Shown: positions 1 to 64,000 of the stretch, piece after piece
How the letters are laid out: the number at the start of each line of letters is the position of its first letter
Numbering within the stretch: the stretch's first letter is position 1
Assembly: GCA_964612665.1 (NCBI GenBank)
Contig: CAZTCI010000004.1
Span: forward strand, 142,376 to 206,375
Origin: an uncultured Planctomycetales bacterium
GTDB lineage: Bacteria > Omnitrophota > Gorgyraeia > Zapsychrales > JAHFFX01
DNA length: 64,000 nucleotides
Reading direction: 5' to 3'
Position numbers and translations under genes: made by a program
The notes under the pieces: model-generated
Database searches by the model: none
What the model was told of the DNA's origin: nothing
What the model saw: only the letters and a program-made list of their open reading frames with translations

Positions 1-377
1 CGCAGTCAGCGGTTAGTCGCGGTCTTAAAGTGATTATCGCCGGTGCCGGCGGAGCCGCTCATCTTCCCGGAATGGTTGCCTCAATCACTACATTACCCGT
101 CGTGGGTGTTCCGGTTAAATCTTCGAATTCTTTAGATGGATGGGATTCGATCCTTTCCATTTTACAAATGCCCGCCGGTGTGCCGGTCGCGACCGTTGCT
201 TTAAACGGCGCCCGTAACGCCGGAATCCTCGCCGCTCAAATCATCGGAACATCCGATCCCACCGTAAGTCAGAATTTAAAAATGTTTAAAGATGTTTTAA
301 GGCAAAAAGTTGAACAGTCCGTCACTGAGGTTGAGACGGAAGAGTTGAAGCGGGTTGTGAAGTCTCGACGGAAGTGA
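1..377 (+). CDS. purE: N5-carboxyaminoimidazole ribonucleotide mutase (PurE), 5'-truncated by the window edge
   Basis: Reading frame is open from position 3. The translation [18 protein letters not shown]...[21 protein letters not shown] matches the conserved PurE core. Confidence 0.8.
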
Positions 378-451
378 TGTTGAGAAAATTTAGACTTTTT
401 CGAAGAGACATTGCCATCTAACTTCCGATCTCCGATTTTTGTTCTCCAAAA

Positions 452-1264
452 ATGTCAATAAATCATGAAAAGGAGTGCGCTATGAGACAAACAATTTTAT
501 TCTTCTTGTTTTTTGCCTTCGCGATTCCCGCGCGTGCGGCGCTTCAAACAGAAACAGTTGAGTATAAAGACGGTGACACTGTTCTCGAAGGTTATTTAGC
601 CTATGATGATTCCATTAAGGCCAAGCGGCCGGGCGTTTTGGTTGTTCATGAATGGAAAGGTTTAAATGATTACGCGAAAAAACGCGCGAACCAATTAGCC
701 GAATTAGGTTATGTCGCATTTGCAGCGGATATTTATGGCAAAGGAATTCGCCCGACGACAAATGAAGACGCCGGCAAGCAAGCCGGAATTTATAAAAGTG
801 ACCGGCCGCTTTTGCGTCAACGGGCGATTGCTGGTTTGAATCAATTAAAAAACAATCCGCTGGTTGATCCCAAGAAGATTGCGGCGATCGGCTATTGTTT
901 TGGCGGAACAACTGTCCTGGAATTAGCAAGAAGCGGCGCTGACCTTAAAGGTGTAGTAAGCTTTCACGGCGGATTAGATTCACTTCATCCTGAAGACGCT
1001 GAAAATATTAAAGCCAAACTCCTTGTCTTGCACGGCGCTGACGATCCATTTGTTCCGGCGAAAGATGTTGCCGCGTTTCAAAAAGAGATCGATGACGCGC
1101 GCGTTCCCATGACATTTGTTAAGTATCCCGGCGCTGTTCATGGTTTCACCAATCCGGATAATGGGACGGATGTTTCCAAAGGTGTTGCTTATAATGCTGA
1201 AGCGGATAAAAAATCATGGGAAGAAATGAAGAATTTTTTTAACGGAATCTTTGGTAAAAGCTAG
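452..1264 (+). CDS. dienelactone hydrolase family protein, secreted; probable start at ATG 482
   Basis: Signal-peptide-like N-terminus MRQTILFFLFFAFAIPARA. Alpha/beta-hydrolase motifs GYCFGG and HGADDPFVP with HGF near the C-terminus are typical of the DLH family. Confidence 0.65.
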   Translation: MSINHEKECAMRQTILFFLFFAFAIPARAALQTETVEYKDGDTVLEGYLAYDDSIKAKRPGVLVVHEWKGLNDYAKKRANQLAELGYVAFAADIYGKGIRPTTNEDAGKQAGIYKSDRPLLRQRAIAGLNQLKNNPLVDPKKIAAIGYCFGGTTVLELARSGADLKGVVSFHGGLDSLHPEDAENIKAKLLVLHGADDPFVPAKDVAAFQKEIDDARVPMTFVKYPGAVHGFTNPDNGTDVSKGVAYNAEADKKSWEEMKNFFNGIFGKS

Positions 1265-1271
1265 ATCTTTT

Positions 1272-1751
1272 ATGCGTAACATTACTGACGAATATTTTAT
1301 GCGTCTGGCCATTGCTAAAGCCCGTCGAGGCATCAAACAAGGTCAGACGCCTTTTGGCGCGTGCATTGTTCAAAACGGAAAGGTCGTCAGTTGTGTTCAT
1401 AATGGCGTTTTTAAAACAACCGATATAACCGCTCACGCCGAAATCCGCGCGATCCGTTTTGCCTGCCGTCGGTTGAAAACGATCAATCTAACAGGATGCG
1501 TCATTTACTCGACATGTGAACCTTGTCCGATGTGTTTTAGCGCCTGCCACTGGGCTAAGATCAGCCAAATTGTTTATGGAACAAATATCGCGGATGCCAA
1601 GCGGCTTGGTTTTAGTGAATTAACGATTTCAAATGCCGTTATGAAAAAATTTGGACGAAGCCCGCTTAAAATCAAAGCAGGTGTTTTAAGAGAGGAGAGT
1701 CTGGAGCTTTTTAAAACTTTTCAAAAAACGTCCAGGAAAAAAGTTTATTAA
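1272..1751 (+). CDS. CMP/dCMP-type zinc deaminase (TadA or guanine deaminase-like)
   Basis: HAE...PCPMC zinc-binding signature (HAEIRAIRFACRR...CEPCPMCFSACHWAKI). Start chosen at the first ATG that clears the upstream gene. Confidence 0.65.
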   Translation: MRNITDEYFMRLAIAKARRGIKQGQTPFGACIVQNGKVVSCVHNGVFKTTDITAHAEIRAIRFACRRLKTINLTGCVIYSTCEPCPMCFSACHWAKISQIVYGTNIADAKRLGFSELTISNAVMKKFGRSPLKIKAGVLREESLELFKTFQKTSRKKVY

Positions 1752-1759
1752 GGAGAGTT

Positions 1760-2176
1760 ATGAGACGAACGATCGGTTTTATTGTTTTAGGATGTGTTAT
1801 CAGCGGATGCGCGACCGTCGTCGGCGGCCCGGGCGAAGGACGGCAACTGGTTAATCCTGCAGCCGCTCATTTAGGGATGTCGCGCCAGGAAGTTCTTGGT
1901 GCTTTGGGTGATCATCTGACGATTGGTTATGAATTTGACAAAGCCGCGCCATCGCAAGCCAAACCGATCACTTTTAAAAATCCTTACCGGCGTGAAACAA
2001 TTGCTGCCGGCGACAAGAGTTATGATGTAGATTATTATTTTACTTCGGTCAAAAAACCAGACGACGCAATTTCCGATGATGAACTTGTTCCTTTTGTTTT
2101 TGAGAATGATAAACTGATCGGGCAGGGCTGGGAATTTTTAAATCAACTTAAAGTAAAATCTCGAACATCTCTTTAG
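1760..2176 (+). CDS. small lipoprotein, hypothetical
   Basis: N-terminal hydrophobic segment with lipobox-like ISGC. No recognisable domain. Confidence 0.35.
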   Translation: MRRTIGFIVLGCVISGCATVVGGPGEGRQLVNPAAAHLGMSRQEVLGALGDHLTIGYEFDKAAPSQAKPITFKNPYRRETIAAGDKSYDVDYYFTSVKKPDDAISDDELVPFVFENDKLIGQGWEFLNQLKVKSRTSL

Positions 2177-3539
2177 CTTTTTCAGCGGCCTCGTTATGGT
2201 TGACGAGCGGGGGGAAGTAACCTCGAATTACCTCTGCAGTGTTAGTTGGTTCGCGGTGAATTAACTCCGAACTCATATTGTTAAGTTCCGGAATCCATTT
2301 CTTAATGTAATGTGCTTGTGGATCAAATTTCTTCTGTTGCCGCCATGGGTCGAAAATACGAAAGTAAGGTTGAGCATCACAGCCCGTCGACGCCGCCCAT
2401 TGCCAATTGCCGTTATTGACACAAGGGTCGTAGTCAACTAGCCGCGTGGCAAAATATTTTTCACCCCACCGCCAATCAATCCGCAAATCTTTCACCAAAA
2501 AAGAAGCCGTGATCATTCGGACACGGTTATGCATGAAACCAGTTTGATGAAGTTCACGCATACCGGCATCAACAATTGGAAAACCGGTTTTACCTTCGCA
2601 CCATGCTTTAAAAGAATCTTCATTATTTTCCCAAGCCAATTTAGCATACTTGTCATGAAACGGCTGGCCGAAGACATAAGGAAAATGATAGCCGATATGT
2701 GTAAAAAAATCCCGCCAGTAAAGCTGACGCAATAAAGGATGTTCAGCGCCGAGCTGCGACTGAATCGTGTAAAAGCTTTCGCGGATGGAACAGGTTCCAA
2801 ATTTATGATGTGCCGAAAGTCTGGTTGTGCCGTCGAGATTTGGAAAATCCCGTTGGTTTGCATAGTCCTCAAATTCCTTCACTGACTTAAAAATTTTGAG
2901 TGCTTGAGAGCGGCCGCCATGAAAAGTTGCCCCTTTAAATGAATGGATTAATGTTGATAGTATTTTTTTATTTTCGAGATGTGATGGGCCGTTGAAGTAG
3001 TTAGTATAAGTATTCTTTTGAGGTTGGGAAACTTTCCGCGCGAAAGCTTTTTGAAAGAAAGGCGTAAAAACCGTGTACGGCCCGCCGGTTTGTTTTTGAA
3101 CTTCGTCAGGTTCATGCAAAAGACAATCCGCGCAGGCGTGAAAGGGAATGCGGTGAGTTTGAGCGATTTTTTTCATGGCTAAGTCGCGGCTTGTACCAAA
3201 CGGCGTGTAATCTTTGTTGCAATAAATTGCGTCGAAAGAATGTTCGCGGATTAAGTCGGCGAGGATTTTTTCTGGTTTGTCTTGGAAGAAAAATAATCTG
3301 GCGCCGCATTTTGATAAATCCGCGGCTAATTCTTCAAGCGATTCCAGCATGAAACAAAAAGCGGGTCTGCTTCGGTAGGGATGGTCATCAATCTGCCGCG
3401 GATCAAAGATAAAGCAAGGCATGACCTCGACGGAATCTTTAAGCGCTTGAATTAACCCCGTATTGTCTTGCAGGCGCAAATCACGACGGAAAATAAATAA
3501 AGTTCTTTTGTATTTTTTCGTTTTGGGCAACATAAACAT
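2148..3539 (-). CDS. phr: deoxyribodipyrimidine photolyase / cryptochrome family
   Basis: N-terminal LFIFRRDLRLQDNTGL photolyase motif. The C-terminal FAD-binding region (WRDFF, TGFPIVDAGMRELHQTGFMHNRVRMI, NNGNWQW) is the classic photolyase signature. Real start probably MLPK..., not the longer ORF-track start. The 3' end overlaps the convergent lipoprotein gene by ~29 bp. Confidence 0.8.
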   Translation of the reverse strand: MFMLPKTKKYKRTLFIFRRDLRLQDNTGLIQALKDSVEVMPCFIFDPRQIDDHPYRSRPAFCFMLESLEELAADLSKCGARLFFFQDKPEKILADLIREHSFDAIYCNKDYTPFGTSRDLAMKKIAQTHRIPFHACADCLLHEPDEVQKQTGGPYTVFTPFFQKAFARKVSQPQKNTYTNYFNGPSHLENKKILSTLIHSFKGATFHGGRSQALKIFKSVKEFEDYANQRDFPNLDGTTRLSAHHKFGTCSIRESFYTIQSQLGAEHPLLRQLYWRDFFTHIGYHFPYVFGQPFHDKYAKLAWENNEDSFKAWCEGKTGFPIVDAGMRELHQTGFMHNRVRMITASFLVKDLRIDWRWGEKYFATRLVDYDPCVNNGNWQWAASTGCDAQPYFRIFDPWRQQKKFDPQAHYIKKWIPELNNMSSELIHREPTNTAEVIRGYFPPLVNHNEAAEKAKEMFEILL

Positions 3540-3596
3540 CTTAGTATATAATTTACGCAGTTTAATTCTATGGTTTTGTGTAATCAAAAAACGAAT

Positions 3597-4541
3597 ATGA
3601 AAAATTTTCAAACCAAATTTTACTCCGCCGCGCTTTTGTTACCTTTTCAAATTGAACGTCCCGTTGATTGGCCGCAGCGTTTCGGCCGCCGGGCACCGTT
3701 GGAAGTGGAAATAGGGGCGGGGCTTGGTGAACATATTGTTCGTTTAGCCGAAAAGGCGAGGGAAACCGATTTTGTCGCCATCGAAAACGATTGGCAGCGC
3801 GCCGCCAAGATTTTAAAAAAAATAGCCCGCCAGAATCTTAAGAATATAAAAGTCCTTCCAACTGATGCGCGCTTGGTTTTTGAAAGATTGATTGTCCCAT
3901 CGAGTGTTCAACGGATTCACTGTCTTTTTCCCTGTCCTTGGCCCAAGAAAAGACACGCCAAGCACCGTTTGTTTACTCAGGAATTCTTTCAGCTCTTAAA
4001 CAGCCGGCTCACATCCGATGGTAACGTTCATATTGTTACAGACCATTTCTCTTATACAGAATGGATCAAAGAAGAATTGGCTCAAACAGGTTTTGAACTA
4101 CAAGAGCAGATTATTGCGCCACAATTTAACACCAAATTTGAACGCAAATGGCTCGAAAGCGGACAAACCGCTTTTTTTGAAATGTTCCTTTATAAAAGAG
4201 AGCATCTTGACCGTCCGATTAAAAGAGATGTTGTATTAAGGGAAGGTATATTGGACTTCTTTAATCCAGATATCTTAAAAAATAAATTAAAGACAAAGTC
4301 GGTAAATAGCGACCAAAATATTCCCGTTATCTTAAAAGAATTTCTGTTTGATCCTCAGCAGGAAAAAGGCAAGGTACGGGCGCTTGTGGTTGAAAAGGAC
4401 ATCGAACAGCATCTGTGGATTGAAATTTCCCGTCGGGAAGAAGGTTGGATGATATTTCCTTCGTCCAGTAGCCCGTTTATTCCCACCCCAGGAATCCAAA
4501 AAGCGATTGATCTCGTACTGGCCCATGCAAAAGATCATTGA
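3597..4541 (+). CDS. trmB: tRNA (guanine-N7)-methyltransferase with ~100-aa C-terminal extension
   Basis: VEIGAGLGEHIVRLAEKARETDFVAIE...NIKVLPTDA...FPCPWPKKRHAKHR is the TrmB signature. Alternative start at 3570. The C-terminal third has no recognisable domain. Confidence 0.7.
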   Translation: MKNFQTKFYSAALLLPFQIERPVDWPQRFGRRAPLEVEIGAGLGEHIVRLAEKARETDFVAIENDWQRAAKILKKIARQNLKNIKVLPTDARLVFERLIVPSSVQRIHCLFPCPWPKKRHAKHRLFTQEFFQLLNSRLTSDGNVHIVTDHFSYTEWIKEELAQTGFELQEQIIAPQFNTKFERKWLESGQTAFFEMFLYKREHLDRPIKRDVVLREGILDFFNPDILKNKLKTKSVNSDQNIPVILKEFLFDPQQEKGKVRALVVEKDIEQHLWIEISRREEGWMIFPSSSSPFIPTPGIQKAIDLVLAHAKDH

Positions 4542-4650
4542 ACCTTAAATCCAAGGAGGATCATTCAATAAAACGTGCAAGATGTTCTTGATTCACTGAA
4601 GAATCTGGTTACAATGAGTCCCATGTTTATTGACTTTTTCTTCACCAATA

Positions 4651-4745
4651 TTACTGGCCTTTTCTCTCCCAAAGATAAGCTTATTCTATCATTGTCAGCG
4701 AGAAAAGGCCTAGTACTAGACTTTTGCAATGCAAAAGTCAGTAAG
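4651..4745. mobile_element. MITE-like palindromic element, family C copy 1 (95 bp)
   Basis: Near-identical reverse-complement copy at 17317..17411. Internal perfect palindrome gacttttgcaatgcaaaagtc. Termini ttactg...cagtaa. Lies in the intergenic region between trmB and the carboxypeptidase gene, where the ORF track over-extends through it. Confidence 0.75.
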
Positions 4746-4835
4746 GTAGTCAATATTTGGCCTTTTTCTAGAAGGGAAAAAGTCTTAATATTGGATTTCC
4801 TTAATATTGGTTTGGAAAAGGCCAATAAAACTCTG

Positions 4836-5687
4836 TTGAAACAGCGCCAAACGCGACGGGTTGTCATTGTATTTCTTTTTTGTTTAAGTTTTAGTTCAAT
4901 TACAATCACGCCGTCCTTTGCCAAGCTAAAAACTCTTCACAAAAAAACGGGTTCTTACGTTGTCTCCGCTAAATCCGCCATTGTATTAAGCGCTCGAGGA
5001 AAACAATTTTATCAGAAAAATATTTTTCGGCCCGTTCAGCCCGCCAGCACGACCAAAGTCATGACGGCCATTTTGGTTTTAGAAAAATTACCTTTAGACC
5101 AAGTGTTAACAGTCAAAGAAACAGCGACGTGGGTTCAGCCGAGCCGGCTTGATTTAAAGCCCGGCGAACACTATCGTGTTTCTGATCTCTTATATGCACT
5201 TTTAATCAACTCAGCTAACGATGCCAGTGTGGTATTGGCGGAAGGTGTAGCTGGATCGGAGGCCAATTTTGTTCAATTGATGAACCGGCGTGCGCGCCAA
5301 CTTGGTGCAACGCGCACCAGGTTCGTGAATGCGCATGGGCTTCCAGTCAAAGGGAAAACTCAATTTACAACCGCTTATGATATGGCGATGATTTTTAAAA
5401 CAGCTCTGAAAAATAGTTTTTTCAGAAACACTATCGCTCAGCGTTACAAAATTATCTATTCACAAGAAGGTCGTCGGATAACATTAAAGAATCATAACCG
5501 AATGCTTTTTACCCCGTGGGGTAAAGATATTAGGGGAAAAACAGGTTATACGCGCGCGGCGCAATCGTGCTTTGTTGGTTATATGCCTCAAGGGAAGGAT
5601 GATTTGCTTGTGGCCGTTTTCGGCTGCAGCCGCCGATGGCATGATATTCATTATTTAATGATGAAGTATGGAGGGTTAAGACGGTAA
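4836..5687 (+). CDS. D-alanyl-D-alanine carboxypeptidase (peptidase S11, PBP5/6-like); start uncertain (TTG or CTG candidate)
   Basis: Signal peptide RRVVIVFLFCLSFSSITITPSFA, then the SxxK motif (PASTTKVMTA) and SAN motif (LINSANDA) of class A low-MW PBPs. No in-frame ATG lies between the MITE and the signal peptide. Confidence 0.65.
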   Translation: MKQRQTRRVVIVFLFCLSFSSITITPSFAKLKTLHKKTGSYVVSAKSAIVLSARGKQFYQKNIFRPVQPASTTKVMTAILVLEKLPLDQVLTVKETATWVQPSRLDLKPGEHYRVSDLLYALLINSANDASVVLAEGVAGSEANFVQLMNRRARQLGATRTRFVNAHGLPVKGKTQFTTAYDMAMIFKTALKNSFFRNTIAQRYKIIYSQEGRRITLKNHNRMLFTPWGKDIRGKTGYTRAAQSCFVGYMPQGKDDLLVAVFGCSRRWHDIHYLMMKYGGLRR

Positions 5688-5692
5688 GTAAT

Positions 5693-5826
5693 TATTTAAT
5701 TTTAAGACTTTCGCGTTTGGCTATGAACGAACTGAGAACCAGCTCTGCCTTCATCGATATTTAGAAAAGGTAGAACAGGTTCTCCGTGAGAGAAAAGCCA
5801 AACGCGAAAGTCTTAAAATTAAATAA
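5693..5826. repeat. 31-bp perfect inverted repeat separated by a 72-bp spacer
   Basis: ttatttaattttaagactttcgcgtttggct (5693..5723) is the exact reverse complement of 5796..5826. The spacer contains a nested gagaacc...ggttctc pair. Confidence 0.8.
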
Positions 5827-5941
5827 AAGTCGTTTATTGGCTTTTTCCTTTTCAAAGAAAGGTTTTTATTTTTAATAAAAACATAAACTTCATTGAAAAC
5901 TGTCTTATTTTGCGTTAAAATTCACAGCAAAATGGAGAAGT

Positions 5942-6130
5942 ATGGACGATAGCGTTAAAAAAGCTATAACTTACTTATTGTTCTCCGTCGGATGTGGCAT
6001 TTTTCTTTGCGTGCTTTTATTAAAAGTTGATGTCATGGCAAAGCAAGTGGATAGCCAAGTGAAAATGGTTTCCTCCGAGTCAGATTGGCAGGCCTTTCAG
6101 GAATTTCATAAAAAACCCGCAGCCAAGTAA
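5942..6130 (+). CDS. small hypothetical membrane protein
   Basis: 62-aa ORF with one hydrophobic helix (LLFSVGCGIFLCVLLL). No homology recognised. Confidence 0.25.
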   Translation: MDDSVKKAITYLLFSVGCGIFLCVLLLKVDVMAKQVDSQVKMVSSESDWQAFQEFHKKPAAK

Positions 6131-6204
6131 ATTAAAAATCTTTAGCAGTTCAGCAAAATTGCGAGGGCATGCTTTAACTAAAATTTTTAACAAAGGATAA
6201 ATTT

Positions 6205-6999
6205 ATGAGAGAGAAAATTTTATCAATGGTTATTTTTGTGTTTGTTGGCATTGTGATTGGCGTTGCCGTCGCCGTTCAGCGCACAACGAATCCGGTTATG
6301 ATAGATCAATTGACTGAAACCGTCCGGTCTTTAAAACAAGTCGAGGCGCATTTAGCGGTCATTGAAAAACACGCTGACACCGTTGCCGCGTTTTTCAAAA
6401 ACGTGGAAGATCAGAACAAGAGAATGCAAGGGCAGCAGCGTCAACAAGGTCCGACGGAAGACTATAGTAAAGTCTATGAAATTGATCCTGGCTCTTCACC
6501 TATTAGAGGTAAGAAGGATGCTCCAGTCACTATCGTTGCTTTTATGGATTTTCAATGTCCCTTTTGCCAACGCTTTCACCCGCCTATCATTGAAACGCTC
6601 AAAGCCTATCCTGACAAAGTTCGATATATTTTAAAGAATTATCCGTTACCTTTTCATCCCCAGGCCCGGCCCGCCGCTAAGGCCGCGCTGGCAGCTGGCG
6701 AACAAGGCAAGTATTACGAGATGGCTGATCTTTTATTGTCCAGCGGTACAAATTTGACCGACGCTCATTTTGAAGAATTGGCCAAACAGCTGGGGTTGGA
6801 TGTTGAGAAATTCAAGAAAGATTATAAAGAAAAAGACGCCAATTGGGAAAAAATCCTCAATGACGATATGGCGTTAGGATCAAAAGTGGATGTCCAAGGA
6901 ACGCCCACCTTTTTCATAAACGGCCGCAAGACAATGGCCCGCGATTTTAATAGTTTCAAAACAGAAATCGACAAGATTCTGAGCGAACAACCTAAATAA
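6205..6999 (+). CDS. DsbA-family thiol:disulfide oxidoreductase with N-terminal membrane anchor and coiled-coil linker
   Basis: Thioredoxin-fold CPFC active site (FMDFQCPFCQRFHP) and DsbA-like C-terminal region. N-terminal TM helix. Confidence 0.65.
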   Translation: MREKILSMVIFVFVGIVIGVAVAVQRTTNPVMIDQLTETVRSLKQVEAHLAVIEKHADTVAAFFKNVEDQNKRMQGQQRQQGPTEDYSKVYEIDPGSSPIRGKKDAPVTIVAFMDFQCPFCQRFHPPIIETLKAYPDKVRYILKNYPLPFHPQARPAAKAALAAGEQGKYYEMADLLLSSGTNLTDAHFEELAKQLGLDVEKFKKDYKEKDANWEKILNDDMALGSKVDVQGTPTFFINGRKTMARDFNSFKTEIDKILSEQPK

Positions 7000-7007
7000 A
7001 TAATAAA

Positions 7008-7037
7008 GCAGGGACGGCCTGCTCTGGCTGTCCCTGC
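7008..7037 (+). terminator. hairpin downstream of the DsbA-like gene
   Basis: gcagggacgg...ctgtccctgc imperfect stem directly after the stop codon. Weak U-tract. Confidence 0.4.
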
Positions 7038-7164
7038 CAATTTCCGTCAAGAACCCCTCCCTAAGGTAAAAAAAAGTTGCATTAAAATCCTTTATAGTAT
7101 ATTATTTTTAAGTCTAAAGACGGCTCGAAAGGCCGTCTGTACAATTTTAATGGAGGTAGCTTTA

Positions 7165-7422
7165 ATGACAAAGATCGGCGGTACGACAAAAAAATATTAT
7201 AAAGAGACCCGCGGCATAAAGGTTAGCGGCGGTCAAACTGTAACAGCCGGAACCATTCTTACCCGCGAAGGCCACCGTTGGCAGCCTGGCATTAATGTCA
7301 TCGGTCGAACTCATCTCACTGCCGCCTGCGCTGGTGAGGTTTATTTCACCCGCAAAAGAGGAAGTTATCGAAGAGCCATTACCATTGTTAACGTAAGACC
7401 CATAGATCCTAAGGCAAATTAA
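7165..7422 (+). CDS. rpmA: 50S ribosomal protein L27
   Basis: GIKVSGGQTVTAGTILTREGHRWQPGINVIGRTHLTAACAGEVYF aligns with the conserved L27 core. No rplU upstream. Confidence 0.65.
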   Translation: MTKIGGTTKKYYKETRGIKVSGGQTVTAGTILTREGHRWQPGINVIGRTHLTAACAGEVYFTRKRGSYRRAITIVNVRPIDPKAN

Positions 7423-7486
7423 AATCAACCCTAAATCTTAAATTCCAAAGCTTTCAATTCTGGAATTTTAAAAATGTTTATAAAAT

Positions 7487-9319
7487 ATGTGCGGCATAAT
7501 TGGTTACGTTGGTCACAAAGAGGCCGTGGGCATTTTGGTCGACGGTCTAAAGAAGCTCGAATATCGCGGTTATGATTCTAGTGGCGTTGGTGTTGTTTCA
7601 GCCCATGATGGAAAAATCGCGGTCCGCAAGAGCGAAGGCAAGATTCAAAATCTAGTCAATCTCATCAAAGCCAATCATTTACCCCAAAGTTCCGTCGGAA
7701 TATCCCACACCCGCTGGGCAACCCACGGTGTTCCGAATCGGATTAATGCCCATCCTCATTTTGATTGTTCCCACAAAATTCTGGTCGTTCATAACGGCAT
7801 TATTGAAAATTATCAAGAACTTAAAAGCAGTTTAGCCAAAAAAGGCCATAAATTTCTTTCCCAAACTGATACTGAAGTCGTTGCCCACCTCATTGAAGAA
7901 TATAATTACGGCGATATTTTAGAAGCGGTCAAACGCGCAATTAGTGAATTAAAAGGCGCTTTTGCGTTAGGGATCATTAATAGTGATCAGCCTGATACAT
8001 TGATCGCCGCCCGAGTCGGTTCTCCGCTCATTGTTGGCGTAGGACAGGGCGAACATTTTATTGCTTCCGATGTGCCAGCCATATTGGATAAAACTCGTCG
8101 GATTATTTATCTTCAAGATGAACAGCTCGCGGTCATTAAGAAAGATGGACTTAAACTCTTAGATTTTCGGGGCACGCTTTTAACACCGAAGGTTGATTCG
8201 GTTTCTTTCAGCATTGGTTCAGCGCAGAAGGAAGGTTATCCGCATTTTATGCTGAAAGAAATTCATGAACAACCGAAGGTCCTGTCCCAAATGATTTCAG
8301 CGCACATTAAAGGCGGCAAAATTATTTTAGAAGGATTGCATCTTAAGGAAAAAGAATTAAAAAATATTGAACAAATGATGATTGTCGCCTGCGGGACCGC
8401 TTATCACGCTGGGATGGTTGGTAAATATATTATTGAACAGCTGGCAGGATTGCCAGTTGCCGTAGATGTGTCGTCGGAATTTCGTTATCGTTCGCCGATT
8501 ATAAGTAAGAAAACATTAATTGTCGCCATCAGTCAGTCTGGTGAAACCGCTGATACGCTTGCGGCTGTTAAGGAAGCTAAAGCCAAAGGCGCTAAAGTTG
8601 TTTCTATATGTAATGTGTTGGGATCGTCTTTGGTGCGTGAGTCCGACGGTGTTTTGTATACACATGCTGGCCCGGAAATCGGAGTCGCCTCGACTAAAGC
8701 ATACACCGCCCAATTAGGCATGCTTTATCTTTTAGCTTTGAAATTAGGCGAAATGCGTAAAGTATTACCTGCACCTGAGCTTAAAAACATTGCTGAAGAT
8801 CTAAAGAAAATTCCGCATCTTTATGAAGAGATTTTAAAGATTAAAACTAGTGTTGGTAAAATTGCGCGGGCCAATTCCCATTTTGGTTCGTTTCTTTTTT
8901 TGGGCAGGAATGTCAATTATCCTTCAGCCCTTGAAGGTGCACTTAAATTAAAAGAAATTTCTTATATTCCCGCTGAAGGCTACGCCGCCGGTGAAATGAA
9001 ACACGGACCTATTGCGCTCATTGATGAATACCGCGCTGTTGTTTGTATCGCGCCACATGCCGACACTTATGAAAAAATGATTTCCAATATGCAAGAAATC
9101 CGCGCGCGTAAAGGAAAGATCATCGCGATTGCGACCGCCGGCGATACCACCATCAAACAACACGCGCACCACGTTATTTACATTCCCAAAACAAATCAAA
9201 TCCTGACACCTCTTTTGGCGGCGCTTCCTTTACAGATGATTGCTTATTATATTGCCACCAAGCGCGGGTGTGATGTCGATCAACCGCGTAATCTGGCTAA
9301 GTCAGTTACGGTCGAATGA
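7487..9319 (+). CDS. glmS: glutamine--fructose-6-phosphate aminotransferase (isomerizing)
   Basis: N-terminal MCGIIGYVG Ntn-amidotransferase start, two SIS domains, C-terminal ...VDQPRNLAKSVTVE. Confidence 0.95.
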   Translation: MCGIIGYVGHKEAVGILVDGLKKLEYRGYDSSGVGVVSAHDGKIAVRKSEGKIQNLVNLIKANHLPQSSVGISHTRWATHGVPNRINAHPHFDCSHKILVVHNGIIENYQELKSSLAKKGHKFLSQTDTEVVAHLIEEYNYGDILEAVKRAISELKGAFALGIINSDQPDTLIAARVGSPLIVGVGQGEHFIASDVPAILDKTRRIIYLQDEQLAVIKKDGLKLLDFRGTLLTPKVDSVSFSIGSAQKEGYPHFMLKEIHEQPKVLSQMISAHIKGGKIILEGLHLKEKELKNIEQMMIVACGTAYHAGMVGKYIIEQLAGLPVAVDVSSEFRYRSPIISKKTLIVAISQSGETADTLAAVKEAKAKGAKVVSICNVLGSSLVRESDGVLYTHAGPEIGVASTKAYTAQLGMLYLLALKLGEMRKVLPAPELKNIAEDLKKIPHLYEEILKIKTSVGKIARANSHFGSFLFLGRNVNYPSALEGALKLKEISYIPAEGYAAGEMKHGPIALIDEYRAVVCIAPHADTYEKMISNMQEIRARKGKIIAIATAGDTTIKQHAHHVIYIPKTNQILTPLLAALPLQMIAYYIATKRGCDVDQPRNLAKSVTVE

Positions 9320-9335
9320 AGTCTTCATTAGAAAT

Positions 9336-9417
9336 AAAGAAGTAGAGAAGTAAAAGGTAGAGAAATACAGAGAAAAATTCTAATCTCTACATCTTTACTT
9401 CTTGCTTCTCTACTTCT
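9336..9417. repeat. family A palindromic repeat (GTAGAGA / TCTCTAC type), copy A1
   Basis: Purine-rich arm aagaagtagagaagtaaaaggtagag pairs with ctctacatctttacttcttgcttctctacttctt. Directly 3' of glmS. Confidence 0.75.
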
Positions 9418-9423
9418 TAAACC

Positions 9424-10089
9424 ATGCTCTACATCGTCTCAACTCCTATCGGCAACTTAAAAGACATTACCCTTCGGGCGATTGAGGTTTTAAAAGGAGT
9501 TGATCTGATCGCCGCGGAAGATACGCGCCATACCAAAATCTTTACCCAGCATTATCAAATCGCAACACCGTTAACCAGCTATTTCGAACATAATCAGATT
9601 AAGAAAGCGGATTATTTGTTGAGCCTTTTAAAAGAAGGCAAGAAGATCGCTTTGGTCACCGACGCCGGGACTCCTGGAATTAGTGACCCGGGTTACCATT
9701 TGATCCGGTTGGTTCAGGAGAATGAGATCCCGATGACGGTCGTTCCGGGCGCGACAGCGTTGATTGCGGCGTTGTCGCTTTCGGGTTTGCCGGCGCACAG
9801 TTTTATTTTTGAAGGATTTTTGCCGGTCAAGTCAGCCGCCCGTCGGAAAAAGCTGGAATCAATGCGGGATGAGACCCGTACGATTATTTTTTATGAATCT
9901 CCGTACCGGTTGATTAAAACATTAAAAGATATTGCGGAAATTTGGAATGATCCGGTTGTTGTCTGCGCGCGGGAGTTGACAAAAAAATTTGAAGAGGTCA
10001 AGAAGGACAAGGCCAGTCAGTTGATGGAATATTTTGAACGGCACCAGCCTCGAGGGGAGTTTGTGTTGCTTTTGAATAGAAGTTCATAA
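9424..10089 (+). CDS. rsmI: 16S rRNA (cytidine1402-2'-O)-methyltransferase
   Basis: MLYIVSTPIGNLKDITLRAIEVLKGVDLIAAEDTRHT is the conserved RsmI tetrapyrrole-methylase-like N-terminus. Confidence 0.85.
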   Translation: MLYIVSTPIGNLKDITLRAIEVLKGVDLIAAEDTRHTKIFTQHYQIATPLTSYFEHNQIKKADYLLSLLKEGKKIALVTDAGTPGISDPGYHLIRLVQENEIPMTVVPGATALIAALSLSGLPAHSFIFEGFLPVKSAARRKKLESMRDETRTIIFYESPYRLIKTLKDIAEIWNDPVVVCARELTKKFEEVKKDKASQLMEYFERHQPRGEFVLLLNRSS

Positions 10090-10094
10090 AACAC

Positions 10095-10138
10095 GACGGG
10101 CGGCCCTGCATTGACGCAGCGATGCAGGGCCGCCCGTC
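10095..10138. terminator. GC-rich 17-bp perfect stem hairpin between convergent genes
   Basis: gacgggcggccctgcat / atgcagggccgcccgtc with a 10-nt loop. Sits between rsmI (+) and the tail-fibre-like gene (-). T-runs on the minus-strand side. Confidence 0.7.
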
Positions 10139-10153
10139 TAGAATTCAGTTAAT

Positions 10154-11734
10154 TTATTTCAATTTTTTTTCTACCTCATCAATCCTACCTTTTAGCTCTT
10201 CCAGTTTTTTAATCAACTCATCATTCCTTTTATTTAATATCTCGTTTTCTGCTTTGAGTTCTTTGATGGCTTCGATGAGAATGGCAGAGAATTTAGCATA
10301 ATCAACCGCCAAGAATTTTTCATCCCCAGAAATCGTATTGACAAGCTCAGGAAAAATCTTTTGGACTTCTTGTGCAACTACACCGATATCCTTTTGACCA
10401 GCTTTATGATGAAATTTTTCTTCTGCCAGCTTATTCCATTCGAACGAAACACCACGCAGTTGACTTATCTTGGAGAGTGAACCAGTTAAAGGTGTTAAAT
10501 TTTCTTTAAGACGTTGATCAGAAACTGGGACCCCGCAGTTTGTGCATCCACCGCTTAGAATGAGATTTGTAGCCTTAATATCCCCGCCGACCTCCAGTGT
10601 TGCTGTCGGATTTGTGACGGTGACGCCAATGCCAACGTTCCCGGTGTTTTTGATGATGAAGGGACGGTTCGGGCCTAACGTCCCACTTTCAAAACCAATG
10701 GCATCATTCCAAACGCCAAATTCCCAAACGTTGGCGCCTTCCTGAATGATCATCGCCGATTCTCCCGCAGGCGCACGCATGGCGATGGGATGATTGTCTG
10801 CGCCATTGAACACATCTAAAGAGTGACTGGGATTTGTGCTTCCAATGCCGACATTTCCAGCCGCATTGATCGTCAGTGGTGTGGTTACACCATTGACAGT
10901 GTCAACCATTCTGAGTTGAAATAACCCGGCAATGCTGCCTAATTGCCAATAATGGGTTACACCTCTTTCATTAAACTTCATGGTGGTGCCTCCGGCGGGG
11001 GCATCAATTGTTATATTCGGAAGCACGACCCCTGAGTTACTCCAAACATGAAGAGGCGACGTAGGGTTTGTCGTTCCAATTCCGACGTTGGACGACCACA
11101 GGGTCAAAGAACTGGAATCGTTGCCGGATAAGCCGATCCATGCCGAATACTGCGGATTGTTGACATCATACAACCCTCCTGCTCCTTCATATTCTTGAAA
11201 TTGAATCCGAGAAGGATTTTTTAGATCACTCATCACCATCAAAGGCGCAGCCTGAGGGCCATATTGTATCCACATCTGACCGCCATCTCCGCCACCAGTA
11301 TTTAAATTCAACCATTTACCGTCCCCTAAAGCATATCCTCCACCAAGGTCGGGCAGCGGTCCTGCGATGTCCAAAACTGCGTTCGGCACGCTCGTCCCAA
11401 TCCCAACATTGGATATCGCAACATCACTCGTACCCCAGCCGCCGCCCACATTGTTCAATTTGCTGGTATACAAAATGCTCCCACTCTGCTTCCATCCTCC
11501 CATCGTATACCAGGCCCCACTAACGCAATTATTTACAGTACCGTCGGAGCTGGCATACATTGTTCCAGACTGACATGCTGGCGGTGTCGTTAAATCAGCA
11601 GCTTGGGGGTAAAGTCGCATGGAATTATAAATGCCCGACGGGGATGGATAGGACGTTGTCAATGTGATGCTGTCGGCGTAGGAGAGCACCACATTAAATA
11701 ACGATAAAAACAATAGGAAAAAGAATTTTTTCAT
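10154..11734 (-). CDS. secreted tail-fibre-domain protein with C-terminal intramolecular chaperone (peptidase S74-like) domain and terminal coiled coil
   Basis: Signal peptide MKKFFFLLFLSLFNVVLSYA. Four NVGIG(T/S)xNP...L(D/E/H)V repeats. C-terminal SDQRLKENLTPL...ISQLRGVSFEWNK matches the autoproteolytic chaperone domain of phage tail spikes/fibres, followed by a K/E-rich heptad coiled coil. Confidence 0.7.
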   Translation of the reverse strand: MKKFFFLLFLSLFNVVLSYADSITLTTSYPSPSGIYNSMRLYPQAADLTTPPACQSGTMYASSDGTVNNCVSGAWYTMGGWKQSGSILYTSKLNNVGGGWGTSDVAISNVGIGTSVPNAVLDIAGPLPDLGGGYALGDGKWLNLNTGGGDGGQMWIQYGPQAAPLMVMSDLKNPSRIQFQEYEGAGGLYDVNNPQYSAWIGLSGNDSSSLTLWSSNVGIGTTNPTSPLHVWSNSGVVLPNITIDAPAGGTTMKFNERGVTHYWQLGSIAGLFQLRMVDTVNGVTTPLTINAAGNVGIGSTNPSHSLDVFNGADNHPIAMRAPAGESAMIIQEGANVWEFGVWNDAIGFESGTLGPNRPFIIKNTGNVGIGVTVTNPTATLEVGGDIKATNLILSGGCTNCGVPVSDQRLKENLTPLTGSLSKISQLRGVSFEWNKLAEEKFHHKAGQKDIGVVAQEVQKIFPELVNTISGDEKFLAVDYAKFSAILIEAIKELKAENEILNKRNDELIKKLEELKGRIDEVEKKLK

Positions 11735-11802
11735 AGTTTTGGTTTCCTGTAAAAAGTTTGCGGGATTTTGTAAGGATTATATATCTGTAGACAAAAACAA
11801 AA

Positions 11803-11838
11803 AACCCTATTCTTGATTATTTTTTCAAGACTAGGGTT
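11803..11838 (-). terminator. intrinsic-terminator-like hairpin in the minus-strand leader of the tail-fibre-like gene
   Basis: aaccctattcttga / tcaagactagggtt 14-bp stem. On the minus strand it is followed by UUUUUUGUUUUUG, about 55 nt upstream of the start codon. Confidence 0.5.
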
Positions 11839-12116
11839 CAGGATAAGTTGAAGAAAATGTATGCTTTTCATAGTCATTGGCAACTGGCTGTCTCTTCCTT
11901 AATATCTTTATGGAAGGACCCTGTAGTTTTGTCAGTGTAAGGATTTATAACACTGCCCTAAATCCGACGAGGGTTTAGGGGTCCCACTTTTGCAAGTGGT
12001 TTACCTTTGTACAATGTTTTATTTATATCCAAAATAAGTATAATATATGACTAAAAGAAAAGGCAAATTTAATTCGAAGGCTGAAGTAAACGCCATTCTT
12101 AAGTTTATAAGCGAAC

Positions 12117-12145
12117 TTGACACTCTTAAAAAGGGATGATATATT
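12117..12145 (+). promoter_or_regulatory. sigma70-like promoter for the pyrR operon (TTGACA-N17-TATATT)
   Basis: Consensus -35 at 12117..12122 and -10 at 12140..12145 with 17-nt spacing, upstream of the PyrR attenuator. Confidence 0.45.
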
Positions 12146-12194
12146 TTTGGCCGAGAAAGATTGTTGGTTAAGTAAAGATTTTCTTTTAAACCCG

Positions 12195-13824
<1,630 letters not shown>

Positions 13825-13904
13825 CTGGAACGTTCAAGCTGCATGCTACAAGTCTCGTGCATTGAAGCCTGAAGTTATTAGCGATTAGAAATAAAGGACT
13901 ATTT

Positions 13905-15203
13905 ATGTCGATTCTGATTAAAAACGCAATCATTGTGAGCGCTGATAAAATCGCTTCCAAGCCGCAAGATATCTTTCTTGAAAAAGGAAAAATTTCCAAG
14001 CTTGCGCCGAAATTGGATTTGTCCGCCGAGGAAACGATTGACGCGCAGGATAAGTTAGTTTTGCCTGGACTCATCGATCTTCATGTTCATCTGCGTGAAC
14101 CTGGCCGCGAAGATAAAGAAACGATTGAAACTGGTTCGCGCTCAGCCGCTAAAGGCGGATTTACTTCCATTTTTTGCATGCCGAATACGAATCCCGTTAT
14201 CGATAATGGGATGATCGTTGAAGCGATTATCAAAGAAGCTAAGCGCGTTGGGCTCGTGAATGTCTATCCGATTGGTGCGATCACGAAAGGCCAAAAGAAT
14301 GAAGAGCTGACGGATATGGCGGAACTTAAAAAATCCGGATGTCTGGTGCTTTCCGACGACGGAAAAGCGGTCGCCAACGGCCAGCTCATGCGCCGTGCTT
14401 TGGAATACGCCAAGATGCTTGGTCTTCTGCTTATTCAACACTGCGAAGACCCATTATTAAGCAATCACGGCTGCATGAATGAAGGCGTTACCTCGACGCT
14501 ATTAGGATTAAAAGGAATTCCAGGTGTTGCCGAAACAATTATTGTCGCCCGTGATATTGAACTCGCCCATTATCTTAAAACCAAAATTCATTTTGCGCAT
14601 ATGAGTTTAAAACGTTCGATTGAGTTAATTCGATTTGCTAAATCTCAAGGCATCTTCGTGACCGCGGAAGTTTGCCCGCATCACTTCACATTGACCGATG
14701 AAATTGTGAAATCATTCGATACCAACACCAAAGTCAATCCGCCGCTGCGCACGCAAGAAGACGTTGACGCTTTAAAAGAAGGCCTTAAAGACGGTACGAT
14801 TGACTGCATCACAACCGACCATGCACCGCACACCGCCGAGGAAAAAGAATCTGAATATGATCACGCGCCGTTCGGCATGATTGGATTAGAAACAGCCGTG
14901 GGTCTCGCCATAACCGAACTCGTCGAAAAAGAATATTTGACCTGGCCTGAACTCGTCAATAAAATGTCGACGATGCCAGCCAAGATCACCGGCTTAACAA
15001 ATAAAGGCGAAATCAAAGAAGGCAAAGACGCCGACATTACAATCATCGACTCCGATTGTGAATGGATTTTTCGTAAAGAAGAAATCACCTCCAAATCCAA
15101 AAACTCGCCTTTTATCGCACGTAAACTTAAAGGCCGGGTTGCCGCAACGATTTGTAATGGAAAGATAGTTTATGAACAGGAGAGAGAAGAGAGTAGAAAG
15201 TAG
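13905..15203 (+). CDS. pyrC: dihydroorotase
   Basis: LPGLIDLHVHLREPG and FTSIFCMPNTNP metal-binding motifs of amidohydrolase-type DHOase. The C-terminal residues are encoded by repeat A2. Confidence 0.85.
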   Translation: MSILIKNAIIVSADKIASKPQDIFLEKGKISKLAPKLDLSAEETIDAQDKLVLPGLIDLHVHLREPGREDKETIETGSRSAAKGGFTSIFCMPNTNPVIDNGMIVEAIIKEAKRVGLVNVYPIGAITKGQKNEELTDMAELKKSGCLVLSDDGKAVANGQLMRRALEYAKMLGLLLIQHCEDPLLSNHGCMNEGVTSTLLGLKGIPGVAETIIVARDIELAHYLKTKIHFAHMSLKRSIELIRFAKSQGIFVTAEVCPHHFTLTDEIVKSFDTNTKVNPPLRTQEDVDALKEGLKDGTIDCITTDHAPHTAEEKESEYDHAPFGMIGLETAVGLAITELVEKEYLTWPELVNKMSTMPAKITGLTNKGEIKEGKDADITIIDSDCEWIFRKEEITSKSKNSPFIARKLKGRVAATICNGKIVYEQEREESRK

Positions 15204-15256
15204 AGAGTCAGCAAATTTCGTATCACTCTCTACTCTCACCTTGCTCCTTTCTACTA
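15183..15256. repeat. family A palindromic repeat, copy A2
   Basis: gagtagaaagtagagagt...actctctactctc with extended arms. Spans the pyrC stop codon, directly before tRNA-Arg. Confidence 0.75.
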
Positions 15257-15276
15257 TATTTGAGTTCATTCGAATA

Positions 15277-15348
15277 GCCCCTGTAGCTCAACGGATAGAG
15301 TACTAGCCTCCGGAGCTAGTGGTACAGGTTCGATTCCTGTCAGGGGCA
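15277..15348 (+). tRNA. tRNA-Arg (anticodon CCG)
   Basis: Manual cloverleaf: acceptor gcccctg/caggggc, D stem gctc/gagt, anticodon stem ctagc/gctag with loop cuCCGga, T arm acagg-ttcgatt-cctgt, discriminator A. No encoded CCA. Confidence 0.85.
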
Positions 15349-15471
15349 CTTCGACTCGACTCTTCTTTGTTTTGTACTTGGCCTCGCTCAGTGTAAACTT
15401 TAGAGGGCCGAGTACGAAGTGCCCTGAGCGAACGACTAGGATTGTTTATCATAAGGGAGTGAGTCGAAGGG

Positions 15472-15717
15472 ATGTGGACGGTTTACATCATTCAAAGAAA
15501 AGATAGCTCGTTATATATAGGTATGACAATCGATATAGAGCGGCGCCTCCAAGAGCATAGGCGGAATATGAATTTTTGTGAGATCGAATCAATATATAAA
15601 GAACAATTTCCTGATAAGTTTAAAGCAGCAGCCAGAGAGAAACAACTTAAAGGTTGGACAAGAAAAAAGAAATTAGCTCTGATGGCTGGTGATTTAGAAT
15701 TGTTAAAGAAGCTGTAA
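15472..15717 (+). CDS. GIY-YIG nuclease family protein (UPF0213 / YhbQ-like)
   Basis: VYIIQRKDSSLYIGMTIDIERRLQEH is the GIY-YIG signature. Small 81-aa protein. Confidence 0.7.
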   Translation: MWTVYIIQRKDSSLYIGMTIDIERRLQEHRRNMNFCEIESIYKEQFPDKFKAAAREKQLKGWTRKKKLALMAGDLELLKKL

Positions 15718-15823
15718 TGAATTCTTGATCGTCGATAAATTCATTTTATCTGAATCTAAAAACATTGAAACAGCATCAATTAAGTAGTTAATGTCCATTT
15801 TCCATATCTACAACTCTTAGGAG

Positions 15824-15855
15824 TTATCCACAATCTGTATACAACATGTGGATAA
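15824..15855. promoter_or_regulatory. pair of perfect DnaA-box 9-mers in inverted orientation
   Basis: TTATCCACA at 15824..15832 and TGTGGATAA at 15847..15855, 14 bp apart. An AT-rich tract lies upstream. Confidence 0.4.
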
Positions 15856-15906
15856 CTTTTCTACTTCGCCTTCATACTTTTGTGTGGAGGCTTCGTAGGA
15901 ATTACG

Positions 15907-16380
15907 ATGGGTAAAAAACAAAAACAGAAAATCACAATTTCAGTTATCGGCCGTCGGGAAATTAATGCGCAAGAAGAGAAGCTTGCGTTTGCCGTCGGAA
16001 GAATTGTCGCCCGTTGCGGTGCAGTTTTAGTTTGCGGCGGATTAACCGGCGCAATGGCGGCGTCTGCCGCCGGCGCTAAATCCGCAGGCGGTTTAACGAT
16101 TGGATTATTGCCGGGGATTCTTAAAGCCGATGCAAATCCTTTTATTGACATCGCACTTCCAACAACAATCGGCTTCGCTCGGAACGCGATGGTTGCCTGC
16201 AGTGGCGATGCCGTCATTGCGCTTCCTGGAACTCATGGAACATCCTGTGAAATTTCCTACAGCTTCGTTTATAAACGTCCGGTATTCGATTTGGGAAATT
16301 GGAACGTGCCGGGGATGATTAAAGTCAAAAATCTGCGTGACCTGGAACTTAAGCTGAAAAGTTTAATTCGATCTTTATAA
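15907..16380 (+). CDS. LOG/TIGR00725-family Rossmann-fold protein (lysine-decarboxylase-like)
   Basis: GGLTGAMAASAAGAKSAGGLTIGLLP and PGTHGTSCE resemble the LOG-family nucleotide-binding and PGGxGTxxE motifs. Confidence 0.55.
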   Translation: MGKKQKQKITISVIGRREINAQEEKLAFAVGRIVARCGAVLVCGGLTGAMAASAAGAKSAGGLTIGLLPGILKADANPFIDIALPTTIGFARNAMVACSGDAVIALPGTHGTSCEISYSFVYKRPVFDLGNWNVPGMIKVKNLRDLELKLKSLIRSL

Positions 16381-16382
16381 AA

Positions 16383-16465
16383 AAGAGAAGTAGAGAGGCA
16401 AGAAGCAAAGAAGCAGAGAAAAAGCGTTTATCTCTACTTCGCTGCCTCTTGCTTTTCTATTTCTT
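16383..16465. repeat. family A palindromic repeat, copy A3
   Basis: gaagtagagaggcaagaagcaaagaagcagagaaaa...tctctacttcgctgcctcttgcttttctatttctt. Confidence 0.7.
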
Positions 16466-16495
16466 AACCTCAGTCTTCCCCATACATAAAAACTC

Positions 16496-17308
16496 ATGCC
16501 CGAACTCCCTGAAGTTGAGACAATCAAACGCTCGCTTGCTGTTAAAATAACCGGTCAAAGAATTCTAAAAGTCACCGTGCACGATGACCGTGTTTTGCGC
16601 AATTGTTCTGCCAGCGTTTTTATGAAGACTTTAACCGGACGGACGTTTAAGGACATTTCCCGCCGGGGCAAGGCGCTCATTTTTAGTTTTAATGAACCTG
16701 GATTCATGGTGGTTCAACCGATGATGACCGGCCAGCTCATTTTTTCTCAAACACCTTCGCAACCCCAGATAAAAATCGTTTTCCACCTTTCCAACGGAAA
16801 TTATTTACTTTATAATGACCAACGGCTTTTTGGCCGGATTAATTTTTATCAGGACTTAAAAGAGATGGATTTTTTGAAAACGTTAGGTCCTGAACCGTTC
16901 GGCCCGGAATTTAATAGCGATTGGTTGCAAGAAAAATTAGCCAAACGGAAGGTCCCGATCAAATCATTGCTTTTGAATCAACAAATTGTCGCCGGGATTG
17001 GTAATATTTACGCGTGCGAGATTTTATTCGATTGCGGCATCAATCCCAAACGGCCGGCGCAGCGATTGAAAAAGCAAGAGATTAAAGCGCTCATTGACGC
17101 CACAACGGCGATTCTTCAAAAAGCTATCCACGAACGCGGAACATCGATGCATACTTACGTGGATGGCGAAGGGCAAAAAGGAAATTTTATAAAACGTATT
17201 AAAGTTTACGGCCGAGAGAACGAACCTTGTGTGAAATGCCGGCGGCCTATCGAACGGATTGTTCAGTCCGGCCGCAGTACTTTTTATTGCCGTCGGTGTC
17301 AGCGGTAG
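16496..17308 (+). CDS. mutM: formamidopyrimidine-DNA glycosylase
   Basis: MPELPEVETIKRSL N-terminus with catalytic Pro2/Glu3. C-terminal CxxC...CxxC zinc finger (CVKCRRP...YCRRCQR). Confidence 0.9.
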   Translation: MPELPEVETIKRSLAVKITGQRILKVTVHDDRVLRNCSASVFMKTLTGRTFKDISRRGKALIFSFNEPGFMVVQPMMTGQLIFSQTPSQPQIKIVFHLSNGNYLLYNDQRLFGRINFYQDLKEMDFLKTLGPEPFGPEFNSDWLQEKLAKRKVPIKSLLLNQQIVAGIGNIYACEILFDCGINPKRPAQRLKKQEIKALIDATTAILQKAIHERGTSMHTYVDGEGQKGNFIKRIKVYGRENEPCVKCRRPIERIVQSGRSTFYCRRCQR

Positions 17309-17316
17309 ATGAATAA

Positions 17317-17411
17317 CCTTACTGACTTTTGCATTGCAAAAGTCTAGTACTAGGCCTTTTCTCCCTGAGAATGATAGGACAACTTATCTTTGGGAGAGAA
17401 AAGGCCAGTAA
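17317..17411. mobile_element. MITE-like palindromic element, family C copy 2 (inverted relative to copy 1)
   Basis: Reverse complement of 4651..4745 with a handful of substitutions. Intergenic between mutM and the ICMT-family gene. Confidence 0.75.
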
Positions 17412-17472
17412 ACCATGTTGATAAGGAAATTCGCTCGGTCCCCGCAAAAGACGCGGGGTTAATTCGCGCTTC

Positions 17473-17503
17473 TTGTTACGTTACAAAAAGCGTAACGTAA
17501 CAA
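17473..17503. promoter_or_regulatory. perfect 12-bp-arm palindrome abutting a start codon
   Basis: ttgttacgttac-aaaaagc-gtaacgtaacaa ends one nucleotide before ATG 17504. Confidence 0.4.
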
Positions 17504-18214
17504 ATGCGCTCATTAATAATGAAACCCCGAATTAAAACTGATAGCACCATTCTTGTTGCATTAGTCGTTTTGACTATCCTTTTACTTTATAAATTCCCAC
17601 ATCTTTATACGCGTAACATTCTCGTCGATGATATTCAAGATTTCATCGGTCTATGCGTTGCTTTGATCGGCAATTTTTTAAGAATGACCGCCCGCGGCCA
17701 TAAGAAAAAGCATTCGCAAAGTGGAGAAGACCTTGTTACAACTGGCCCTTACGCCTTAGTCCGTAATCCAATGTACCTCGGAACCTTCCTCATCGGCTGC
17801 GGATTTGCTTTTATCGTCTGGCCGCTGTGGAGCCTGCCTTTGTTCGCCTTTCTTTTTCACTGGCGGTTTAATATTCAAATCAAGATTGAGGAAGAGCATC
17901 TGTCGAAAATTTTCGGTAAAAAATACCAAGCGTACTGTGAACGCGTGCCGCGTTTATTTCCAAGATTAAATGAACTCGTTCAAATAAACTTTAAAAAGAC
18001 CTTTCCGCTCGATGAGATTTGGAGTACAAAAGAGAAGCGGGGGCTGATTTTGTGGCCCGTCGCTGCTATTTTTCTAGACGTGATTCAGGAACAATTCATT
18101 TATCACACCAGTTGTTTGGAAAAAACCGTGTTAATTTTTTTAGTAAGCATGCTTTTGATGGGCGCGATTGGTTGGGTTCTTTATAGACCCGAAAAAGGGT
18201 TAAAGATTGTTTAA
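17504..18214 (+). CDS. isoprenylcysteine carboxyl methyltransferase (ICMT/PEMT) family membrane protein
   Basis: GPYALVRNPMYLGTF...EEEHLSKIFGKKYQAYCERVPRLFP is the ICMT-family C-terminal signature. Multiple TM helices. Confidence 0.65.
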   Translation: MRSLIMKPRIKTDSTILVALVVLTILLLYKFPHLYTRNILVDDIQDFIGLCVALIGNFLRMTARGHKKKHSQSGEDLVTTGPYALVRNPMYLGTFLIGCGFAFIVWPLWSLPLFAFLFHWRFNIQIKIEEEHLSKIFGKKYQAYCERVPRLFPRLNELVQINFKKTFPLDEIWSTKEKRGLILWPVAAIFLDVIQEQFIYHTSCLEKTVLIFLVSMLLMGAIGWVLYRPEKGLKIV

Positions 18215-18219
18215 TCGTT

Positions 18220-18993
18220 ATGGATAAAATCCAACACACCGTTAAAGTTGTTTCCAATAAAAAACTTTGCCCGCAGTTTCATTGCCTGGCGTTAGAAGCG
18301 AAAGGCATTCTTCATAAAATCCTTCCCGGGCAGTTTATTCACATCAAAACTTCGGATGGACTTGAACCGTTTTTCCGACGACCTTTCAGCGTTTACCGCG
18401 CTAAGAAGTATGTGGAAATTTTTTTTGAAGTCGTCGGGCTGGGTACGCGGTTACTCTCCGAGAAAAAGCCGGGCGATCTCTTGGATATCCTGGGCCCGCT
18501 CGGAAACCGTTTTACCCCGCCGCCTAAAGGTACGAAACAAGTCGTCATGATCGCCGGCGGCATCGGCATCGCGCCGTTTTTGATTCTCTCCGATGAGCTA
18601 CGAGCTACGAACTACGAGCTCATCTTGTTTTACGGCGCCAGAACCAAGAATCACGTTTATCCCATGAAGGAATTCAAGCAAAACGGCTGTAAAATTTTTG
18701 TATCAACCGATGATGGCAGCGTCGGTGTTAAAGGACGCGTCAGTCAATTGTTTAACAAAATTAAAATCGACCCGGCCTCAACCATGCTTTATACGTGCGG
18801 TCCACATGCGATGATGCACGCAGTCCAAGAATTTGCCGTTAAAAATAATTTGCACTGCGAAGCGTCATGCGAAGAAATCATGGCCTGCGCGCTTGGCGCG
18901 TGTTTGGGCTGTTCGATTCAAACCACGTCGGGGTATAAGACGGTTTGTTATGACGGGCCGGTGTTTGATATAAAAGAAATTGTATTTGCGTGA
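18220..18993 (+). CDS. pyrK: dihydroorotate dehydrogenase electron-transfer subunit
   Basis: FAD/NAD-binding ferredoxin-reductase fold (RRPFSV, GGIGIAPF) and C-terminal Cys cluster CxxxxCxxC...C for the 2Fe-2S centre. Directly precedes pyrD. Confidence 0.8.
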   Translation: MDKIQHTVKVVSNKKLCPQFHCLALEAKGILHKILPGQFIHIKTSDGLEPFFRRPFSVYRAKKYVEIFFEVVGLGTRLLSEKKPGDLLDILGPLGNRFTPPPKGTKQVVMIAGGIGIAPFLILSDELRATNYELILFYGARTKNHVYPMKEFKQNGCKIFVSTDDGSVGVKGRVSQLFNKIKIDPASTMLYTCGPHAMMHAVQEFAVKNNLHCEASCEEIMACALGACLGCSIQTTSGYKTVCYDGPVFDIKEIVFA

Positions 18994-19077
18994 TTCGTGG
19001 TTCGTCGTTCGAGGAAACCGTTTTTTTATATGCAAATAAAAGAACGAATGCCACGAACAACGAAAGCACGAACGACC
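18994..19077. repeat. family B palindromic repeat (CGTTCG-type), copy B1
   Basis: Shares ...ttcgtcgttcgaggaaa.cg...aaataaaagaacgaat.cc.cgaacaacgaaagca with 36112..36192. Lies between pyrK and pyrD. The ORF-track pyrD start is extended through it. Confidence 0.75.
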
Positions 19078-19080
19078 ATA

Positions 19081-19992
19081 ATGAACATTTCAGTCAAAAT
19101 CGCCAATATAGAATTCAAGAATCCCGTGACCGTTGCCTCCGGTACTTTCGGTCACGCCGAGAAATTCTATAATTTGGAAGAAGTCAAAAAACTCGGCGCG
19201 CTTGTTCCCAAGACCGTGACGCTCAATCAGCGCATCGGCAATCCGCCGCCGCGGATTTTGGAAACGCCTTCGGGAATGTTAAACGCGATTGGGATTGAGA
19301 ATCCCGGAGTGGATGGGTTCATTGAAAACAAACTGCCCGCTTTAAGGAAAATTGGGATTCCACTCATCATAAGTATTCTTGAGAATACCGATGAGGATTT
19401 TGCCACGCTAACTAACAAATTTAATGAAGCACAAGGCGTTAGCGCGTTAGAATTAAATTTGTCGTGTCCAAATCTCAAACACAAAGTTTTAGTCGCGCAA
19501 GATCCGCAAGCGACGCATCGTGTGGTTAAATTGGTTAAAAGTATTTCGCGTTATCCAGTGATTGCGAAATTATCGCCGAATGTTACTGATATCGGCGTTA
19601 TGGCCAGAGCCGCGCAGGACGCCGGTGCTGATGCGGTAAGTTTAATCAACACTTTTTCGGCGATGGCAATTAACATTAAAACCCGGCGGTCGATTTTGGG
19701 AAATTTTACCGGAGGCTTAAGCGGCCCGGCGATCAAACCGATTGCCCTGCGCATGGTTTACGAAGCAACCAAAGCGGTTTCAGTTCCAGTCATCGCGATG
19801 GGCGGCATTATGAAAGCTGAGGATGCGCTGGAATTTATCATCGCAGGCGCGACCATGGTTGCCGTCGGGACAGCTAACTTCGTCAATCCTCGCGCGCCGC
19901 TTGAAGTTTTAGAAGGCATCAAACTTTATATGAAGCAAAATAAGATTAGTGATATTCGAGAACTTATTGGGAGTCTCAAAACGCATAGTTAA
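19081..19992 (+). CDS. pyrD: dihydroorotate dehydrogenase catalytic subunit (class 1B)
   Basis: NPVTVASGTFG...LSCPN...GGI core of PyrD. Start set at MNISV after repeat B1. Confidence 0.85.
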   Translation: MNISVKIANIEFKNPVTVASGTFGHAEKFYNLEEVKKLGALVPKTVTLNQRIGNPPPRILETPSGMLNAIGIENPGVDGFIENKLPALRKIGIPLIISILENTDEDFATLTNKFNEAQGVSALELNLSCPNLKHKVLVAQDPQATHRVVKLVKSISRYPVIAKLSPNVTDIGVMARAAQDAGADAVSLINTFSAMAINIKTRRSILGNFTGGLSGPAIKPIALRMVYEATKAVSVPVIAMGGIMKAEDALEFIIAGATMVAVGTANFVNPRAPLEVLEGIKLYMKQNKISDIRELIGSLKTHS

Positions 19993-20125
19993 ATTTTTTC
20001 CGTCCCCGCAGAGCGTAAGGCGGCCGGACGCGATATGATCGCCGAAGCCCCATCTACACCTCCGGGGTGCGGATGGGTTCTGCGAAGAGATTTAAAACAG
20101 ACGAAAAAACAAAAAAGGAGTCCGT

Positions 20126-22531
20126 ATGACAAAGTGGAAAAGATCGACGGGAAAAGGGTGGGCATGTACTCTGGCGGCTTTCATGATGCTTTTGATGGGG
20201 AGGGCCGCGTTTGCCGGCGAGGCGGATTTGGTTATCCCTGATTTATCTTCAGTTCACTTCTTAGGCGTTGACGGCCGTTCACTCCTCTTGTATGGCATGC
20301 TGATTTGTGTTTTTGGATTCGTCTTCGGGTTGATCCAATTTTTCAGTATTAAAAATATGCCGGTCCATTCCAGCATGCGCGACATCTCGGAATTGATTTA
20401 TGAAACCTGTAAAACTTATTTAATCACTCAGGGGAAATTTATTTTGATCCTGGAAGTTCTCGTCGGATGTATCATCGTCGCTTACTTCGGATGGCTTCGG
20501 CATTTTGAAGCGAACAAAGTTCTTTTGATTCTGATGGCGAGTTTGGTTGGGATTTCCGGGAGTTATATGGTCGCGTGGTTTGGGATGCGGATTAACACAT
20601 TTGCGAATTCGCGCAGTGCTTTTGCCAGTTTAAAAGGAAACCCCGCGCCGGTGTGTGAAATCCCGCTGCAAGCCGGAATGAGCATCGGCATGCTTTTGAT
20701 CAGCACGGAATTATTTGTCATGTTATGCATTTTGCTTTTTGTGAATCCAGCGAACGCTGGGCCGTGTTTTATTGGCTTTGCGATCGGCGAGTCCTTGGGC
20801 GCTTCTGTTTTACGTATCGCCGGCGGGATTTTCACAAAGATCGCGGATATCGGTTCGGATTTAATGAAGATTGATTTTAAAATTAAAGAAGACGACGCCC
20901 GTAATCCTGGTGTTATTGCGGATTGTACGGGTGATAACGCCGGCGATTCTGTCGGCCCGACGGCAGATGGGTTTGAAACTTACGGTGTCACCGGAGTCGC
21001 GCTCATTTCTTTTATTTTGCTTGCGGTTAAACAACCGCTTGTTCAAGTCCAGCTGCTGGTTTGGATTTTTGTAATCCGTCTCGTCATGATTATCGCGAGC
21101 GGGCTTTCGTATACGATCAATGGTTTTTTTGTGCAAAGCTCGTTGGCCAATAAAACTAAAGTGAATTTTGAAGTGCCCTTAACTTCGCTTGTATGGATCA
21201 CGTCGATTGTCTCGGTCGCGTTGACTTTTCTGGCGTCAGCGCTTTTAATTCCGACGCTGGGTGATGGAACGTTGTGGTGGAAACTGGCTTCAATTATTAC
21301 CTGCGGTACGCTCGCCGGTGCGATCATTCCTGAATTAGTGAAAATTTTTACCTCAACGGAATCACAGCATGTTCAAAACATCCGTCATTCATCGAACAAA
21401 GGTGGTGCGTCTTTAAATATTCTTGCAGGTTTGACGACGGGAAATTTCAGCGCCTATTGGATGGGCTTGACGATTATTTTAATCATGGCGATTGTGTATT
21501 TTATTAGTGGCATGGGTTTGAGTCAACTCATGATCGCGCCGGCGGTTTTTGCATTTGGTTTGGTAGCCTTTGGATTCTTAGGCATGGGGCCGGTCACACT
21601 CGCCGTCGATTCCTACGGTCCCGTCGCTGATAACGCCCAGTCCATTTATGAGCTTTCTTTGATTGAATCCATTCCCAATATTAAAAATGATTTAAAAACC
21701 AATTTCGGGTTTGAACCTAATTTTGAAAAAGCCAAATATTATTTGGAAACGAACGACGGCGCCGGAAATACTTTTAAGGCAACCGCCAAGCCAGTTTTAA
21801 TCGGAACAGCGGTCGTCGGCGCGACCACCATGATTTTTTCCATCATTGTTATCCTGACACAAGGTTTGACGGTCAATATCGATAAACTTTCCATTCTTTA
21901 TCCGCCGTTTTTCTTTGGGTTAATTACCGGCGGTGCGGTCATTTATTGGTTTACCGGCGCCTCCACCCATGCAGTCACCTCCGGCGCGTATCACGCGGTT
22001 GAATATATCAAAGACAATATTAAACTTGAAGGCGTTCAGAAAGCTTCAACCGAAGACAGTAAAAAGGTCGTTGAGATCTGCACGCAGTTCGCGCAGAAGG
22101 GGATGATCAATTTGTTTCTCGCGATTTTCTTTACGACGCTGGCCTTCGCTTGCTTTAATCCGTATTATTTTATCGGATACTTAATTTCGATTGCGATCTT
22201 TGGACTTTTTCAAGCGATCTTTATGGCGAATGCCGGCGGCGCCTGGGACAATGCCAAAAAGTTCGTCGAAGTTGATTTAAAAGAAAAAGGAACACAGCTT
22301 CATGCCGCGACCGTCATTGGTGACACCGTTGGAGATCCGTTCAAAGATACTTCCGCGGTTGCGATTAATCCGATTATCAAATTTACAACACTTTTCGGAT
22401 TACTCGCGATTGAAATCGCGATTGAATTAAGCCGCAATTTGTCGCTGGGGCTGGCGGTTGTCTTTTTTGCGGTGGCGTTGGTTTTTGTGGTGAAGTCGTT
22501 TAATGACATGACTATTAAGGTCAAAGAATAA
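20126..22531 (+). CDS. hppA: membrane-bound proton/sodium-translocating pyrophosphatase
   Basis: About 16 TM helices. GDNVGDxAG-type motifs (DCTGDNAGDSVGPTADGFE, GDTVGDPFKDT) are diagnostic of V-type H+-PPase. Confidence 0.9.
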   Translation: MTKWKRSTGKGWACTLAAFMMLLMGRAAFAGEADLVIPDLSSVHFLGVDGRSLLLYGMLICVFGFVFGLIQFFSIKNMPVHSSMRDISELIYETCKTYLITQGKFILILEVLVGCIIVAYFGWLRHFEANKVLLILMASLVGISGSYMVAWFGMRINTFANSRSAFASLKGNPAPVCEIPLQAGMSIGMLLISTELFVMLCILLFVNPANAGPCFIGFAIGESLGASVLRIAGGIFTKIADIGSDLMKIDFKIKEDDARNPGVIADCTGDNAGDSVGPTADGFETYGVTGVALISFILLAVKQPLVQVQLLVWIFVIRLVMIIASGLSYTINGFFVQSSLANKTKVNFEVPLTSLVWITSIVSVALTFLASALLIPTLGDGTLWWKLASIITCGTLAGAIIPELVKIFTSTESQHVQNIRHSSNKGGASLNILAGLTTGNFSAYWMGLTIILIMAIVYFISGMGLSQLMIAPAVFAFGLVAFGFLGMGPVTLAVDSYGPVADNAQSIYELSLIESIPNIKNDLKTNFGFEPNFEKAKYYLETNDGAGNTFKATAKPVLIGTAVVGATTMIFSIIVILTQGLTVNIDKLSILYPPFFFGLITGGAVIYWFTGASTHAVTSGAYHAVEYIKDNIKLEGVQKASTEDSKKVVEICTQFAQKGMINLFLAIFFTTLAFACFNPYYFIGYLISIAIFGLFQAIFMANAGGAWDNAKKFVEVDLKEKGTQLHAATVIGDTVGDPFKDTSAVAINPIIKFTTLFGLLAIEIAIELSRNLSLGLAVVFFAVALVFVVKSFNDMTIKVKE

Positions 22532-22540
22532 AAACTAAGA

Positions 22541-22622
22541 TAAGGAGAAAGGAGCGAGTAGAAAGTAGAGAGTCTGTGCAAGTTTGCATCTCTCTACTCT
22601 CTCCTTGTTACTCTCTACTCTT
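22541..22622. repeat. family A palindromic repeat, copy A4
   Basis: aaggagaaaggagcgagtagaaagtagagagt...actctctactctctccttgttactctctactctt. Fills the gap between hppA stop and pyrF start. Confidence 0.75.
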
Positions 22623-22624
22623 GA

Positions 22625-23353
22625 ATGCGCAAGCCTCAACTCATCGTAGCGCTCGATGTCGAAACCTTCGAAGAAGCCCGACGGCTGATAGATCAGCTCG
22701 CCGATACGGTTGATGTTTTCAAAATCGGCAGCCAGCTTTTCACCAGCTGCGGGCCGGTTGCAGTGCGGTATCTTTTGGCGATGGGAAAAAAAGTTTTTTT
22801 GGATTTGAAGTTTCATGATATTCCCAATACCGTTGGAAATGCCGTCCGTGCGGCGGTCAGCATTAATTCTCAAGGCGTCAATGGTATTTTAATGTACACC
22901 GTACATACGCTGGGCGGCCGCGCGATGCTTGAAGCCGCCGTCGCGGCCGCCCAGGAAAAATCGAAAGAGCTCGGCATTCCAAAACCTTTAACGCTCGGCA
23001 TCACTGTGTTGACAAGCGATGCACCCCAGGCTAACATAGCGCCTCTTGTTTTAGAATGGGCCCGGTTGGCCAAGGAATCAGGATTAGACGGCGTTGTAGC
23101 ATCCGTTGAAGAATCGCCTTTGATCCGACGAGAATTTGGAAAAGATTTTGTGATTGTCACCCCAGGCATTCGTCCGCAAGGCGCGGATAAAGGAGACCAG
23201 GCCCGCGTTGCCACACCGGCTCAAGCGATTTTAAATGGAAGTGATTATTTAGTCGTAGGTCGGCCGATTGTGAAAGCCGAGAATCAACGCGCGGCGGCGT
23301 TAGCTATCTTAGAAGAGATTCAAATAGCGCTAAAAAATGGAGACACGCGATGA
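22625..23353 (+). CDS. pyrF: orotidine 5'-phosphate decarboxylase
   Basis: LIVALDV...DLKFHDIPNTV...VGRPI motifs of type-1 OMP decarboxylase. Confidence 0.85.
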   Translation: MRKPQLIVALDVETFEEARRLIDQLADTVDVFKIGSQLFTSCGPVAVRYLLAMGKKVFLDLKFHDIPNTVGNAVRAAVSINSQGVNGILMYTVHTLGGRAMLEAAVAAAQEKSKELGIPKPLTLGITVLTSDAPQANIAPLVLEWARLAKESGLDGVVASVEESPLIRREFGKDFVIVTPGIRPQGADKGDQARVATPAQAILNGSDYLVVGRPIVKAENQRAAALAILEEIQIALKNGDTR

Positions 23354-24201
23354 GAAAAATGGCAATCATTTTGACCTTATTAAATATTCTAACAATTCAT
23401 GGTTTTGCAGAAGAGGTAGATCCAAACCAGATATTTGAAAAGGTAAGAGACACGTATAAGTCGATGGAGACCTATAAATCAGAAGGAACGGTTACTGTTA
23501 CTATCGATCAGGAAAATAGAAAGGAAACCGCAACTACCGAATTTTCCATCCTTTTAAAGAAGCCAAATTTTTATCGTATTGTTTGGAATGAAAAAAATGA
23601 TTTAACGCCACAACAAGTCCAATCCGGTGCTGTCTGGAATGACGGAACTCAACCATATCTTTATAATACAAACTCTTATCATAAAGTATCTAGCGATTTA
23701 ATGGCTCTCGCTTCAGCAACTGGGATTTCAGGCGGAGCTGCAAATACGGTACCTTCATTTTTCTCCCCATTTTTTTACGATAGACCAGATTTGTTTGCAC
23801 ACCTTAAGAATGTAAAGTTAGAAGGAAGTGAGAAAATTGGTGATGATGAGTGTTATGTGATTAGTGGAAGCTCCAGTTATTCCATAAAGGAAACTTTTTG
23901 GATTTCGAAATCAAAAAAGTTGATTGTCAAGTTCTGGCGTTCTCTTGAGGTGCCCGAGGGAGAAAACAAGAGTTTACAACTTTCTGATGATCAGATTGCA
24001 AAAGCGATTAAGGCAGATGGAAAAGAAGTAAACGAAGAAAATATAAAAGATATGAGAGCAAAGATGGATATGATCAAAGCTTTTATGAATGTTAAAGTAA
24101 AAGGTGAGGCAGAAGAAATTCACACACCAATCCTTTCTCCTAAATTGGAATTATCAAATTTTAAATTTGCTATACCTGAAGGTGCAGTCTTAAAACAATA
24201 A
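23350..24201 (+). CDS. secreted hypothetical protein (LolA-like / DUF2092-like fold suspected)
   Basis: Signal peptide MRKMAIILTLLNILTIHGFA. No confident domain match by eye. Confidence 0.35.
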   Translation: MRKMAIILTLLNILTIHGFAEEVDPNQIFEKVRDTYKSMETYKSEGTVTVTIDQENRKETATTEFSILLKKPNFYRIVWNEKNDLTPQQVQSGAVWNDGTQPYLYNTNSYHKVSSDLMALASATGISGGAANTVPSFFSPFFYDRPDLFAHLKNVKLEGSEKIGDDECYVISGSSSYSIKETFWISKSKKLIVKFWRSLEVPEGENKSLQLSDDQIAKAIKADGKEVNEENIKDMRAKMDMIKAFMNVKVKGEAEEIHTPILSPKLELSNFKFAIPEGAVLKQ

Positions 24202-24215
24202 TTTCCTAGATTATC

Positions 24216-24288
24216 GGGCGGTTAGCTCAGTTGGTAGAGCATCTGACTTACATTCAGAAGGCCGTTGGTTCGAGACCAGCACCGCCCA
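24216..24288 (+). tRNA. tRNA-Val (anticodon TAC)
   Basis: Manual fold: acceptor gggcggt/accgccc, D stem gctc/gagc, anticodon stem tctga/tcaga with loop cuUACau, T loop ttcgaga. Confidence 0.85.
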
Positions 24289-24311
24289 TTTAATAAACGT
24301 ACGATTTATAT

Positions 24312-24340
24312 TTGACAACGTACGCCTCGTAATTTATACT
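24312..24340 (+). promoter_or_regulatory. sigma70-like promoter (TTGACA-N17-TATACT) with flanking ACGTACG repeats, upstream of the TA pair
   Basis: -35 at 24312..24317, -10 at 24335..24340. Direct repeats aacgtacg on both sides of the -35. GGAGG RBS at 24348. Confidence 0.5.
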
Positions 24341-24361
24341 TCGGGTTAGGAGGTAATAATC

Positions 24362-24589
24362 ATGATTAAGCCATCTCAATTTAGAGAAGATATCTATAAT
24401 TTACTCGATCGTGTTATCGAGACAGGAGTTCCTCTGGAAATTAAAAGAAAAGGAAAAGTATTGAAAGTTATGTTGGATAAGAAAGTCAGCAAATTGAGTA
24501 ATCTGAAAAAAAGAAATGTCATGTCAGCCCCGCCTGATTATTATGTTCACTTAGACTGGTCTAAAGAATGGCAATATAAAGATCGATGA
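24362..24589 (+). CDS. type II antitoxin, Phd/YefM-like
   Basis: 75 aa. N-terminal IKPSQFREDIYNLLDRVIETGVPLEIKRKGK resembles the Phd/YefM antitoxin fold. ATGA overlap with the downstream PIN gene. Confidence 0.55.
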   Translation: MIKPSQFREDIYNLLDRVIETGVPLEIKRKGKVLKVMLDKKVSKLSNLKKRNVMSAPPDYYVHLDWSKEWQYKDR

Positions 24590-24960
24590 TTTATTTAGAT
24601 ACTCATATGGTTTTATGGCTTTATTCTGGAGACGTAGATTTGATATCAAAAAAAGTTCTAGATGCGCTTGATAGCGATGAGCTTTATGTTTCTCCCATAG
24701 TAGACTTAGAGTTAGAGTATTTAAAAGAAAGTAAAAAGATTAAAAAATCTCCTTTCGAAATTTTTGAAACCCTCCATAAAGAAATTAATTTAAAAGTCTG
24801 TAGCAAAGATTTTCACAGCATTATAAGAGAAGCCCTCAATATGCATTGGACCAGAGATCCCTTTGATCGTATTATTGTTGCCCATGCTTCTTTAAATAAC
24901 AATCCTTTGATTACCAAAGATGAAAACATTCGAGCTCATTATAAATATGTGATTTGGTGA
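24586..24960 (+). CDS. vapC: PIN-domain toxin (VapC-like)
   Basis: 124 aa. N-terminal acidic Asp (YLDTHMV), central and C-terminal acidic residues (DRIIVAHA) fit the PIN fold. Classic 4-bp overlap with the antitoxin. Confidence 0.65.
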   Translation: MIYLDTHMVLWLYSGDVDLISKKVLDALDSDELYVSPIVDLELEYLKESKKIKKSPFEIFETLHKEINLKVCSKDFHSIIREALNMHWTRDPFDRIIVAHASLNNNPLITKDENIRAHYKYVIW

Positions 24961-25019
24961 TCAAGTTTTCACAATTTAAAGAATCCAGAAAATTTCTAAC
25001 TTACAACGAAAGGTTATCT

Positions 25020-26459
25020 ATGAATCTTTTCGTCAAAAAACCCATCGAAGCAATCATTGCAAACTCCGAGGAGGGTGAGCATAAATTAAAGCGGACGCTG
25101 GGGCCGATGAGTTTGATTGCACTTGGGATTGGTGCAATTATCGGCGCTGGGCTTTTTTCTCTGACGGGAATCGCGGCCGCAGAGAATGCCGGGCCGGCGG
25201 TTGTTCTTTCCTTCGTCGTCGCGGCGATCGGTTGTACCTTTGCCGGGATGTGTTACAGCGAATTGGCCTCCATGATTCCGGTCGCGGGGAGCGCCTACAC
25301 TTATACATACGCGACGATGGGAGAATTGGTTGCATGGATTATCGGCTGGGATTTGGTTTTGGAATACGCGGTTGCGTCGGCGGTTGTGGCGGTCAGCTGG
25401 TCGCGTTATGTGGGTTCACTCTTACATGATTTTGGCATTACAATTCCGGCGCGCTTCGCGGCTTGTCCTTTTGATCTTGTAAAATTACCCGACGGTTCTG
25501 AGGCACACGGTTTCATTAATATTCCCGCTATCATTATCATTGTTTTGATTTCAATTCTCTTAATGTTAGGCATTAAAGAATCAGCGAACGTTAATGGGGT
25601 TATCGTTATCGTTAAGTTGATTGTGGTTTTAACTTTTATTTTCGTCGGAGTGCATTACATCAAAACAGAAAATTATGTGCCGTTTATTCCGCCGAACACG
25701 GGGACGTTTGGGGAGTTTGGGATAAGCGGGATTATGCGGGCCGCCGGAGTTATTTTCTTTGCGTATATTGGGTTTGACACAGTGTCGACGGCGGCCCAGG
25801 AGTCGCGTCAGCCGCAGAAAGATGTGCCGATTGGGATTATCGGGTCGCTTATTATTTGCACGATTTTGTATTTGGCGTTTTCTTCCGTATTAACCGGCAT
25901 GGTCAATTATAAAGCGATGAAAGGAGACGCGGCGCCGGTTGCAACCGCGATTAACTTGACGCCGTACCCATGGCTGCAAATGATGGTGAAGTTTGGAATC
26001 GTCAGTGGTTTTACTTCTGTTATTTTGGTTTTGCTTTTGGGACAATCCCGCGTGTTTTATTCAATGTCCCGCGACGGGCTTTTACCGAAATTATTTTCCC
26101 AAATCCATCCGCAATGGAAAACGCCATGGCTTTCTAATGTTATCTTTATGTTTTTTATTAGTTTCTTCGCCGGGTTTTTTCCCATTTCAAAATTGGGCCA
26201 CATGACGAGCATTGGGACACTGCTGGCTTTTGTTATTGTTTGCGCCGGTGTCATGATTCTCCGGTACACACAACCAAACGTCCCGCGGCCTTACAAGGTT
26301 CCGTTCGTCCCAGTATTTCCTATCCTCGGCATTTTGGTATGTCTGTCAATGATGACATCACTTGATCAAGATACCTGGTGGCGGCTTTTTATCTGGCTCG
26401 CCATTGGGTTGGTTATTTATTTTAGTTACAGCCGGTTTCACAGCCGCTTAAACCGATGA
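25020..26459 (+). CDS. amino acid permease (APC superfamily)
   Basis: 12-TM APC-type sequence with GAGLFSLTG and FAYIGFD motifs. Start set at MNLFVKK. Confidence 0.8.
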   Translation: MNLFVKKPIEAIIANSEEGEHKLKRTLGPMSLIALGIGAIIGAGLFSLTGIAAAENAGPAVVLSFVVAAIGCTFAGMCYSELASMIPVAGSAYTYTYATMGELVAWIIGWDLVLEYAVASAVVAVSWSRYVGSLLHDFGITIPARFAACPFDLVKLPDGSEAHGFINIPAIIIIVLISILLMLGIKESANVNGVIVIVKLIVVLTFIFVGVHYIKTENYVPFIPPNTGTFGEFGISGIMRAAGVIFFAYIGFDTVSTAAQESRQPQKDVPIGIIGSLIICTILYLAFSSVLTGMVNYKAMKGDAAPVATAINLTPYPWLQMMVKFGIVSGFTSVILVLLLGQSRVFYSMSRDGLLPKLFSQIHPQWKTPWLSNVIFMFFISFFAGFFPISKLGHMTSIGTLLAFVIVCAGVMILRYTQPNVPRPYKVPFVPVFPILGILVCLSMMTSLDQDTWWRLFIWLAIGLVIYFSYSRFHSRLNR

Positions 26460-27049
26460 ACAAACTCAAACAATATTTCTTCACCGGGCTGATTATATTC
26501 TTGCCCATAGCGCTTATCGTCCAGCTTTTACATATCACCGTAACTACGGCGGATAGATTTTTTGGTATTTTTCTAAAGCCGTATTTCACTAAAGAGCTCG
26601 GTTTTTATTCTCAGACTTTTAGTTTAATATTTTGTATTCTTTTAATTTTTAGTTTAGGCGTTTTCGTGACGAACTTTGCGGGAAGAAAGATCCATGAAAT
26701 TTTCGAAGCGTTTTTAGTGCGCATTCCTTTTTTTAAACAAGTCTATCCAGCTTCGAAAGAAATTTCTTCATTTCTGTTTTCGAAAGAAAAGTTTAATTTC
26801 CGTCAGAGTGTCTTAATCCCTTATCCACGTCCGGGCATTTATTCGCTCGGATTTTTAACGAATGAAGGTCCGAAAACCATGTCTCAAAAAACAAACACAG
26901 AGTTATGCCATGTGTTTGTTCCGCACACCCCGCAGCTTTTGAGTGGATTTTTTACCGTTGTTCCCAGAAAAGATTTAATTTTTCCTGAGCTGACTATAGA
27001 ACAAGCCGTAAAATTTATTATGACCGGCGGTATTATTAAGATTGAATAA
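26456..27049 (+). CDS. DUF502-family membrane protein
   Basis: Two N-terminal TM helices and conserved C-terminal ...EQAVKFIMTGGI, typical of DUF502. Confidence 0.5.
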   Translation: MNKLKQYFFTGLIIFLPIALIVQLLHITVTTADRFFGIFLKPYFTKELGFYSQTFSLIFCILLIFSLGVFVTNFAGRKIHEIFEAFLVRIPFFKQVYPASKEISSFLFSKEKFNFRQSVLIPYPRPGIYSLGFLTNEGPKTMSQKTNTELCHVFVPHTPQLLSGFFTVVPRKDLIFPELTIEQAVKFIMTGGIIKIE

Positions 27050-27099
27050 ATGCGTTTTATGAAACGGGTAGTTAAAGAAAAATATTGAAATAATTAAAA

Positions 27100-27246
27100 T
27101 TCTTAGTAAACTATTGGCCGATCTCGAATAGAATTTTTACCTGTCTTTATTTCCGGTACTCGCCCTCGAAGCAAGAAGAAGAGAAATTGAAATTAAGAAA
27201 TATATAAAGGCGTAGAGCATTAAGGAACTAGTTGCATTAAAAGTTG
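27100..27246 (+). pseudogene. remnant of a second GIY-YIG gene (3' end only)
   Basis: Translates to ...ALEARRREIEIKKY, matching the C-terminus of the intact GIY-YIG gene at 27351..27611. About 100 bp of nucleotide similarity to 27460..27596. No 5' half. Confidence 0.6.
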
Positions 27247-27313
27247 GGCCCGTGGTGTAGTCTGGTTAACATGTCACCCCGCCTAAGGCGGGGTGAAGAT
27301 CGCCGCGTTCAAA
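27247..27313 (+). pseudogene. degenerate tRNA-Asp-like fragment (5' acceptor and D arm conserved; anticodon arm replaced by a 7-bp hairpin; no 3' acceptor strand)
   Basis: gggcccgtggtgtagtctggttaacatgtca is identical to the 5' 31 nt of tRNA-Asp at 27597. It is followed by ccccgcc-taa-ggcgggg and a T-arm-like cgccgcgttcaaatcgag, then TTTTT. Confidence 0.6.
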
Positions 27314-27350
27314 TCGAGTTTTTAGTAATATTGTTATCGACAACTTTGTT

Positions 27351-27611
27351 ATGTATTTTGTATATATTATTAAAAGTGTTAAAAATGGAAGGTATTATAC
27401 AGGTTTCACGAGTAATCTTGAGCTAAGAATAAAACAGCATAACGATGGTCAAACTAAATCTCTTAAGAACCGTGGACCTTTTGAAATAGTTTTTACACAA
27501 ACGTATAATACCGCATTAGAAGCGCGAAGAAGAGAAATTGAGATTAAGAAATATAAGGGGGGAAGAGCATTTAGGGAATTATTAAATTCAAAAGTTGGGC
27601 CCGTGGTGTAG
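27351..27611 (+). CDS. GIY-YIG nuclease family protein (YhbQ-like)
   Basis: YFVYIIKSVKNGRYYTGFTSNLELRIKQH is the GIY-YIG signature. The 3' end overlaps the first 15 nt of tRNA-Asp. Confidence 0.7.
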   Translation: MYFVYIIKSVKNGRYYTGFTSNLELRIKQHNDGQTKSLKNRGPFEIVFTQTYNTALEARRREIEIKKYKGGRAFRELLNSKVGPVV

Positions 27612-27671
27612 TCTGGTTAACATGTCAGATTGTCGATCTGAAGATCGCGCGTTCAAATCGCGTCGGGCCCG
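27597..27671 (+). tRNA. tRNA-Asp (anticodon GTC)
   Basis: Acceptor gggcccg/cgggccc, anticodon stem tcaga/tctga with loop uuGUCga, T arm gcgcg-ttcaaat-cgcgt, discriminator G. Confidence 0.85.
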
Positions 27672-27733
27672 TTCTTCTACGTTCCAATGTTTACACGTTG
27701 GAGCTTCGAAGAAACAGGTTCCTATGAAGTACG

Positions 27734-27762
27734 AAAGCCATCTTATAAATTAAGATGGCTTT
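27734..27762. terminator. hairpin terminator between convergent tRNA-Asp and a minus-strand gene
   Basis: aaagccatctta-taaat-taagatggcttt followed by TTTATTT. Abuts the stop codon of the minus-strand GT-C gene. Confidence 0.6.
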
Positions 27763-27763
27763 T

Positions 27764-28972
27764 TTATTTGGACCACAATTCAGGAGCCGGGTTTAGGGTT
27801 TTTGTCAATACAAAGGCAGTCAGACCGCTGCTGACAAAAATTAGGAAGGCAATAAAAGTTAAACGTAAAACAAAGTAAGCATATTGATTAATTTGTTTGA
27901 CGGTGGTGATCCCTTTGATAATGAGAACGAGCACAACCGGCGCAAAAAAAAGCGAGGTGCGCGGGACCGTGAAAGGATATTTCTTTAACGCACCCAAGGT
28001 CACCAGTTCGACAAAAATAAAAAAGGCTATCGTTGTTAAATTTTTAGAGCGAAATTGATCTTTACGAATATTTGTTAAGAAACCATAAACCATTTCAAAA
28101 ATTCCAATCACCGCAAAAGGAATCCCAAATTTTTTAAAAGTTTTCGGCTTCTCCACAAACCAGCGGAAAAATAAATTACAGACACCCTCGCCGAATGTTT
28201 TAAAGAATTCGGGAATGGACTTCAGTGAAATAAAATAATCTGCCCAGTAATCCACAATCCTCACCGGTTTAAACCGCATGTCAAAACAGTAAGAGATCGT
28301 CGAGAAGAAGATACTCGCCAGTATAAACGTGAGTAAATATCGGCGTTGTTCAGGATTCTCCCGGCTCGCCAGCACTAAATTGTAAAAAACAATCGGAAGA
28401 AAGAAATAAGCTGGATAAGAAAAAAGCACGAGTGCCGGTAAAAGAGCCAGGATGATTCCATAACGGTTATCTTTGCGTGCCTGCAGAGTTTCTTGATTAT
28501 AAATAAATAAAATAAATAAAGCGGCGCTTAAGACATCCATTGAATATTGTTTAAGTTCTGCCGAGTAATAAATCAAAACCGCTGATGCGTTCCAACATAA
28601 AATAAAGGTTAGAACATCCAGTTTATTTTTGAATTCGTAATGGGCGATTTTAAGCCAAACAAAAAAAGCCGTAATCATGGCCGCAAAAGGAAGAAAGCGT
28701 AAGCTGATTAAATGATATTGGAAGGGCTGGGAAAATTTTTGGATGCAAAAAAGATAAAAGTGCGGGAAGACTTGGACGGCCATTAACATGTCATGAAAGA
28801 TGCGATAAGCGTCGAAGTCGCGAATGCTTTGAAAGACACAAAGCTCATCATTCCATAAAGGCCGCATGCAAAGTAAATGCAAAACGCAAAGCCATAGATA
28901 CCAAGAGGCAGCTGCGATAATGACAAATTTTAGAAAGCGTTCTAAGGGAGATGTTTGGGGTGATTGGTTCAT
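27764..28972 (-). CDS. GT-C superfamily membrane glycosyltransferase (ArnT/PMT-like)
   Basis: Polytopic membrane protein with the N-terminal periplasmic-loop motif RPLWNDE characteristic of GT-C polyprenol-phosphate-sugar-dependent transferases. Confidence 0.5.
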   Translation of the reverse strand: MNQSPQTSPLERFLKFVIIAAASWYLWLCVLHLLCMRPLWNDELCVFQSIRDFDAYRIFHDMLMAVQVFPHFYLFCIQKFSQPFQYHLISLRFLPFAAMITAFFVWLKIAHYEFKNKLDVLTFILCWNASAVLIYYSAELKQYSMDVLSAALFILFIYNQETLQARKDNRYGIILALLPALVLFSYPAYFFLPIVFYNLVLASRENPEQRRYLLTFILASIFFSTISYCFDMRFKPVRIVDYWADYFISLKSIPEFFKTFGEGVCNLFFRWFVEKPKTFKKFGIPFAVIGIFEMVYGFLTNIRKDQFRSKNLTTIAFFIFVELVTLGALKKYPFTVPRTSLFFAPVVLVLIIKGITTVKQINQYAYFVLRLTFIAFLIFVSSGLTAFVLTKTLNPAPELWSK

Positions 28973-28984
28973 TTGAATTTGCGT

Positions 28985-29045
28985 GAATGAGCGAAGGAGC
29001 GGGCGCCCCGCTTCGGCGTAAAGCGCTGCGGCGGGGCGCCCGGCG
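28985..29045 (-). other. GC-rich intercistronic hairpin inside the minus-strand operon
   Basis: gggcgccccgc...gcggggcgccc 11-bp perfect stem in otherwise AT-rich DNA, between two co-directional minus-strand genes. Confidence 0.5.
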
Positions 29046-29058
29046 TCTTTATTTCAGC

Positions 29059-29739
29059 TTACAGCAGCTTCTGCGTCAGAATATAAACCATCGTCGGATG
29101 TTTTAAGCAATACATCATGTGCGTACGTTTCAAAGCGACATAAGGCTCGAACCCAGATTTCATAAAAAATGCCTTGGCCTTTTCCGACATGGTGGCGAGA
29201 TGCACACCGCTGACTTTATGTTCTCTTAAATAGTTCAGATAATATTCAATAAGACGGCCGCCGATTTTTTGATTGCGGTAAGCATTGTCGATATTGATAT
29301 GCAAGACGGCAGGATATTTCTCGGTCAAATCGGGAAAGTGCAGATTGCCCTGCAAAAATGCCTTGGCTGATTCCAAAAGAAAGCGCAAAGATTTCTTATT
29401 GACGAGAAAACCGCGCTGAATGAGTTTCAAAATTAATTTAGGCAGAATTCTTGAATTAAATACCCTCATCATCCCGCGCTCATCCAGCGTCCCGGTCAAA
29501 TAACCAATTGTTTTGCCCCGATGTTCCGCCACAAAACAGGATTCGGGTTCATAATCCGTAAAATAAATGGTTAGAAAATCCGCAAGGACTTCATCATCTT
29601 CGAAGAATTGATAACGCGGAAATCCGGCGAAAGATGTTTCGCAGCTGATCAGACGGACACTTTCCCGGTCAGAAGGTTTAAAAGGGCGGATCACAATATT
29701 AGAAAAAATAAAACTCATTTTAGTTTTAAAGCCCTCCAT
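29059..29739 (-). CDS. GNAT-family N-acetyltransferase
   Basis: Acetyl-CoA binding motif region (RNQKIGGRLIEYYLNYLREHKVSGVHLATMSEKAKAFFMKSGFEP). Confidence 0.55.
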   Translation of the reverse strand: MEGFKTKMSFIFSNIVIRPFKPSDRESVRLISCETSFAGFPRYQFFEDDEVLADFLTIYFTDYEPESCFVAEHRGKTIGYLTGTLDERGMMRVFNSRILPKLILKLIQRGFLVNKKSLRFLLESAKAFLQGNLHFPDLTEKYPAVLHINIDNAYRNQKIGGRLIEYYLNYLREHKVSGVHLATMSEKAKAFFMKSGFEPYVALKRTHMMYCLKHPTMVYILTQKLL

Positions 29740-31103
29740 GCTGTGGCCGACAAAGGCAGATTGCCAGAACGCATTCTAACCGACGTCAGTATATAATCCG
29801 GGTCTTTAAGTTCTTTTAAAGGAAACCGAATAATTAAATCTTGTTTGTTAAATTTAACTTCGACACCCGCAACTTCAATGTCCTTTTGCTTATCATAAAA
29901 CTTAAGCCGTGTCCCCCAATTGCTCATTGAAATGCGGATCTTGGGCATATCGGCGAAAGGGATTTTCTTGTTATAACTAAAAAGGAAAAGATTTGTGCCC
30001 AATAATTTGTCTTTCCAGCGCTGAGATGTAATTTTAATTTCAAGAAAACCTTTAGCCTTAGTGTAAACGACAGACTCAATGAATTTATTCTGGACGTCTT
30101 TTTCTTCTGGAAATTGACCTTCAACACCGGTCAATTTTTCTAAATGACTTTGTCCGATTGGCTGGATTTCTTTTTCTTTTACCTCGACGACTGGATACCG
30201 GCCGAAAAGTTCATTTTTCCGCGCGAATGTAAAAAGATAAGGAGGATTATACTCGATTTGGCTTTTATAAAGATTAATCATGTCGTATTTCTTTTGAATG
30301 ACGGCTTTTTCTAAAGGCAGCGAAAACCAGCTAAGATCATGATTTAATTTGGCTGGCGGAATAATTTCAGAATCTGGATGATAACCCCGGGGCTTCGGCC
30401 AGCCCGATAAATGGATAAGATAAGGATAAATTGCGGGTGCCGGTATTTGATCTTCTATATCCCATAAAGCTACCTGCAAAAAAAGAAAACACGCCCGATG
30501 GTCACCGTTACTGTCTACCGGATTGGTCACAAAAATTTTTGTCGGTTTGAAATCTAAAAGAATTTTATCCAAATCTCTTAAAATGTTGTCGCCGAGATAA
30601 GCGGCGTTAGGTGAAAAGGCGTCTTTGTAAGGGACCTGCTGGACACGTGTGAAAAGACTTTTAAAAGGTTTAACCGCACCCCAGTATGAAATAAATATAT
30701 TGAATGTCCCAAAATCCGGATAACCTAAAAAAATCAACTGATCATCTTTAAGGCCTGCCAATCTCATTGCTTTGACAGCTTCATCGCGGCGGATACGGCC
30801 GTAATTGATAAAGGCATTTTTGCGGATAACAAGATGTTTGGAATAAATGATAAAAGCCAATTCATTATTGTCACCGTTCGTTAAATACACTACTTTAATG
30901 GGAATTCCTTGTTTAACCGCTTGCTGGATAACGCCCGCTGTTCCGATGGCTTCATCGTCGGGATGAGGAGCAAAAATCAGAATCCGGTCATCAGCGGTTA
31001 AGGTCGGAAGAGGTTCCGTCGTTATATTTTCTGCAAATCCGCTCACAGCACAGCAGAGCATGATCGCAATTAGAATAAGAATCTTTTTAATTTTCAATGG
31101 CAT
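29715..31103 (-). CDS. secreted PIG-L/LmbE-family N-acetylglucosaminyl deacetylase with extra C-terminal domain
   Basis: Signal peptide MPLKIKKILILIAIMLCCAVSGFA followed by ILIFAPHPDDEAIGTAG (LmbE/PIG-L zinc-binding motif). About 220 additional C-terminal residues of unknown fold. Confidence 0.6.
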   Translation of the reverse strand: MPLKIKKILILIAIMLCCAVSGFAENITTEPLPTLTADDRILIFAPHPDDEAIGTAGVIQQAVKQGIPIKVVYLTNGDNNELAFIIYSKHLVIRKNAFINYGRIRRDEAVKAMRLAGLKDDQLIFLGYPDFGTFNIFISYWGAVKPFKSLFTRVQQVPYKDAFSPNAAYLGDNILRDLDKILLDFKPTKIFVTNPVDSNGDHRACFLFLQVALWDIEDQIPAPAIYPYLIHLSGWPKPRGYHPDSEIIPPAKLNHDLSWFSLPLEKAVIQKKYDMINLYKSQIEYNPPYLFTFARKNELFGRYPVVEVKEKEIQPIGQSHLEKLTGVEGQFPEEKDVQNKFIESVVYTKAKGFLEIKITSQRWKDKLLGTNLFLFSYNKKIPFADMPKIRISMSNWGTRLKFYDKQKDIEVAGVEVKFNKQDLIIRFPLKELKDPDYILTSVRMRSGNLPLSATAWRALKLK

Positions 31104-32729
31104 TTACAATGCTTTCTTTTTTAATATTAATGTCCCATGATTCCACGCCCAGCCTGGTGGATTCATCCAATCACCAATACGCACCGCGGGTTCATAATTA
31201 TTATTTATGTACTGGGCGATCAATGGACAATACGTCTGGCCTAAAATACCTAACCCTTGTTCTGCCGAACTAAAACGGCTTGATAAAACCACATAAGCAA
31301 CATTCTGATTTTTTAATTCATCAATAATCCGTTTTTCTTGTTCGGTTGGAATTTTAATGTGTTCAAAGAAAATCAACTGCCTGGTTGGGCTTTTTTTACC
31401 TGTTAAATAATAGTAAAGACAGTCATAAGGTAAAGCAAAAAATGTTTCATTATTTTGTAGATGGCTGGTTAGAAATTCGGTCGTTACATCTACGGTTTTA
31501 ATCCAGTTGATATCATTGCCGACATACACTTGGCCTTTAGGATAGGTCAAAAAATGTCCAGGCGTTTTATAATGCTCAATAATTTTAAACTGCGGCCAAA
31601 ACTGTGAAAGTCCCACCAATAAAAAACAACCATACAAAAAGTTTTTCCAAACACGAGAAATTTGAAGTGTGGCGACGGCAATAAAGCTAAACATAAGCAT
31701 CAATTGAAATGGTTTGGCCCAGAACGAACGATACAAAACGCCGCTGCGCAAGAATTCATGCATACTTGTCAGGTAAAAAATAATTAAAATGCCGATGAAC
31801 AAAATGATGTCCATACGTTTGTTTGACTCGATCTTTCCTTTAATTAAAAGAAAGACGCTATAAAAAATTGATAAGTTAAGCACAACGGCAAAGACTTTAT
31901 TGGCTAAAACCAATTTTATGTTGTTCCAGGTAATTTCGAATAGAACCTGTAGAGCCTTCACTGGTGATGTTTCATAAGGCTGATCTCCGCCCCAGTACGG
32001 AAAACATTGACGGATTTCATGAATCGTCAATCCGCGCACCAGCCAAGAATAAATTCCAAGGACAGCCGCCGGAAAAAGCAAAATAGCGGCGGCGTAGAAA
32101 TATTTTTTGGCGGCGCCAAAATTATTTTTCTTGAATTTATCAATTAGGAAAACCGAAATCAGCAAAGCGGCTAAAGAACTAAACGCAAAGTTGATTTTAA
32201 TGAAAGCTAAAAGAAAAAGACTTCCTAACGCCCAGAAAAGATAACGCGGTTGAGCATCTTTTAAATACAGATTGAGCGCATAGAAAGCCAGATTAACCAT
32301 GACAATGCCGCCGACATGGTTGTAGGTAAAGAAAAAATCCGCATTAAATATCCAAAACCACAAAGCGGTTAGAAAACTTAAGAATGGAGAAAAAAACAAG
32401 GCCATCGCCCCATAGATCAAAGTGCCAGCTATAAGATTGAGAAGGAGTTTCCCAATTAAAATGCTATGGATGCTAATACCCAAAAGCAGATTGAAGAGCC
32501 CATAATAAAGGATCATGAGCGGCCCGTAGACCCACCAATAATCTTTGTAAGGCTGGCCGCCAGATAGTATCTGTTCAAAAGCGTACAAATCCCGCCCGTG
32601 ATCACCTTGGGCCAGATAATCCTGGAAGTTGTGATAAGGCGCCAGCAAAACGCAGCCCGCCAGAATTGTTAAAATTAAAAATAGGTGTTGTTGGGGTTTA
32701 TTTTTGGTTAGTTCTGTAAGGAAATTCAT
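31104..32729 (-). CDS. large polytopic membrane protein, putative GT-C-type glycosyltransferase
   Basis: 541 aa with more than 10 predicted TM helices. First gene of the minus-strand operon. No confident family assignment. Confidence 0.4.
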   Translation of the reverse strand: MNFLTELTKNKPQQHLFLILTILAGCVLLAPYHNFQDYLAQGDHGRDLYAFEQILSGGQPYKDYWWVYGPLMILYYGLFNLLLGISIHSILIGKLLLNLIAGTLIYGAMALFFSPFLSFLTALWFWIFNADFFFTYNHVGGIVMVNLAFYALNLYLKDAQPRYLFWALGSLFLLAFIKINFAFSSLAALLISVFLIDKFKKNNFGAAKKYFYAAAILLFPAAVLGIYSWLVRGLTIHEIRQCFPYWGGDQPYETSPVKALQVLFEITWNNIKLVLANKVFAVVLNLSIFYSVFLLIKGKIESNKRMDIILFIGILIIFYLTSMHEFLRSGVLYRSFWAKPFQLMLMFSFIAVATLQISRVWKNFLYGCFLLVGLSQFWPQFKIIEHYKTPGHFLTYPKGQVYVGNDINWIKTVDVTTEFLTSHLQNNETFFALPYDCLYYYLTGKKSPTRQLIFFEHIKIPTEQEKRIIDELKNQNVAYVVLSSRFSSAEQGLGILGQTYCPLIAQYINNNYEPAVRIGDWMNPPGWAWNHGTLILKKKAL

Positions 32730-32949
32730 TTTGACGAGGCGCTGAAATCTTTGAAATAATAAATGTTTGTGAGTCTACTGGAGTCATTCTAGTGATTCGC
32801 TGTATGTGTGCGGCCATTATAGGGAAGAGAGGCTTCCGGCTCAATCATTTAGTTACAAATTTGTCTTTAGATTTGATTATAGTGGGGCTTTGATGTACAA
32901 TGCTGGCGATTTTGAGTAAAAGCCTTCCTTTAAATTTTCCAAAGGACCA

Positions 32950-33840
32950 TTGTTGATGCAAACTCAAACCCAGTTGCCTGAAGTTGAGGTTCCCAAAGAC
33001 ACAGATTACTTGGGCGTTTACTTAACCAACCGTTGTTTCCTTTCCTGCTCCTACTGCATCACCAATTACAACGAACAATTTATAAATCTAAAAAAATTCC
33101 GCGAGCTTGAAGCGTCCGAATGGGTTGAGGCTTTAAACCGTTTGAAACTTCCCCCCGGCGTTCCTTTAACGTTTCAAGGAGGGGAGCCTTTTATTCATAA
33201 AGGGATTTGGGAAATTCTGGAGAATGTTCATCACAAAATTGATATTCTGACAGCCTTACCGCCGCAAGTTACCGTCGAGAGATTTACACAATTAAAGACG
33301 CTCGTATGGAACAAACGCCCCGCCCCCTATCCCACCATTAGGGTCAGTTTCCATAAAGGGCAAAACGATTACAAAAAATTAATTGAGCGCATCAAAAAAC
33401 TGCAAAAGATTGTCAGTATCGGTTTATACCATATTGAACACCCTGCCTATCCCGAATTAATTGAAGAAATCCGCCAATACGCTAGAGCCGAAGGCGTTGA
33501 ATTCCGTACCAAAACTTTTTTGGGCGAGTATAACGGTAAACTTTATAGTGAATACAGATATCCCGATGCCTGCAAGGGAAAAATAGTTCGTCCGTTGGTC
33601 CAATGCAAGAATACGGTTTTTCCGATTGGCCCGGATGGGACCGTTTACCGTTGTCATTCGGATTTGTATTCTATCCGACGAGAATTGAGCATTGGAAATC
33701 TTCTCGATCCTGATTTAAAACTCGAACACAAGTACCGCGACTGCCGCTTTTATGGGACATGCATTCCCTGTGATGTGAAAGTGAAGACCAACCATTTGCA
33801 GCAACAAGGTTATACATCGGTGGACATCCTCTTTCCTTAA
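32950..33840 (+). CDS. radical SAM protein
   Basis: CxxxCxxC motif (NRCFLSCSYC) about 30 aa from the N-terminus. Additional C-terminal cysteines (CHSD, CRFYGTCIPC). Confidence 0.6.
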   Translation: MLMQTQTQLPEVEVPKDTDYLGVYLTNRCFLSCSYCITNYNEQFINLKKFRELEASEWVEALNRLKLPPGVPLTFQGGEPFIHKGIWEILENVHHKIDILTALPPQVTVERFTQLKTLVWNKRPAPYPTIRVSFHKGQNDYKKLIERIKKLQKIVSIGLYHIEHPAYPELIEEIRQYARAEGVEFRTKTFLGEYNGKLYSEYRYPDACKGKIVRPLVQCKNTVFPIGPDGTVYRCHSDLYSIRRELSIGNLLDPDLKLEHKYRDCRFYGTCIPCDVKVKTNHLQQQGYTSVDILFP

Positions 33841-33911
33841 TTAATGATTCGAATATTAATTTTTAGGTTATGGTAACGAAGCCGGTTTCGTTAGGGGTTT
33901 GGGGTTAGGTG

Positions 33912-33943
33912 TTACTGGCCTTTTGCAATGCAAAAGTCAGTAA
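33912..33943. mobile_element. miniature derivative of the family C MITE-like element (32 bp)
   Basis: ttactggccttttgcaatgcaaaagtcagtaa joins the two termini of the 95-bp element. Sits inside a family D inverted repeat (33893..33989). Confidence 0.6.
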
Positions 33944-34031
33944 AAACATTTTATGTTATGATTCTTAGACTTTACCCTAACCTAAAACCGAAATGGGTCT
34001 CCTAACCTTAACCGTTAAGAAAAGTCAATCA

Positions 34032-35018
34032 ATGGGCCGCCCAAGAAAAGTTCTCATTGTTAAAACGGGATTTTCCGAATTTTTAGACCGCGGGATTTCG
34101 ACGACGGTGAGTTTAGGCGATGTGCATATTTGTACGGCGCTTTTGCATATTTATAAGAACGATAGTGTGACTTGGATGACTTCTTGGGACGCGCGGTTGC
34201 TTTTTAAGGATAATCCTTATGTTAAAGAGTTGCTGATCTTCGGGCCTCAAGCCATTCAAAAGATCACACAGGCGTCTTATGATCTTCTGATAAATTTGGA
34301 AAAAGACATCGGCATCTGCACCTTCTTACGTCACGTTAAAGCCAAAAAGCGTTTTGGGTTTTATTTTAGCGACCGTATCCATAATATTGCAACGCATAAT
34401 CGTGCCACTAAATATCTTTTAGCCGGACAGGAGAACCACCGCAACATTGATAAATCTGTTTTTGAAATTCTATATGAGGCCGTTGGGGAAAAGTGGAGCG
34501 GGCAGCTGCCGGTGTTTTCCCGTCAGCATAAAAGCGAAATTCGTTACGATGTTGGGTTTAACTACTCCGTCGGAACCAAATGGCCAACGAAGGCGTGGCC
34601 GGATGATAAATGGACGACGCTAGAAACGCTGCTTACGCCGCAATTCAAGATCAGCTGGCAGCGCGGACATCGGAACATTCTTCAATACGTTGACTGGTTA
34701 GACAGCTGCCGGGTTATTGTCACCTCCGATTCGCTGGCGCAATCGTTGGGTGTGGCGCTTGATAAAAAAGTCATTGTGCTTTATGGTCCAACCAATTCTC
34801 GTCGGGTGGAAGGACTTAAGAATTTGGAGGTCATCACATCATGTTTGGATTGTCCGCACATGCCGTGTTTTTCGCCGGTTTGTAAATTTGACCGTTTTTG
34901 TATGGATTATATTTCGCCCGAGCAGGTCGCGGGGATTTGCAGGTCTTGGCTGTCGTCGTCGGAAAGAAGTAAAGAAGCAGAGAAGCAAGAAATAGAGATG
35001 CAGAGAGTATTAATATAG
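34032..35018 (+). CDS. glycosyltransferase family 9 (LPS heptosyltransferase-like)
   Basis: VLIVKTGFSEFLDRGISTTVSLGDVHICTALLHIYKND matches the GT9 N-terminus (KILIIR.SSLGDV...). The C-terminal approximately 20 residues are encoded by repeat A5. Confidence 0.6.
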   Translation: MGRPRKVLIVKTGFSEFLDRGISTTVSLGDVHICTALLHIYKNDSVTWMTSWDARLLFKDNPYVKELLIFGPQAIQKITQASYDLLINLEKDIGICTFLRHVKAKKRFGFYFSDRIHNIATHNRATKYLLAGQENHRNIDKSVFEILYEAVGEKWSGQLPVFSRQHKSEIRYDVGFNYSVGTKWPTKAWPDDKWTTLETLLTPQFKISWQRGHRNILQYVDWLDSCRVIVTSDSLAQSLGVALDKKVIVLYGPTNSRRVEGLKNLEVITSCLDCPHMPCFSPVCKFDRFCMDYISPEQVAGICRSWLSSSERSKEAEKQEIEMQRVLI

Positions 35019-35090
35019 AAGTAGAGAAGTAAGAGGTAGAGATGTAGAGAAAATCTCTACATCTTTGCTTCTTTACCTCTCTACCTCTCT
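34961..35090. repeat. family A palindromic repeat, copy A5 (extra purine-rich half-arm plus full palindrome)
   Basis: gaaagaagtaaagaagcagagaagcaagaaatagagatgcagagagt then agaagtagagaagtaagaggtagagatgtagagaaaatctctacatctttgcttctttacctctctacctctct. Confidence 0.75.
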
Positions 35091-35118
35091 CGCGGAAAGT
35101 AAACTTAAAAGAACATCA

Positions 35119-36111
35119 ATGCGCAAAATACTCGTAACAGGCGGCGCCGGATACGTCGGCGCTGTTTTAATTCCTAAACTATTAACCAAAGGATACGAGG
35201 TCAAAGTGATCGACCTTTATCTGTACGGCGAAAACGTTTTGGATAAAGTCAAAGATCATCCGGGCTTAACTCAAATTAAAGGCGATATCCGGGATTTAGA
35301 TCTTCTTCGTCGGGAAATGCCGGGAACAGATGCGGTCATTCATCTGGCCTGCATTTCTAACGATCCCAGTTATGAATTAAATCCAGCGCTTGGAAAATCA
35401 ATTAACTATGACGCTTTTCTTCCTCTCGTTGATACAGCCAAGCGTGAAGGCGTTAAGCGTTTTATTTTTGCCTCGAGTTCAAGCGTTTATGGCGTTAAAG
35501 AAGAGCCGGACGTTACTGAAGAACTTTCGCTCGAGCCATTGACGGATTATTCAAAGTACAAAGCGTTGTGCGAAGAATATCTTTTAAAACAGCAGTCTGA
35601 TAACTTTACAGTTTTGATTCTTCGCCCGGCGACAGTTTGCGGTTATTCGCCGCGTTTGCGTCTTGATCTGACAGTCAACATTTTAACGAATCACGCCGTC
35701 AACAAAGGCAAGATCACGGTCTTTGGCGGCGAACAAAAGCGCCCAAACATTCATATTGCAGACATGACCGATCTTTATGTGAAAACATTGAGCTATTCAA
35801 AGGAAAAAATTGCCGGCAAGATCTTTAACGCCGGCTATCAAAATTACAAAGTGATCCAACTGGCCGAAATGGTCAAAAAGGTCGTCGGAAATCCGAACCT
35901 TCAAATGGAAATTGTGGCGTCGGATGATAAGCGTTCGTATTGTGTGTGTTCAGAGAAAATCAAACGTGAACTGGGGTTTGTGCCAAAGCATACTGTTGAA
36001 GACGCCATCCGTGATTTGAAAGAAGCGTTTGAGAATCAGTGGATCAAGGATGCGTCTGGCGATATTCGTTACTACAATATTAAAACAATGCAAGCGGTTC
36101 AGCTGAGTTAG
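35119..36111 (+). CDS. NAD-dependent epimerase/dehydratase (UDP-sugar 4-epimerase-like)
   Basis: KILVTGGAGYVG Rossmann motif. YxxxK catalytic pair (YSKYK). Confidence 0.75.
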   Translation: MRKILVTGGAGYVGAVLIPKLLTKGYEVKVIDLYLYGENVLDKVKDHPGLTQIKGDIRDLDLLRREMPGTDAVIHLACISNDPSYELNPALGKSINYDAFLPLVDTAKREGVKRFIFASSSSVYGVKEEPDVTEELSLEPLTDYSKYKALCEEYLLKQQSDNFTVLILRPATVCGYSPRLRLDLTVNILTNHAVNKGKITVFGGEQKRPNIHIADMTDLYVKTLSYSKEKIAGKIFNAGYQNYKVIQLAEMVKKVVGNPNLQMEIVASDDKRSYCVCSEKIKRELGFVPKHTVEDAIRDLKEAFENQWIKDASGDIRYYNIKTMQAVQLS

Positions 36112-36192
36112 TCGTTCGTTTGTTCGTCGTTCGAGGAAATCGTCCTTTTATTTTGAAATAAAAGAACGAATTCCTCGAACAACGAAAGCAGA
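36112..36192. repeat. family B palindromic repeat, copy B2
   Basis: gtcgttcgtttgttcgtcgttcgaggaaatcg...cgaattcctcgaacaacgaaagca. The arms pair as tcgttcgaggaa / ttcctcgaacaacga. Confidence 0.75.
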
Positions 36193-36336
36193 GACTGTTG
36201 AATAATGAAATTTGAACGCGAATATGCGCGAATTATTCGCGATATTCGTGTGAAATTCGCGAAAATTCGCGTTGACATTCAATCTTTCAATGTCTCAAAG
36301 CACGAACGACGCTTCGCCAAACTAAAACAACCAAAC

Positions 36337-37305
36337 ATGCCGTTAATAACCTCTGAGATTAAGAAACAACTCCTAACCAAGATGCTTAAAATCCGCGCTG
36401 CGGAAGAAAAGATCGTCGATGTTTACACGAAAGAGCAGCAGATCCGCACGCCTACGCATTTGTCGATTGGGCAAGAGGCGGTTGCGGCCGGGCTTTGTCA
36501 GGCGCTTACAAAAGAAGATCAGGTTTTTGCTGGACATCGTTGTCACGCGGTTTACTTGGCCAAGGATGGAGATTTGAACGCGTTTTTCGCGGAACTTTGC
36601 GGACGGATTACCGGCAGCAGCCGCGGGCGCGCCGGGTCGGCTCATTTAACAGACGTTGACAACGGTGTTTACTCTTCGCCGATTTTAGGCGCGATGATTC
36701 CTGTTGCCGTCGGGGCGGCAATGACATTTCAAATGGATCAAAAACCGAATGTCGCGGTTGCCATGTTTGGTGACGGCGCCATTGAAGAAGGGATTCTTGC
36801 GGAAAGTTTGAATTTTGCAATCACCAAAAAACTTCCAATCCTTTTTTTGTGTGAGAACAATTTGTATTCAACGCATTCACCTTTAAAAGTCCGCCAACCT
36901 TCTTCTGCGATTCATGAACGTCTGCGATTGAAAGAACTCAAAACCCAGCAGATCGACGGAAATGACGTCATCTTAGTTTATCAAACTATTTTAAACGCGA
37001 TTGAACAGATCCGCGAAGGCTGGGGCCCGAGCTTTGTTGAATGTTTAACGTACCGGATCCGTGAGCACGTCGGACCTTTGTTCGACTACGACCGCGGTTA
37101 TCGCAGCGAACAAGAAGTCCGTCAGTGGATGGACCGCTGTCCGGTTAAGCGTTACCGCAATCGATTGCTGGCCGAAAGAGTTTTTACGCTAACTGAAATT
37201 GAAGCGGAAGAAAAGAAATGGCAATACCTCGCCGATGAAGCTTATGCTAGTGCGCTTAAAGAGCCGTGGCCGTCGTCGGAAGATTTATTAAAATTTGTAT
37301 ATTAA
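36337..37305 (+). CDS. thiamine-diphosphate-dependent dehydrogenase E1 component, alpha subunit (PDH/acetoin DH E1-alpha-like); alternative upstream start 36205
   Basis: ThDP-binding GDGAIEEG...NN motif (FGDGAIEEGILAESLNFAITKKLPILFLCENNLYS). Followed by an E1-beta gene. The region 36205..36336 is rich in TTCGCGA repeats and may be regulatory rather than coding. Confidence 0.7.
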   Translation: MPLITSEIKKQLLTKMLKIRAAEEKIVDVYTKEQQIRTPTHLSIGQEAVAAGLCQALTKEDQVFAGHRCHAVYLAKDGDLNAFFAELCGRITGSSRGRAGSAHLTDVDNGVYSSPILGAMIPVAVGAAMTFQMDQKPNVAVAMFGDGAIEEGILAESLNFAITKKLPILFLCENNLYSTHSPLKVRQPSSAIHERLRLKELKTQQIDGNDVILVYQTILNAIEQIREGWGPSFVECLTYRIREHVGPLFDYDRGYRSEQEVRQWMDRCPVKRYRNRLLAERVFTLTEIEAEEKKWQYLADEAYASALKEPWPSSEDLLKFVY

Positions 37306-37378
37306 GTTTGCCAGTTTCCAGTTCACAGTTTTGAAAATTATTTAACTGGATAACTTGCCACTGGCTAACTGGAGAACT
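37306..37378. repeat. family F palindromic repeat (CCAGTT / AACTGG type), copy F1
   Basis: gtttgccagtttccagttcacagtt...aactggataacttgccactggctaactggagaact. Same family at 57039..57117. Confidence 0.7.
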
Positions 37379-37383
37379 AAAAA

Positions 37384-38424
37384 ATGCGTCAACTAAGTTA
37401 CGCTGAAGCGATTTCCGAAGCACTGATCCAAGGAATGGAGCGCGACCCGGACGTTTTTATTTTCGGATTAGGCGTTGATGATCACAAAGGCGTTTTTGGA
37501 ACGACCCGACGGGCGTTTGAGAAATTTGGTTCGGCGCGTGTTTTTGATACGCCAGCGAGCGAAGCGGCATTAACCGGAATTGCGATGGGCGCGGCTTTAA
37601 ACGGCAAGCGTCCAATTTTAGTTCACGCGCGTAATGATTTTATGTTTTTGACGCTCGATCAAATGATCAATAACGCTGCTAAATGGAAATACACGTACGG
37701 CGGAAAATCTTCGGTGCCTTTTGTCGTGCGCGGGATTATAGGAAAAGGGTGGGGCCAGGGGCCGACGCATTCGCAAAGTATTCAATCGATCTTCGCGCAT
37801 TTCCCCGGGCTTTTGGTCGCGATGCCGACGACACCGTATGATGTGAAAGGAATTCTCTTAGAAAGTTTTCGCGTCGATACGCCCGTCGTTATCCTTGAGC
37901 ACCGCAGTTTATACAATTTAAAAGGCAATGTGCCCGACGGATATTATACGGTTCCATTCGGTCAAGCGCGTTGTTTGCGTGTGGGACAAGATGTCACGGT
38001 TGTGGCAACATCTTTTATGGCGCAAGAAGCGTTAAAGGCCGCCGAGATTTTGAGTCGAGAAAATATTAGTCTAGAAGTTATTGATCCTATCAGCCTGCAG
38101 CCTTTTGATGAAGCCGCCGTCATTGAATCCGTTAAGAAAACCGGGCGTTTGATTTCGGCGGACACCAGTTGGCTGTCATGCGGCTTTGCCAGCGAAGTCG
38201 CCGCCACCGTCGCGGAAAAAGCTTTTGAATATTTAAAAGCGCCAGTCCGTAGAATTGCCTGGCCAGCATGCCCTTGCCCAGTTTCAAAAAATTTAGAAGA
38301 TGTCTTTTACCGTTCTTATAAAGATATCATCGAAGCGGCTTGTGAATTGACAGGCAAAAAAGAAAAGACTGTTCAGTTCAAACAAGAAGAAGCGGTTGTG
38401 GATGTGTTTATGGGACCTTATTAG
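37384..38424 (+). CDS. E1 component beta subunit (transketolase-like pyrimidine-binding and C-terminal domains)
   Basis: MRQLSYAEAISEALIQGMERDPDVFIFG is the typical E1-beta N-terminus. Pyr-binding and TKC domains. Confidence 0.8.
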   Translation: MRQLSYAEAISEALIQGMERDPDVFIFGLGVDDHKGVFGTTRRAFEKFGSARVFDTPASEAALTGIAMGAALNGKRPILVHARNDFMFLTLDQMINNAAKWKYTYGGKSSVPFVVRGIIGKGWGQGPTHSQSIQSIFAHFPGLLVAMPTTPYDVKGILLESFRVDTPVVILEHRSLYNLKGNVPDGYYTVPFGQARCLRVGQDVTVVATSFMAQEALKAAEILSRENISLEVIDPISLQPFDEAAVIESVKKTGRLISADTSWLSCGFASEVAATVAEKAFEYLKAPVRRIAWPACPCPVSKNLEDVFYRSYKDIIEAACELTGKKEKTVQFKQEEAVVDVFMGPY

Positions 38425-38426
38425 GT

Positions 38427-38486
38427 GATAGGGTTTTAGGTGTCAGGTGTTAGGGACTAAAACTAAAACCTAAGACCCAAACCCTA
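38427..38486. repeat. family D palindromic repeat (GGGTTTAGG-type), copy D2
   Basis: tagggttttaggtgtcagg...cctaagacccaaaccctag inverted arms. Related arms flank the mini-MITE at 33893..33989. Confidence 0.6.
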
Positions 38487-38493
38487 GAAAAAT

Positions 38494-39495
38494 ATGAAAA
38501 GACGAATCATAGTCCTAGGCAGCAACTCATTCTCCGGCGCTGATTTCATTGATCTTCTGCTCGAAGATCCGATGAACGAAGTCATCGGCATCAGCCGCTC
38601 GCCGGAAAAGGATGAAGTTTTCTTACCTTATCATCGTCATGGGACGACGAAACGCTTTCAATTTTATCAGTTTGATTTAAACCAGCCTATCGACCGGGAA
38701 CGGATTTTTAGTTTGCTTGATAAATTCCAGCCCGAATATATTGTGAATTTCGCAGCGCAAAGTGAAGTCGGCCCGAGCTGGTCAACGCCCTGGCATTGGT
38801 TTGAAACCAACGCCGTCGCGCTTTCACATCTCATTGACCGTTTTAAGAATGCCAGTTATCTCAAAAGCTATGTGCATATTTCGAGTCCAGAAATTTACGG
38901 GTCATGCCAAGGCGTTGTGAAAGAAGATTCTTCCTTTAACCCCAGCACGCCCTACGCGGCTTCAAAGGCGGCGGCGGATTTGCTTTTGTTTTCCTATTTT
39001 AAAAATTATAAATTTCCTTTAGTTATTGTCCGCGCAACGAATGTCTATGGCGTGGGCCAGCAGCTTTTTAAAATTGTTCCGCGCACGGTGATTTCCATTA
39101 AATCCCGCCGGCCTTTGGAACTTCACGGGGGTGGCAAAGTCATCAAGTCATATATCCATATCCGCGATGTTTCTCGAGGAGAATTAGCCGCGATGCTTCA
39201 TGGACAACCGGGCGAAGTTTATCATTTCTCACCGCAGCGGGGAATCACAGTGCGGGAAGTTGTTGAAACAATTTGTGCCCGCATGGGCGTTGATTTTTCA
39301 ACTTCCATCAAATCCGTCGAAGAACGTTTGGGCCAGGACAACGCGTATGTCATTGATTCCTCGAAGGCGCAAAAAGAATTTGGCTGGAAGGTTGAAGTCC
39401 CTTTAGAGGAAGGGATTGATCAAGTGATCGAATGGATTAACCGCAACTGGGACCGCATTGAGCAATTGCCGTTTGAGTATATTCATAAAGAGTGA
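38494..39495 (+). CDS. NAD-dependent epimerase/dehydratase family protein (dTDP/UDP-sugar 4,6-dehydratase-like)
   Basis: IIVLGSNSFSGADF Rossmann-like N-terminus. YxxxK (YAASKAAAD). Confidence 0.7.
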   Translation: MKRRIIVLGSNSFSGADFIDLLLEDPMNEVIGISRSPEKDEVFLPYHRHGTTKRFQFYQFDLNQPIDRERIFSLLDKFQPEYIVNFAAQSEVGPSWSTPWHWFETNAVALSHLIDRFKNASYLKSYVHISSPEIYGSCQGVVKEDSSFNPSTPYAASKAAADLLLFSYFKNYKFPLVIVRATNVYGVGQQLFKIVPRTVISIKSRRPLELHGGGKVIKSYIHIRDVSRGELAAMLHGQPGEVYHFSPQRGITVREVVETICARMGVDFSTSIKSVEERLGQDNAYVIDSSKAQKEFGWKVEVPLEEGIDQVIEWINRNWDRIEQLPFEYIHKE

Positions 39496-39505
39496 TTAAT
39501 ATCTT

Positions 39506-40390
39506 ATGATATCGAGAGAAAAACCAACTGTCTTTATTCTTTCAATTAGCAGCGACATTGGACTTTTTCTGGCCAGGAAATATTTGGAGAGGGGCTGCCG
39601 TGTCATCGGAACATATCGTTCTCCAGAAGCTCTTGTCGAATTAAAAGCGTTAAAAGGTTGCGAACTCTTTCAATGCGATATTAGCCGGAAAGATAATGTG
39701 GATGAGTTAGTGCAATCTCTTAAAAGACTGAATGTACAGTGGCATACTTTCATTTCTTGCGTCGGGTATTTGCTCCCGGTTAAACCTTTTTTTAACGCGA
39801 GCTTTGAGGAATGGGAACAATCTGTTTTGATCAATTCCATCGATCAATTGCGTGTCTTACATAAACTTTATCCTTTTTGTGATCAAAGTAAAACAGCGAA
39901 TGTCGTTTTTTTCGCCGGTGGTGGCGCCAACAACGTGACAATCAGCATGTCCGCTTATGCGGCGGCTAAAATTCTATTAATGAAAATGTGTGAACATTTG
40001 GATGTTGAGAATAGTAACATGAAATTCTTTATGGTTGGGCCGGGTTGGACCAAGACAAAACTGCACGAAGTCATTTTAAAGACACCGGGCGTCGATCAAC
40101 ATAAATATCAGCAAACCAAAGAATTCATGGAAACAAAACAAGGGACTGCGCTACAGGAAATTTGTGAATGCATTGACTGGCTTTGTGAACAGGAAAAATC
40201 TGTTGTGAGCGGCCGCAATTTTTCTGTTGTCCATGACCCTTGGCGCATTGAAAGCCGGGAAGATCTCCTTCAAGCATTGAAAGCAGAACCTGAAATGTAT
40301 AAACTCCGTCGGTACAACAACGATTTTCTTCAAAATATTGAAAGTGTTTATGGGGAAGTCCAAAAAATTAAGCCAGCAAGAAGCGTATAG
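39506..40390 (+). CDS. short-chain dehydrogenase/reductase-like protein
   Basis: Rossmann N-terminus ILSISSDIGLFLARKYLERGCRVIGTYR. YAAAK catalytic motif. Confidence 0.55.
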   Translation: MISREKPTVFILSISSDIGLFLARKYLERGCRVIGTYRSPEALVELKALKGCELFQCDISRKDNVDELVQSLKRLNVQWHTFISCVGYLLPVKPFFNASFEEWEQSVLINSIDQLRVLHKLYPFCDQSKTANVVFFAGGGANNVTISMSAYAAAKILLMKMCEHLDVENSNMKFFMVGPGWTKTKLHEVILKTPGVDQHKYQQTKEFMETKQGTALQEICECIDWLCEQEKSVVSGRNFSVVHDPWRIESREDLLQALKAEPEMYKLRRYNNDFLQNIESVYGEVQKIKPARSV

Positions 40391-41042
40391 ACTCGGTACA
40401 GATTATCAGTTTGTCGACTTAATTGAGCTGGGACCGTGGTCGTCTTACAGCCTGCTTAACGACCCTAAGCATATGGGTTTTGTTTTGGCCCGTTATAAAT
40501 TTTGCGCCAAGATGTTGGAAGGAAAAAAGAAGGTCTTGGAAGTTGGTTGCGGTGATGGATTCGGCGCGCCAGTTGTTGCGCAGGCCGTTGGACATTTGGT
40601 TGCGATCGACCCCGAAGCCCGCCATATTGAAGGCAACAAACGGAGGCTGGCTAAAATTAAAAATATTGAATTTAAGCATATGGATATCTGCCACAGTCTG
40701 CCCGACGGAGAATTTGACGGCATTTTTTCAATCGATGTCATTGAACATTTGGACAAACCGCTTAATAAGAAATTTATGGAAAATCAGCGTGACTTGCTTA
40801 ACGACGACGGTGTTTGTATCATCGGTACCCCCAACATTACCGCGAATAAATACGCTTCACCGCGCAGCCGCGTTCAACACATCAATTTAAAAAGCCATAA
40901 AACGTTACGCATGCAGATGGAAAAATATTTTAGGAACGTTTTTATGTTCAGCATGAATGATGAAGTGTTACATACAGGCTATGCGCCGATGGGGCATTAT
41001 ATTTTTGGAATGGGAGTCGGGGTTAAGAAAAGTAGAGAGTAG
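40338..41042 (+). CDS. class I SAM-dependent methyltransferase
   Basis: VLEVGCGDGFGAPVVAQAVGHLVAIDPEA SAM-binding motif I. The C-terminal approximately 7 residues are encoded by repeat A6. Confidence 0.65.
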   Translation: MKVFMGKSKKLSQQEAYRLGTDYQFVDLIELGPWSSYSLLNDPKHMGFVLARYKFCAKMLEGKKKVLEVGCGDGFGAPVVAQAVGHLVAIDPEARHIEGNKRRLAKIKNIEFKHMDICHSLPDGEFDGIFSIDVIEHLDKPLNKKFMENQRDLLNDDGVCIIGTPNITANKYASPRSRVQHINLKSHKTLRMQMEKYFRNVFMFSMNDEVLHTGYAPMGHYIFGMGVGVKKSRE

Positions 41043-41105
41043 CAAGGAGCGAGGAGAGAGTGCCATTAGCTGACTCTCTACTTTCTCCTCTCTACTCGCT
41101 CCTTT
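41028..41105. repeat. family A palindromic repeat, copy A6
   Basis: aaaagtagagagtagcaaggagcgaggagagagt...actctctactttctcctctctactcgctcctt. Confidence 0.75.
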
Positions 41106-41121
41106 AAAAGGAAGTACACAA

Positions 41122-42942
41122 ATGAAGCTTTCTGATTTCATTGCTCAATTTCTCGTCGATCAAGGCATTAAACATGTCTTCATTGTCTCCGGCGGAGCGA
41201 TCATTCATTCGATTGATTCCATCGCGCGGCATCCGGACATTGATTACATTTGTGTCCAGCATGAACAAACCGCCGGCGCGGCTGCTGAGGCTTATTCGCG
41301 GATTTCAGGAAAACTTGGGACCGCCATGGTCACAAGCGGACCGGGTGCGACCAATTTGACGACGAGCATTTGTAACGCTTACTTTGATTCTGTACCCGCG
41401 CTTTTTATTTGCGGGCAAGTGACGACCTTCCGACTTAAGTCCAATGAAGTAAGACAAAAAGGTTTTCAAGAGACAAACATTGTTTCCATTTTTCAATCGA
41501 TTACTAATTATGCCGCTCAAGTTTTGAATCCTTTAGACATCAAGTATGAACTTGAAAAGGCCGTTCATTTAGCGACGATCGGCCGGCCAGGGCCGGTTGT
41601 GCTGGATATTCCTGACGATATTCAAAGAACGGAAATCGATCCCAAATCGTTGCGTTCATTTTTTCCTCATGCTCCTCAGAATGCCCGCAACATTCAAAAA
41701 GAAATTGAAAAAATCGACGCTTGGATTAAAGAGGCCCAGCGTCCGGTTTTAATTTATGGCGCTGGCATCAGAATCGCCAACGCGATCACTGAGGCGCAGG
41801 CGTTCGCGCGGCATTATCATCTGCCGGTACTTTTAACTTGGAGCGCTAAAGATATTATGATCTTCAACGATGATTTGAATTTCGGCGGACTGGGCGTCTG
41901 CGGTCCGCGCGCCGGAAATTTCGCCGCGCAGAATTCGGATTTGGTCATTGCGATGGGAACACGTCTTTCGCAAATGGTCACCGGCGGAAAACAAAGCCTT
42001 TTTGCGCCCAACGCCAAAAAGATTATGATTGATTTAGATAACGGCGAACTTAACAAATTCAACGCCCACGATTTTACATTAGATTTAAAAGTGGCCTGCG
42101 ATCTTAAACGATTTTTTAAATCCTGGTCGGCTCACATCAAAGAAAAAGAACCAGACGCATTTCTTTCTTGGCGCAATCAAATTAAACAATGGCACAAGCA
42201 GTATCCGGTTTGCCCGCCGCCAAAATATAAGAGAACAAAAGACGTCGACGGCCATGTCTTTGTGAAAGAACTGTCTCATCAACTGAAGGAAGGCGATGTT
42301 ATTATTGCCGACACCGGCGCTAACATTGCTTGGACGCTACAGGCCATTGAAATAAAAAAAGGCCAAAGACTTTTCTCGGCGTGGAATCACACGCCGATGG
42401 GTTATTCTCTGCCGGCAGCGGTTGGCGCCGCGTTGGCGGGGCGCAATCAAGAAGTTATCGCCTTGATTGGCGACGGCGGTATGATGATGTGTTTATATGA
42501 ATTAGCCACGATTAAGCGTTATCAATTGCCCGTTAAGGTTTTTATTTTTAATAATCGAGGCCATTCGATCCAAAAACAAACAATCGACACCTGGCTTCAT
42601 TCGAACTATGTGGCTGTTAATGAAGAAACGGGTTTAAGTTTTCCTGACTTTGTTAAGCTCGCTGAATCTTTCGGTTTGCCGGCGACCACAATTAGTAATC
42701 ATTCACATATTAAGGAAGTGATTCGTCAGACGTTATCGATGGCTGGGCCAGTTGTTTGTAATGTTGAAATTGATCCAGACCAGAAGATTGAACCGATGCT
42801 GAAATATGGCGCTGGGCTTGAAGATTTGGATCCTAAAATTGCCGTCGAGGAATTAAAAGCCGTCATGAGTGTCTCTACTGCTCAAGCCAATGCGTCAAAA
42901 GACGAGGCGCTGATTTCCTCTAATAAAATAACAATTCACTAA
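41122..42942 (+). CDS. thiamine-diphosphate enzyme of the acetolactate-synthase large-subunit family
   Basis: N-terminal Pyr domain (AMVTSGPGATNLTTSICNAYFDSVPALFICGQV), central domain, C-terminal PP domain with GDGGMMM...N ThDP/Mg motif. Confidence 0.8.
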   Translation: MKLSDFIAQFLVDQGIKHVFIVSGGAIIHSIDSIARHPDIDYICVQHEQTAGAAAEAYSRISGKLGTAMVTSGPGATNLTTSICNAYFDSVPALFICGQVTTFRLKSNEVRQKGFQETNIVSIFQSITNYAAQVLNPLDIKYELEKAVHLATIGRPGPVVLDIPDDIQRTEIDPKSLRSFFPHAPQNARNIQKEIEKIDAWIKEAQRPVLIYGAGIRIANAITEAQAFARHYHLPVLLTWSAKDIMIFNDDLNFGGLGVCGPRAGNFAAQNSDLVIAMGTRLSQMVTGGKQSLFAPNAKKIMIDLDNGELNKFNAHDFTLDLKVACDLKRFFKSWSAHIKEKEPDAFLSWRNQIKQWHKQYPVCPPPKYKRTKDVDGHVFVKELSHQLKEGDVIIADTGANIAWTLQAIEIKKGQRLFSAWNHTPMGYSLPAAVGAALAGRNQEVIALIGDGGMMMCLYELATIKRYQLPVKVFIFNNRGHSIQKQTIDTWLHSNYVAVNEETGLSFPDFVKLAESFGLPATTISNHSHIKEVIRQTLSMAGPVVCNVEIDPDQKIEPMLKYGAGLEDLDPKIAVEELKAVMSVSTAQANASKDEALISSNKITIH

Positions 42943-44144
42943 TGCTGACCCAAACCGCTTACCGTATTATTCAAACCCGACAGCAGTGCGCTGTTTGTGA
43001 AAGTTCCAATCTGGAAACGGCCATCGACTTGCCTGATCTTCCATTAACCGGAAGATTTTCCAAACAACCGATGGTGGTGAAACCGCAAGGCATTGGGCAG
43101 AAATTATTGTTTTGTGCAAATTGCGGCCATGCGCAGGCAGCTTTCCAAGTCGATCCGTCGGCATTATATGATGAGACGTATAGTTTTCGAACTTCCCAAA
43201 GTACAACCGCAAAAAATGGAACAGCGTTTTTCCTTAATACACTTAACGCGTTGGTCGGAGAAAAACGTTTTCAATGTGTTTTAGATGTCGGCTGTAATGA
43301 TCTTTATCTTTTGAATCAGCTAAAAGACAGAGTTGAGATTTGCGTCGGAGTAGATCCTATTTGGCGGGGCCAAGAAGCTGGAGTTTCAAAAACAAATTTT
43401 ACAGTGATTGGCAAATCGATTGAAGAGATGGATTTTAGAAAAGATTTAAAAGTGCGGCCGGATTTGATTGTTTGCCGGCATACACTTGAACATATTTATA
43501 ATCCTAGCGCTGTTTTGGAAAATTTATTTAACATTGCCGCCGACGGAGCGGTTTTTTTGTTCGAAGTGCCTGGCTTCGACGGGTTGCTTGAGCGTTTACG
43601 CTTCGATCAAATCTTCCATCAGCATCTGCAGTATTTCTCGTTGTATTCGTTTTTACGGATGATTGAAAAATCCGGCGGCTGTTATCTTGGGCACCGGGAA
43701 AATTATCATGACTGGTCAGCGCTTTGTATTGGATTTAAGAAGGAAAAGACCTCCGGCGTTACAAAGACGGTTAAGAAACATACGTTGACCGAGATTAAAA
43801 AACGTTATGGTCTATTCCAGAATCAAATACGCACCGCTGGCGAAACCTTAGATGCGTTAAAAACTGAAGAAGTTTACGGCTACGGCGCTGCTGGAATGCT
43901 ACCAATTTTAAGTTATCATCTCAACAATGACTTGTCTGATTTGGTTTGCGTTCTCGATGATGATTCAGCCAAAGAAGGTTGGTCATATTGGAATCTGCCT
44001 TTGAGTATTCAAAAGCCGGATAAAAATTTTGATTGGGAACACAAAAATATTTTTCTGACAGCCGTTGATAACGCCGGATCGATTTTAAAGAGGCTGCTCT
44101 TGAATCGTCCTCGTCGGATTATTTATCCATTTAATATAATTTAA
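42942..44144 (+). CDS. NDP-hexose C-methyltransferase (TylC3-like) with N-terminal zinc ribbon
   Basis: CAVCESSNLETAIDLPDLPLTGRF...CANCGH zinc-ribbon N-terminus and VLDVGCNDLYLLNQL SAM motif, as in sugar 3-C-methyltransferases. Confidence 0.65.
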   Translation: MLTQTAYRIIQTRQQCAVCESSNLETAIDLPDLPLTGRFSKQPMVVKPQGIGQKLLFCANCGHAQAAFQVDPSALYDETYSFRTSQSTTAKNGTAFFLNTLNALVGEKRFQCVLDVGCNDLYLLNQLKDRVEICVGVDPIWRGQEAGVSKTNFTVIGKSIEEMDFRKDLKVRPDLIVCRHTLEHIYNPSAVLENLFNIAADGAVFLFEVPGFDGLLERLRFDQIFHQHLQYFSLYSFLRMIEKSGGCYLGHRENYHDWSALCIGFKKEKTSGVTKTVKKHTLTEIKKRYGLFQNQIRTAGETLDALKTEEVYGYGAAGMLPILSYHLNNDLSDLVCVLDDDSAKEGWSYWNLPLSIQKPDKNFDWEHKNIFLTAVDNAGSILKRLLLNRPRRIIYPFNII

Positions 44145-44151
44145 TTTTGTT

Positions 44152-44931
44152 ATGGATCTAGGAATTAAAGGAAAAAAGGCATTAGTGACGGGCGCCGGAC
44201 GCGGTATTGGCCGGGCGATTGCCAAAGCGTTGGCAGGCGAAGGCGCCTTGGTGACAGCGGTGTCGCGGACCGAAGATGATCTCAATAAACTTCTTGATGA
44301 AATCGGCGGTCAATCAGTGGGACATCGCACAATCGCGATGGATCTTTTGCCGCCGGGTGCGCCGACAAAACTTCTTAAAGAACTTCAGGAATCTGGTTTT
44401 TATCCACTTGATATTGTTGTACATAATTTGGGCGGCACATTTGATATCCGGGACCCGTTTTGTCCGCTCGATGATTGGCGGAAATTGTATCGTCTGAATT
44501 TTGAAATTGCGGTTGAGTTTAATTTAACCATTTTGCCCGAGATGCAAAAGCGCAAGTGGGGACGGATTGTTCATATCTCCTCGATCTCCGCTTTAGAAAA
44601 CCAAGGACCGGTTCCCTATTGTACTGTTAAAGCGGCGTTGACGGCTTATGTGCGCAGCATGGGCGGTGTGGTTGCGCCCGACGGCGTTGTAATGTCAGCG
44701 GTTTTGCCCGGCGGTGTTTACACGGAGGGCGGCGATTGGGAACGGATGGTTAAAAACCGTCCGGAGCATGTTGAAAAGTTTTTAAAAGAACGCCAGCGCA
44801 TTGGGCGTTTCGGCCGGCCGGAAGAAATTGGAAATTACGTGGCGTTTCTCTGCTCCGAACTCGCCTCATTTAACACCGGAAGCATTGTGCCTGTCGACGG
44901 CGGGCAAGGGAGAGGATATTTTGGACAGTAG
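44152..44931 (+). CDS. SDR-family oxidoreductase
   Basis: KALVTGAGRGIGRAIAKAL TGxxxGxG motif. S...YxxxK (YCTVKAA). Confidence 0.8.
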   Translation: MDLGIKGKKALVTGAGRGIGRAIAKALAGEGALVTAVSRTEDDLNKLLDEIGGQSVGHRTIAMDLLPPGAPTKLLKELQESGFYPLDIVVHNLGGTFDIRDPFCPLDDWRKLYRLNFEIAVEFNLTILPEMQKRKWGRIVHISSISALENQGPVPYCTVKAALTAYVRSMGGVVAPDGVVMSAVLPGGVYTEGGDWERMVKNRPEHVEKFLKERQRIGRFGRPEEIGNYVAFLCSELASFNTGSIVPVDGGQGRGYFGQ

Positions 44932-44954
44932 AAGTTGTTATCAATCAGAATTGT

Positions 44955-45398
44955 TTGGATTTTATAGATCTCGTTATGGCCTTGGATTTAGGAAGTTTTA
45001 AAAAAGCCGTTGGATCGCTTGAAAGAGCCTTGCAGGTGGCGTGTTCTCCACAAAAAATGGCTGGATTAGACAAGGACCAAAAAGAAACAATCCGAGCGGG
45101 CGTTATCCAGAATTTTAAATTTACGTATGAATTGTCCTGGAAGTTTATGAAACGCTGGCTTGAACGCAATCTCGGCTCAACTTATGTCGATGGGCTTTTC
45201 CGTCGGGAATTATTTAGATTATCTATTGAGCATCAATTAATTAACAATATTGAAAATTGGATGGTGTACCATGAAGCGCGCAGCCAAACCGCGCATACCT
45301 ACGATGAGATAAAAGCGCAAGAGGTCTTTGAGACCGCCCAAGGGTTTTTAAATGACGCCCAAATATTGCCCAAAAGTCTTGAGACCAAGAATGATTAA
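44955..45398 (+). CDS. HEPN-domain protein (HI0074 / nucleotidyltransferase substrate-binding family)
   Basis: IQNFKFTYELSWKFMKRWLERN matches the conserved core of the HI0074 family. The 3' end overlaps the next gene as ATGATTAA. Confidence 0.6.
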   Translation: MDFIDLVMALDLGSFKKAVGSLERALQVACSPQKMAGLDKDQKETIRAGVIQNFKFTYELSWKFMKRWLERNLGSTYVDGLFRRELFRLSIEHQLINNIENWMVYHEARSQTAHTYDEIKAQEVFETAQGFLNDAQILPKSLETKND

Positions 45399-45699
45399 CG
45401 TTCACGCTAAAAATTTAACAGCGGTAAAAAAGATTTTAGACCAATATCTTCCTGGGATTGAAGTTTGGGCTTTTGGTTCGCGTGTCGGCGGCCAAGCCAA
45501 ATCATACTCGGATTTGGACTTGGTTATTGTTGGAAAAAGTAAAATTGATCGTGTGGCATGGGTTCGTTTAAAAGAGGCCTTTGAAGAATCCAAACTTCCT
45601 TTTCGAGTTGATCTCATCGATTGGAACAGTATATCGACGGATTTTCAGAAAATTGTTACGCAGAATTACGAAATACTTCAAAGTGGAAAAAAATCATAA
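45391..45699 (+). CDS. minimal nucleotidyltransferase (MNT, Pol-beta superfamily)
   Basis: AFGSRVGGQAKSYSDLDLVIV is the GSx10DxD nucleotidyltransferase motif. Paired with the HEPN gene. Confidence 0.6.
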   Translation: MINVHAKNLTAVKKILDQYLPGIEVWAFGSRVGGQAKSYSDLDLVIVGKSKIDRVAWVRLKEAFEESKLPFRVDLIDWNSISTDFQKIVTQNYEILQSGKKS

Positions 45700-45709
45700 A
45701 ACAACAATA

Positions 45710-46504
45710 GTGGATCAGGAGACCTGGCGCATTCACAATTATTTACGCCGACGGATCGTTGATATGGTCGTTGAAGGACGCGACGGACATATCCCGAGTG
45801 CGTTTTCTATTTTGGATCTCGTTACTCTTTTGTATAAATACTATTTAAAATTTGATCCCACCAAACCGCAATGGCCGGAGCGGGATTATTTTATTTTAAG
45901 CAAAGGCCACGGGTGCTTGGCGTTGTATGTGAATTTGAAAGAGCATGGATTTATTACCGAGGAGGATTTGAAGAAATTCTGTAAGGCTGACGGCATTCTA
46001 GGTGAACATCCGGATTCGACCAAGGTGCCAGGGGTTGAAGCCTGCACAGGTTCTTTGGGCCACGGCATTTGTTTTGCCGTCGGGCTGGCGCTCGGATTGC
46101 GCATTCAAGGACAAAACAATAAGATTTATGTTTTAGTTGGCGACGGCGAATGTCACGAAGGGACCGTGTGGGAAGCGGCGAATATCGCGAACAATTTACA
46201 ATTGGGAAATCTTTGTGTCATCGTTGATTGGAACGGTTCAGCCGCGCAATTGATGCCGCGTGATGACTTGCCGTCGAAATGGCGGGCGTTCGGCTGGCAG
46301 ACGCGCGTGATTGACGGCCATTCTTTGAAAGAAATTCACGGCGCATTTAATGCTACGGAATTCCGCAGTGAAGGCTCTCCGTCGGTAATTCTAGCCAAGA
46401 CAATCAAAGGAAAAGGTGTTCCGATGCTGGAAGGCCACGGCAGCTGGCACCACCGTATTCCAAATGAGCAAGAATATAAAGTGATTATGGAAGCCTTGAC
46501 TTAA
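45710..46504 (+). CDS. transketolase, N-terminal (ThDP-binding) subunit; GTG start tentative
   Basis: Split-transketolase N-section motifs (GHIPSAFSILDL, GSLGHGICFAVGLAL, GDGECHEGTVWEA). Confidence 0.7.
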   Translation: MDQETWRIHNYLRRRIVDMVVEGRDGHIPSAFSILDLVTLLYKYYLKFDPTKPQWPERDYFILSKGHGCLALYVNLKEHGFITEEDLKKFCKADGILGEHPDSTKVPGVEACTGSLGHGICFAVGLALGLRIQGQNNKIYVLVGDGECHEGTVWEAANIANNLQLGNLCVIVDWNGSAAQLMPRDDLPSKWRAFGWQTRVIDGHSLKEIHGAFNATEFRSEGSPSVILAKTIKGKGVPMLEGHGSWHHRIPNEQEYKVIMEALT

Positions 46505-46533
46505 CCACCCCAACCCCGGGGGTTGAGGTGGTT
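46503..46533. repeat. family E palindromic repeat (CCCCAACC / GGTTGGGG type), copy E1
   Basis: aaccaccccaacccc-ggg-ggttgaggtggtt directly after the transketolase-N stop. Confidence 0.6.
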
Positions 46534-46557
46534 TTTGAGTTAATTCGAGAGAAGATT

Positions 46558-47499
46558 ATGTCAAAAGATATCCGGCAACAATTCGCCGACACAATGCTTG
46601 AAGTGGGACAGGAAGATCCGTTGCTCACTGTTCTCGTCTCAGATATAAGTCATTTTAAATTACAGCCGTTTGCCAAAGCTTGTCCGGGACGATTTTATAA
46701 TATCGGAATTTGTGAACCAGCAATCGTCAGCATGGCCGCGGGATTATCCAAAGCCGGATTGCATCCTGTTGCGCACACAATCACGCCTTTTTTAATTGAA
46801 CGCTGTTTTGAGCAGATTAAGCTGGATTTTTGTTATCAAAACCTAGGAGGAAATTTAATTTCGGTTGGCAGCGCTTTTGATTACGCTGGTTTAGGCTGTA
46901 CACATCATTGTTATAATGACTTCGCGATTTTAAAATGTTTGCCAGGTATTAACCTATTTTACCCGTCGAGTGCGCTTGAATTTGACCGCTTGTTTCGTTT
47001 GAATTATAAAAATGGCCACTTGAATTATTATCGTCTCCCTGCCCAAAGCCATGGTCATGCGTTTGATGCAAAAGAGATTACGCATGGTTCTGGAATAAAG
47101 ATCACGCCAGGAAACGATTTGACAGTTGTCGTCACCGGCCCGCAACTAAAAAATGTGCTGGAAGCCTGTACAGTTCTAAAACGAGAGGGCTGGGATCCGG
47201 AGGTGATTTATATTCATACGATCCATCCTCTGGATGAAAATATGATTTTGGAAAGTGTCCGTAAAACGAGGCATGTGCTAGTTATCGAGGAACATATTTT
47301 TCACGGCGGGCTGGCGCACACGATAAAATCTCTGTTGCAAACGCCCAATGACATTCAACTAACCTACCTCTGTATTCCTCCCGAATTTTTGCGCGGTTAT
47401 GGGACTTATGAAGACCAATGCCGGCGCATTAATTTGACGGCCCAGGGTATCGTCGCAAAAATTAGAAAAGATTTTAAAAGAAGAATGGTTTCGGCATGA
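46558..47499 (+). CDS. transketolase, C-terminal (pyrimidine-binding plus C-terminal) subunit
   Basis: Pyr-domain and TKC-domain sequence. Adjacent to the N-subunit gene. Confidence 0.7.
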   Translation: MSKDIRQQFADTMLEVGQEDPLLTVLVSDISHFKLQPFAKACPGRFYNIGICEPAIVSMAAGLSKAGLHPVAHTITPFLIERCFEQIKLDFCYQNLGGNLISVGSAFDYAGLGCTHHCYNDFAILKCLPGINLFYPSSALEFDRLFRLNYKNGHLNYYRLPAQSHGHAFDAKEITHGSGIKITPGNDLTVVVTGPQLKNVLEACTVLKREGWDPEVIYIHTIHPLDENMILESVRKTRHVLVIEEHIFHGGLAHTIKSLLQTPNDIQLTYLCIPPEFLRGYGTYEDQCRRINLTAQGIVAKIRKDFKRRMVSA

Positions 47500-50369
47500 A
47501 GGAATTACGCGCCTACCTGACAAATCAAGAATGGCGAACGTGTGGCTTTGTGTTATTAAGTTGTCTTGTGTCATTTTTGATTATGTGTTTAATGCTTCCC
47601 GAGGTTTATGTTTTTTGTCGGTATAGTTTCATTCGGTTCAGTGATACAGGTTTGAATTATCAAGGCGTTTTTGCATTGTTGACCAACTTTTATCACGGCG
47701 GAATCGAGTTATGGAACAGTTATGATCAGATGCCTTACGCTTTTCAGCATTTGGTCGCCGGCATTTATAATTTTATGAACATTGCGGTGGCGGCCGCTTA
47801 TATTTTATTCCATCGGTTTTTTGAATCGCCGGCGGTTGCTTTTCATGTCATTTACACATTGGCCTATCATCTCTCCGCATTTTTCTTAAGGGCCTTCGGC
47901 GCTTACCTGTTGGCCACGCATTTTACGTCGAGAAAATCGATCCTCTTTACCGGTTGTATATTAATTAATACGATTTTGATTCCGCATTTTCATTTAGGTT
48001 TAAATACAAACGCGTTGTTCAGTTTTTTCCCATTGATGACACATTTTATGCTGAGGTTCTTTGAAAAATTTGAACTGAACGATCTTTTACTTGCCATAAC
48101 AACGTACACGCTGGCTGCAGCGACGACGCCTTTGGTATCAGTCAGTTATTTTTATCTCGGAAATCATTTTGTTCTATTAATGTGCATGAGCTGGGCGTTG
48201 GTTAAAAACTGGAATCAAATTTTGAAAGCTTTACAGAAACCCAAAGTCCCGCTGAAATGGCTCAGAAACCGTTTCAATGGACGGGTTGTATTAAAAATCG
48301 CGCTGGTTCTGTTCCTGTGTTTAGTGATTATCTTGCCAAGCGCTTACATGCTTAAAACAAATTATAAGGACTACGAATGCGATCAAGCACACAGCCGCTT
48401 CAACAATATGCTGAGTATCAAAGCTTATTTCGAACGCAGTCTTTATTTTGCGCCTAAGGAAGAATTTTTGTGGCGATTGGTTGATTATACGCGCAACAAT
48501 TGGACTTTTTCTTGGGTTTACGTCGGGTATTTGATGGTGTTTCTTTTGGGAGCGGGATTAATTTTAAGCGCGGACAGCCGCAAATATATTTTCTTTGGGT
48601 CGATTTTTTCCTTTTGGTTAATCAACAGCCCGAGGATGTCCCATAGCTGGACGGATATTGGACATTGGATTAACGCGCTCACCAATCCTTTTAAATTTGC
48701 GGCCAATACCTTTCATATGGCCGGGGCGCTGCAGATGTGTTTTGTCATGTACCCTTTGTTGATCATCGGCCTTGAGGCTTTTTATAATTTGGTTCAAAAA
48801 AACTACACGGCAGATTATAGGCGCCGGGTTCATTTGTTAATTATTTTTTTGGCTGTTTTTTGTTTGTGGATCTGGAACGATGTCGATTTAGAAATCAAAA
48901 CTTATGTGTTCCGGGCGACATTGGGATTTGCGTTGCTTTTATTATTTTTAAAGGTTGAGAAATATTCTGTCCGACGGAGGGCGCTGGCGGCGCTGTTTGT
49001 TGTCGGGTTGGTCTTTGTGGGCGATTGGCATGGGATGCGGGTTTATTTAAAAGATACAATGAACCAAGTTTTTATGAAGACACATCGTATCCGTAATTTA
49101 GAGAAAGCAGGCTATGTGGATTTGGATTACCGGAACCCGGAAGTTTTTCCGCGGCGTCTTTATTTTTCGAATTCGTTCATCGGACAGGTGGATAATTTTT
49201 TGCAAGCGGATGCGATCGGAATGCAGGGGATCTATTATGAATACACAGATTTTTACAAATATTTTATGCCGGTCAACAATTACAAACCCCGGCACAAAGC
49301 TTACGCACATTGGCCAGGTAATAGTAAGTCGAATGTTTATTATCCTTTTGAATTGTGGCCGGGCGATAAAGATATGCTTAATTACGTGGCCCGGGACACG
49401 CGGCTGATTTTTGAGGCGCGGTCGGGCGTGCCTTTTCATGAAAATCTGTTTCATGACATTCTAAATCACCGGTGGGACCGTCAAGTCATCATGGTTCACG
49501 ATGTTCTTCCCGGCGAGATTCCGGCGGAAGTTTTTAAAAATAATTTGCCGGAGAAAGTTGACCCGCCCATTGCGGATGATTTTAAATGGCATATTGCCAA
49601 CATCGCATTGAACTCAGCGCAGAAATCGGAAGAACATTATGACGCTGTTGAATACACGTTTCCTTTGCCAAAAAGTTTTCCAGACCATTTAACCAGCACA
49701 ATTTTTACTAATGACCGGGGATTGCTCAGGGTTTTTGTATTTCAAAAAGATCAGAAAGATCAGCAGATTGAGTTAACGATTGCGCAAGGAAGGCTCGTGG
49801 CGCCTTTTACCTTTGATGTACGTAACATGTATCCAGATAAGTTGAGCGTTATGCTTCCGCGCGATTTTCAACCATCGGATGGATTGGTGCATTTTCTTTT
49901 CTGGTCGGGAGCGAAGGCAGGTTTGGATGAAATCTGGCGTAATGAAAATGACAACTTTGGTTTTAATTATATAGCTTCGGAAAACGGGTGGTTGGTTTTG
50001 CATTATCCGTATGATGATAAATGGAAAATCACGATGGACGACAAACCCGTCAAATTCTACCGCGTTAATAAAAGTTTTATGGGCTTTCCAATAACTCAGG
50101 GAGAACACCGCATTTTATTGCGATATTGGCCCAACACGATTTTGCGGCCTTTGATTTTTGTCTCAATTGTTTTTTATTTGTTGGCGCTGCCAGCAGTTAT
50201 CGGTATTGGGATGCGTCGAGAAAGAAGGATAGAAGTTATGGTGAGGGAAGGGCGGCCTTCGGAAATTTACGATCCGGGGCCGCCCAACTCGTCGCCATTT
50301 AAGCCCATCATGACAAACCTAAAAGCACCTGAAGGAGATTTCTCATGGTCCAGCCGCAAGTTGATTTAG
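47496..50369 (+). CDS. YfhO-like GT-C membrane glycosyltransferase (957 aa), paralog 1
   Basis: About 500-aa polytopic N-domain (YHGGIELWNSYDQMP) and a soluble C-domain ending in the YfhO-type motif LHYPYDDKWKITMDDKPVKFYRVNKSFMGFPI..GEHRILLRYWP. 40-50% identical to 53671..56394. Confidence 0.55.
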   Translation: MKELRAYLTNQEWRTCGFVLLSCLVSFLIMCLMLPEVYVFCRYSFIRFSDTGLNYQGVFALLTNFYHGGIELWNSYDQMPYAFQHLVAGIYNFMNIAVAAAYILFHRFFESPAVAFHVIYTLAYHLSAFFLRAFGAYLLATHFTSRKSILFTGCILINTILIPHFHLGLNTNALFSFFPLMTHFMLRFFEKFELNDLLLAITTYTLAAATTPLVSVSYFYLGNHFVLLMCMSWALVKNWNQILKALQKPKVPLKWLRNRFNGRVVLKIALVLFLCLVIILPSAYMLKTNYKDYECDQAHSRFNNMLSIKAYFERSLYFAPKEEFLWRLVDYTRNNWTFSWVYVGYLMVFLLGAGLILSADSRKYIFFGSIFSFWLINSPRMSHSWTDIGHWINALTNPFKFAANTFHMAGALQMCFVMYPLLIIGLEAFYNLVQKNYTADYRRRVHLLIIFLAVFCLWIWNDVDLEIKTYVFRATLGFALLLLFLKVEKYSVRRRALAALFVVGLVFVGDWHGMRVYLKDTMNQVFMKTHRIRNLEKAGYVDLDYRNPEVFPRRLYFSNSFIGQVDNFLQADAIGMQGIYYEYTDFYKYFMPVNNYKPRHKAYAHWPGNSKSNVYYPFELWPGDKDMLNYVARDTRLIFEARSGVPFHENLFHDILNHRWDRQVIMVHDVLPGEIPAEVFKNNLPEKVDPPIADDFKWHIANIALNSAQKSEEHYDAVEYTFPLPKSFPDHLTSTIFTNDRGLLRVFVFQKDQKDQQIELTIAQGRLVAPFTFDVRNMYPDKLSVMLPRDFQPSDGLVHFLFWSGAKAGLDEIWRNENDNFGFNYIASENGWLVLHYPYDDKWKITMDDKPVKFYRVNKSFMGFPITQGEHRILLRYWPNTILRPLIFVSIVFYLLALPAVIGIGMRRERRIEVMVREGRPSEIYDPGPPNSSPFKPIMTNLKAPEGDFSWSSRKLI

Positions 50370-51097
50370 ATCACGACGTTTTAGAAAAATACAAAAAAGA
50401 CGGTTTTGCTATTATCAAACTTTATAACGACAATGAAGTGGCTGTACTTGAAAAGTTTACTTCACAGTGGCTCTACCGTCTTCTGGCGCCTTGGGTCAAA
50501 GGCCGCGAAGCCGAATTCCCTTTAGACAAATATCACGTTTGGTCAAAAACACTCCAAGTGGACCATGGCCAGCTTTTCCGTGCGCAAAATCGTTATATGT
50601 CTCCCGAACTGATAATTGAAAAAACGGTTTTGAATTCTAAGGTCGATGAATTTATGCGTTTGATCGGCTGGCCCGATTATAAAGTGCGTGATGAAGGGTT
50701 AGGCTGGATAGGTTTTCGTTTTATCCGTCCAGGTGTTAATGATGGTTATCCTTTTTCGCGCAAAGCCTGGGGCTACGCCAAAAATTGTGTGTCCTGCTGG
50801 ATCCCAATCATTGGCCATAACCCCAGCGAAACCTTGCGTCTTATACCGGGTTCGCACTTAAAGGAATACGAAAGTTTCTTACCGACGGACCAAAAATTCA
50901 CGCGCGGCGAATACCGCCTGGCCCAAAAACCAGAAGACCATGAAATCTACAGCCCGGCCTTAAAAAAAGGCGAGGCCATATTTTATGATCATATGACATT
51001 GCACAGCGAAGATGTCATTAAAAGTTCTGTAACTCGACTCAGTCTAGAATTTCGGGTCGTTCAAACCTCCCCAACCCCGGAGGTTGGGGAGGTTTAA
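50345..51097 (+). CDS. phytanoyl-CoA dioxygenase (PhyH)-family Fe(II)/2-oxoglutarate oxygenase
   Basis: WIPIIGHNPSETLRLIPGSHLKEY with downstream His (FYDHMTLHSE) fits the PhyH facial triad. The last approximately 10 residues are encoded by repeat E2. Confidence 0.55.
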   Translation: MVQPQVDLDHDVLEKYKKDGFAIIKLYNDNEVAVLEKFTSQWLYRLLAPWVKGREAEFPLDKYHVWSKTLQVDHGQLFRAQNRYMSPELIIEKTVLNSKVDEFMRLIGWPDYKVRDEGLGWIGFRFIRPGVNDGYPFSRKAWGYAKNCVSCWIPIIGHNPSETLRLIPGSHLKEYESFLPTDQKFTRGEYRLAQKPEDHEIYSPALKKGEAIFYDHMTLHSEDVIKSSVTRLSLEFRVVQTSPTPEVGEV

Positions 51098-51127
51098 CCA
51101 TCCCAACCTCCGGGGTTGGGGAGGTCA
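51064..51127. repeat. family E palindromic repeat, copy E2 (two tandem hairpins)
   Basis: aacctccccaacc-ccgg-aggttggggaggtt followed by cccaacc-tccgg-ggttgggg. Confidence 0.65.
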
Positions 51128-51130
51128 GCC

Positions 51131-52135
51131 ATGCATTACAGGTTATTAGGGAAGTCATCCTTAAAAAGTTCGGTCGTCGGCATTGGCGCTTTGCATTTCG
51201 GTGTCTTTGTTAATGCTCTGGGCGTTGAACAAATTATCCACCGGGCGATTGATTTAGGAATTAATTTAATCGACTCGGCGCCTCAATACGGCCAAGGACA
51301 GGCGGAAAATTTTATTAATAAAGCGATCTGCGGCCGTCGGAGTAAAGTTTTTCTAACCAGCAAGGTTGGATTAAGACCCATTAAAGACGCCCAAGGCCGT
51401 TTTGGTGTTGAAACGGTTCCGTTAACCGCTCAAATCATCCGTCAAACAATCGAAAATAGTTTGCGTGCTTTAGGAACGGATTACATTGATCTTTTTCAAA
51501 TTCACGCGTTTGATGAGGAGACATCGTTTGAAGAAACGTTAAAGACGCTCGATGATCTTGTAAAAGAAGGAAAGGCCCGCACCGTCGGGTGCTGCAATTT
51601 GGAACATTCTGAACTTTTAGCGGCCTTTCAAGTGAACCGTTCGCACGGATGGCCAGGATTTGTTTCCTGTCAGATGCATTACAACTTGATCGAACGGCGC
51701 GCCGAAGACCAGATTATTCCTGTCTGCCAAGAATTAGAAATAACACCGATCGCCTACCGGGCATTGTGCCGCGGCATTTTGACCGGACAATATAAAGTTA
51801 ACGAACCTGTTCCGCAAGAAAGCCGCGCCGCGACGAGTTATCGTGTGGCGCGCTGGCTTGAACCGCAAACATTATCAGTCATCGAAGCTTTAGAAAATTT
51901 TGCCGCCGCCCGCGGGTACTCGATGGTGCAGTTATCTTTGGCCTGGTTATTATCACGGATCCCGAAAGCCATGGCTGTTGTCGGCGTGCGCAATCTTGAG
52001 CAACTCGAATCCTGCGTCAAAGCAACACAGTGGTTGTTAGACGACCAGGACCTAAAAGAAGTTGATGCGATCATTGACGAATTTGGCCTGACCGCTCAAG
52101 TGCGTCAAAGGCCTGAGACATTTCTGGAAAAATGA
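51131..52135 (+). CDS. aldo/keto reductase
   Basis: AKR fold motifs (IDLFQIHAFD..., active-site region). Start set at MHYRLLGKSSLKSS. Confidence 0.75.
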   Translation: MHYRLLGKSSLKSSVVGIGALHFGVFVNALGVEQIIHRAIDLGINLIDSAPQYGQGQAENFINKAICGRRSKVFLTSKVGLRPIKDAQGRFGVETVPLTAQIIRQTIENSLRALGTDYIDLFQIHAFDEETSFEETLKTLDDLVKEGKARTVGCCNLEHSELLAAFQVNRSHGWPGFVSCQMHYNLIERRAEDQIIPVCQELEITPIAYRALCRGILTGQYKVNEPVPQESRAATSYRVARWLEPQTLSVIEALENFAAARGYSMVQLSLAWLLSRIPKAMAVVGVRNLEQLESCVKATQWLLDDQDLKEVDAIIDEFGLTAQVRQRPETFLEK

Positions 52136-52953
52136 ATTCTTATCCTGAATTAAAGGGGAAAGTTGTTGTGATAACCGGCGCTGCGCACGGGATTGGCAAA
52201 GCGTTGGCCATTGCTTTCGCCGAGGCGCACGCGAAGGTCGTGATTGTTGACATTGACCGTCGGGCAGGCGAGGCGTTGTCACAGAAATTGCAAAGAAGCG
52301 GTTTCGAATCGCTTTTCATTTATACGGATTTGAGAAAAGAAGAGCAGATCAAAAAGGCCGTTCAGTTAACTAAAAAGCATTTTAAAAGAATCGATGTCAT
52401 CATTAACAACGCCCGGCCAAGATTGACTAAATTAACTCTGGGCGCTGGTTTAAAAGAATGGGACGCCGCGATGGATGTTTTATTGAAAGCTCCCGCCATG
52501 CTTGTCCATTATGCTCTTTCAGAATTAATCAAGAATAAAGGCCAGATTATTAATATGACATCGACGAATTCCTTTTCTGTTTCTCAACAGCCGTTAGTCT
52601 ATCATGTGGCCAAAGCCGGGATTGTGCAAATGACACGGTATTTGGCTTATGAATTTGGGCCGCAGGGTTTACGGGTCAACGCCATTTGCCCAGCGCTCGT
52701 CGATGTTCCCGATGAAGCTAAACCCTCTTTGACGGCTGATCGAGAAAATGAAGAAGTCATCAAATCAATCGTTCCGCTGCAAAGAGCCGCCAAAGTTAAA
52801 GAGATCGCTCAAAGTGCGCTTTTTTTATGCAGTGAACAGTCTTCGTATTTGACCGGACAAGTGCTTTTGCTTGACGGCGGATTGATGCTGGGCGAGCCTT
52901 TCCGTCTGGCGCGAAAAACATTTCTTAAAGGTAAACACCCAAATCATGTCTAA
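52132..52953 (+). CDS. SDR-family oxidoreductase
   Basis: VVVITGAAHGIGKALAIAF motif. YHVAKAG YxxxK. Confidence 0.8.
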   Translation: MNSYPELKGKVVVITGAAHGIGKALAIAFAEAHAKVVIVDIDRRAGEALSQKLQRSGFESLFIYTDLRKEEQIKKAVQLTKKHFKRIDVIINNARPRLTKLTLGAGLKEWDAAMDVLLKAPAMLVHYALSELIKNKGQIINMTSTNSFSVSQQPLVYHVAKAGIVQMTRYLAYEFGPQGLRVNAICPALVDVPDEAKPSLTADRENEEVIKSIVPLQRAAKVKEIAQSALFLCSEQSSYLTGQVLLLDGGLMLGEPFRLARKTFLKGKHPNHV

Positions 52954-53680
52954 CGACATCTCTATTATCGTTCTAGCTTTCAACGAAGAAAAGAATATTG
53001 AATCCGCCATCGACAATGTCATCCAAGCGATTAAACCTTGCGTGTCTGATTATGAAATTCTCGTCGTTAACGACGGCAGCCGGGACACCACAGGGACTTT
53101 GACGGAAGCAAAAGCCAAAGAGAATCCCAAAGTAAAAGTCATTCACAATGAAGTCAACCGCGGCTATGGTTACAGTTACCGTCGGGCGCTAGCCTTGGCT
53201 TCCAAAACTTATGCCACAACTTTTTCGGGCGATAACGACATGACGGCGGAATCGTTGCAAAATCTTTTGGCGGCAATGGGAACCGCTGATGTGATTTGTA
53301 ATTATTATGATCCAAAGACAAACCAGAGAGGCCTTTTAAGAAAAATGTTATCCAAGTCGTTTGCGTTTTTTATTAATACACTTTTTGGTTTGCATTTGAA
53401 ATATACAAACGGCTCTTGCCTGTGCCTAGTTGAGACGCTGCGCCAATTAGCCTTAAAGTCCGACGGGCTTGCGATCAATACGGAAATTCTTGTGAAGCTA
53501 TTAAAGTCAGGCTGCAGTTACAAAGAAGTCCCTTTAGATCATATTGGACGCCATTCAGGAAAATCAACAGCATTGACCTTGCGTAGTTTAAAGATGGTAT
53601 TGAGGACGATCAGCATTTTAATCAAAGATGTTTATTTGTCACCGTCCGTTAAACAAGAGAGTGCTGTTTCTTGCCTATGA
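52946..53680 (+). CDS. GT2 polyprenol-phosphate sugar synthase (Dpm1/GtrB/CsbB-like)
   Basis: ISIIVLAFNEEKNIESAID...YEILVVNDGSRD GT2 DxD region. About 240 aa, typical of the Dpm1/GtrB family. Immediately followed by a YfhO-like GT-C gene. Confidence 0.75.
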   Translation: MSNDISIIVLAFNEEKNIESAIDNVIQAIKPCVSDYEILVVNDGSRDTTGTLTEAKAKENPKVKVIHNEVNRGYGYSYRRALALASKTYATTFSGDNDMTAESLQNLLAAMGTADVICNYYDPKTNQRGLLRKMLSKSFAFFINTLFGLHLKYTNGSCLCLVETLRQLALKSDGLAINTEILVKLLKSGCSYKEVPLDHIGRHSGKSTALTLRSLKMVLRTISILIKDVYLSPSVKQESAVSCL

Positions 53681-56394
53681 GTATCAAGAAGCCCGACATA
53701 AATAATTGGCTGGTCATGATCGTCGGTCCTATTATCTGCTCGGCATTTTTGATGCTTTTTATTTTCCCCGACCGGCTTTGGTTCCACCATGTGAGTTTTA
53801 TCCGCAATTTGGATTTGGAATTTTGTTACGAAGGTGTTTTTACGCTTTTGTATAATTTTTATCACGGCGGGATCCAGCTTTGGGATGTTTATGACCAGAT
53901 GCCGCTGGCGTATCATCATTTGGGCGGCGGACTTTATACGTTTACTAATGTCGCCCCGGCGTTTGTTTATGTTGTTCTTTCCCCGCTCTTTCAATCCTCC
54001 GCTGATGCTTTTCAGGTGATTTATTCGGTTGCTTTTGTTTTGTTGCCTTTTTTTTTGAGAACGGCAGGAGCGTTTTTGATCGCGCGGCATTTTAGCCGCA
54101 GTATACCGGTTGTGTTTGCGGTGTGTGTTTTATTTAACACAACTCTTGTGCCTCAATTGCATATGGGATTGTCGGCGGGAGATTGTTACAGTTATTTTCC
54201 ATTGGTTATGTTTTTTATTTTACGGTTCTTTGAAAATTTTAAGCTGAATGATTTTCTTGGCGGGCTTTTGATTTTTGTGATAGCGATTGCTTCTAATCCG
54301 CTTGTAGGGCCGGGATATTTTTATCAAGGGTTACATTTTTTGATTTTATCGTGCGCGGTGTGGGCCTTAATTTTTAACCGGGAAGTTTTTTTCATTTTTG
54401 TTAAGAAAATTCCAACGCACCTTAAGGCCTTAGCGCAGGGAAAAGAAAATAATACTTTGTTTAAGATTGGGCTTGTTGGATTGCTGGCATTTATTATTCT
54501 GGCGCCGTCGCTGCACATGACTCTGTTTAATTGGCATGATTATGAGTTTGATGTCGAACATAGCCGATTTAATAGTGTTTTTAATATAGGCGCTTATTTT
54601 GACCGGCCTGTTTTTTTTGCCAAGCAAAGTGAGTTTTTGAAAAGATGGCTTGATTATAATCATAATGATTGGGGCAACACCTGGCTTTTTTTTGGATATG
54701 TTCCTTTATTCTTGGTTGTGGCTGGCATTTTGATGAGCAGAGATGACCGGAGATTTATTTTTCTATTAACGTTATTTTTTTTCTGGCTGATCAACAGTCC
54801 GCGACATTCATCGGGCTTAAGTGGGCTGGCGCATTGGTTGAACGCTCTGACGAATCCTTTGAAATTCTTGCCGCGGTCGTTTCATATGGTAGGCGCTTTT
54901 ATGAGTTCTTTTATTTTATTACCGCTGACCACGATCGGCCTGCAGTCCGTCGAGGATACGATAAAAGACGCAGTAAATCCGCGCAGCCGTCTTAATATAG
55001 TGTTGACCGCCGGCGTGTTGGGTTTAATTGTGATTATGCTTTTAGGAAAGTTTGAACTGGAGATTAAACAATATCTGCTGCGGGCATTTTTGATTTCGAT
55101 CGTCATTTTATATTTCTTGTGGCAAAAGCCGTGGGGCAGAATTGTTTCGGGAAGTGCGGCTGCTTTTTTGTTAGGCGTTATTTTTTTGATGGATTGTTAT
55201 GGAAGCTATCGATACATTAAACAATTTGCCGACGCTGTTGTCATGACGCAGTACCAATTGAAAGGTTTGGAATCTAGCGGTTCGGTTAATTTAGATTACC
55301 GTAATCCCAAAATTTTACCCAGACGTTTTTATTTTACGATCCGGCCGTTAGGCTCGGTGCCGTATTATTTATCTCTGGACCCGGCGGGGATGCAGGGATT
55401 GTATTTTCAGTTCACGGATTTTCTAAAATATTTTCTGCCCATTGATAATTATAAACCCAGGCACATCGCTTACGCGAAATGGCCTGGGACCAGTCGAAAA
55501 AATACCGCCTATACATACGATCAATGGCCCGTTGACCAAGATATGTTGAATTATTTATTGAAGGACCAGAACCTTTTATTCTTCGCCGAAACTGCGGTCA
55601 GTCCTCGCAAAGACATTTATCGTGAGATTCTGGATCATCATATGGAAAGACAGGTCGCTGTTATTGAACCCCTAGCAAGCGATTCCGACGCCGTCATATC
55701 AGATCATCTTCCCGAAAATGTAGAGCCGCCCAAGCCCAAGAATATAATTATGAAATGGCAGCAGATCCCTTTAGCCGGAGCTGCCAGCACAAAGGAAGAT
55801 TATAATTTTATAGAATATATTTTTCCTTTACCTAAAGATTTTCCCAATTATTTGGCTAGCACTGTATTCTCCGACGACCGGATCTTGACCCGCGTTTTAT
55901 TAGGCCCGAAAAGATCTATTGAATTAACGCCAGCTCAAGGCAAATTAATCCGGCCTTTTACTTTTGATGTGCAGAACATGCAGAAGGGAAAGTTTTCGAT
56001 CTTGCTTCCGAAGGGTTTTGCTGCCGATACAGAACCGGTGACACTTGTGTATATGGTGGACAATACTGGCGGGATTGGGAAAGTCTGGAAAAATGAGCCG
56101 GACAATTTCGGTTTTGATTATACAGCTTCTAAAAATGGTTGGCTTGTTATTCATTATCCTTATGATTCCAAATGGCGGATGACAGTGGATGACCGGCCGG
56201 TCCAGATATATCGTGCTAATAAAAGTTTTATGGGTGTTCCTTTAGAACGAGGGAAACACCGAATCTTATTACGCTATTGGCCGTCGACGATTTTAAGGCC
56301 TTTGATTGTTTTTTCTTTTGGGACCATGATTTTAACTTTGCTGGGTGTTATTGCGATAGGTATCCATGAGGAAAATTTGTATGCCCGAAATTGA
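53671..56394 (+). CDS. YfhO-like GT-C membrane glycosyltransferase (907 aa), paralog 2
   Basis: Same architecture as 47496..50369 (YHGGIQLWDVYDQMP...; C-terminal IHYPYDSKWRMTVDDRPVQIYRANKSFMGVPL..GKHRILLRYWP). Confidence 0.55.
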   Translation: MPMSIKKPDINNWLVMIVGPIICSAFLMLFIFPDRLWFHHVSFIRNLDLEFCYEGVFTLLYNFYHGGIQLWDVYDQMPLAYHHLGGGLYTFTNVAPAFVYVVLSPLFQSSADAFQVIYSVAFVLLPFFLRTAGAFLIARHFSRSIPVVFAVCVLFNTTLVPQLHMGLSAGDCYSYFPLVMFFILRFFENFKLNDFLGGLLIFVIAIASNPLVGPGYFYQGLHFLILSCAVWALIFNREVFFIFVKKIPTHLKALAQGKENNTLFKIGLVGLLAFIILAPSLHMTLFNWHDYEFDVEHSRFNSVFNIGAYFDRPVFFAKQSEFLKRWLDYNHNDWGNTWLFFGYVPLFLVVAGILMSRDDRRFIFLLTLFFFWLINSPRHSSGLSGLAHWLNALTNPLKFLPRSFHMVGAFMSSFILLPLTTIGLQSVEDTIKDAVNPRSRLNIVLTAGVLGLIVIMLLGKFELEIKQYLLRAFLISIVILYFLWQKPWGRIVSGSAAAFLLGVIFLMDCYGSYRYIKQFADAVVMTQYQLKGLESSGSVNLDYRNPKILPRRFYFTIRPLGSVPYYLSLDPAGMQGLYFQFTDFLKYFLPIDNYKPRHIAYAKWPGTSRKNTAYTYDQWPVDQDMLNYLLKDQNLLFFAETAVSPRKDIYREILDHHMERQVAVIEPLASDSDAVISDHLPENVEPPKPKNIIMKWQQIPLAGAASTKEDYNFIEYIFPLPKDFPNYLASTVFSDDRILTRVLLGPKRSIELTPAQGKLIRPFTFDVQNMQKGKFSILLPKGFAADTEPVTLVYMVDNTGGIGKVWKNEPDNFGFDYTASKNGWLVIHYPYDSKWRMTVDDRPVQIYRANKSFMGVPLERGKHRILLRYWPSTILRPLIVFSFGTMILTLLGVIAIGIHEENLYARN

Positions 56395-57037
56395 TTTACT
56401 GCAGAATTATCCAAGGACAAAAAGAAATTTAGAAGAAAGGGCTCAGCTTAAAAGTGAAGAAGACCGCGCGATTGCCCGGCGTTTTGGCAAAGAATTCTTC
56501 GACGGAGACAGGCGTTTCGGCTACGGCGGATTTACCTATCAAAGCCGGTTTTGGCAGCCGGTTGTGCCCGATTTTCAAAAGCATTATGGATTAACAAACA
56601 AGAGCTCAGTTTTGGATGTAGGATGTGCCAAGGGTTTTATGCTGCACGATTTTATGACGCTTATTCCAGGAATAAAAGTGGTTGGCGTTGATGTTTCGCC
56701 ATACGCGATTGCAAATGCGATGGATGATGTCAAACCTTTTGTGCAGATTGCCGACGCCAAGCAGTTGCCCTTTCCGGACAAATCTTTTGATTTAGTAATT
56801 TCAATCAACACAATCCATAATCTTCCCTTGGAAGAATGCAAACAAGCGCTGCGTGAAATCACCCGCGTTTCGCGGAAACATGCCTTTATCACCGTCGATG
56901 CGTACCGCACGCCGGAAGAAAAGCGGCGGATGGACATGTGGAACCTGACCGCGCTGACGTATATGCATGTTGATGAGTGGATATCTTTATTTAGGGAAGT
57001 GGGATATCACGGAGATTATTTTTGGTTCATTCCATAG
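56381..57037 (+). CDS. class I SAM-dependent methyltransferase
   Basis: VLDVGCAKGFMLHDF motif I and DLVISINTIHNL motif. Alternative start 56366. Confidence 0.65.
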   Translation: MPEIDLLQNYPRTKRNLEERAQLKSEEDRAIARRFGKEFFDGDRRFGYGGFTYQSRFWQPVVPDFQKHYGLTNKSSVLDVGCAKGFMLHDFMTLIPGIKVVGVDVSPYAIANAMDDVKPFVQIADAKQLPFPDKSFDLVISINTIHNLPLEECKQALREITRVSRKHAFITVDAYRTPEEKRRMDMWNLTALTYMHVDEWISLFREVGYHGDYFWFIP

Positions 57038-57038
57038 A

Positions 57039-57117
57039 GTTTGCCAGTTCTCCAGTTACCAGTTCTCCAGTTTTAATTTTCAAACTGGTTAACTGGCAAC
57101 TGGAAAACTCGAGAACT
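57039..57117. repeat. family F palindromic repeat, copy F2
   Basis: gtttgccagttctccagttaccagttctccagtt...aactggttaactggcaactggaaaactcgagaact. Confidence 0.7.
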
Positions 57118-57121
57118 GATT

Positions 57122-58156
57122 ATGAAAACAAAAGCCGCCATTTTATACGAATTAAATAAACCGCTGATTATCGACGAGGTTGAAATCCCACCGCTTAAAC
57201 GCGGGCAGGTATTGGTCAAGATTTTATTCAGTGGTATTTGCGGCGCGCAATATAACGAGATCATTGGATTGAAAGGGCCGGACCGCTTTCTGCCGCACTT
57301 GCTGGGTCATGAAGCTTCCGCGATCGTCGATAAAATTGGTCCTGGCGTGACAAAGGTTAAGAAAGGTGATTACATTGCCCTATCGTGGATTAAAGGCAAA
57401 GGGTTGGACGGTTTAAATACTCAGTATCAAAAAAACGGCCGCGTCATTAATGCTGGAGCGGTGACAACTTTTAGTGAATATTCGGTTGTTTCCGAAAACC
57501 GGGTGACTAAAATATCAAAACAGATGCCGCCGGATGTAGCTGCGATTATCGGCTGCGCGATTGTGACGGGATCAGGGATTGTTCATAACACTCTTCAGGT
57601 TAAACCTAAGACAAGTATTGCTATTTTTGGCGTTGGGGGAATTGGTTCGAGTGTGCTTTTGGCCGCGCGGAAAGCTGGCTGCCAGATCATTATTGCTGTC
57701 GATCTTTCTTCGACAAAACTTGAAGCAGCAAAAGAATTAGGTGCAACCCACACTATCTCAGCGGATGATCCAGAACTCGTTCAACGCATTAAAGAGATTC
57801 TTCCGTCGGGTGCAGATTATTCGGTTGATGCCTCTGGCGCCCGTAGAGCTATGGAAACGGCCTTTGAAATTTTAAACACCAAAGGCATCTGCGTTATTGC
57901 TGGGAATCTAAGTAAGGATGAAAAAATTTCCTTGCATCCTTTTGAATTGATCAAAGGCAAGCGTATCGTCGGGACTTGGGGCGGTGAAACCAATCCGGAT
58001 AAAGATATTCCGAAATATGTCAGGCAGTATCTGGACGGCGGACTGCCGATCAAGAAAATGATCACTCACCGCTTCAAGCTGGATCAAATCAACGCGGCCT
58101 TTGAAACGTTAAAGAAAAAAGAAGCCGGCCGTATTGTCCTGGATATGACGCCGTAA
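57122..58156 (+). CDS. zinc-dependent medium-chain alcohol dehydrogenase
   Basis: GICGAQYNEIIG...GHEASA zinc-binding region and GVGGIGSSVLLAA Rossmann motif. Confidence 0.8.
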   Translation: MKTKAAILYELNKPLIIDEVEIPPLKRGQVLVKILFSGICGAQYNEIIGLKGPDRFLPHLLGHEASAIVDKIGPGVTKVKKGDYIALSWIKGKGLDGLNTQYQKNGRVINAGAVTTFSEYSVVSENRVTKISKQMPPDVAAIIGCAIVTGSGIVHNTLQVKPKTSIAIFGVGGIGSSVLLAARKAGCQIIIAVDLSSTKLEAAKELGATHTISADDPELVQRIKEILPSGADYSVDASGARRAMETAFEILNTKGICVIAGNLSKDEKISLHPFELIKGKRIVGTWGGETNPDKDIPKYVRQYLDGGLPIKKMITHRFKLDQINAAFETLKKKEAGRIVLDMTP

Positions 58157-58163
58157 GGAGGCC

Positions 58164-59651
58164 ATGTTGGTTGAAAGTCTTTCAATTCTGATTCCGGCAT
58201 TTAACGAGCAGGACAATATTGAAAAGGCGATCGAAAGTGTGTTGTACGCCGTCCAAGGGTTGGTCAAAGATTTTGAAATCGTTGTTATTGACGACGGAAG
58301 TACCGATCAAACAAAAAAGCTTGTCATTGAGAAGGCCCAAAAAAATCCTGCCATTCGTTTGGTTTCTTATCCGCATAATCAAGGCTACGGCATTGCTTTC
58401 CGACGGGGAATGGAAGCCGCTACAAAAATGTGTTTGACGACATTTCCCGGCGACAATGATATGTCCAGGGAATCTCTGCGCGACATTATTAAAGCGGGAG
58501 GCCAGGCAGATTTGATTCTCTCTTATATGCTGGCCAACCAAAAGCGCAGTCTTTCTCGACGGATGATTTCAAAATCCTTTGTGCTGGTGTCGAACACCTT
58601 GTTTGGATTAAAACTCCGTTATTATAATGGCGCGTTTTTGTGTCGTACTGACCTTCTGCAAAGAATTCCTATCAAATCAACTGGAATGACACTGCACGCC
58701 GAGTGTATTGTTCGCTTGATCAAAGCAGGTTGCAGTTATAAGGAAATTGCTTTTGAGCACACCGGACGAATGGCGCATGCTTCTAAAGCGTTGAAGCTCA
58801 AACATTGCTGGTCGGTGGTTAGAGCGATGGGCGTGTTATTTAAAGATATTCATTGGCTTTCCAAAAGAGGAAATAATTCTGGAGCTGGAAATAAATCCAA
58901 TAAGCTGGATATCTCTGTCATTGTTCCTGCTTTTAATGAAGAAGGAAATATTAAGGATGCTATTAACAGCGTTCTTGGCGCGCTTGAGGGAATTACAGAG
59001 GATTATGAAATCATCGTAATTGACGACGGGAGCCGTGATCAAACCTTAAAGTTTGCTCAAGAATGCGCTGAATCAAATCAGCGTGTCCGCGTTTTTACCA
59101 ATGGAACAAACAAAGGCTACGGTATTGTTTTTCAGTGGGGTGTTGCCTTGGCCACCAAGACTTATTTTACCTTATTTCCCGGTGATAATGATCTAGCGGC
59201 TTCATCGCTGCATAATGCCATGAAACAAATCGGCCAGGCCGAGATTATTACCTCGTATCCCGTCGCTAATCACCGCCGGTCATTATTCCGAAAGACCGTT
59301 TCCAAAACGTATGTGCTTTTGATTAACGGACTATTCGGTCTTGATCTTCGCTACTATAACGGCCCGTTTGTGTATAAAACCTCGGTGCTGCGTAACATTC
59401 CGATCCGGTCGACCGGTCTCGGCGTTTTATCTGAATGTTTAATTAAACTTTTGAAAAAAGGCTATAGCTACAAAGCCATTCCTTTTGAACATGTAGGGCG
59501 CAAATCGGATAAATCCAAGGCGTTTAGTTTGAAAGGGATCGTTTCGGTCGTCCAAACACTGTGTATTCTAATCAAAGATCTTCGTGACCAGAAAATAAAC
59601 GGCAAGACTGTTTATGTGGATCGATCTTTTGATTCGTCGTCGATAAAATGA
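58164..59651 (+). CDS. tandem double GT2 (two Dpm1/GtrB-like modules fused)
   Basis: Two internal repeats, each with (L/V)IPAFNE...YEI(V/I)VIDDGS(T/R)DQT and the downstream (Y/N)NG(A/P)F... motif. Followed by a third YfhO-like gene. Confidence 0.7.
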   Translation: MLVESLSILIPAFNEQDNIEKAIESVLYAVQGLVKDFEIVVIDDGSTDQTKKLVIEKAQKNPAIRLVSYPHNQGYGIAFRRGMEAATKMCLTTFPGDNDMSRESLRDIIKAGGQADLILSYMLANQKRSLSRRMISKSFVLVSNTLFGLKLRYYNGAFLCRTDLLQRIPIKSTGMTLHAECIVRLIKAGCSYKEIAFEHTGRMAHASKALKLKHCWSVVRAMGVLFKDIHWLSKRGNNSGAGNKSNKLDISVIVPAFNEEGNIKDAINSVLGALEGITEDYEIIVIDDGSRDQTLKFAQECAESNQRVRVFTNGTNKGYGIVFQWGVALATKTYFTLFPGDNDLAASSLHNAMKQIGQAEIITSYPVANHRRSLFRKTVSKTYVLLINGLFGLDLRYYNGPFVYKTSVLRNIPIRSTGLGVLSECLIKLLKKGYSYKAIPFEHVGRKSDKSKAFSLKGIVSVVQTLCILIKDLRDQKINGKTVYVDRSFDSSSIK

Positions 59652-61885
59652 ATGTATTCTTCAATATAATCCGCCGTCCTTGGAAATTACTGTTCCCGGT
59701 TTTATTGTGGCTTGTTGTTTTTCTCGATTTTTTGACCGGTAAAAACGTTATTAATCTGGACACCGTTCTAAGTTACGGGGTCGCTAAGTTTTTTGTTAAT
59801 AATATTCTTAACGGTGTTTTTCCGCTATGGGATCCTTTTGTATATTTGGGTACACCTTTTTATAGCCTGGTTTTTTTGGGGCTTTTTAGTCCGCTTATTT
59901 ATGTCATGGCTTTTCTGGTTTTGCTCGGGGTCAATTATTATGAATCTTACCTGATCTATTTATTATTAAATTTTTTTATAGGCTGTTTAGGGTATTACTT
60001 TTTGGCGAAGGAAATCATCGACGATGAAGACTTGGCCTTTTTCGCTTATACGGCGCTATTGTTTTCCGGAATGAGTCACATTGTTTTTTCTCAATTAAAT
60101 ATGCTGTTATTGTTTGTGCCCAGCGGCTGGTTCTTTTATTTTCTTCTGCGTTTTGCCAAGCATTTTCGTCATGGCGATTTTTTGGGCCTGACATTCAGCG
60201 TCATGATGATTTGTAATCATTATCTGCCGTTTCATTTCATAACGTTATTTTTGGTTTTTGGAATTGTTTTTATCCTCTTGTATTTTGAAAATTTTTTGAG
60301 ATTTCTGAACAAGTTTATGCTTTTTTGCCGTGACAATACGGCCTTTGTTGTTCTTTGCATTTTAGGAATCACGGTGGCTTTAGGACCGGCGGCTCTGTAC
60401 AAACTTGCTAACCGTCCGGACCAAATAGTTACTCCCGCCCGTCAGTGTATTAATAAAACACCGGAGGAATGCTATGCTTCGACGATGTATAACCAATCTT
60501 TATTAAGCTATAAAGAAACATCTGGAACAGGATCGCTGGGGGAACGGACGGATTTTGGGGATTTGTTTTTCCATTTAGACAAGATTAGCTATAGCAACGA
60601 CAGTTTTTTTTATGTCTCGGTGTTTTGTTATCTGCTGATCATTATAGGAGCCATCGCCCGTTTTGACCGCAAAGTCCTTTTATTATTTTTAGTCGGCGCA
60701 GGGGTCTTTATCATTTCTCTGGGCCAATCCACGCCCGTACATCCATTTTTATGGGAACATGTTTTTTATTTTAAATCGTTCCGCAATTTCTTTTTCTTTA
60801 TGGGATTTCTAATGCCGCTCGTTATTTTATTTAGTTTTGCGCAATTTAAACTGCTTATGGATGAGCTTAAAACATTGACTGGCCCGAGGAGAAAAGTCAT
60901 TTTTGGTGGCATTGTCATCTTGCATATTCTTTTCCTGGCCTTTCTTTGGAGTCCTGACCAGAAGCTCAAAACGACTTTTTTAACGGTGTTAGGAAGCCTG
61001 CTGCTTTTTATCGGCTATTTTTATGAAATAAAAATATTAAAAACGGAATTAAATAAATTTCTATTGTTCGTTTTAATTGTCTTACAGCCGGTTGAGGTTT
61101 TTTATTTTTTTAATCAAAATGCCCGGCAATATTCCTGTGAACTTCCTCGTGAACATGTAAAACCGCAATTTTCTTTTAACCGCCCGGCTAATAATGTTGA
61201 TCTGCCCTGCTTTGCCAAACTTTTCAACCGATTTGTTAAAGATTTTTGGTATGACATGCTTTTAAGTGATTCTACCGGCGCCATTGATATGCCAGGACAA
61301 ATCACGCGCGGCGTTTTTCATCTGTCCATGTATTTACCTCATCCGAATTGGCAAGAATACGTGCGTTACAAATTTTTGGCTTATGACCGGGTCAAGCCTT
61401 TGGACAAAAGTCAGAAAGAATTGGCCGTTCTTCTCGATACGTTGAAAAATAAAGAAAACCTTATATTTATTGATCAGCCGGATACAAAAGTGCTAAACGC
61501 TTTTTCACCAGACCATTCGGTGATGGGAGCGCATTTCATAGCCGTTACCGAGCCCAATATGGGTTTTAATATTGAACATTATGATGCTAATTCTTTGAGA
61601 TTTAAAACCAATGTCACAAGCGATATTATGCTGGTTTATACGCAAAGTTTTCATACCGGCTGGAAACTTTGGATCAATGGAAAATCTAGCAGGCTTTATA
61701 AAATTGATTATGCCTTTCAAGGCTTTTGGCTGCCCGCCGGAATGAATACGGTTGATTTGAAATATGAACCGCTGGGCGGAAGCAAAGTATATGTTTTAAT
61801 AACGTTGTTTATTCAAGCTTTTTTTCTGGGCACAGTCATTCAACTTTATCGAGAAAAATTTAAATTAAACGCCATCGAAACATGA
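59648..61885 (+). CDS. YfhO-like GT-C membrane protein (745 aa)
   Basis: Polytopic N-domain. C-terminal QSFHTGWKLWINGKSSRLYKIDYAFQGFWLPAGMNTVDLKYEP resembles the YfhO C-terminal motif. Confidence 0.45.
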   Translation: MNVFFNIIRRPWKLLFPVLLWLVVFLDFLTGKNVINLDTVLSYGVAKFFVNNILNGVFPLWDPFVYLGTPFYSLVFLGLFSPLIYVMAFLVLLGVNYYESYLIYLLLNFFIGCLGYYFLAKEIIDDEDLAFFAYTALLFSGMSHIVFSQLNMLLLFVPSGWFFYFLLRFAKHFRHGDFLGLTFSVMMICNHYLPFHFITLFLVFGIVFILLYFENFLRFLNKFMLFCRDNTAFVVLCILGITVALGPAALYKLANRPDQIVTPARQCINKTPEECYASTMYNQSLLSYKETSGTGSLGERTDFGDLFFHLDKISYSNDSFFYVSVFCYLLIIIGAIARFDRKVLLLFLVGAGVFIISLGQSTPVHPFLWEHVFYFKSFRNFFFFMGFLMPLVILFSFAQFKLLMDELKTLTGPRRKVIFGGIVILHILFLAFLWSPDQKLKTTFLTVLGSLLLFIGYFYEIKILKTELNKFLLFVLIVLQPVEVFYFFNQNARQYSCELPREHVKPQFSFNRPANNVDLPCFAKLFNRFVKDFWYDMLLSDSTGAIDMPGQITRGVFHLSMYLPHPNWQEYVRYKFLAYDRVKPLDKSQKELAVLLDTLKNKENLIFIDQPDTKVLNAFSPDHSVMGAHFIAVTEPNMGFNIEHYDANSLRFKTNVTSDIMLVYTQSFHTGWKLWINGKSSRLYKIDYAFQGFWLPAGMNTVDLKYEPLGGSKVYVLITLFIQAFFLGTVIQLYREKFKLNAIET

Positions 61886-62265
61886 ACGGTAAATCCATTT
61901 TTAAAAAAGTGCAAAGCCTAGGGCAAAGAGGCATCTTGTTATATGTCATTCTTTTTATGACGGCTTCAAGGTTTAACTGGCCGTTGGCCGCCAAACATCG
62001 TCTGGGTTATTTATGGGGAATTTTTTTGCAGAGCGACATGGCGAACTGGAACGATGGATTTCTTTTTTTCGAGAAAAAGATTGCAAAGAATCCCGACGAA
62101 GCGAGCGCTTATGCCGGGTTGGGCGTATCTTGTCTTTACTTAGGAAGATATGATGAGGCCGAAACGCTTCTTAAAAAAGCTTTGGATATGTCTCCGCAAT
62201 TATATCCTTCCGTAAAAGAATTCTTAGCCGAGCTTAAACAAAAAAAACAAGGGTCTAATCAATGA
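61882..62265 (+). CDS. TPR-repeat protein with N-terminal membrane anchor
   Basis: TPR-like helices (AYAGLGVSCLYLGRYDEAETLLKKALDMSP). Confidence 0.45.
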   Translation: MNGKSIFKKVQSLGQRGILLYVILFMTASRFNWPLAAKHRLGYLWGIFLQSDMANWNDGFLFFEKKIAKNPDEASAYAGLGVSCLYLGRYDEAETLLKKALDMSPQLYPSVKEFLAELKQKKQGSNQ

Positions 62266-63935
62266 TGTCTTTGAATTTAAAAAAGTCTGGGTTCGCGGCC
62301 GCGGTTTTATTGGGCCTCATTGTGATCGGTTATGCCAACAGCCTGCATAATGCGTTTATGCTGGATGATTACATCATTCTTTTTGGCGAAAAAGGCGTAA
62401 GCAACAAGAATATCATTTCCTTGTTTGCGGCCCATCAAGGTAATTTCTACCGTCCCGTCGGGCATTTGTATATGATGCTTCTGTATGCTTTATTTGAAAA
62501 CAACGTTTTGCCTTATCATGTGGCTAATTTATTTTTGTTTTTTATCGTGGTCTTTTTATTTTACTATCTGATTGAAAAAATTTCCGGCCATCAAGACCTT
62601 GCCTTGCTAACCAGCGCTTTGTATGCGGTTCATCCTATTAATAGTATGCTGATCAATTATGTGACCGCGACTGTTATAACGACTTTTGTTCTCATGAATG
62701 AACTTTGCATTTTAAGTTTTTGGTTATTTTTAGAACGCCGACAAAAAATCTTTTATGTGGTGAGCGTGCTGTTTTTTATCCTGGCTTTGTTGTCGCACGA
62801 AATGAGTCTAGCGATGCCATTATACTTGGCGGGAATGCTTTATTTTTTAAAGAGAGCTCCTCTCAAACGGATTGTTTTTTTGATCTTACCGTTTTTCTTA
62901 TTGGCCGTCGTTTACGCTTGTTTGCGCATGAAATTCTTTAGTTTTAGCCGGGTGATTTTGGGAACCGATAAGGCGATCGAGGTTGGTGGGAGCTTTATTC
63001 CCTCGATTGCAACGCTGATCGCGTGGTATGTTACAAAATTGGTCTGGCCGTTTAAATTTCTTTTTCTCTGGACGGGGACGCTTGTTAAAACACAGCTTTT
63101 GTTAAAGACCTTCTTGTTTATCATCGCTGTGGGCGGGTTTTTATATGTTGTCTTGCTCCGATGGCGCGCGGGTCTGAAAGCTTTTTTGTTGTGGATCTTT
63201 GGCGCAGGATTTATTCCGGTTGCATTTTCCAGCTTTACTTATCTTCCTTTTCTTGGGCCGATCATCGAACCGCATTGGTTTTATTTTTCATCTATTGGAT
63301 TTTTTGCGCTGGCCGCGTACTTATTTTTATCCTGGAAGGAAAAATTAGGTTTGAGAATTTGGATGACTGTGATTGCCAGTTTAATTGTTCTTAATATTTT
63401 CTTGCTGCGGGAGAATAATAAACTTTGGAAAGATCAAAAAACCTATTGTGAGTATTGGCTTAAATTAAATCCCCGACGCAATCTAACGCCTTACTATGGT
63501 CTGGGCAAAGCTTATATGAATAAAAAAGACTACGCGAAGGCCGCTTATTATTTTCAAAAAGGGATTGATGAGGTCAACTACAGCAATATTTTTGTTTTGT
63601 CTGATTTAGGTTATTGTTATTTGGCCCTAGGGAATGAGACCAGCGCCCAAAAAATGCTTGAGGCGGCGTTAAATGAAGATATCAATTATTCGTATACCTA
63701 CCACTATATAGGATTGCTGGCGTTAGAAAAAAATAATCCCAGCGGTGTTGTTCAGGCTTTTTCAAAAGCTGTGCAACTCTATCCTAAACTATTTGGTTCT
63801 CTAGGAGAGTTGGCGCTCACTAACGAGGTACCGGGTATGACTGATCAAGTATGGGACCTTTATCGTCAGATAATCACACATGAAAAAAGTGAAGCGAAAC
63901 GTTTGATTTATGATCCCATTCAATCGAGACAATGA
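62262..63935 (+). CDS. TMTC-like GT-C membrane domain (DUF1736-like) fused to C-terminal TPR repeats
   Basis: NAFMLDDYIILF...GNFYRPVGHLYMMLLYALFENNVLPYHVANL is the N-terminal signature of bacterial TMTC/DUF1736 proteins. C-terminal TPR repeats. Confidence 0.5.
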   Translation: MMSLNLKKSGFAAAVLLGLIVIGYANSLHNAFMLDDYIILFGEKGVSNKNIISLFAAHQGNFYRPVGHLYMMLLYALFENNVLPYHVANLFLFFIVVFLFYYLIEKISGHQDLALLTSALYAVHPINSMLINYVTATVITTFVLMNELCILSFWLFLERRQKIFYVVSVLFFILALLSHEMSLAMPLYLAGMLYFLKRAPLKRIVFLILPFFLLAVVYACLRMKFFSFSRVILGTDKAIEVGGSFIPSIATLIAWYVTKLVWPFKFLFLWTGTLVKTQLLLKTFLFIIAVGGFLYVVLLRWRAGLKAFLLWIFGAGFIPVAFSSFTYLPFLGPIIEPHWFYFSSIGFFALAAYLFLSWKEKLGLRIWMTVIASLIVLNIFLLRENNKLWKDQKTYCEYWLKLNPRRNLTPYYGLGKAYMNKKDYAKAAYYFQKGIDEVNYSNIFVLSDLGYCYLALGNETSAQKMLEAALNEDINYSYTYHYIGLLALEKNNPSGVVQAFSKAVQLYPKLFGSLGELALTNEVPGMTDQVWDLYRQIITHEKSEAKRLIYDPIQSRQ

Positions 63936-63948
63936 AAGAGGCTACATT

Positions 63949-64000
63949 ATGGAAAAAGTTAGTATCGATGATTTTAAAAAGTTTGAACTGATTGTCGCCC
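63949..64000 (+). CDS. start of a tRNA-binding-domain protein (CsaA / MetRS C-terminal-like), truncated by the window end
   Basis: MEKVSIDDFKKFELIVA resembles the ISIDDFKKVDLRVA start of Trbp111-type tRNA-binding domains. Confidence 0.4.
   Translation, partial: MEKVSIDDFKKFELIVA

Follow-up and report, generated by a model that had tools for sequence, protein, structure and literature searches.

A sugar-making operon with interleaved glycosyltransferase genes

The window, a stretch of 64,000 nucleotides, carries a glycan gene cluster of ~31 kb (32950-63935), the genes of which are tightly packed on a single strand (+) with no intergenic gap exceeding 152 nt. The cluster is one sugar-making operon (Table 1), and housekeeping genes lie downstream of its last gene. 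The nearest homologues and synteny point to MAGs of Omnitrophota, and the source is probably an uncultured member of this phylum. All the ORFs listed in an earlier reading of the letters alone (the sequence-only reading) were present on the + strand with unchanged coordinates, and the architecture of GT2 and GT-C genes that it described was confirmed by the Pfam domains. One start position may need adjustment: the ORF of B begins with TTG at 53671, and ATG at 53677 is the likelier start (public gene call, 905 aa).

Table 1. Genes of the cluster in order of position
Feature	Position	Strand	Basis or remark
Radical SAM protein, first cluster gene	32950-33840	+	PF04055; orthologs (71-73% identity) head related clusters L008 and L015
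GT9 (heptosyltransferase-like)	33993-35018	+	PF01075; weak heptosyltransferase II match; kept in L008 and L015
NAD-dependent sugar epimerase/dehydratase	35065-36111	+	PF01370
TPP-dependent E1 alpha and beta	36205-37305, 37384-38424	+	PF00676, PF02779, PF02780; syntenic in L008 and L013
NDP-hexose 4,6-dehydratase-like enzyme	38494-39495	+	PF16363
SDR reductase	39506-40390	+	Pfam
SAM methyltransferase	40338-41042	+	Pfam
Acetolactate-synthase-like TPP enzyme	41122-42942	+	PF02775, PF02776, PF00205
Sugar C-methyltransferase-like protein	42942-44144	+	PF08421 zinc-binding and methyltransferase domains
SDR	44152-44931	+	Pfam
HEPN-like/nucleotidyltransferase pair (toxin-antitoxin type)	44955-45699	+	PF08780; PF18765, PF01909
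Split transketolase, N part and C part	45581-46504, 46528-47499	+	PF00456, PF02779, PF02780
A, YfhO-superfamily GT-C (predicted), 957 aa	47496-50369	+	PF09586 at C-terminus, E 4.9e-14; no adjoining GT2
PhyH-like 2OG oxygenase (tailoring)	50345-51097	+	Pfam
Aldo-keto reductase (tailoring)	51116-52135	+	Pfam
SDR (tailoring)	52132-52953	+	Pfam
GT2a, TM-less Dpm1/ArnC-like GT2, putative polyprenyl-phosphate sugar synthase, 244 aa	52946-53680	+	Single PF00535
B, YfhO-superfamily GT-C (predicted)	53671-56394	+	Coupled to GT2a
SAM methyltransferase	56366-57037	+	Pfam
Zn-dependent alcohol dehydrogenase	57122-58156	+	Pfam
GT2b, tandem fusion of two Dpm1/ArnC-like modules (~1-240, ~241-495)	58164-59651	+	Two PF00535 stretches
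C, distant YfhO-superfamily GT-C (predicted), 745 aa	59648-61885	+	Coupled to GT2b
Small TPR protein	61882-62265	+	TPR Pfam matches
Polytopic protein (~10 TM) with C-terminal TPR domain, last cluster gene	62262-63935	+	Hydropathy; TPR matches only

The top NCBIfam match of the 4,6-dehydratase-like enzyme was dTDP-glucose 4,6-dehydratase (E 6e-58, under the family cut-off). Every NCBIfam acetolactate synthase match of the acetolactate-synthase-like protein was under its cut-off, and the protein is a candidate for a two-carbon branch-forming enzyme. The methyltransferase and alcohol dehydrogenase genes between B and GT2b have orthologs of 65-74% identity in three related clusters (L003, L008, and L015). 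The pair of the toxin-antitoxin type sits inserted within the operon.

The genes of A, B, C, GT2a, and GT2b occupy the distal half of the operon. The overlaps of GT2a with B and of GT2b with C are 4 nt each (ATGA), where the former assumes the ATG start of B; B is translationally coupled to GT2a, and C to GT2b. The same ATGA overlap is formed by the stop of the transketolase C part and the start of A, and the small TPR gene overlaps in this way with both of its neighbours, C being one of them. The sequence-only reading saw the logic of a GT2 followed by a GT-C three times. Three GT2 modules and two gene pairs are indeed present, but A is unpaired; no GT2 gene precedes it, its upstream neighbour being the split transketolase.

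YfhO-type membrane proteins, GT2 proteins, and TPR proteins

A YfhO-type C-terminal motif had been ascribed to A, B, and C, and PF09586 (YfhO) matched at exactly that stretch with 52.1, 52.1, and 29.9 bits, respectively, above the Pfam gathering cut-off of 28.5. The match was limited to profile positions ~755-828 of 835. Since the TM domains alone gave no Pfam match even at E ≤ 10, direct membership of YfhO by sequence rests on this C-terminal segment of ~70 residues. Over ~886 residues, A and B share 44% identity, and A reached a score of 1166 bits (P0196) with the profile of the A/B family. BLAST detected similarity of C to A and B at the C-terminus only, whereas profile-profile comparison (hhalign) aligned them over their full length (probability 99.5%, E 7e-23, 695 aligned columns). 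Of the three paralogs of the earlier description, C is a distant relative of A and B rather than a close paralog. The C-family profile also aligned in full length with homolog P0074 (98.2%, E 5e-14), the TM region of which (residues 122-492) matches positions 95-433 of the Pfam YfhO model. The A/B profile found no relative in a sequence search against all PDB chains, and the Foldseek support was weak (best E 9e-4, TM-scores 0.26-0.40).

The YfhO-type proteins have the membrane core fold of GT-C enzymes. One or more conserved acidic residues in the first extracytoplasmic loop, a criterion for GT-Cs, were found in B (D48, 90% D and 10% E in the family alignment; D75, 95% D) and in C (D38, 81% D and 12% E; D62, 73% D and 10% E), in each case in the loop after TM1. 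The Lys/Arg-rich N-terminus and the GT-C homology suggest that this loop faces the periplasm. The only NCBIfam matches at the C-terminus of B were PgfM1 and PgfM2, with 24 bits against cut-offs of 1400-1500. A failure of the three proteins to match YfhO or GT-C models, together with matches to unrelated transporter families, would have counted against the earlier reading, and this outcome did not occur.

The GT2 proteins had been read as Dpm1/GtrB-like, an identity that the profile alignments upheld. The GT2 family profile, built from 20 sequences, aligned nearly in full length with ArnC (15-220 of 255, E 5.8e-21) and with the Pyrococcus DPMS (PfDPMS; 13-238, E 2e-20), and over a shorter stretch with GtrB (E 3e-19). 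GT2s outside the polyprenyl-phosphate (Pren-P) class aligned only over the N-terminal ~120 residues, reaching no further than ~position 135, and the GT-A homology of the cluster proteins extends through the juxtamembrane-helix region, as in Pren-P GT2s. In GT2b, the two PF00535 domains cover residues ~6-231 and ~249-473. Long NCBIfam alignments were obtained with AglJ, ArnC, PpgS, and dolichyl-phosphate hexose transferase; the models of PpgS and of the haloarchaeal dolichyl-phosphate hexose transferase span nearly all of GT2a and of each GT2b module, at scores all far under the equivalog cut-offs. Many of the relatives bear a fused GtrA, PMT, or PMT_2 domain or carry the name dolichol-phosphate mannosyltransferase.

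Hydropathy analysis found no TM segment in GT2a or GT2b, and hence none of the C-terminal TM domains of processive synthases, which would have spoken against the earlier assignment. A processive synthase of the PgaC, cellulose, or chitin type was rejected on this ground and because PgaC matches only the N-terminal ~110 residues. The C-terminal TM helices of GtrB, ArnC, and CsbB (two) and of PfDPMS (four) are likewise absent. TM-less members of the Pren-P GT2 class exist, namely the DPM1 and PpgS types. GT2a has a C-terminal amphipathic helix (213-230, hydrophobic moment 0.68).

In place of the canonical DAD motif, the GT2 proteins have (S/P)GDND, with Ser in the first position in GT2a and Pro in both GT2b modules, and the family-invariant D96 corresponds to the third Asp, which binds the metal. 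The first Asp is the proposed catalytic base in Pren-P GT2s (PMC12690121); as this role is only proposed, its loss weakens strict membership of the class and is compatible with activity. Among the arginines of ArnC that bind the acceptor and donor phosphates (R128, R137, and R205), the equivalent of R137 is invariant (R132 in GT2a) and that of R205 is present in all three modules of the window; R128 has no aligned Arg, and a conserved Arg/Lys lies nearby.

The small TPR protein is probably a partner of C, judging from its sequence and setting: a C-family homolog (P0027) has fused TPR repeats, and in a related cluster (L003) a TPR ortholog follows the C-like gene. The last gene of the cluster was considered as a fourth GT-C, a reading that gained no support: its product has no profile similarity to family C and its TM part has no match in Pfam, PDB, or NCBIfam. 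Larger homologs of this protein in L011 gave TPR matches only. Upstream of the cluster, the - strand encodes two further polytopic proteins without annotation (27764-28972 and 31104-32729).

Both GT-C families are rare (~174 representative clusters of the A/B type among 1.84 billion proteins). Their members all came from MAGs of the Omnitrophota type, where the homologs are clustered with the sugar-tailoring genes seen here. A GT2 gene was directly adjacent to the YfhO-like gene in 7 of 30 relatives, and 20 of the 30 had no GT2 within 5 kb. A literature search found nothing tying YfhO to Omnitrophota.

A putative two-step glycosylation route

The gene order and coupling, the GT-C fold, the homology to Pren-P synthases, and the conservation in relatives led us to propose, with a probability of about 0.68, that A, B, C, and the GT2 modules constitute a divergent GT-A/GT-C two-step glycosylation system like Arn, Gtr, and CsbB/YfhO. 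A mechanism combining a GT2 with a YfhO-type enzyme is established for CsbB/GtcA/YfhO (PMC8035078) and PgfS/PgfM1 (bioRxiv 10.1101/2024.05.05.592596). In the proposed route, unusual nucleotide sugars would be made by cytoplasmic enzymes, including a dehydratase, reductases, methyltransferases of the C- and O- types, and three TPP-dependent enzymes acting on C-C bonds, and the three soluble GT2 modules would each load one sugar on polyprenyl phosphate at the inner membrane face. Some flippase would then turn each loaded lipid so that its sugar faces the periplasm, where A, B, and C would each pass a sugar to an extracytoplasmic acceptor. We infer the lipid-phosphate monosaccharide donors, the pairing, the nature of the sugars and of the acceptor, and transfer on the periplasmic side; the activities of the GT2 and GT-C enzymes and their donor sugars are predicted. 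GT2a would supply B, and the C-terminal module of GT2b would supply C. With its two intact modules GT2b brings the count to three GT2 modules for three GT-Cs, though A lacks a GT2 of its own, and for this reason the N-terminal module of GT2b is assigned, probably, to A.

No match to PF04138 (GtrA) was found among the window proteins scanned. No ORF of 80-200 aa with at least three TM segments, as expected of a GtrA/SMR-like flippase, occurs in the 64-kb window, nor was a flippase found within 7 kb downstream. The flippase gene may lie at another locus, as does gtcA in B. subtilis. The TPR modules, whether adjacent or fused, make a surface protein plausible as the acceptor.

The GT-Cs might instead act on polyprenyl-diphosphate oligosaccharides as an oligosaccharyltransferase, ligase, or polymerase, with the GT2s as ordinary cytoplasmic extenders rather than Pren-P sugar synthases. 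We regard this as unlikely, because Pfam detected no initiating phosphoglycosyltransferase, Wzx flippase, Wzy polymerase, or ligase in the window, which favours monosaccharide-phosphate donors, and because the GT2 profile alignments that include the juxtamembrane region are long only with ArnC and DPMS. The fusions of GT2 relatives to GtrA and PMT_2 also argue against it, as does the use of Pren-P monosaccharides by the characterised YfhO-family enzymes (PMC8035078; bioRxiv 10.1101/2024.05.05.592596).

It is slightly less probable still that only two functional pairs exist, A being redundant or differently supplied and GT2b being a recent duplication-fusion that makes a single product, as an obligate pseudo-dimer would do, for instance. 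The lack of a GT2 next to A and the variable GT2:GT-C ratio among relatives fit this explanation, as do the closer mutual identity of the GT2b halves (50%) than to GT2a (44-46%) and the oligomeric function of ArnC and GtrB (PMC12690121). However, the halves are as divergent as orthologs from other genomes, indicating that the duplication is not recent, and both retain every family-invariant residue. In addition, A is 44% identical to B and keeps every family-conserved residue, indicating that it is not decaying. That A, B, and C are non-enzymatic structural or transport proteins sharing only a C-terminal beta-sandwich domain with YfhO is highly improbable, even though the Pfam match is confined to a C-terminal stretch and leaves the TM regions uncovered.

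Known systems and the double GT2

The proposed route resembles the CsbB/GtcA/YfhO systems that glycosylate teichoic acids in Bacillus, Staphylococcus, and Listeria (PMC5836110, PMC8035078). There, too, the GT2 gene adjoins the gene of a YfhO-family GT-C, which is likewise built of a polytopic N-terminal domain and a large extracytoplasmic domain at the C-terminus and ends in a TM helix. B. subtilis and L. lactis have three GT-A/GT-C pairs per genome each (PMC8035078). The present system differs in that all three GT-Cs share an operon, with sugar-tailoring genes between them, and no GtrA-family flippase gene is nearby. CsbB has two C-terminal TM helices that are absent from the GT2s here, and the TM domains of the three GT-Cs have diverged too far for the Pfam YfhO model to match. 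The host belongs to the PVC group and is presumably diderm, without teichoic acids.

In Pgf (PgfS/PgfM1/PgfM2), a GT2 likewise supplies YfhO-family GT-Cs, and two YfhO-type paralogs occur in one cluster with a sugar-modifying enzyme; the TPR partners make a protein acceptor, as in Pgf, plausible for the present system. The lineage and the sugar pathway are different, and the present cluster contains no acceptor adhesin genes. Unlike the GT2s in the window, ArnC of the lipid A aminoarabinose pathway (ArnC/ArnD/ArnE-F/ArnT) has two TM helices and the DAD motif; ArnT is of the PMT_2 type rather than the YfhO type, and arn operons carry ArnE/F flippase genes, which this operon lacks. Similar in build are the human DPM1 type and mycobacterial PpgS (NF058614), with ~230-260 aa and no membrane-spanning helices; they have D-A-D in place of (S/P)-G-D-N-D, and one of the present genes is a tandem double module.

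As the logic of such systems is already established, the operon extends a known kind and is no surprise; the route of surface decoration itself is known, and what is new is the unstudied lineage and the unusual double enzyme. To our knowledge, work on YfhO-type GT-Cs has been confined to Firmicutes, in which the enzymes add sugars to teichoic acids and to Ser/Thr-rich proteins. Omnitrophota are an uncultured PVC phylum with very small cells. Divergent and rare YfhO-type subfamilies stand here at the core of a conserved Omnitrophota surface-glycan operon. If the two-step model is true, the GT2 modules and GT-Cs of the operon, three of each, and the TPR partners are concrete targets for defining the surface glycans of these bacteria, and heavily tailored sugars are within the reach of the Pren-P monosaccharide route.

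A more far-reaching proposal, which we consider doubtful, is that Omnitrophota have a lineage-specific, expanded set of up to three YfhO-like GT-Cs per operon that puts Pren-P-borne rare branched or C-methylated sugars on surface proteins, with TPR modules recognising the acceptor and GT2b making two different lipid-linked sugars as a single polypeptide. If this is true, ultra-small bacteria that possibly live attached to hosts would have a protein-glycosylation system of a new sort, in which the Pren-P monosaccharide route would for the first time be seen to carry highly tailored sugars.

The sequence-only reading called the double GT2 uncommon, and GT2b was the sole GT2-GT2 fusion among the 120 best-scoring homologs listed. 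Candidates of 480-600 aa among the homologs proved to be a GT2 with an SDR, epimerase, methyltransferase, or other domain. We know of no description of a tandem double module for TM-less Pren-P sugar synthases. The double module was also present in an independent assembly, and it represents a small enzymological curiosity.

Gene order of the glycan operon

All ORFs named in a sequence-only reading of the region were recovered on the + strand with unchanged coordinates (table below). The three large polytopic proteins, A, B, and C, matched the YfhO model PF09586 above its gathering score of 28.5. The matches were confined to the last ~70 of the 835 model positions, the same segment that had been recognized by eye as a YfhO-type C-terminal motif. 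A and B share 44% identity across ~886 residues, and the pairwise identity among the three GT2 modules is 44–50%. The proposed repetition of GT2/YfhO-like pairs holds for B, preceded by the single-module GT2a, and for C, preceded by GT2b, in which Pfam confirmed a tandem of two GT2 domains, but not for A, whose preceding gene is a split transketolase and not a GT2. The start of B is most likely ATG 53677 rather than 53671, in agreement with the public 905-aa gene call, and the mechanical starts of several genes are probably set too far upstream.

Features of the window with their positions and domain content
Feature	Position	Strand	Length (aa)	Content
Peptidase_S74 protein	10154–11734	-	526	N-terminal hydrophobic (signal-like) segment; Gly/Ser/Thr-rich repeats; C-terminal Peptidase_S74 domain
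PIN-domain protein	24586–24960	+		PF01850, stand-alone
GIY-YIG nuclease-domain protein	27351–27611	+	86	PF01541
Four-gene block	27764–32729	-		Divergently oriented
Glycan operon	32950–63935	+		27 genes
E1 alpha/beta	36205–38424	+		TPP-dependent
Methyltransferase ORF	40338–41042	+		53-nt overlap with preceding gene
Acetolactate-synthase-like enzyme	41122–42942	+		TPP-dependent
HEPN-like/minimal nucleotidyltransferase pair	44955–45699	+		PF08780/PF18765, PF01909; toxin-antitoxin type
Split transketolase	45581–47499	+		TPP-dependent
Transketolase N part	45581–46504	+		119-nt overlap with gene before
A	47496–50369	+	957	PF09586, 52.1 bits
GT2a	52946–53680	+	244	One GT2 domain
B	53671–56394	+	907 (mechanical ORF)	PF09586, 52.1 bits
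GT2b	58164–59651	+	495	Two GT2 domains
C	59648–61885	+	745	PF09586, 29.9 bits
TPR	61882–62265	+		Small TPR protein
TM-TPR	62262–63935	+		~10 TM segments; C-terminal TPR domain

The operon genes all run in one direction with gaps never exceeding 152 nt, and ATGA overlaps join the C part of the transketolase to A, GT2a to B, GT2b to C, C to TPR, and TPR to TM-TPR. Past 63935 the source contig carries housekeeping genes, which places the cluster end there. In the upstream half, genes for the TPP-dependent E1 alpha and beta subunits, the acetolactate-synthase-like TPP enzyme, and the split transketolase are accompanied by those for a radical SAM protein, a GT9 transferase, an epimerase, a 4,6-dehydratase-like enzyme, SDRs, methyltransferases, and a C-methyltransferase-like protein that has a PF08421 zinc domain. 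A PhyH-like oxygenase, an aldo-keto reductase, an SDR, a methyltransferase, and a Zn-alcohol dehydrogenase are interspersed among the GT-C genes. By family assignment, these predicted tailoring genes fit the branched-sugar pathway suggested earlier. Three distinct TPP-dependent C–C bond enzymes occur in this one operon and, together with the C-methyltransferase-like protein, appear to form an unusually rich kit for branched or extended-chain sugars. The HEPN/nucleotidyltransferase pair sits mid-operon, between an SDR and the transketolase.

We favor, with a probability of about 0.68, an Arn/Gtr/CsbB–YfhO-like two-step route employed three times. The soluble GT2 modules would load tailored NDP-sugars onto polyprenyl phosphate, a putative flippase would turn over the lipid-linked sugar, and A, B, and C would pass it to a putative periplasmic acceptor. 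The window showed neither a GtrA- or SMR-like small multi-TM ORF nor a sugar-activating nucleotidyltransferase. In the related locus L005, the gene directly upstream of a Dpm1-like GT2, and overlapping it (3475–4047, +), encodes 190 aa with four predicted TM segments and without a Pfam match. Its product is a candidate for the membrane anchor or the flippase of TM-less GT2s; the search for a counterpart in the window found none.

GT2 modules as probable polyprenyl-phosphate sugar synthases

No TM segment was found in GT2a or GT2b, which rules out their being processive synthases. A profile of the three window modules and 17 single-domain relatives (20 sequences) aligned nearly end to end with ArnC (positions 15–220 of 255, E 5.8e-21) and Pyrococcus DPMS (13–238, E 2e-20), and also with GtrB (11–162, E 2.9e-19), while the alignments of the remaining GT2 structures were limited to the N-terminal nucleotide-binding half. 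The long NCBIfam alignments were to AglJ, ArnC, PpgS, and a haloarchaeal dolichyl-phosphate hexose transferase, all far under the equivalog cut-offs. Many relatives in the databases bear the name dolichol-phosphate mannosyltransferase or have a fused GtrA (PF04138) or PMT/PMT_2 GT-C domain. The equivalent of ArnC R137 is invariant (R132 in GT2a), and that of R205 is also kept. At the position of the DAD motif, the window GT2s have (S/P)-G-D-N-D, the invariant Asp aligning with the metal-binding third position. The first Asp, a defining feature of the class and the proposed catalytic base (PMC12690121), is absent here, a real departure from canonical polyprenyl-phosphate GT2s. The C-terminus of GT2a forms a strongly amphipathic helix (residues 213–230, hydrophobic moment 0.68) that could lie on the membrane surface.

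A rival reading, with lipid-PP-oligosaccharides as donors for the GT-Cs and the GT2s as ordinary extenders, we regard as improbable; the nearly end-to-end alignments speak against it, and no match to the initiating phosphoglycosyltransferase, Wzx, Wzy, or ligase families was obtained anywhere in the window.

The halves of GT2b are 50% identical, and each keeps every residue invariant across the 20-sequence alignment. Of the 120 top-scoring homologs listed, none but the protein from the window itself spans both halves, in keeping with the earlier remark that such a fusion is uncommon; the 480–600-aa matches listed, considered as further double GT2s, each combine a GT2 with a different domain. 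A contig from an independent assembly also carries the fusion (L021; 494 aa, two PF00535 matches), which is thus not an assembly artefact of the window. The single GT2 beside a C-like gene in locus L003 is 51% identical to the C-terminal half vs. 47% to the N-terminal half, which weakly favors the N-terminal half as the extra module. As GT2 modules and GT-Cs both number three, the extra module would, on the simplest reading, supply A. Only two pairs are adjacent, and both halves retain the invariant residues; that just two pairs function, the double GT2 being functionally redundant, seems slightly less probable still than the extender reading.

A, B, and C as probable divergent members of the YfhO superfamily

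The membrane domains alone of A, B, and C gave no Pfam match even at E<=10, and the A/B profile found no relative among solved structures by sequence. Confident AlphaFold models, built from family alignments (mean pLDDT 85.8 and pTM 0.87 for B; 93.0 and 0.93 for C), show ~13 helices, a beta-rich domain, and a last TM helix. Comparison of the C model with solved GT-Cs retrieved ALG12 (15.4), ArnT (14.7), AglB (14.3), AftD (12.9, 513 aligned residues), and 16 more. Foldseek, with a library lacking a YfhO structure, weakly placed the same families on top (best E 9e-4, TM-scores 0.26–0.40), indicating that these proteins are structurally far from every solved GT-C. The A/B and C families aligned over 695 columns (probability 99.5%, E 7e-23) and share the motif GG(I/V)(Q/F)(L/P)LW(D/N) after TM1. 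The C profile aligned over the full length of the homolog P0074 (98.2%, E 5e-14), whose residues 122–492 match the membrane part of the Pfam YfhO model (profile 95–433). Models, structural comparison, and profile–profile alignment settle the predicted GT-C fold, and the A/B–C alignment with the P0074 bridge places A, B, and C in one superfamily that connects indirectly to canonical YfhO, in which they appear as divergent clades. The loop after TM1 carries conserved acidic residues (B D48, 100% D/E; B D75, 95% D; C D38, 93% D/E), and GT-C enzymes have catalytic carboxylates at this position (PMC8035078); despite the missing Pfam matches, a non-enzymatic role of the large proteins is very improbable.

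Both GT-C families are rare. A word-based search of 5.8 billion proteins gave 21 matches for B and 54 for C, and an HMM search run exhaustively over 1.84 billion cluster representatives yielded 174 at E<=1e-30, 1,069 at E<=1e-10, and 31,518 at E<=1e-3, the last of which we take to be the wider YfhO superfamily. All 18 recovered genome loci belong to "Candidatus Omnitrophota" MAGs or MAGs labelled uncultured Planctomycetales/Planctomycetia; one homolog protein is labelled Chlamydiota, and automated annotation calls one relative "YfhO family protein". Judged by homologs and synteny, the window most likely derives from an Omnitrophota bacterium. Several loci (L003, L008, L013, and L015) have both the window's tailoring genes at 50–75% identity and two or three YfhO-like genes in tandem. 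At HMM sensitivity, a GT2 directly adjoins 7 of the 30 YfhO-like genes in related loci and lies within 5 kb of 10, both lower bounds because many contigs are incomplete. The pairing is recurrent, far above expectation for two random neighbours, and not obligatory. GT2s beside YfhO-like genes are fused to a SAM methyltransferase (L011 8461–9948; L019 5282–6748) or an epimerase/dehydratase (L012 8105–9910), and database relatives to SDR or DegT aminotransferase domains, a pattern suggesting a physical link between tailoring of the sugar and its loading onto the lipid carrier.

The logic of GT-A Pren-P synthase, flippase, and GT-C is well established, and the genomes of B. subtilis and L. lactis each have three GT-A/GT-C pairs (PMC8035078). 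New here are the occurrence in an uncultured PVC phylum, the divergent membrane domains, the TM-less GT2s with a changed DXD motif, the tandem GT2, and an operon that groups three GT-Cs with an elaborate sugar-tailoring pathway. Our literature search found no paper linking YfhO with Omnitrophota.

Possible acceptor and neighbouring genes

The acceptor is possibly a protein, since a small TPR protein is ATGA-coupled after C, the C-family homolog P0027 has fused TPR repeats, and the last gene encodes TM-TPR. Characterised YfhO-family enzymes target teichoic acids or Ser/Thr-rich proteins (PMC8035078; bioRxiv 10.1101/2024.05.05.592596). The membrane part of TM-TPR has no match in Pfam, NCBIfam, or PDB, and the protein shows no sequence relationship to the YfhO-like families; in L011, genes for two larger homologs of 811 and 696 aa lie upstream of the GT2/YfhO-like pair. 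TM-TPR could serve as an acceptor-binding partner or act as one more lipid-linked-sugar transferase, with TMTC-like architecture.

The four-gene block encodes polytopic proteins of 402 aa (~8 TM) and 541 aa (~9 TM and a C-terminal domain), both lacking Pfam and NCBIfam matches, a GNAT acetyltransferase, and a PIG-L-type deacetylase of 462 aa that has a hydrophobic segment at its N-terminus. The block may form a second envelope-glycan module or contain the missing flippase. Peptidase_S74 is the intramolecular chaperone of endosialidase/tail-fibre proteins, and the 526-aa protein has a predicted phage-tail-fibre-like architecture in a chromosomal context. The PIN and GIY-YIG genes are placed between the glycan region and housekeeping genes; variable loci are often flanked by small mobile or toxin-type genes like these.
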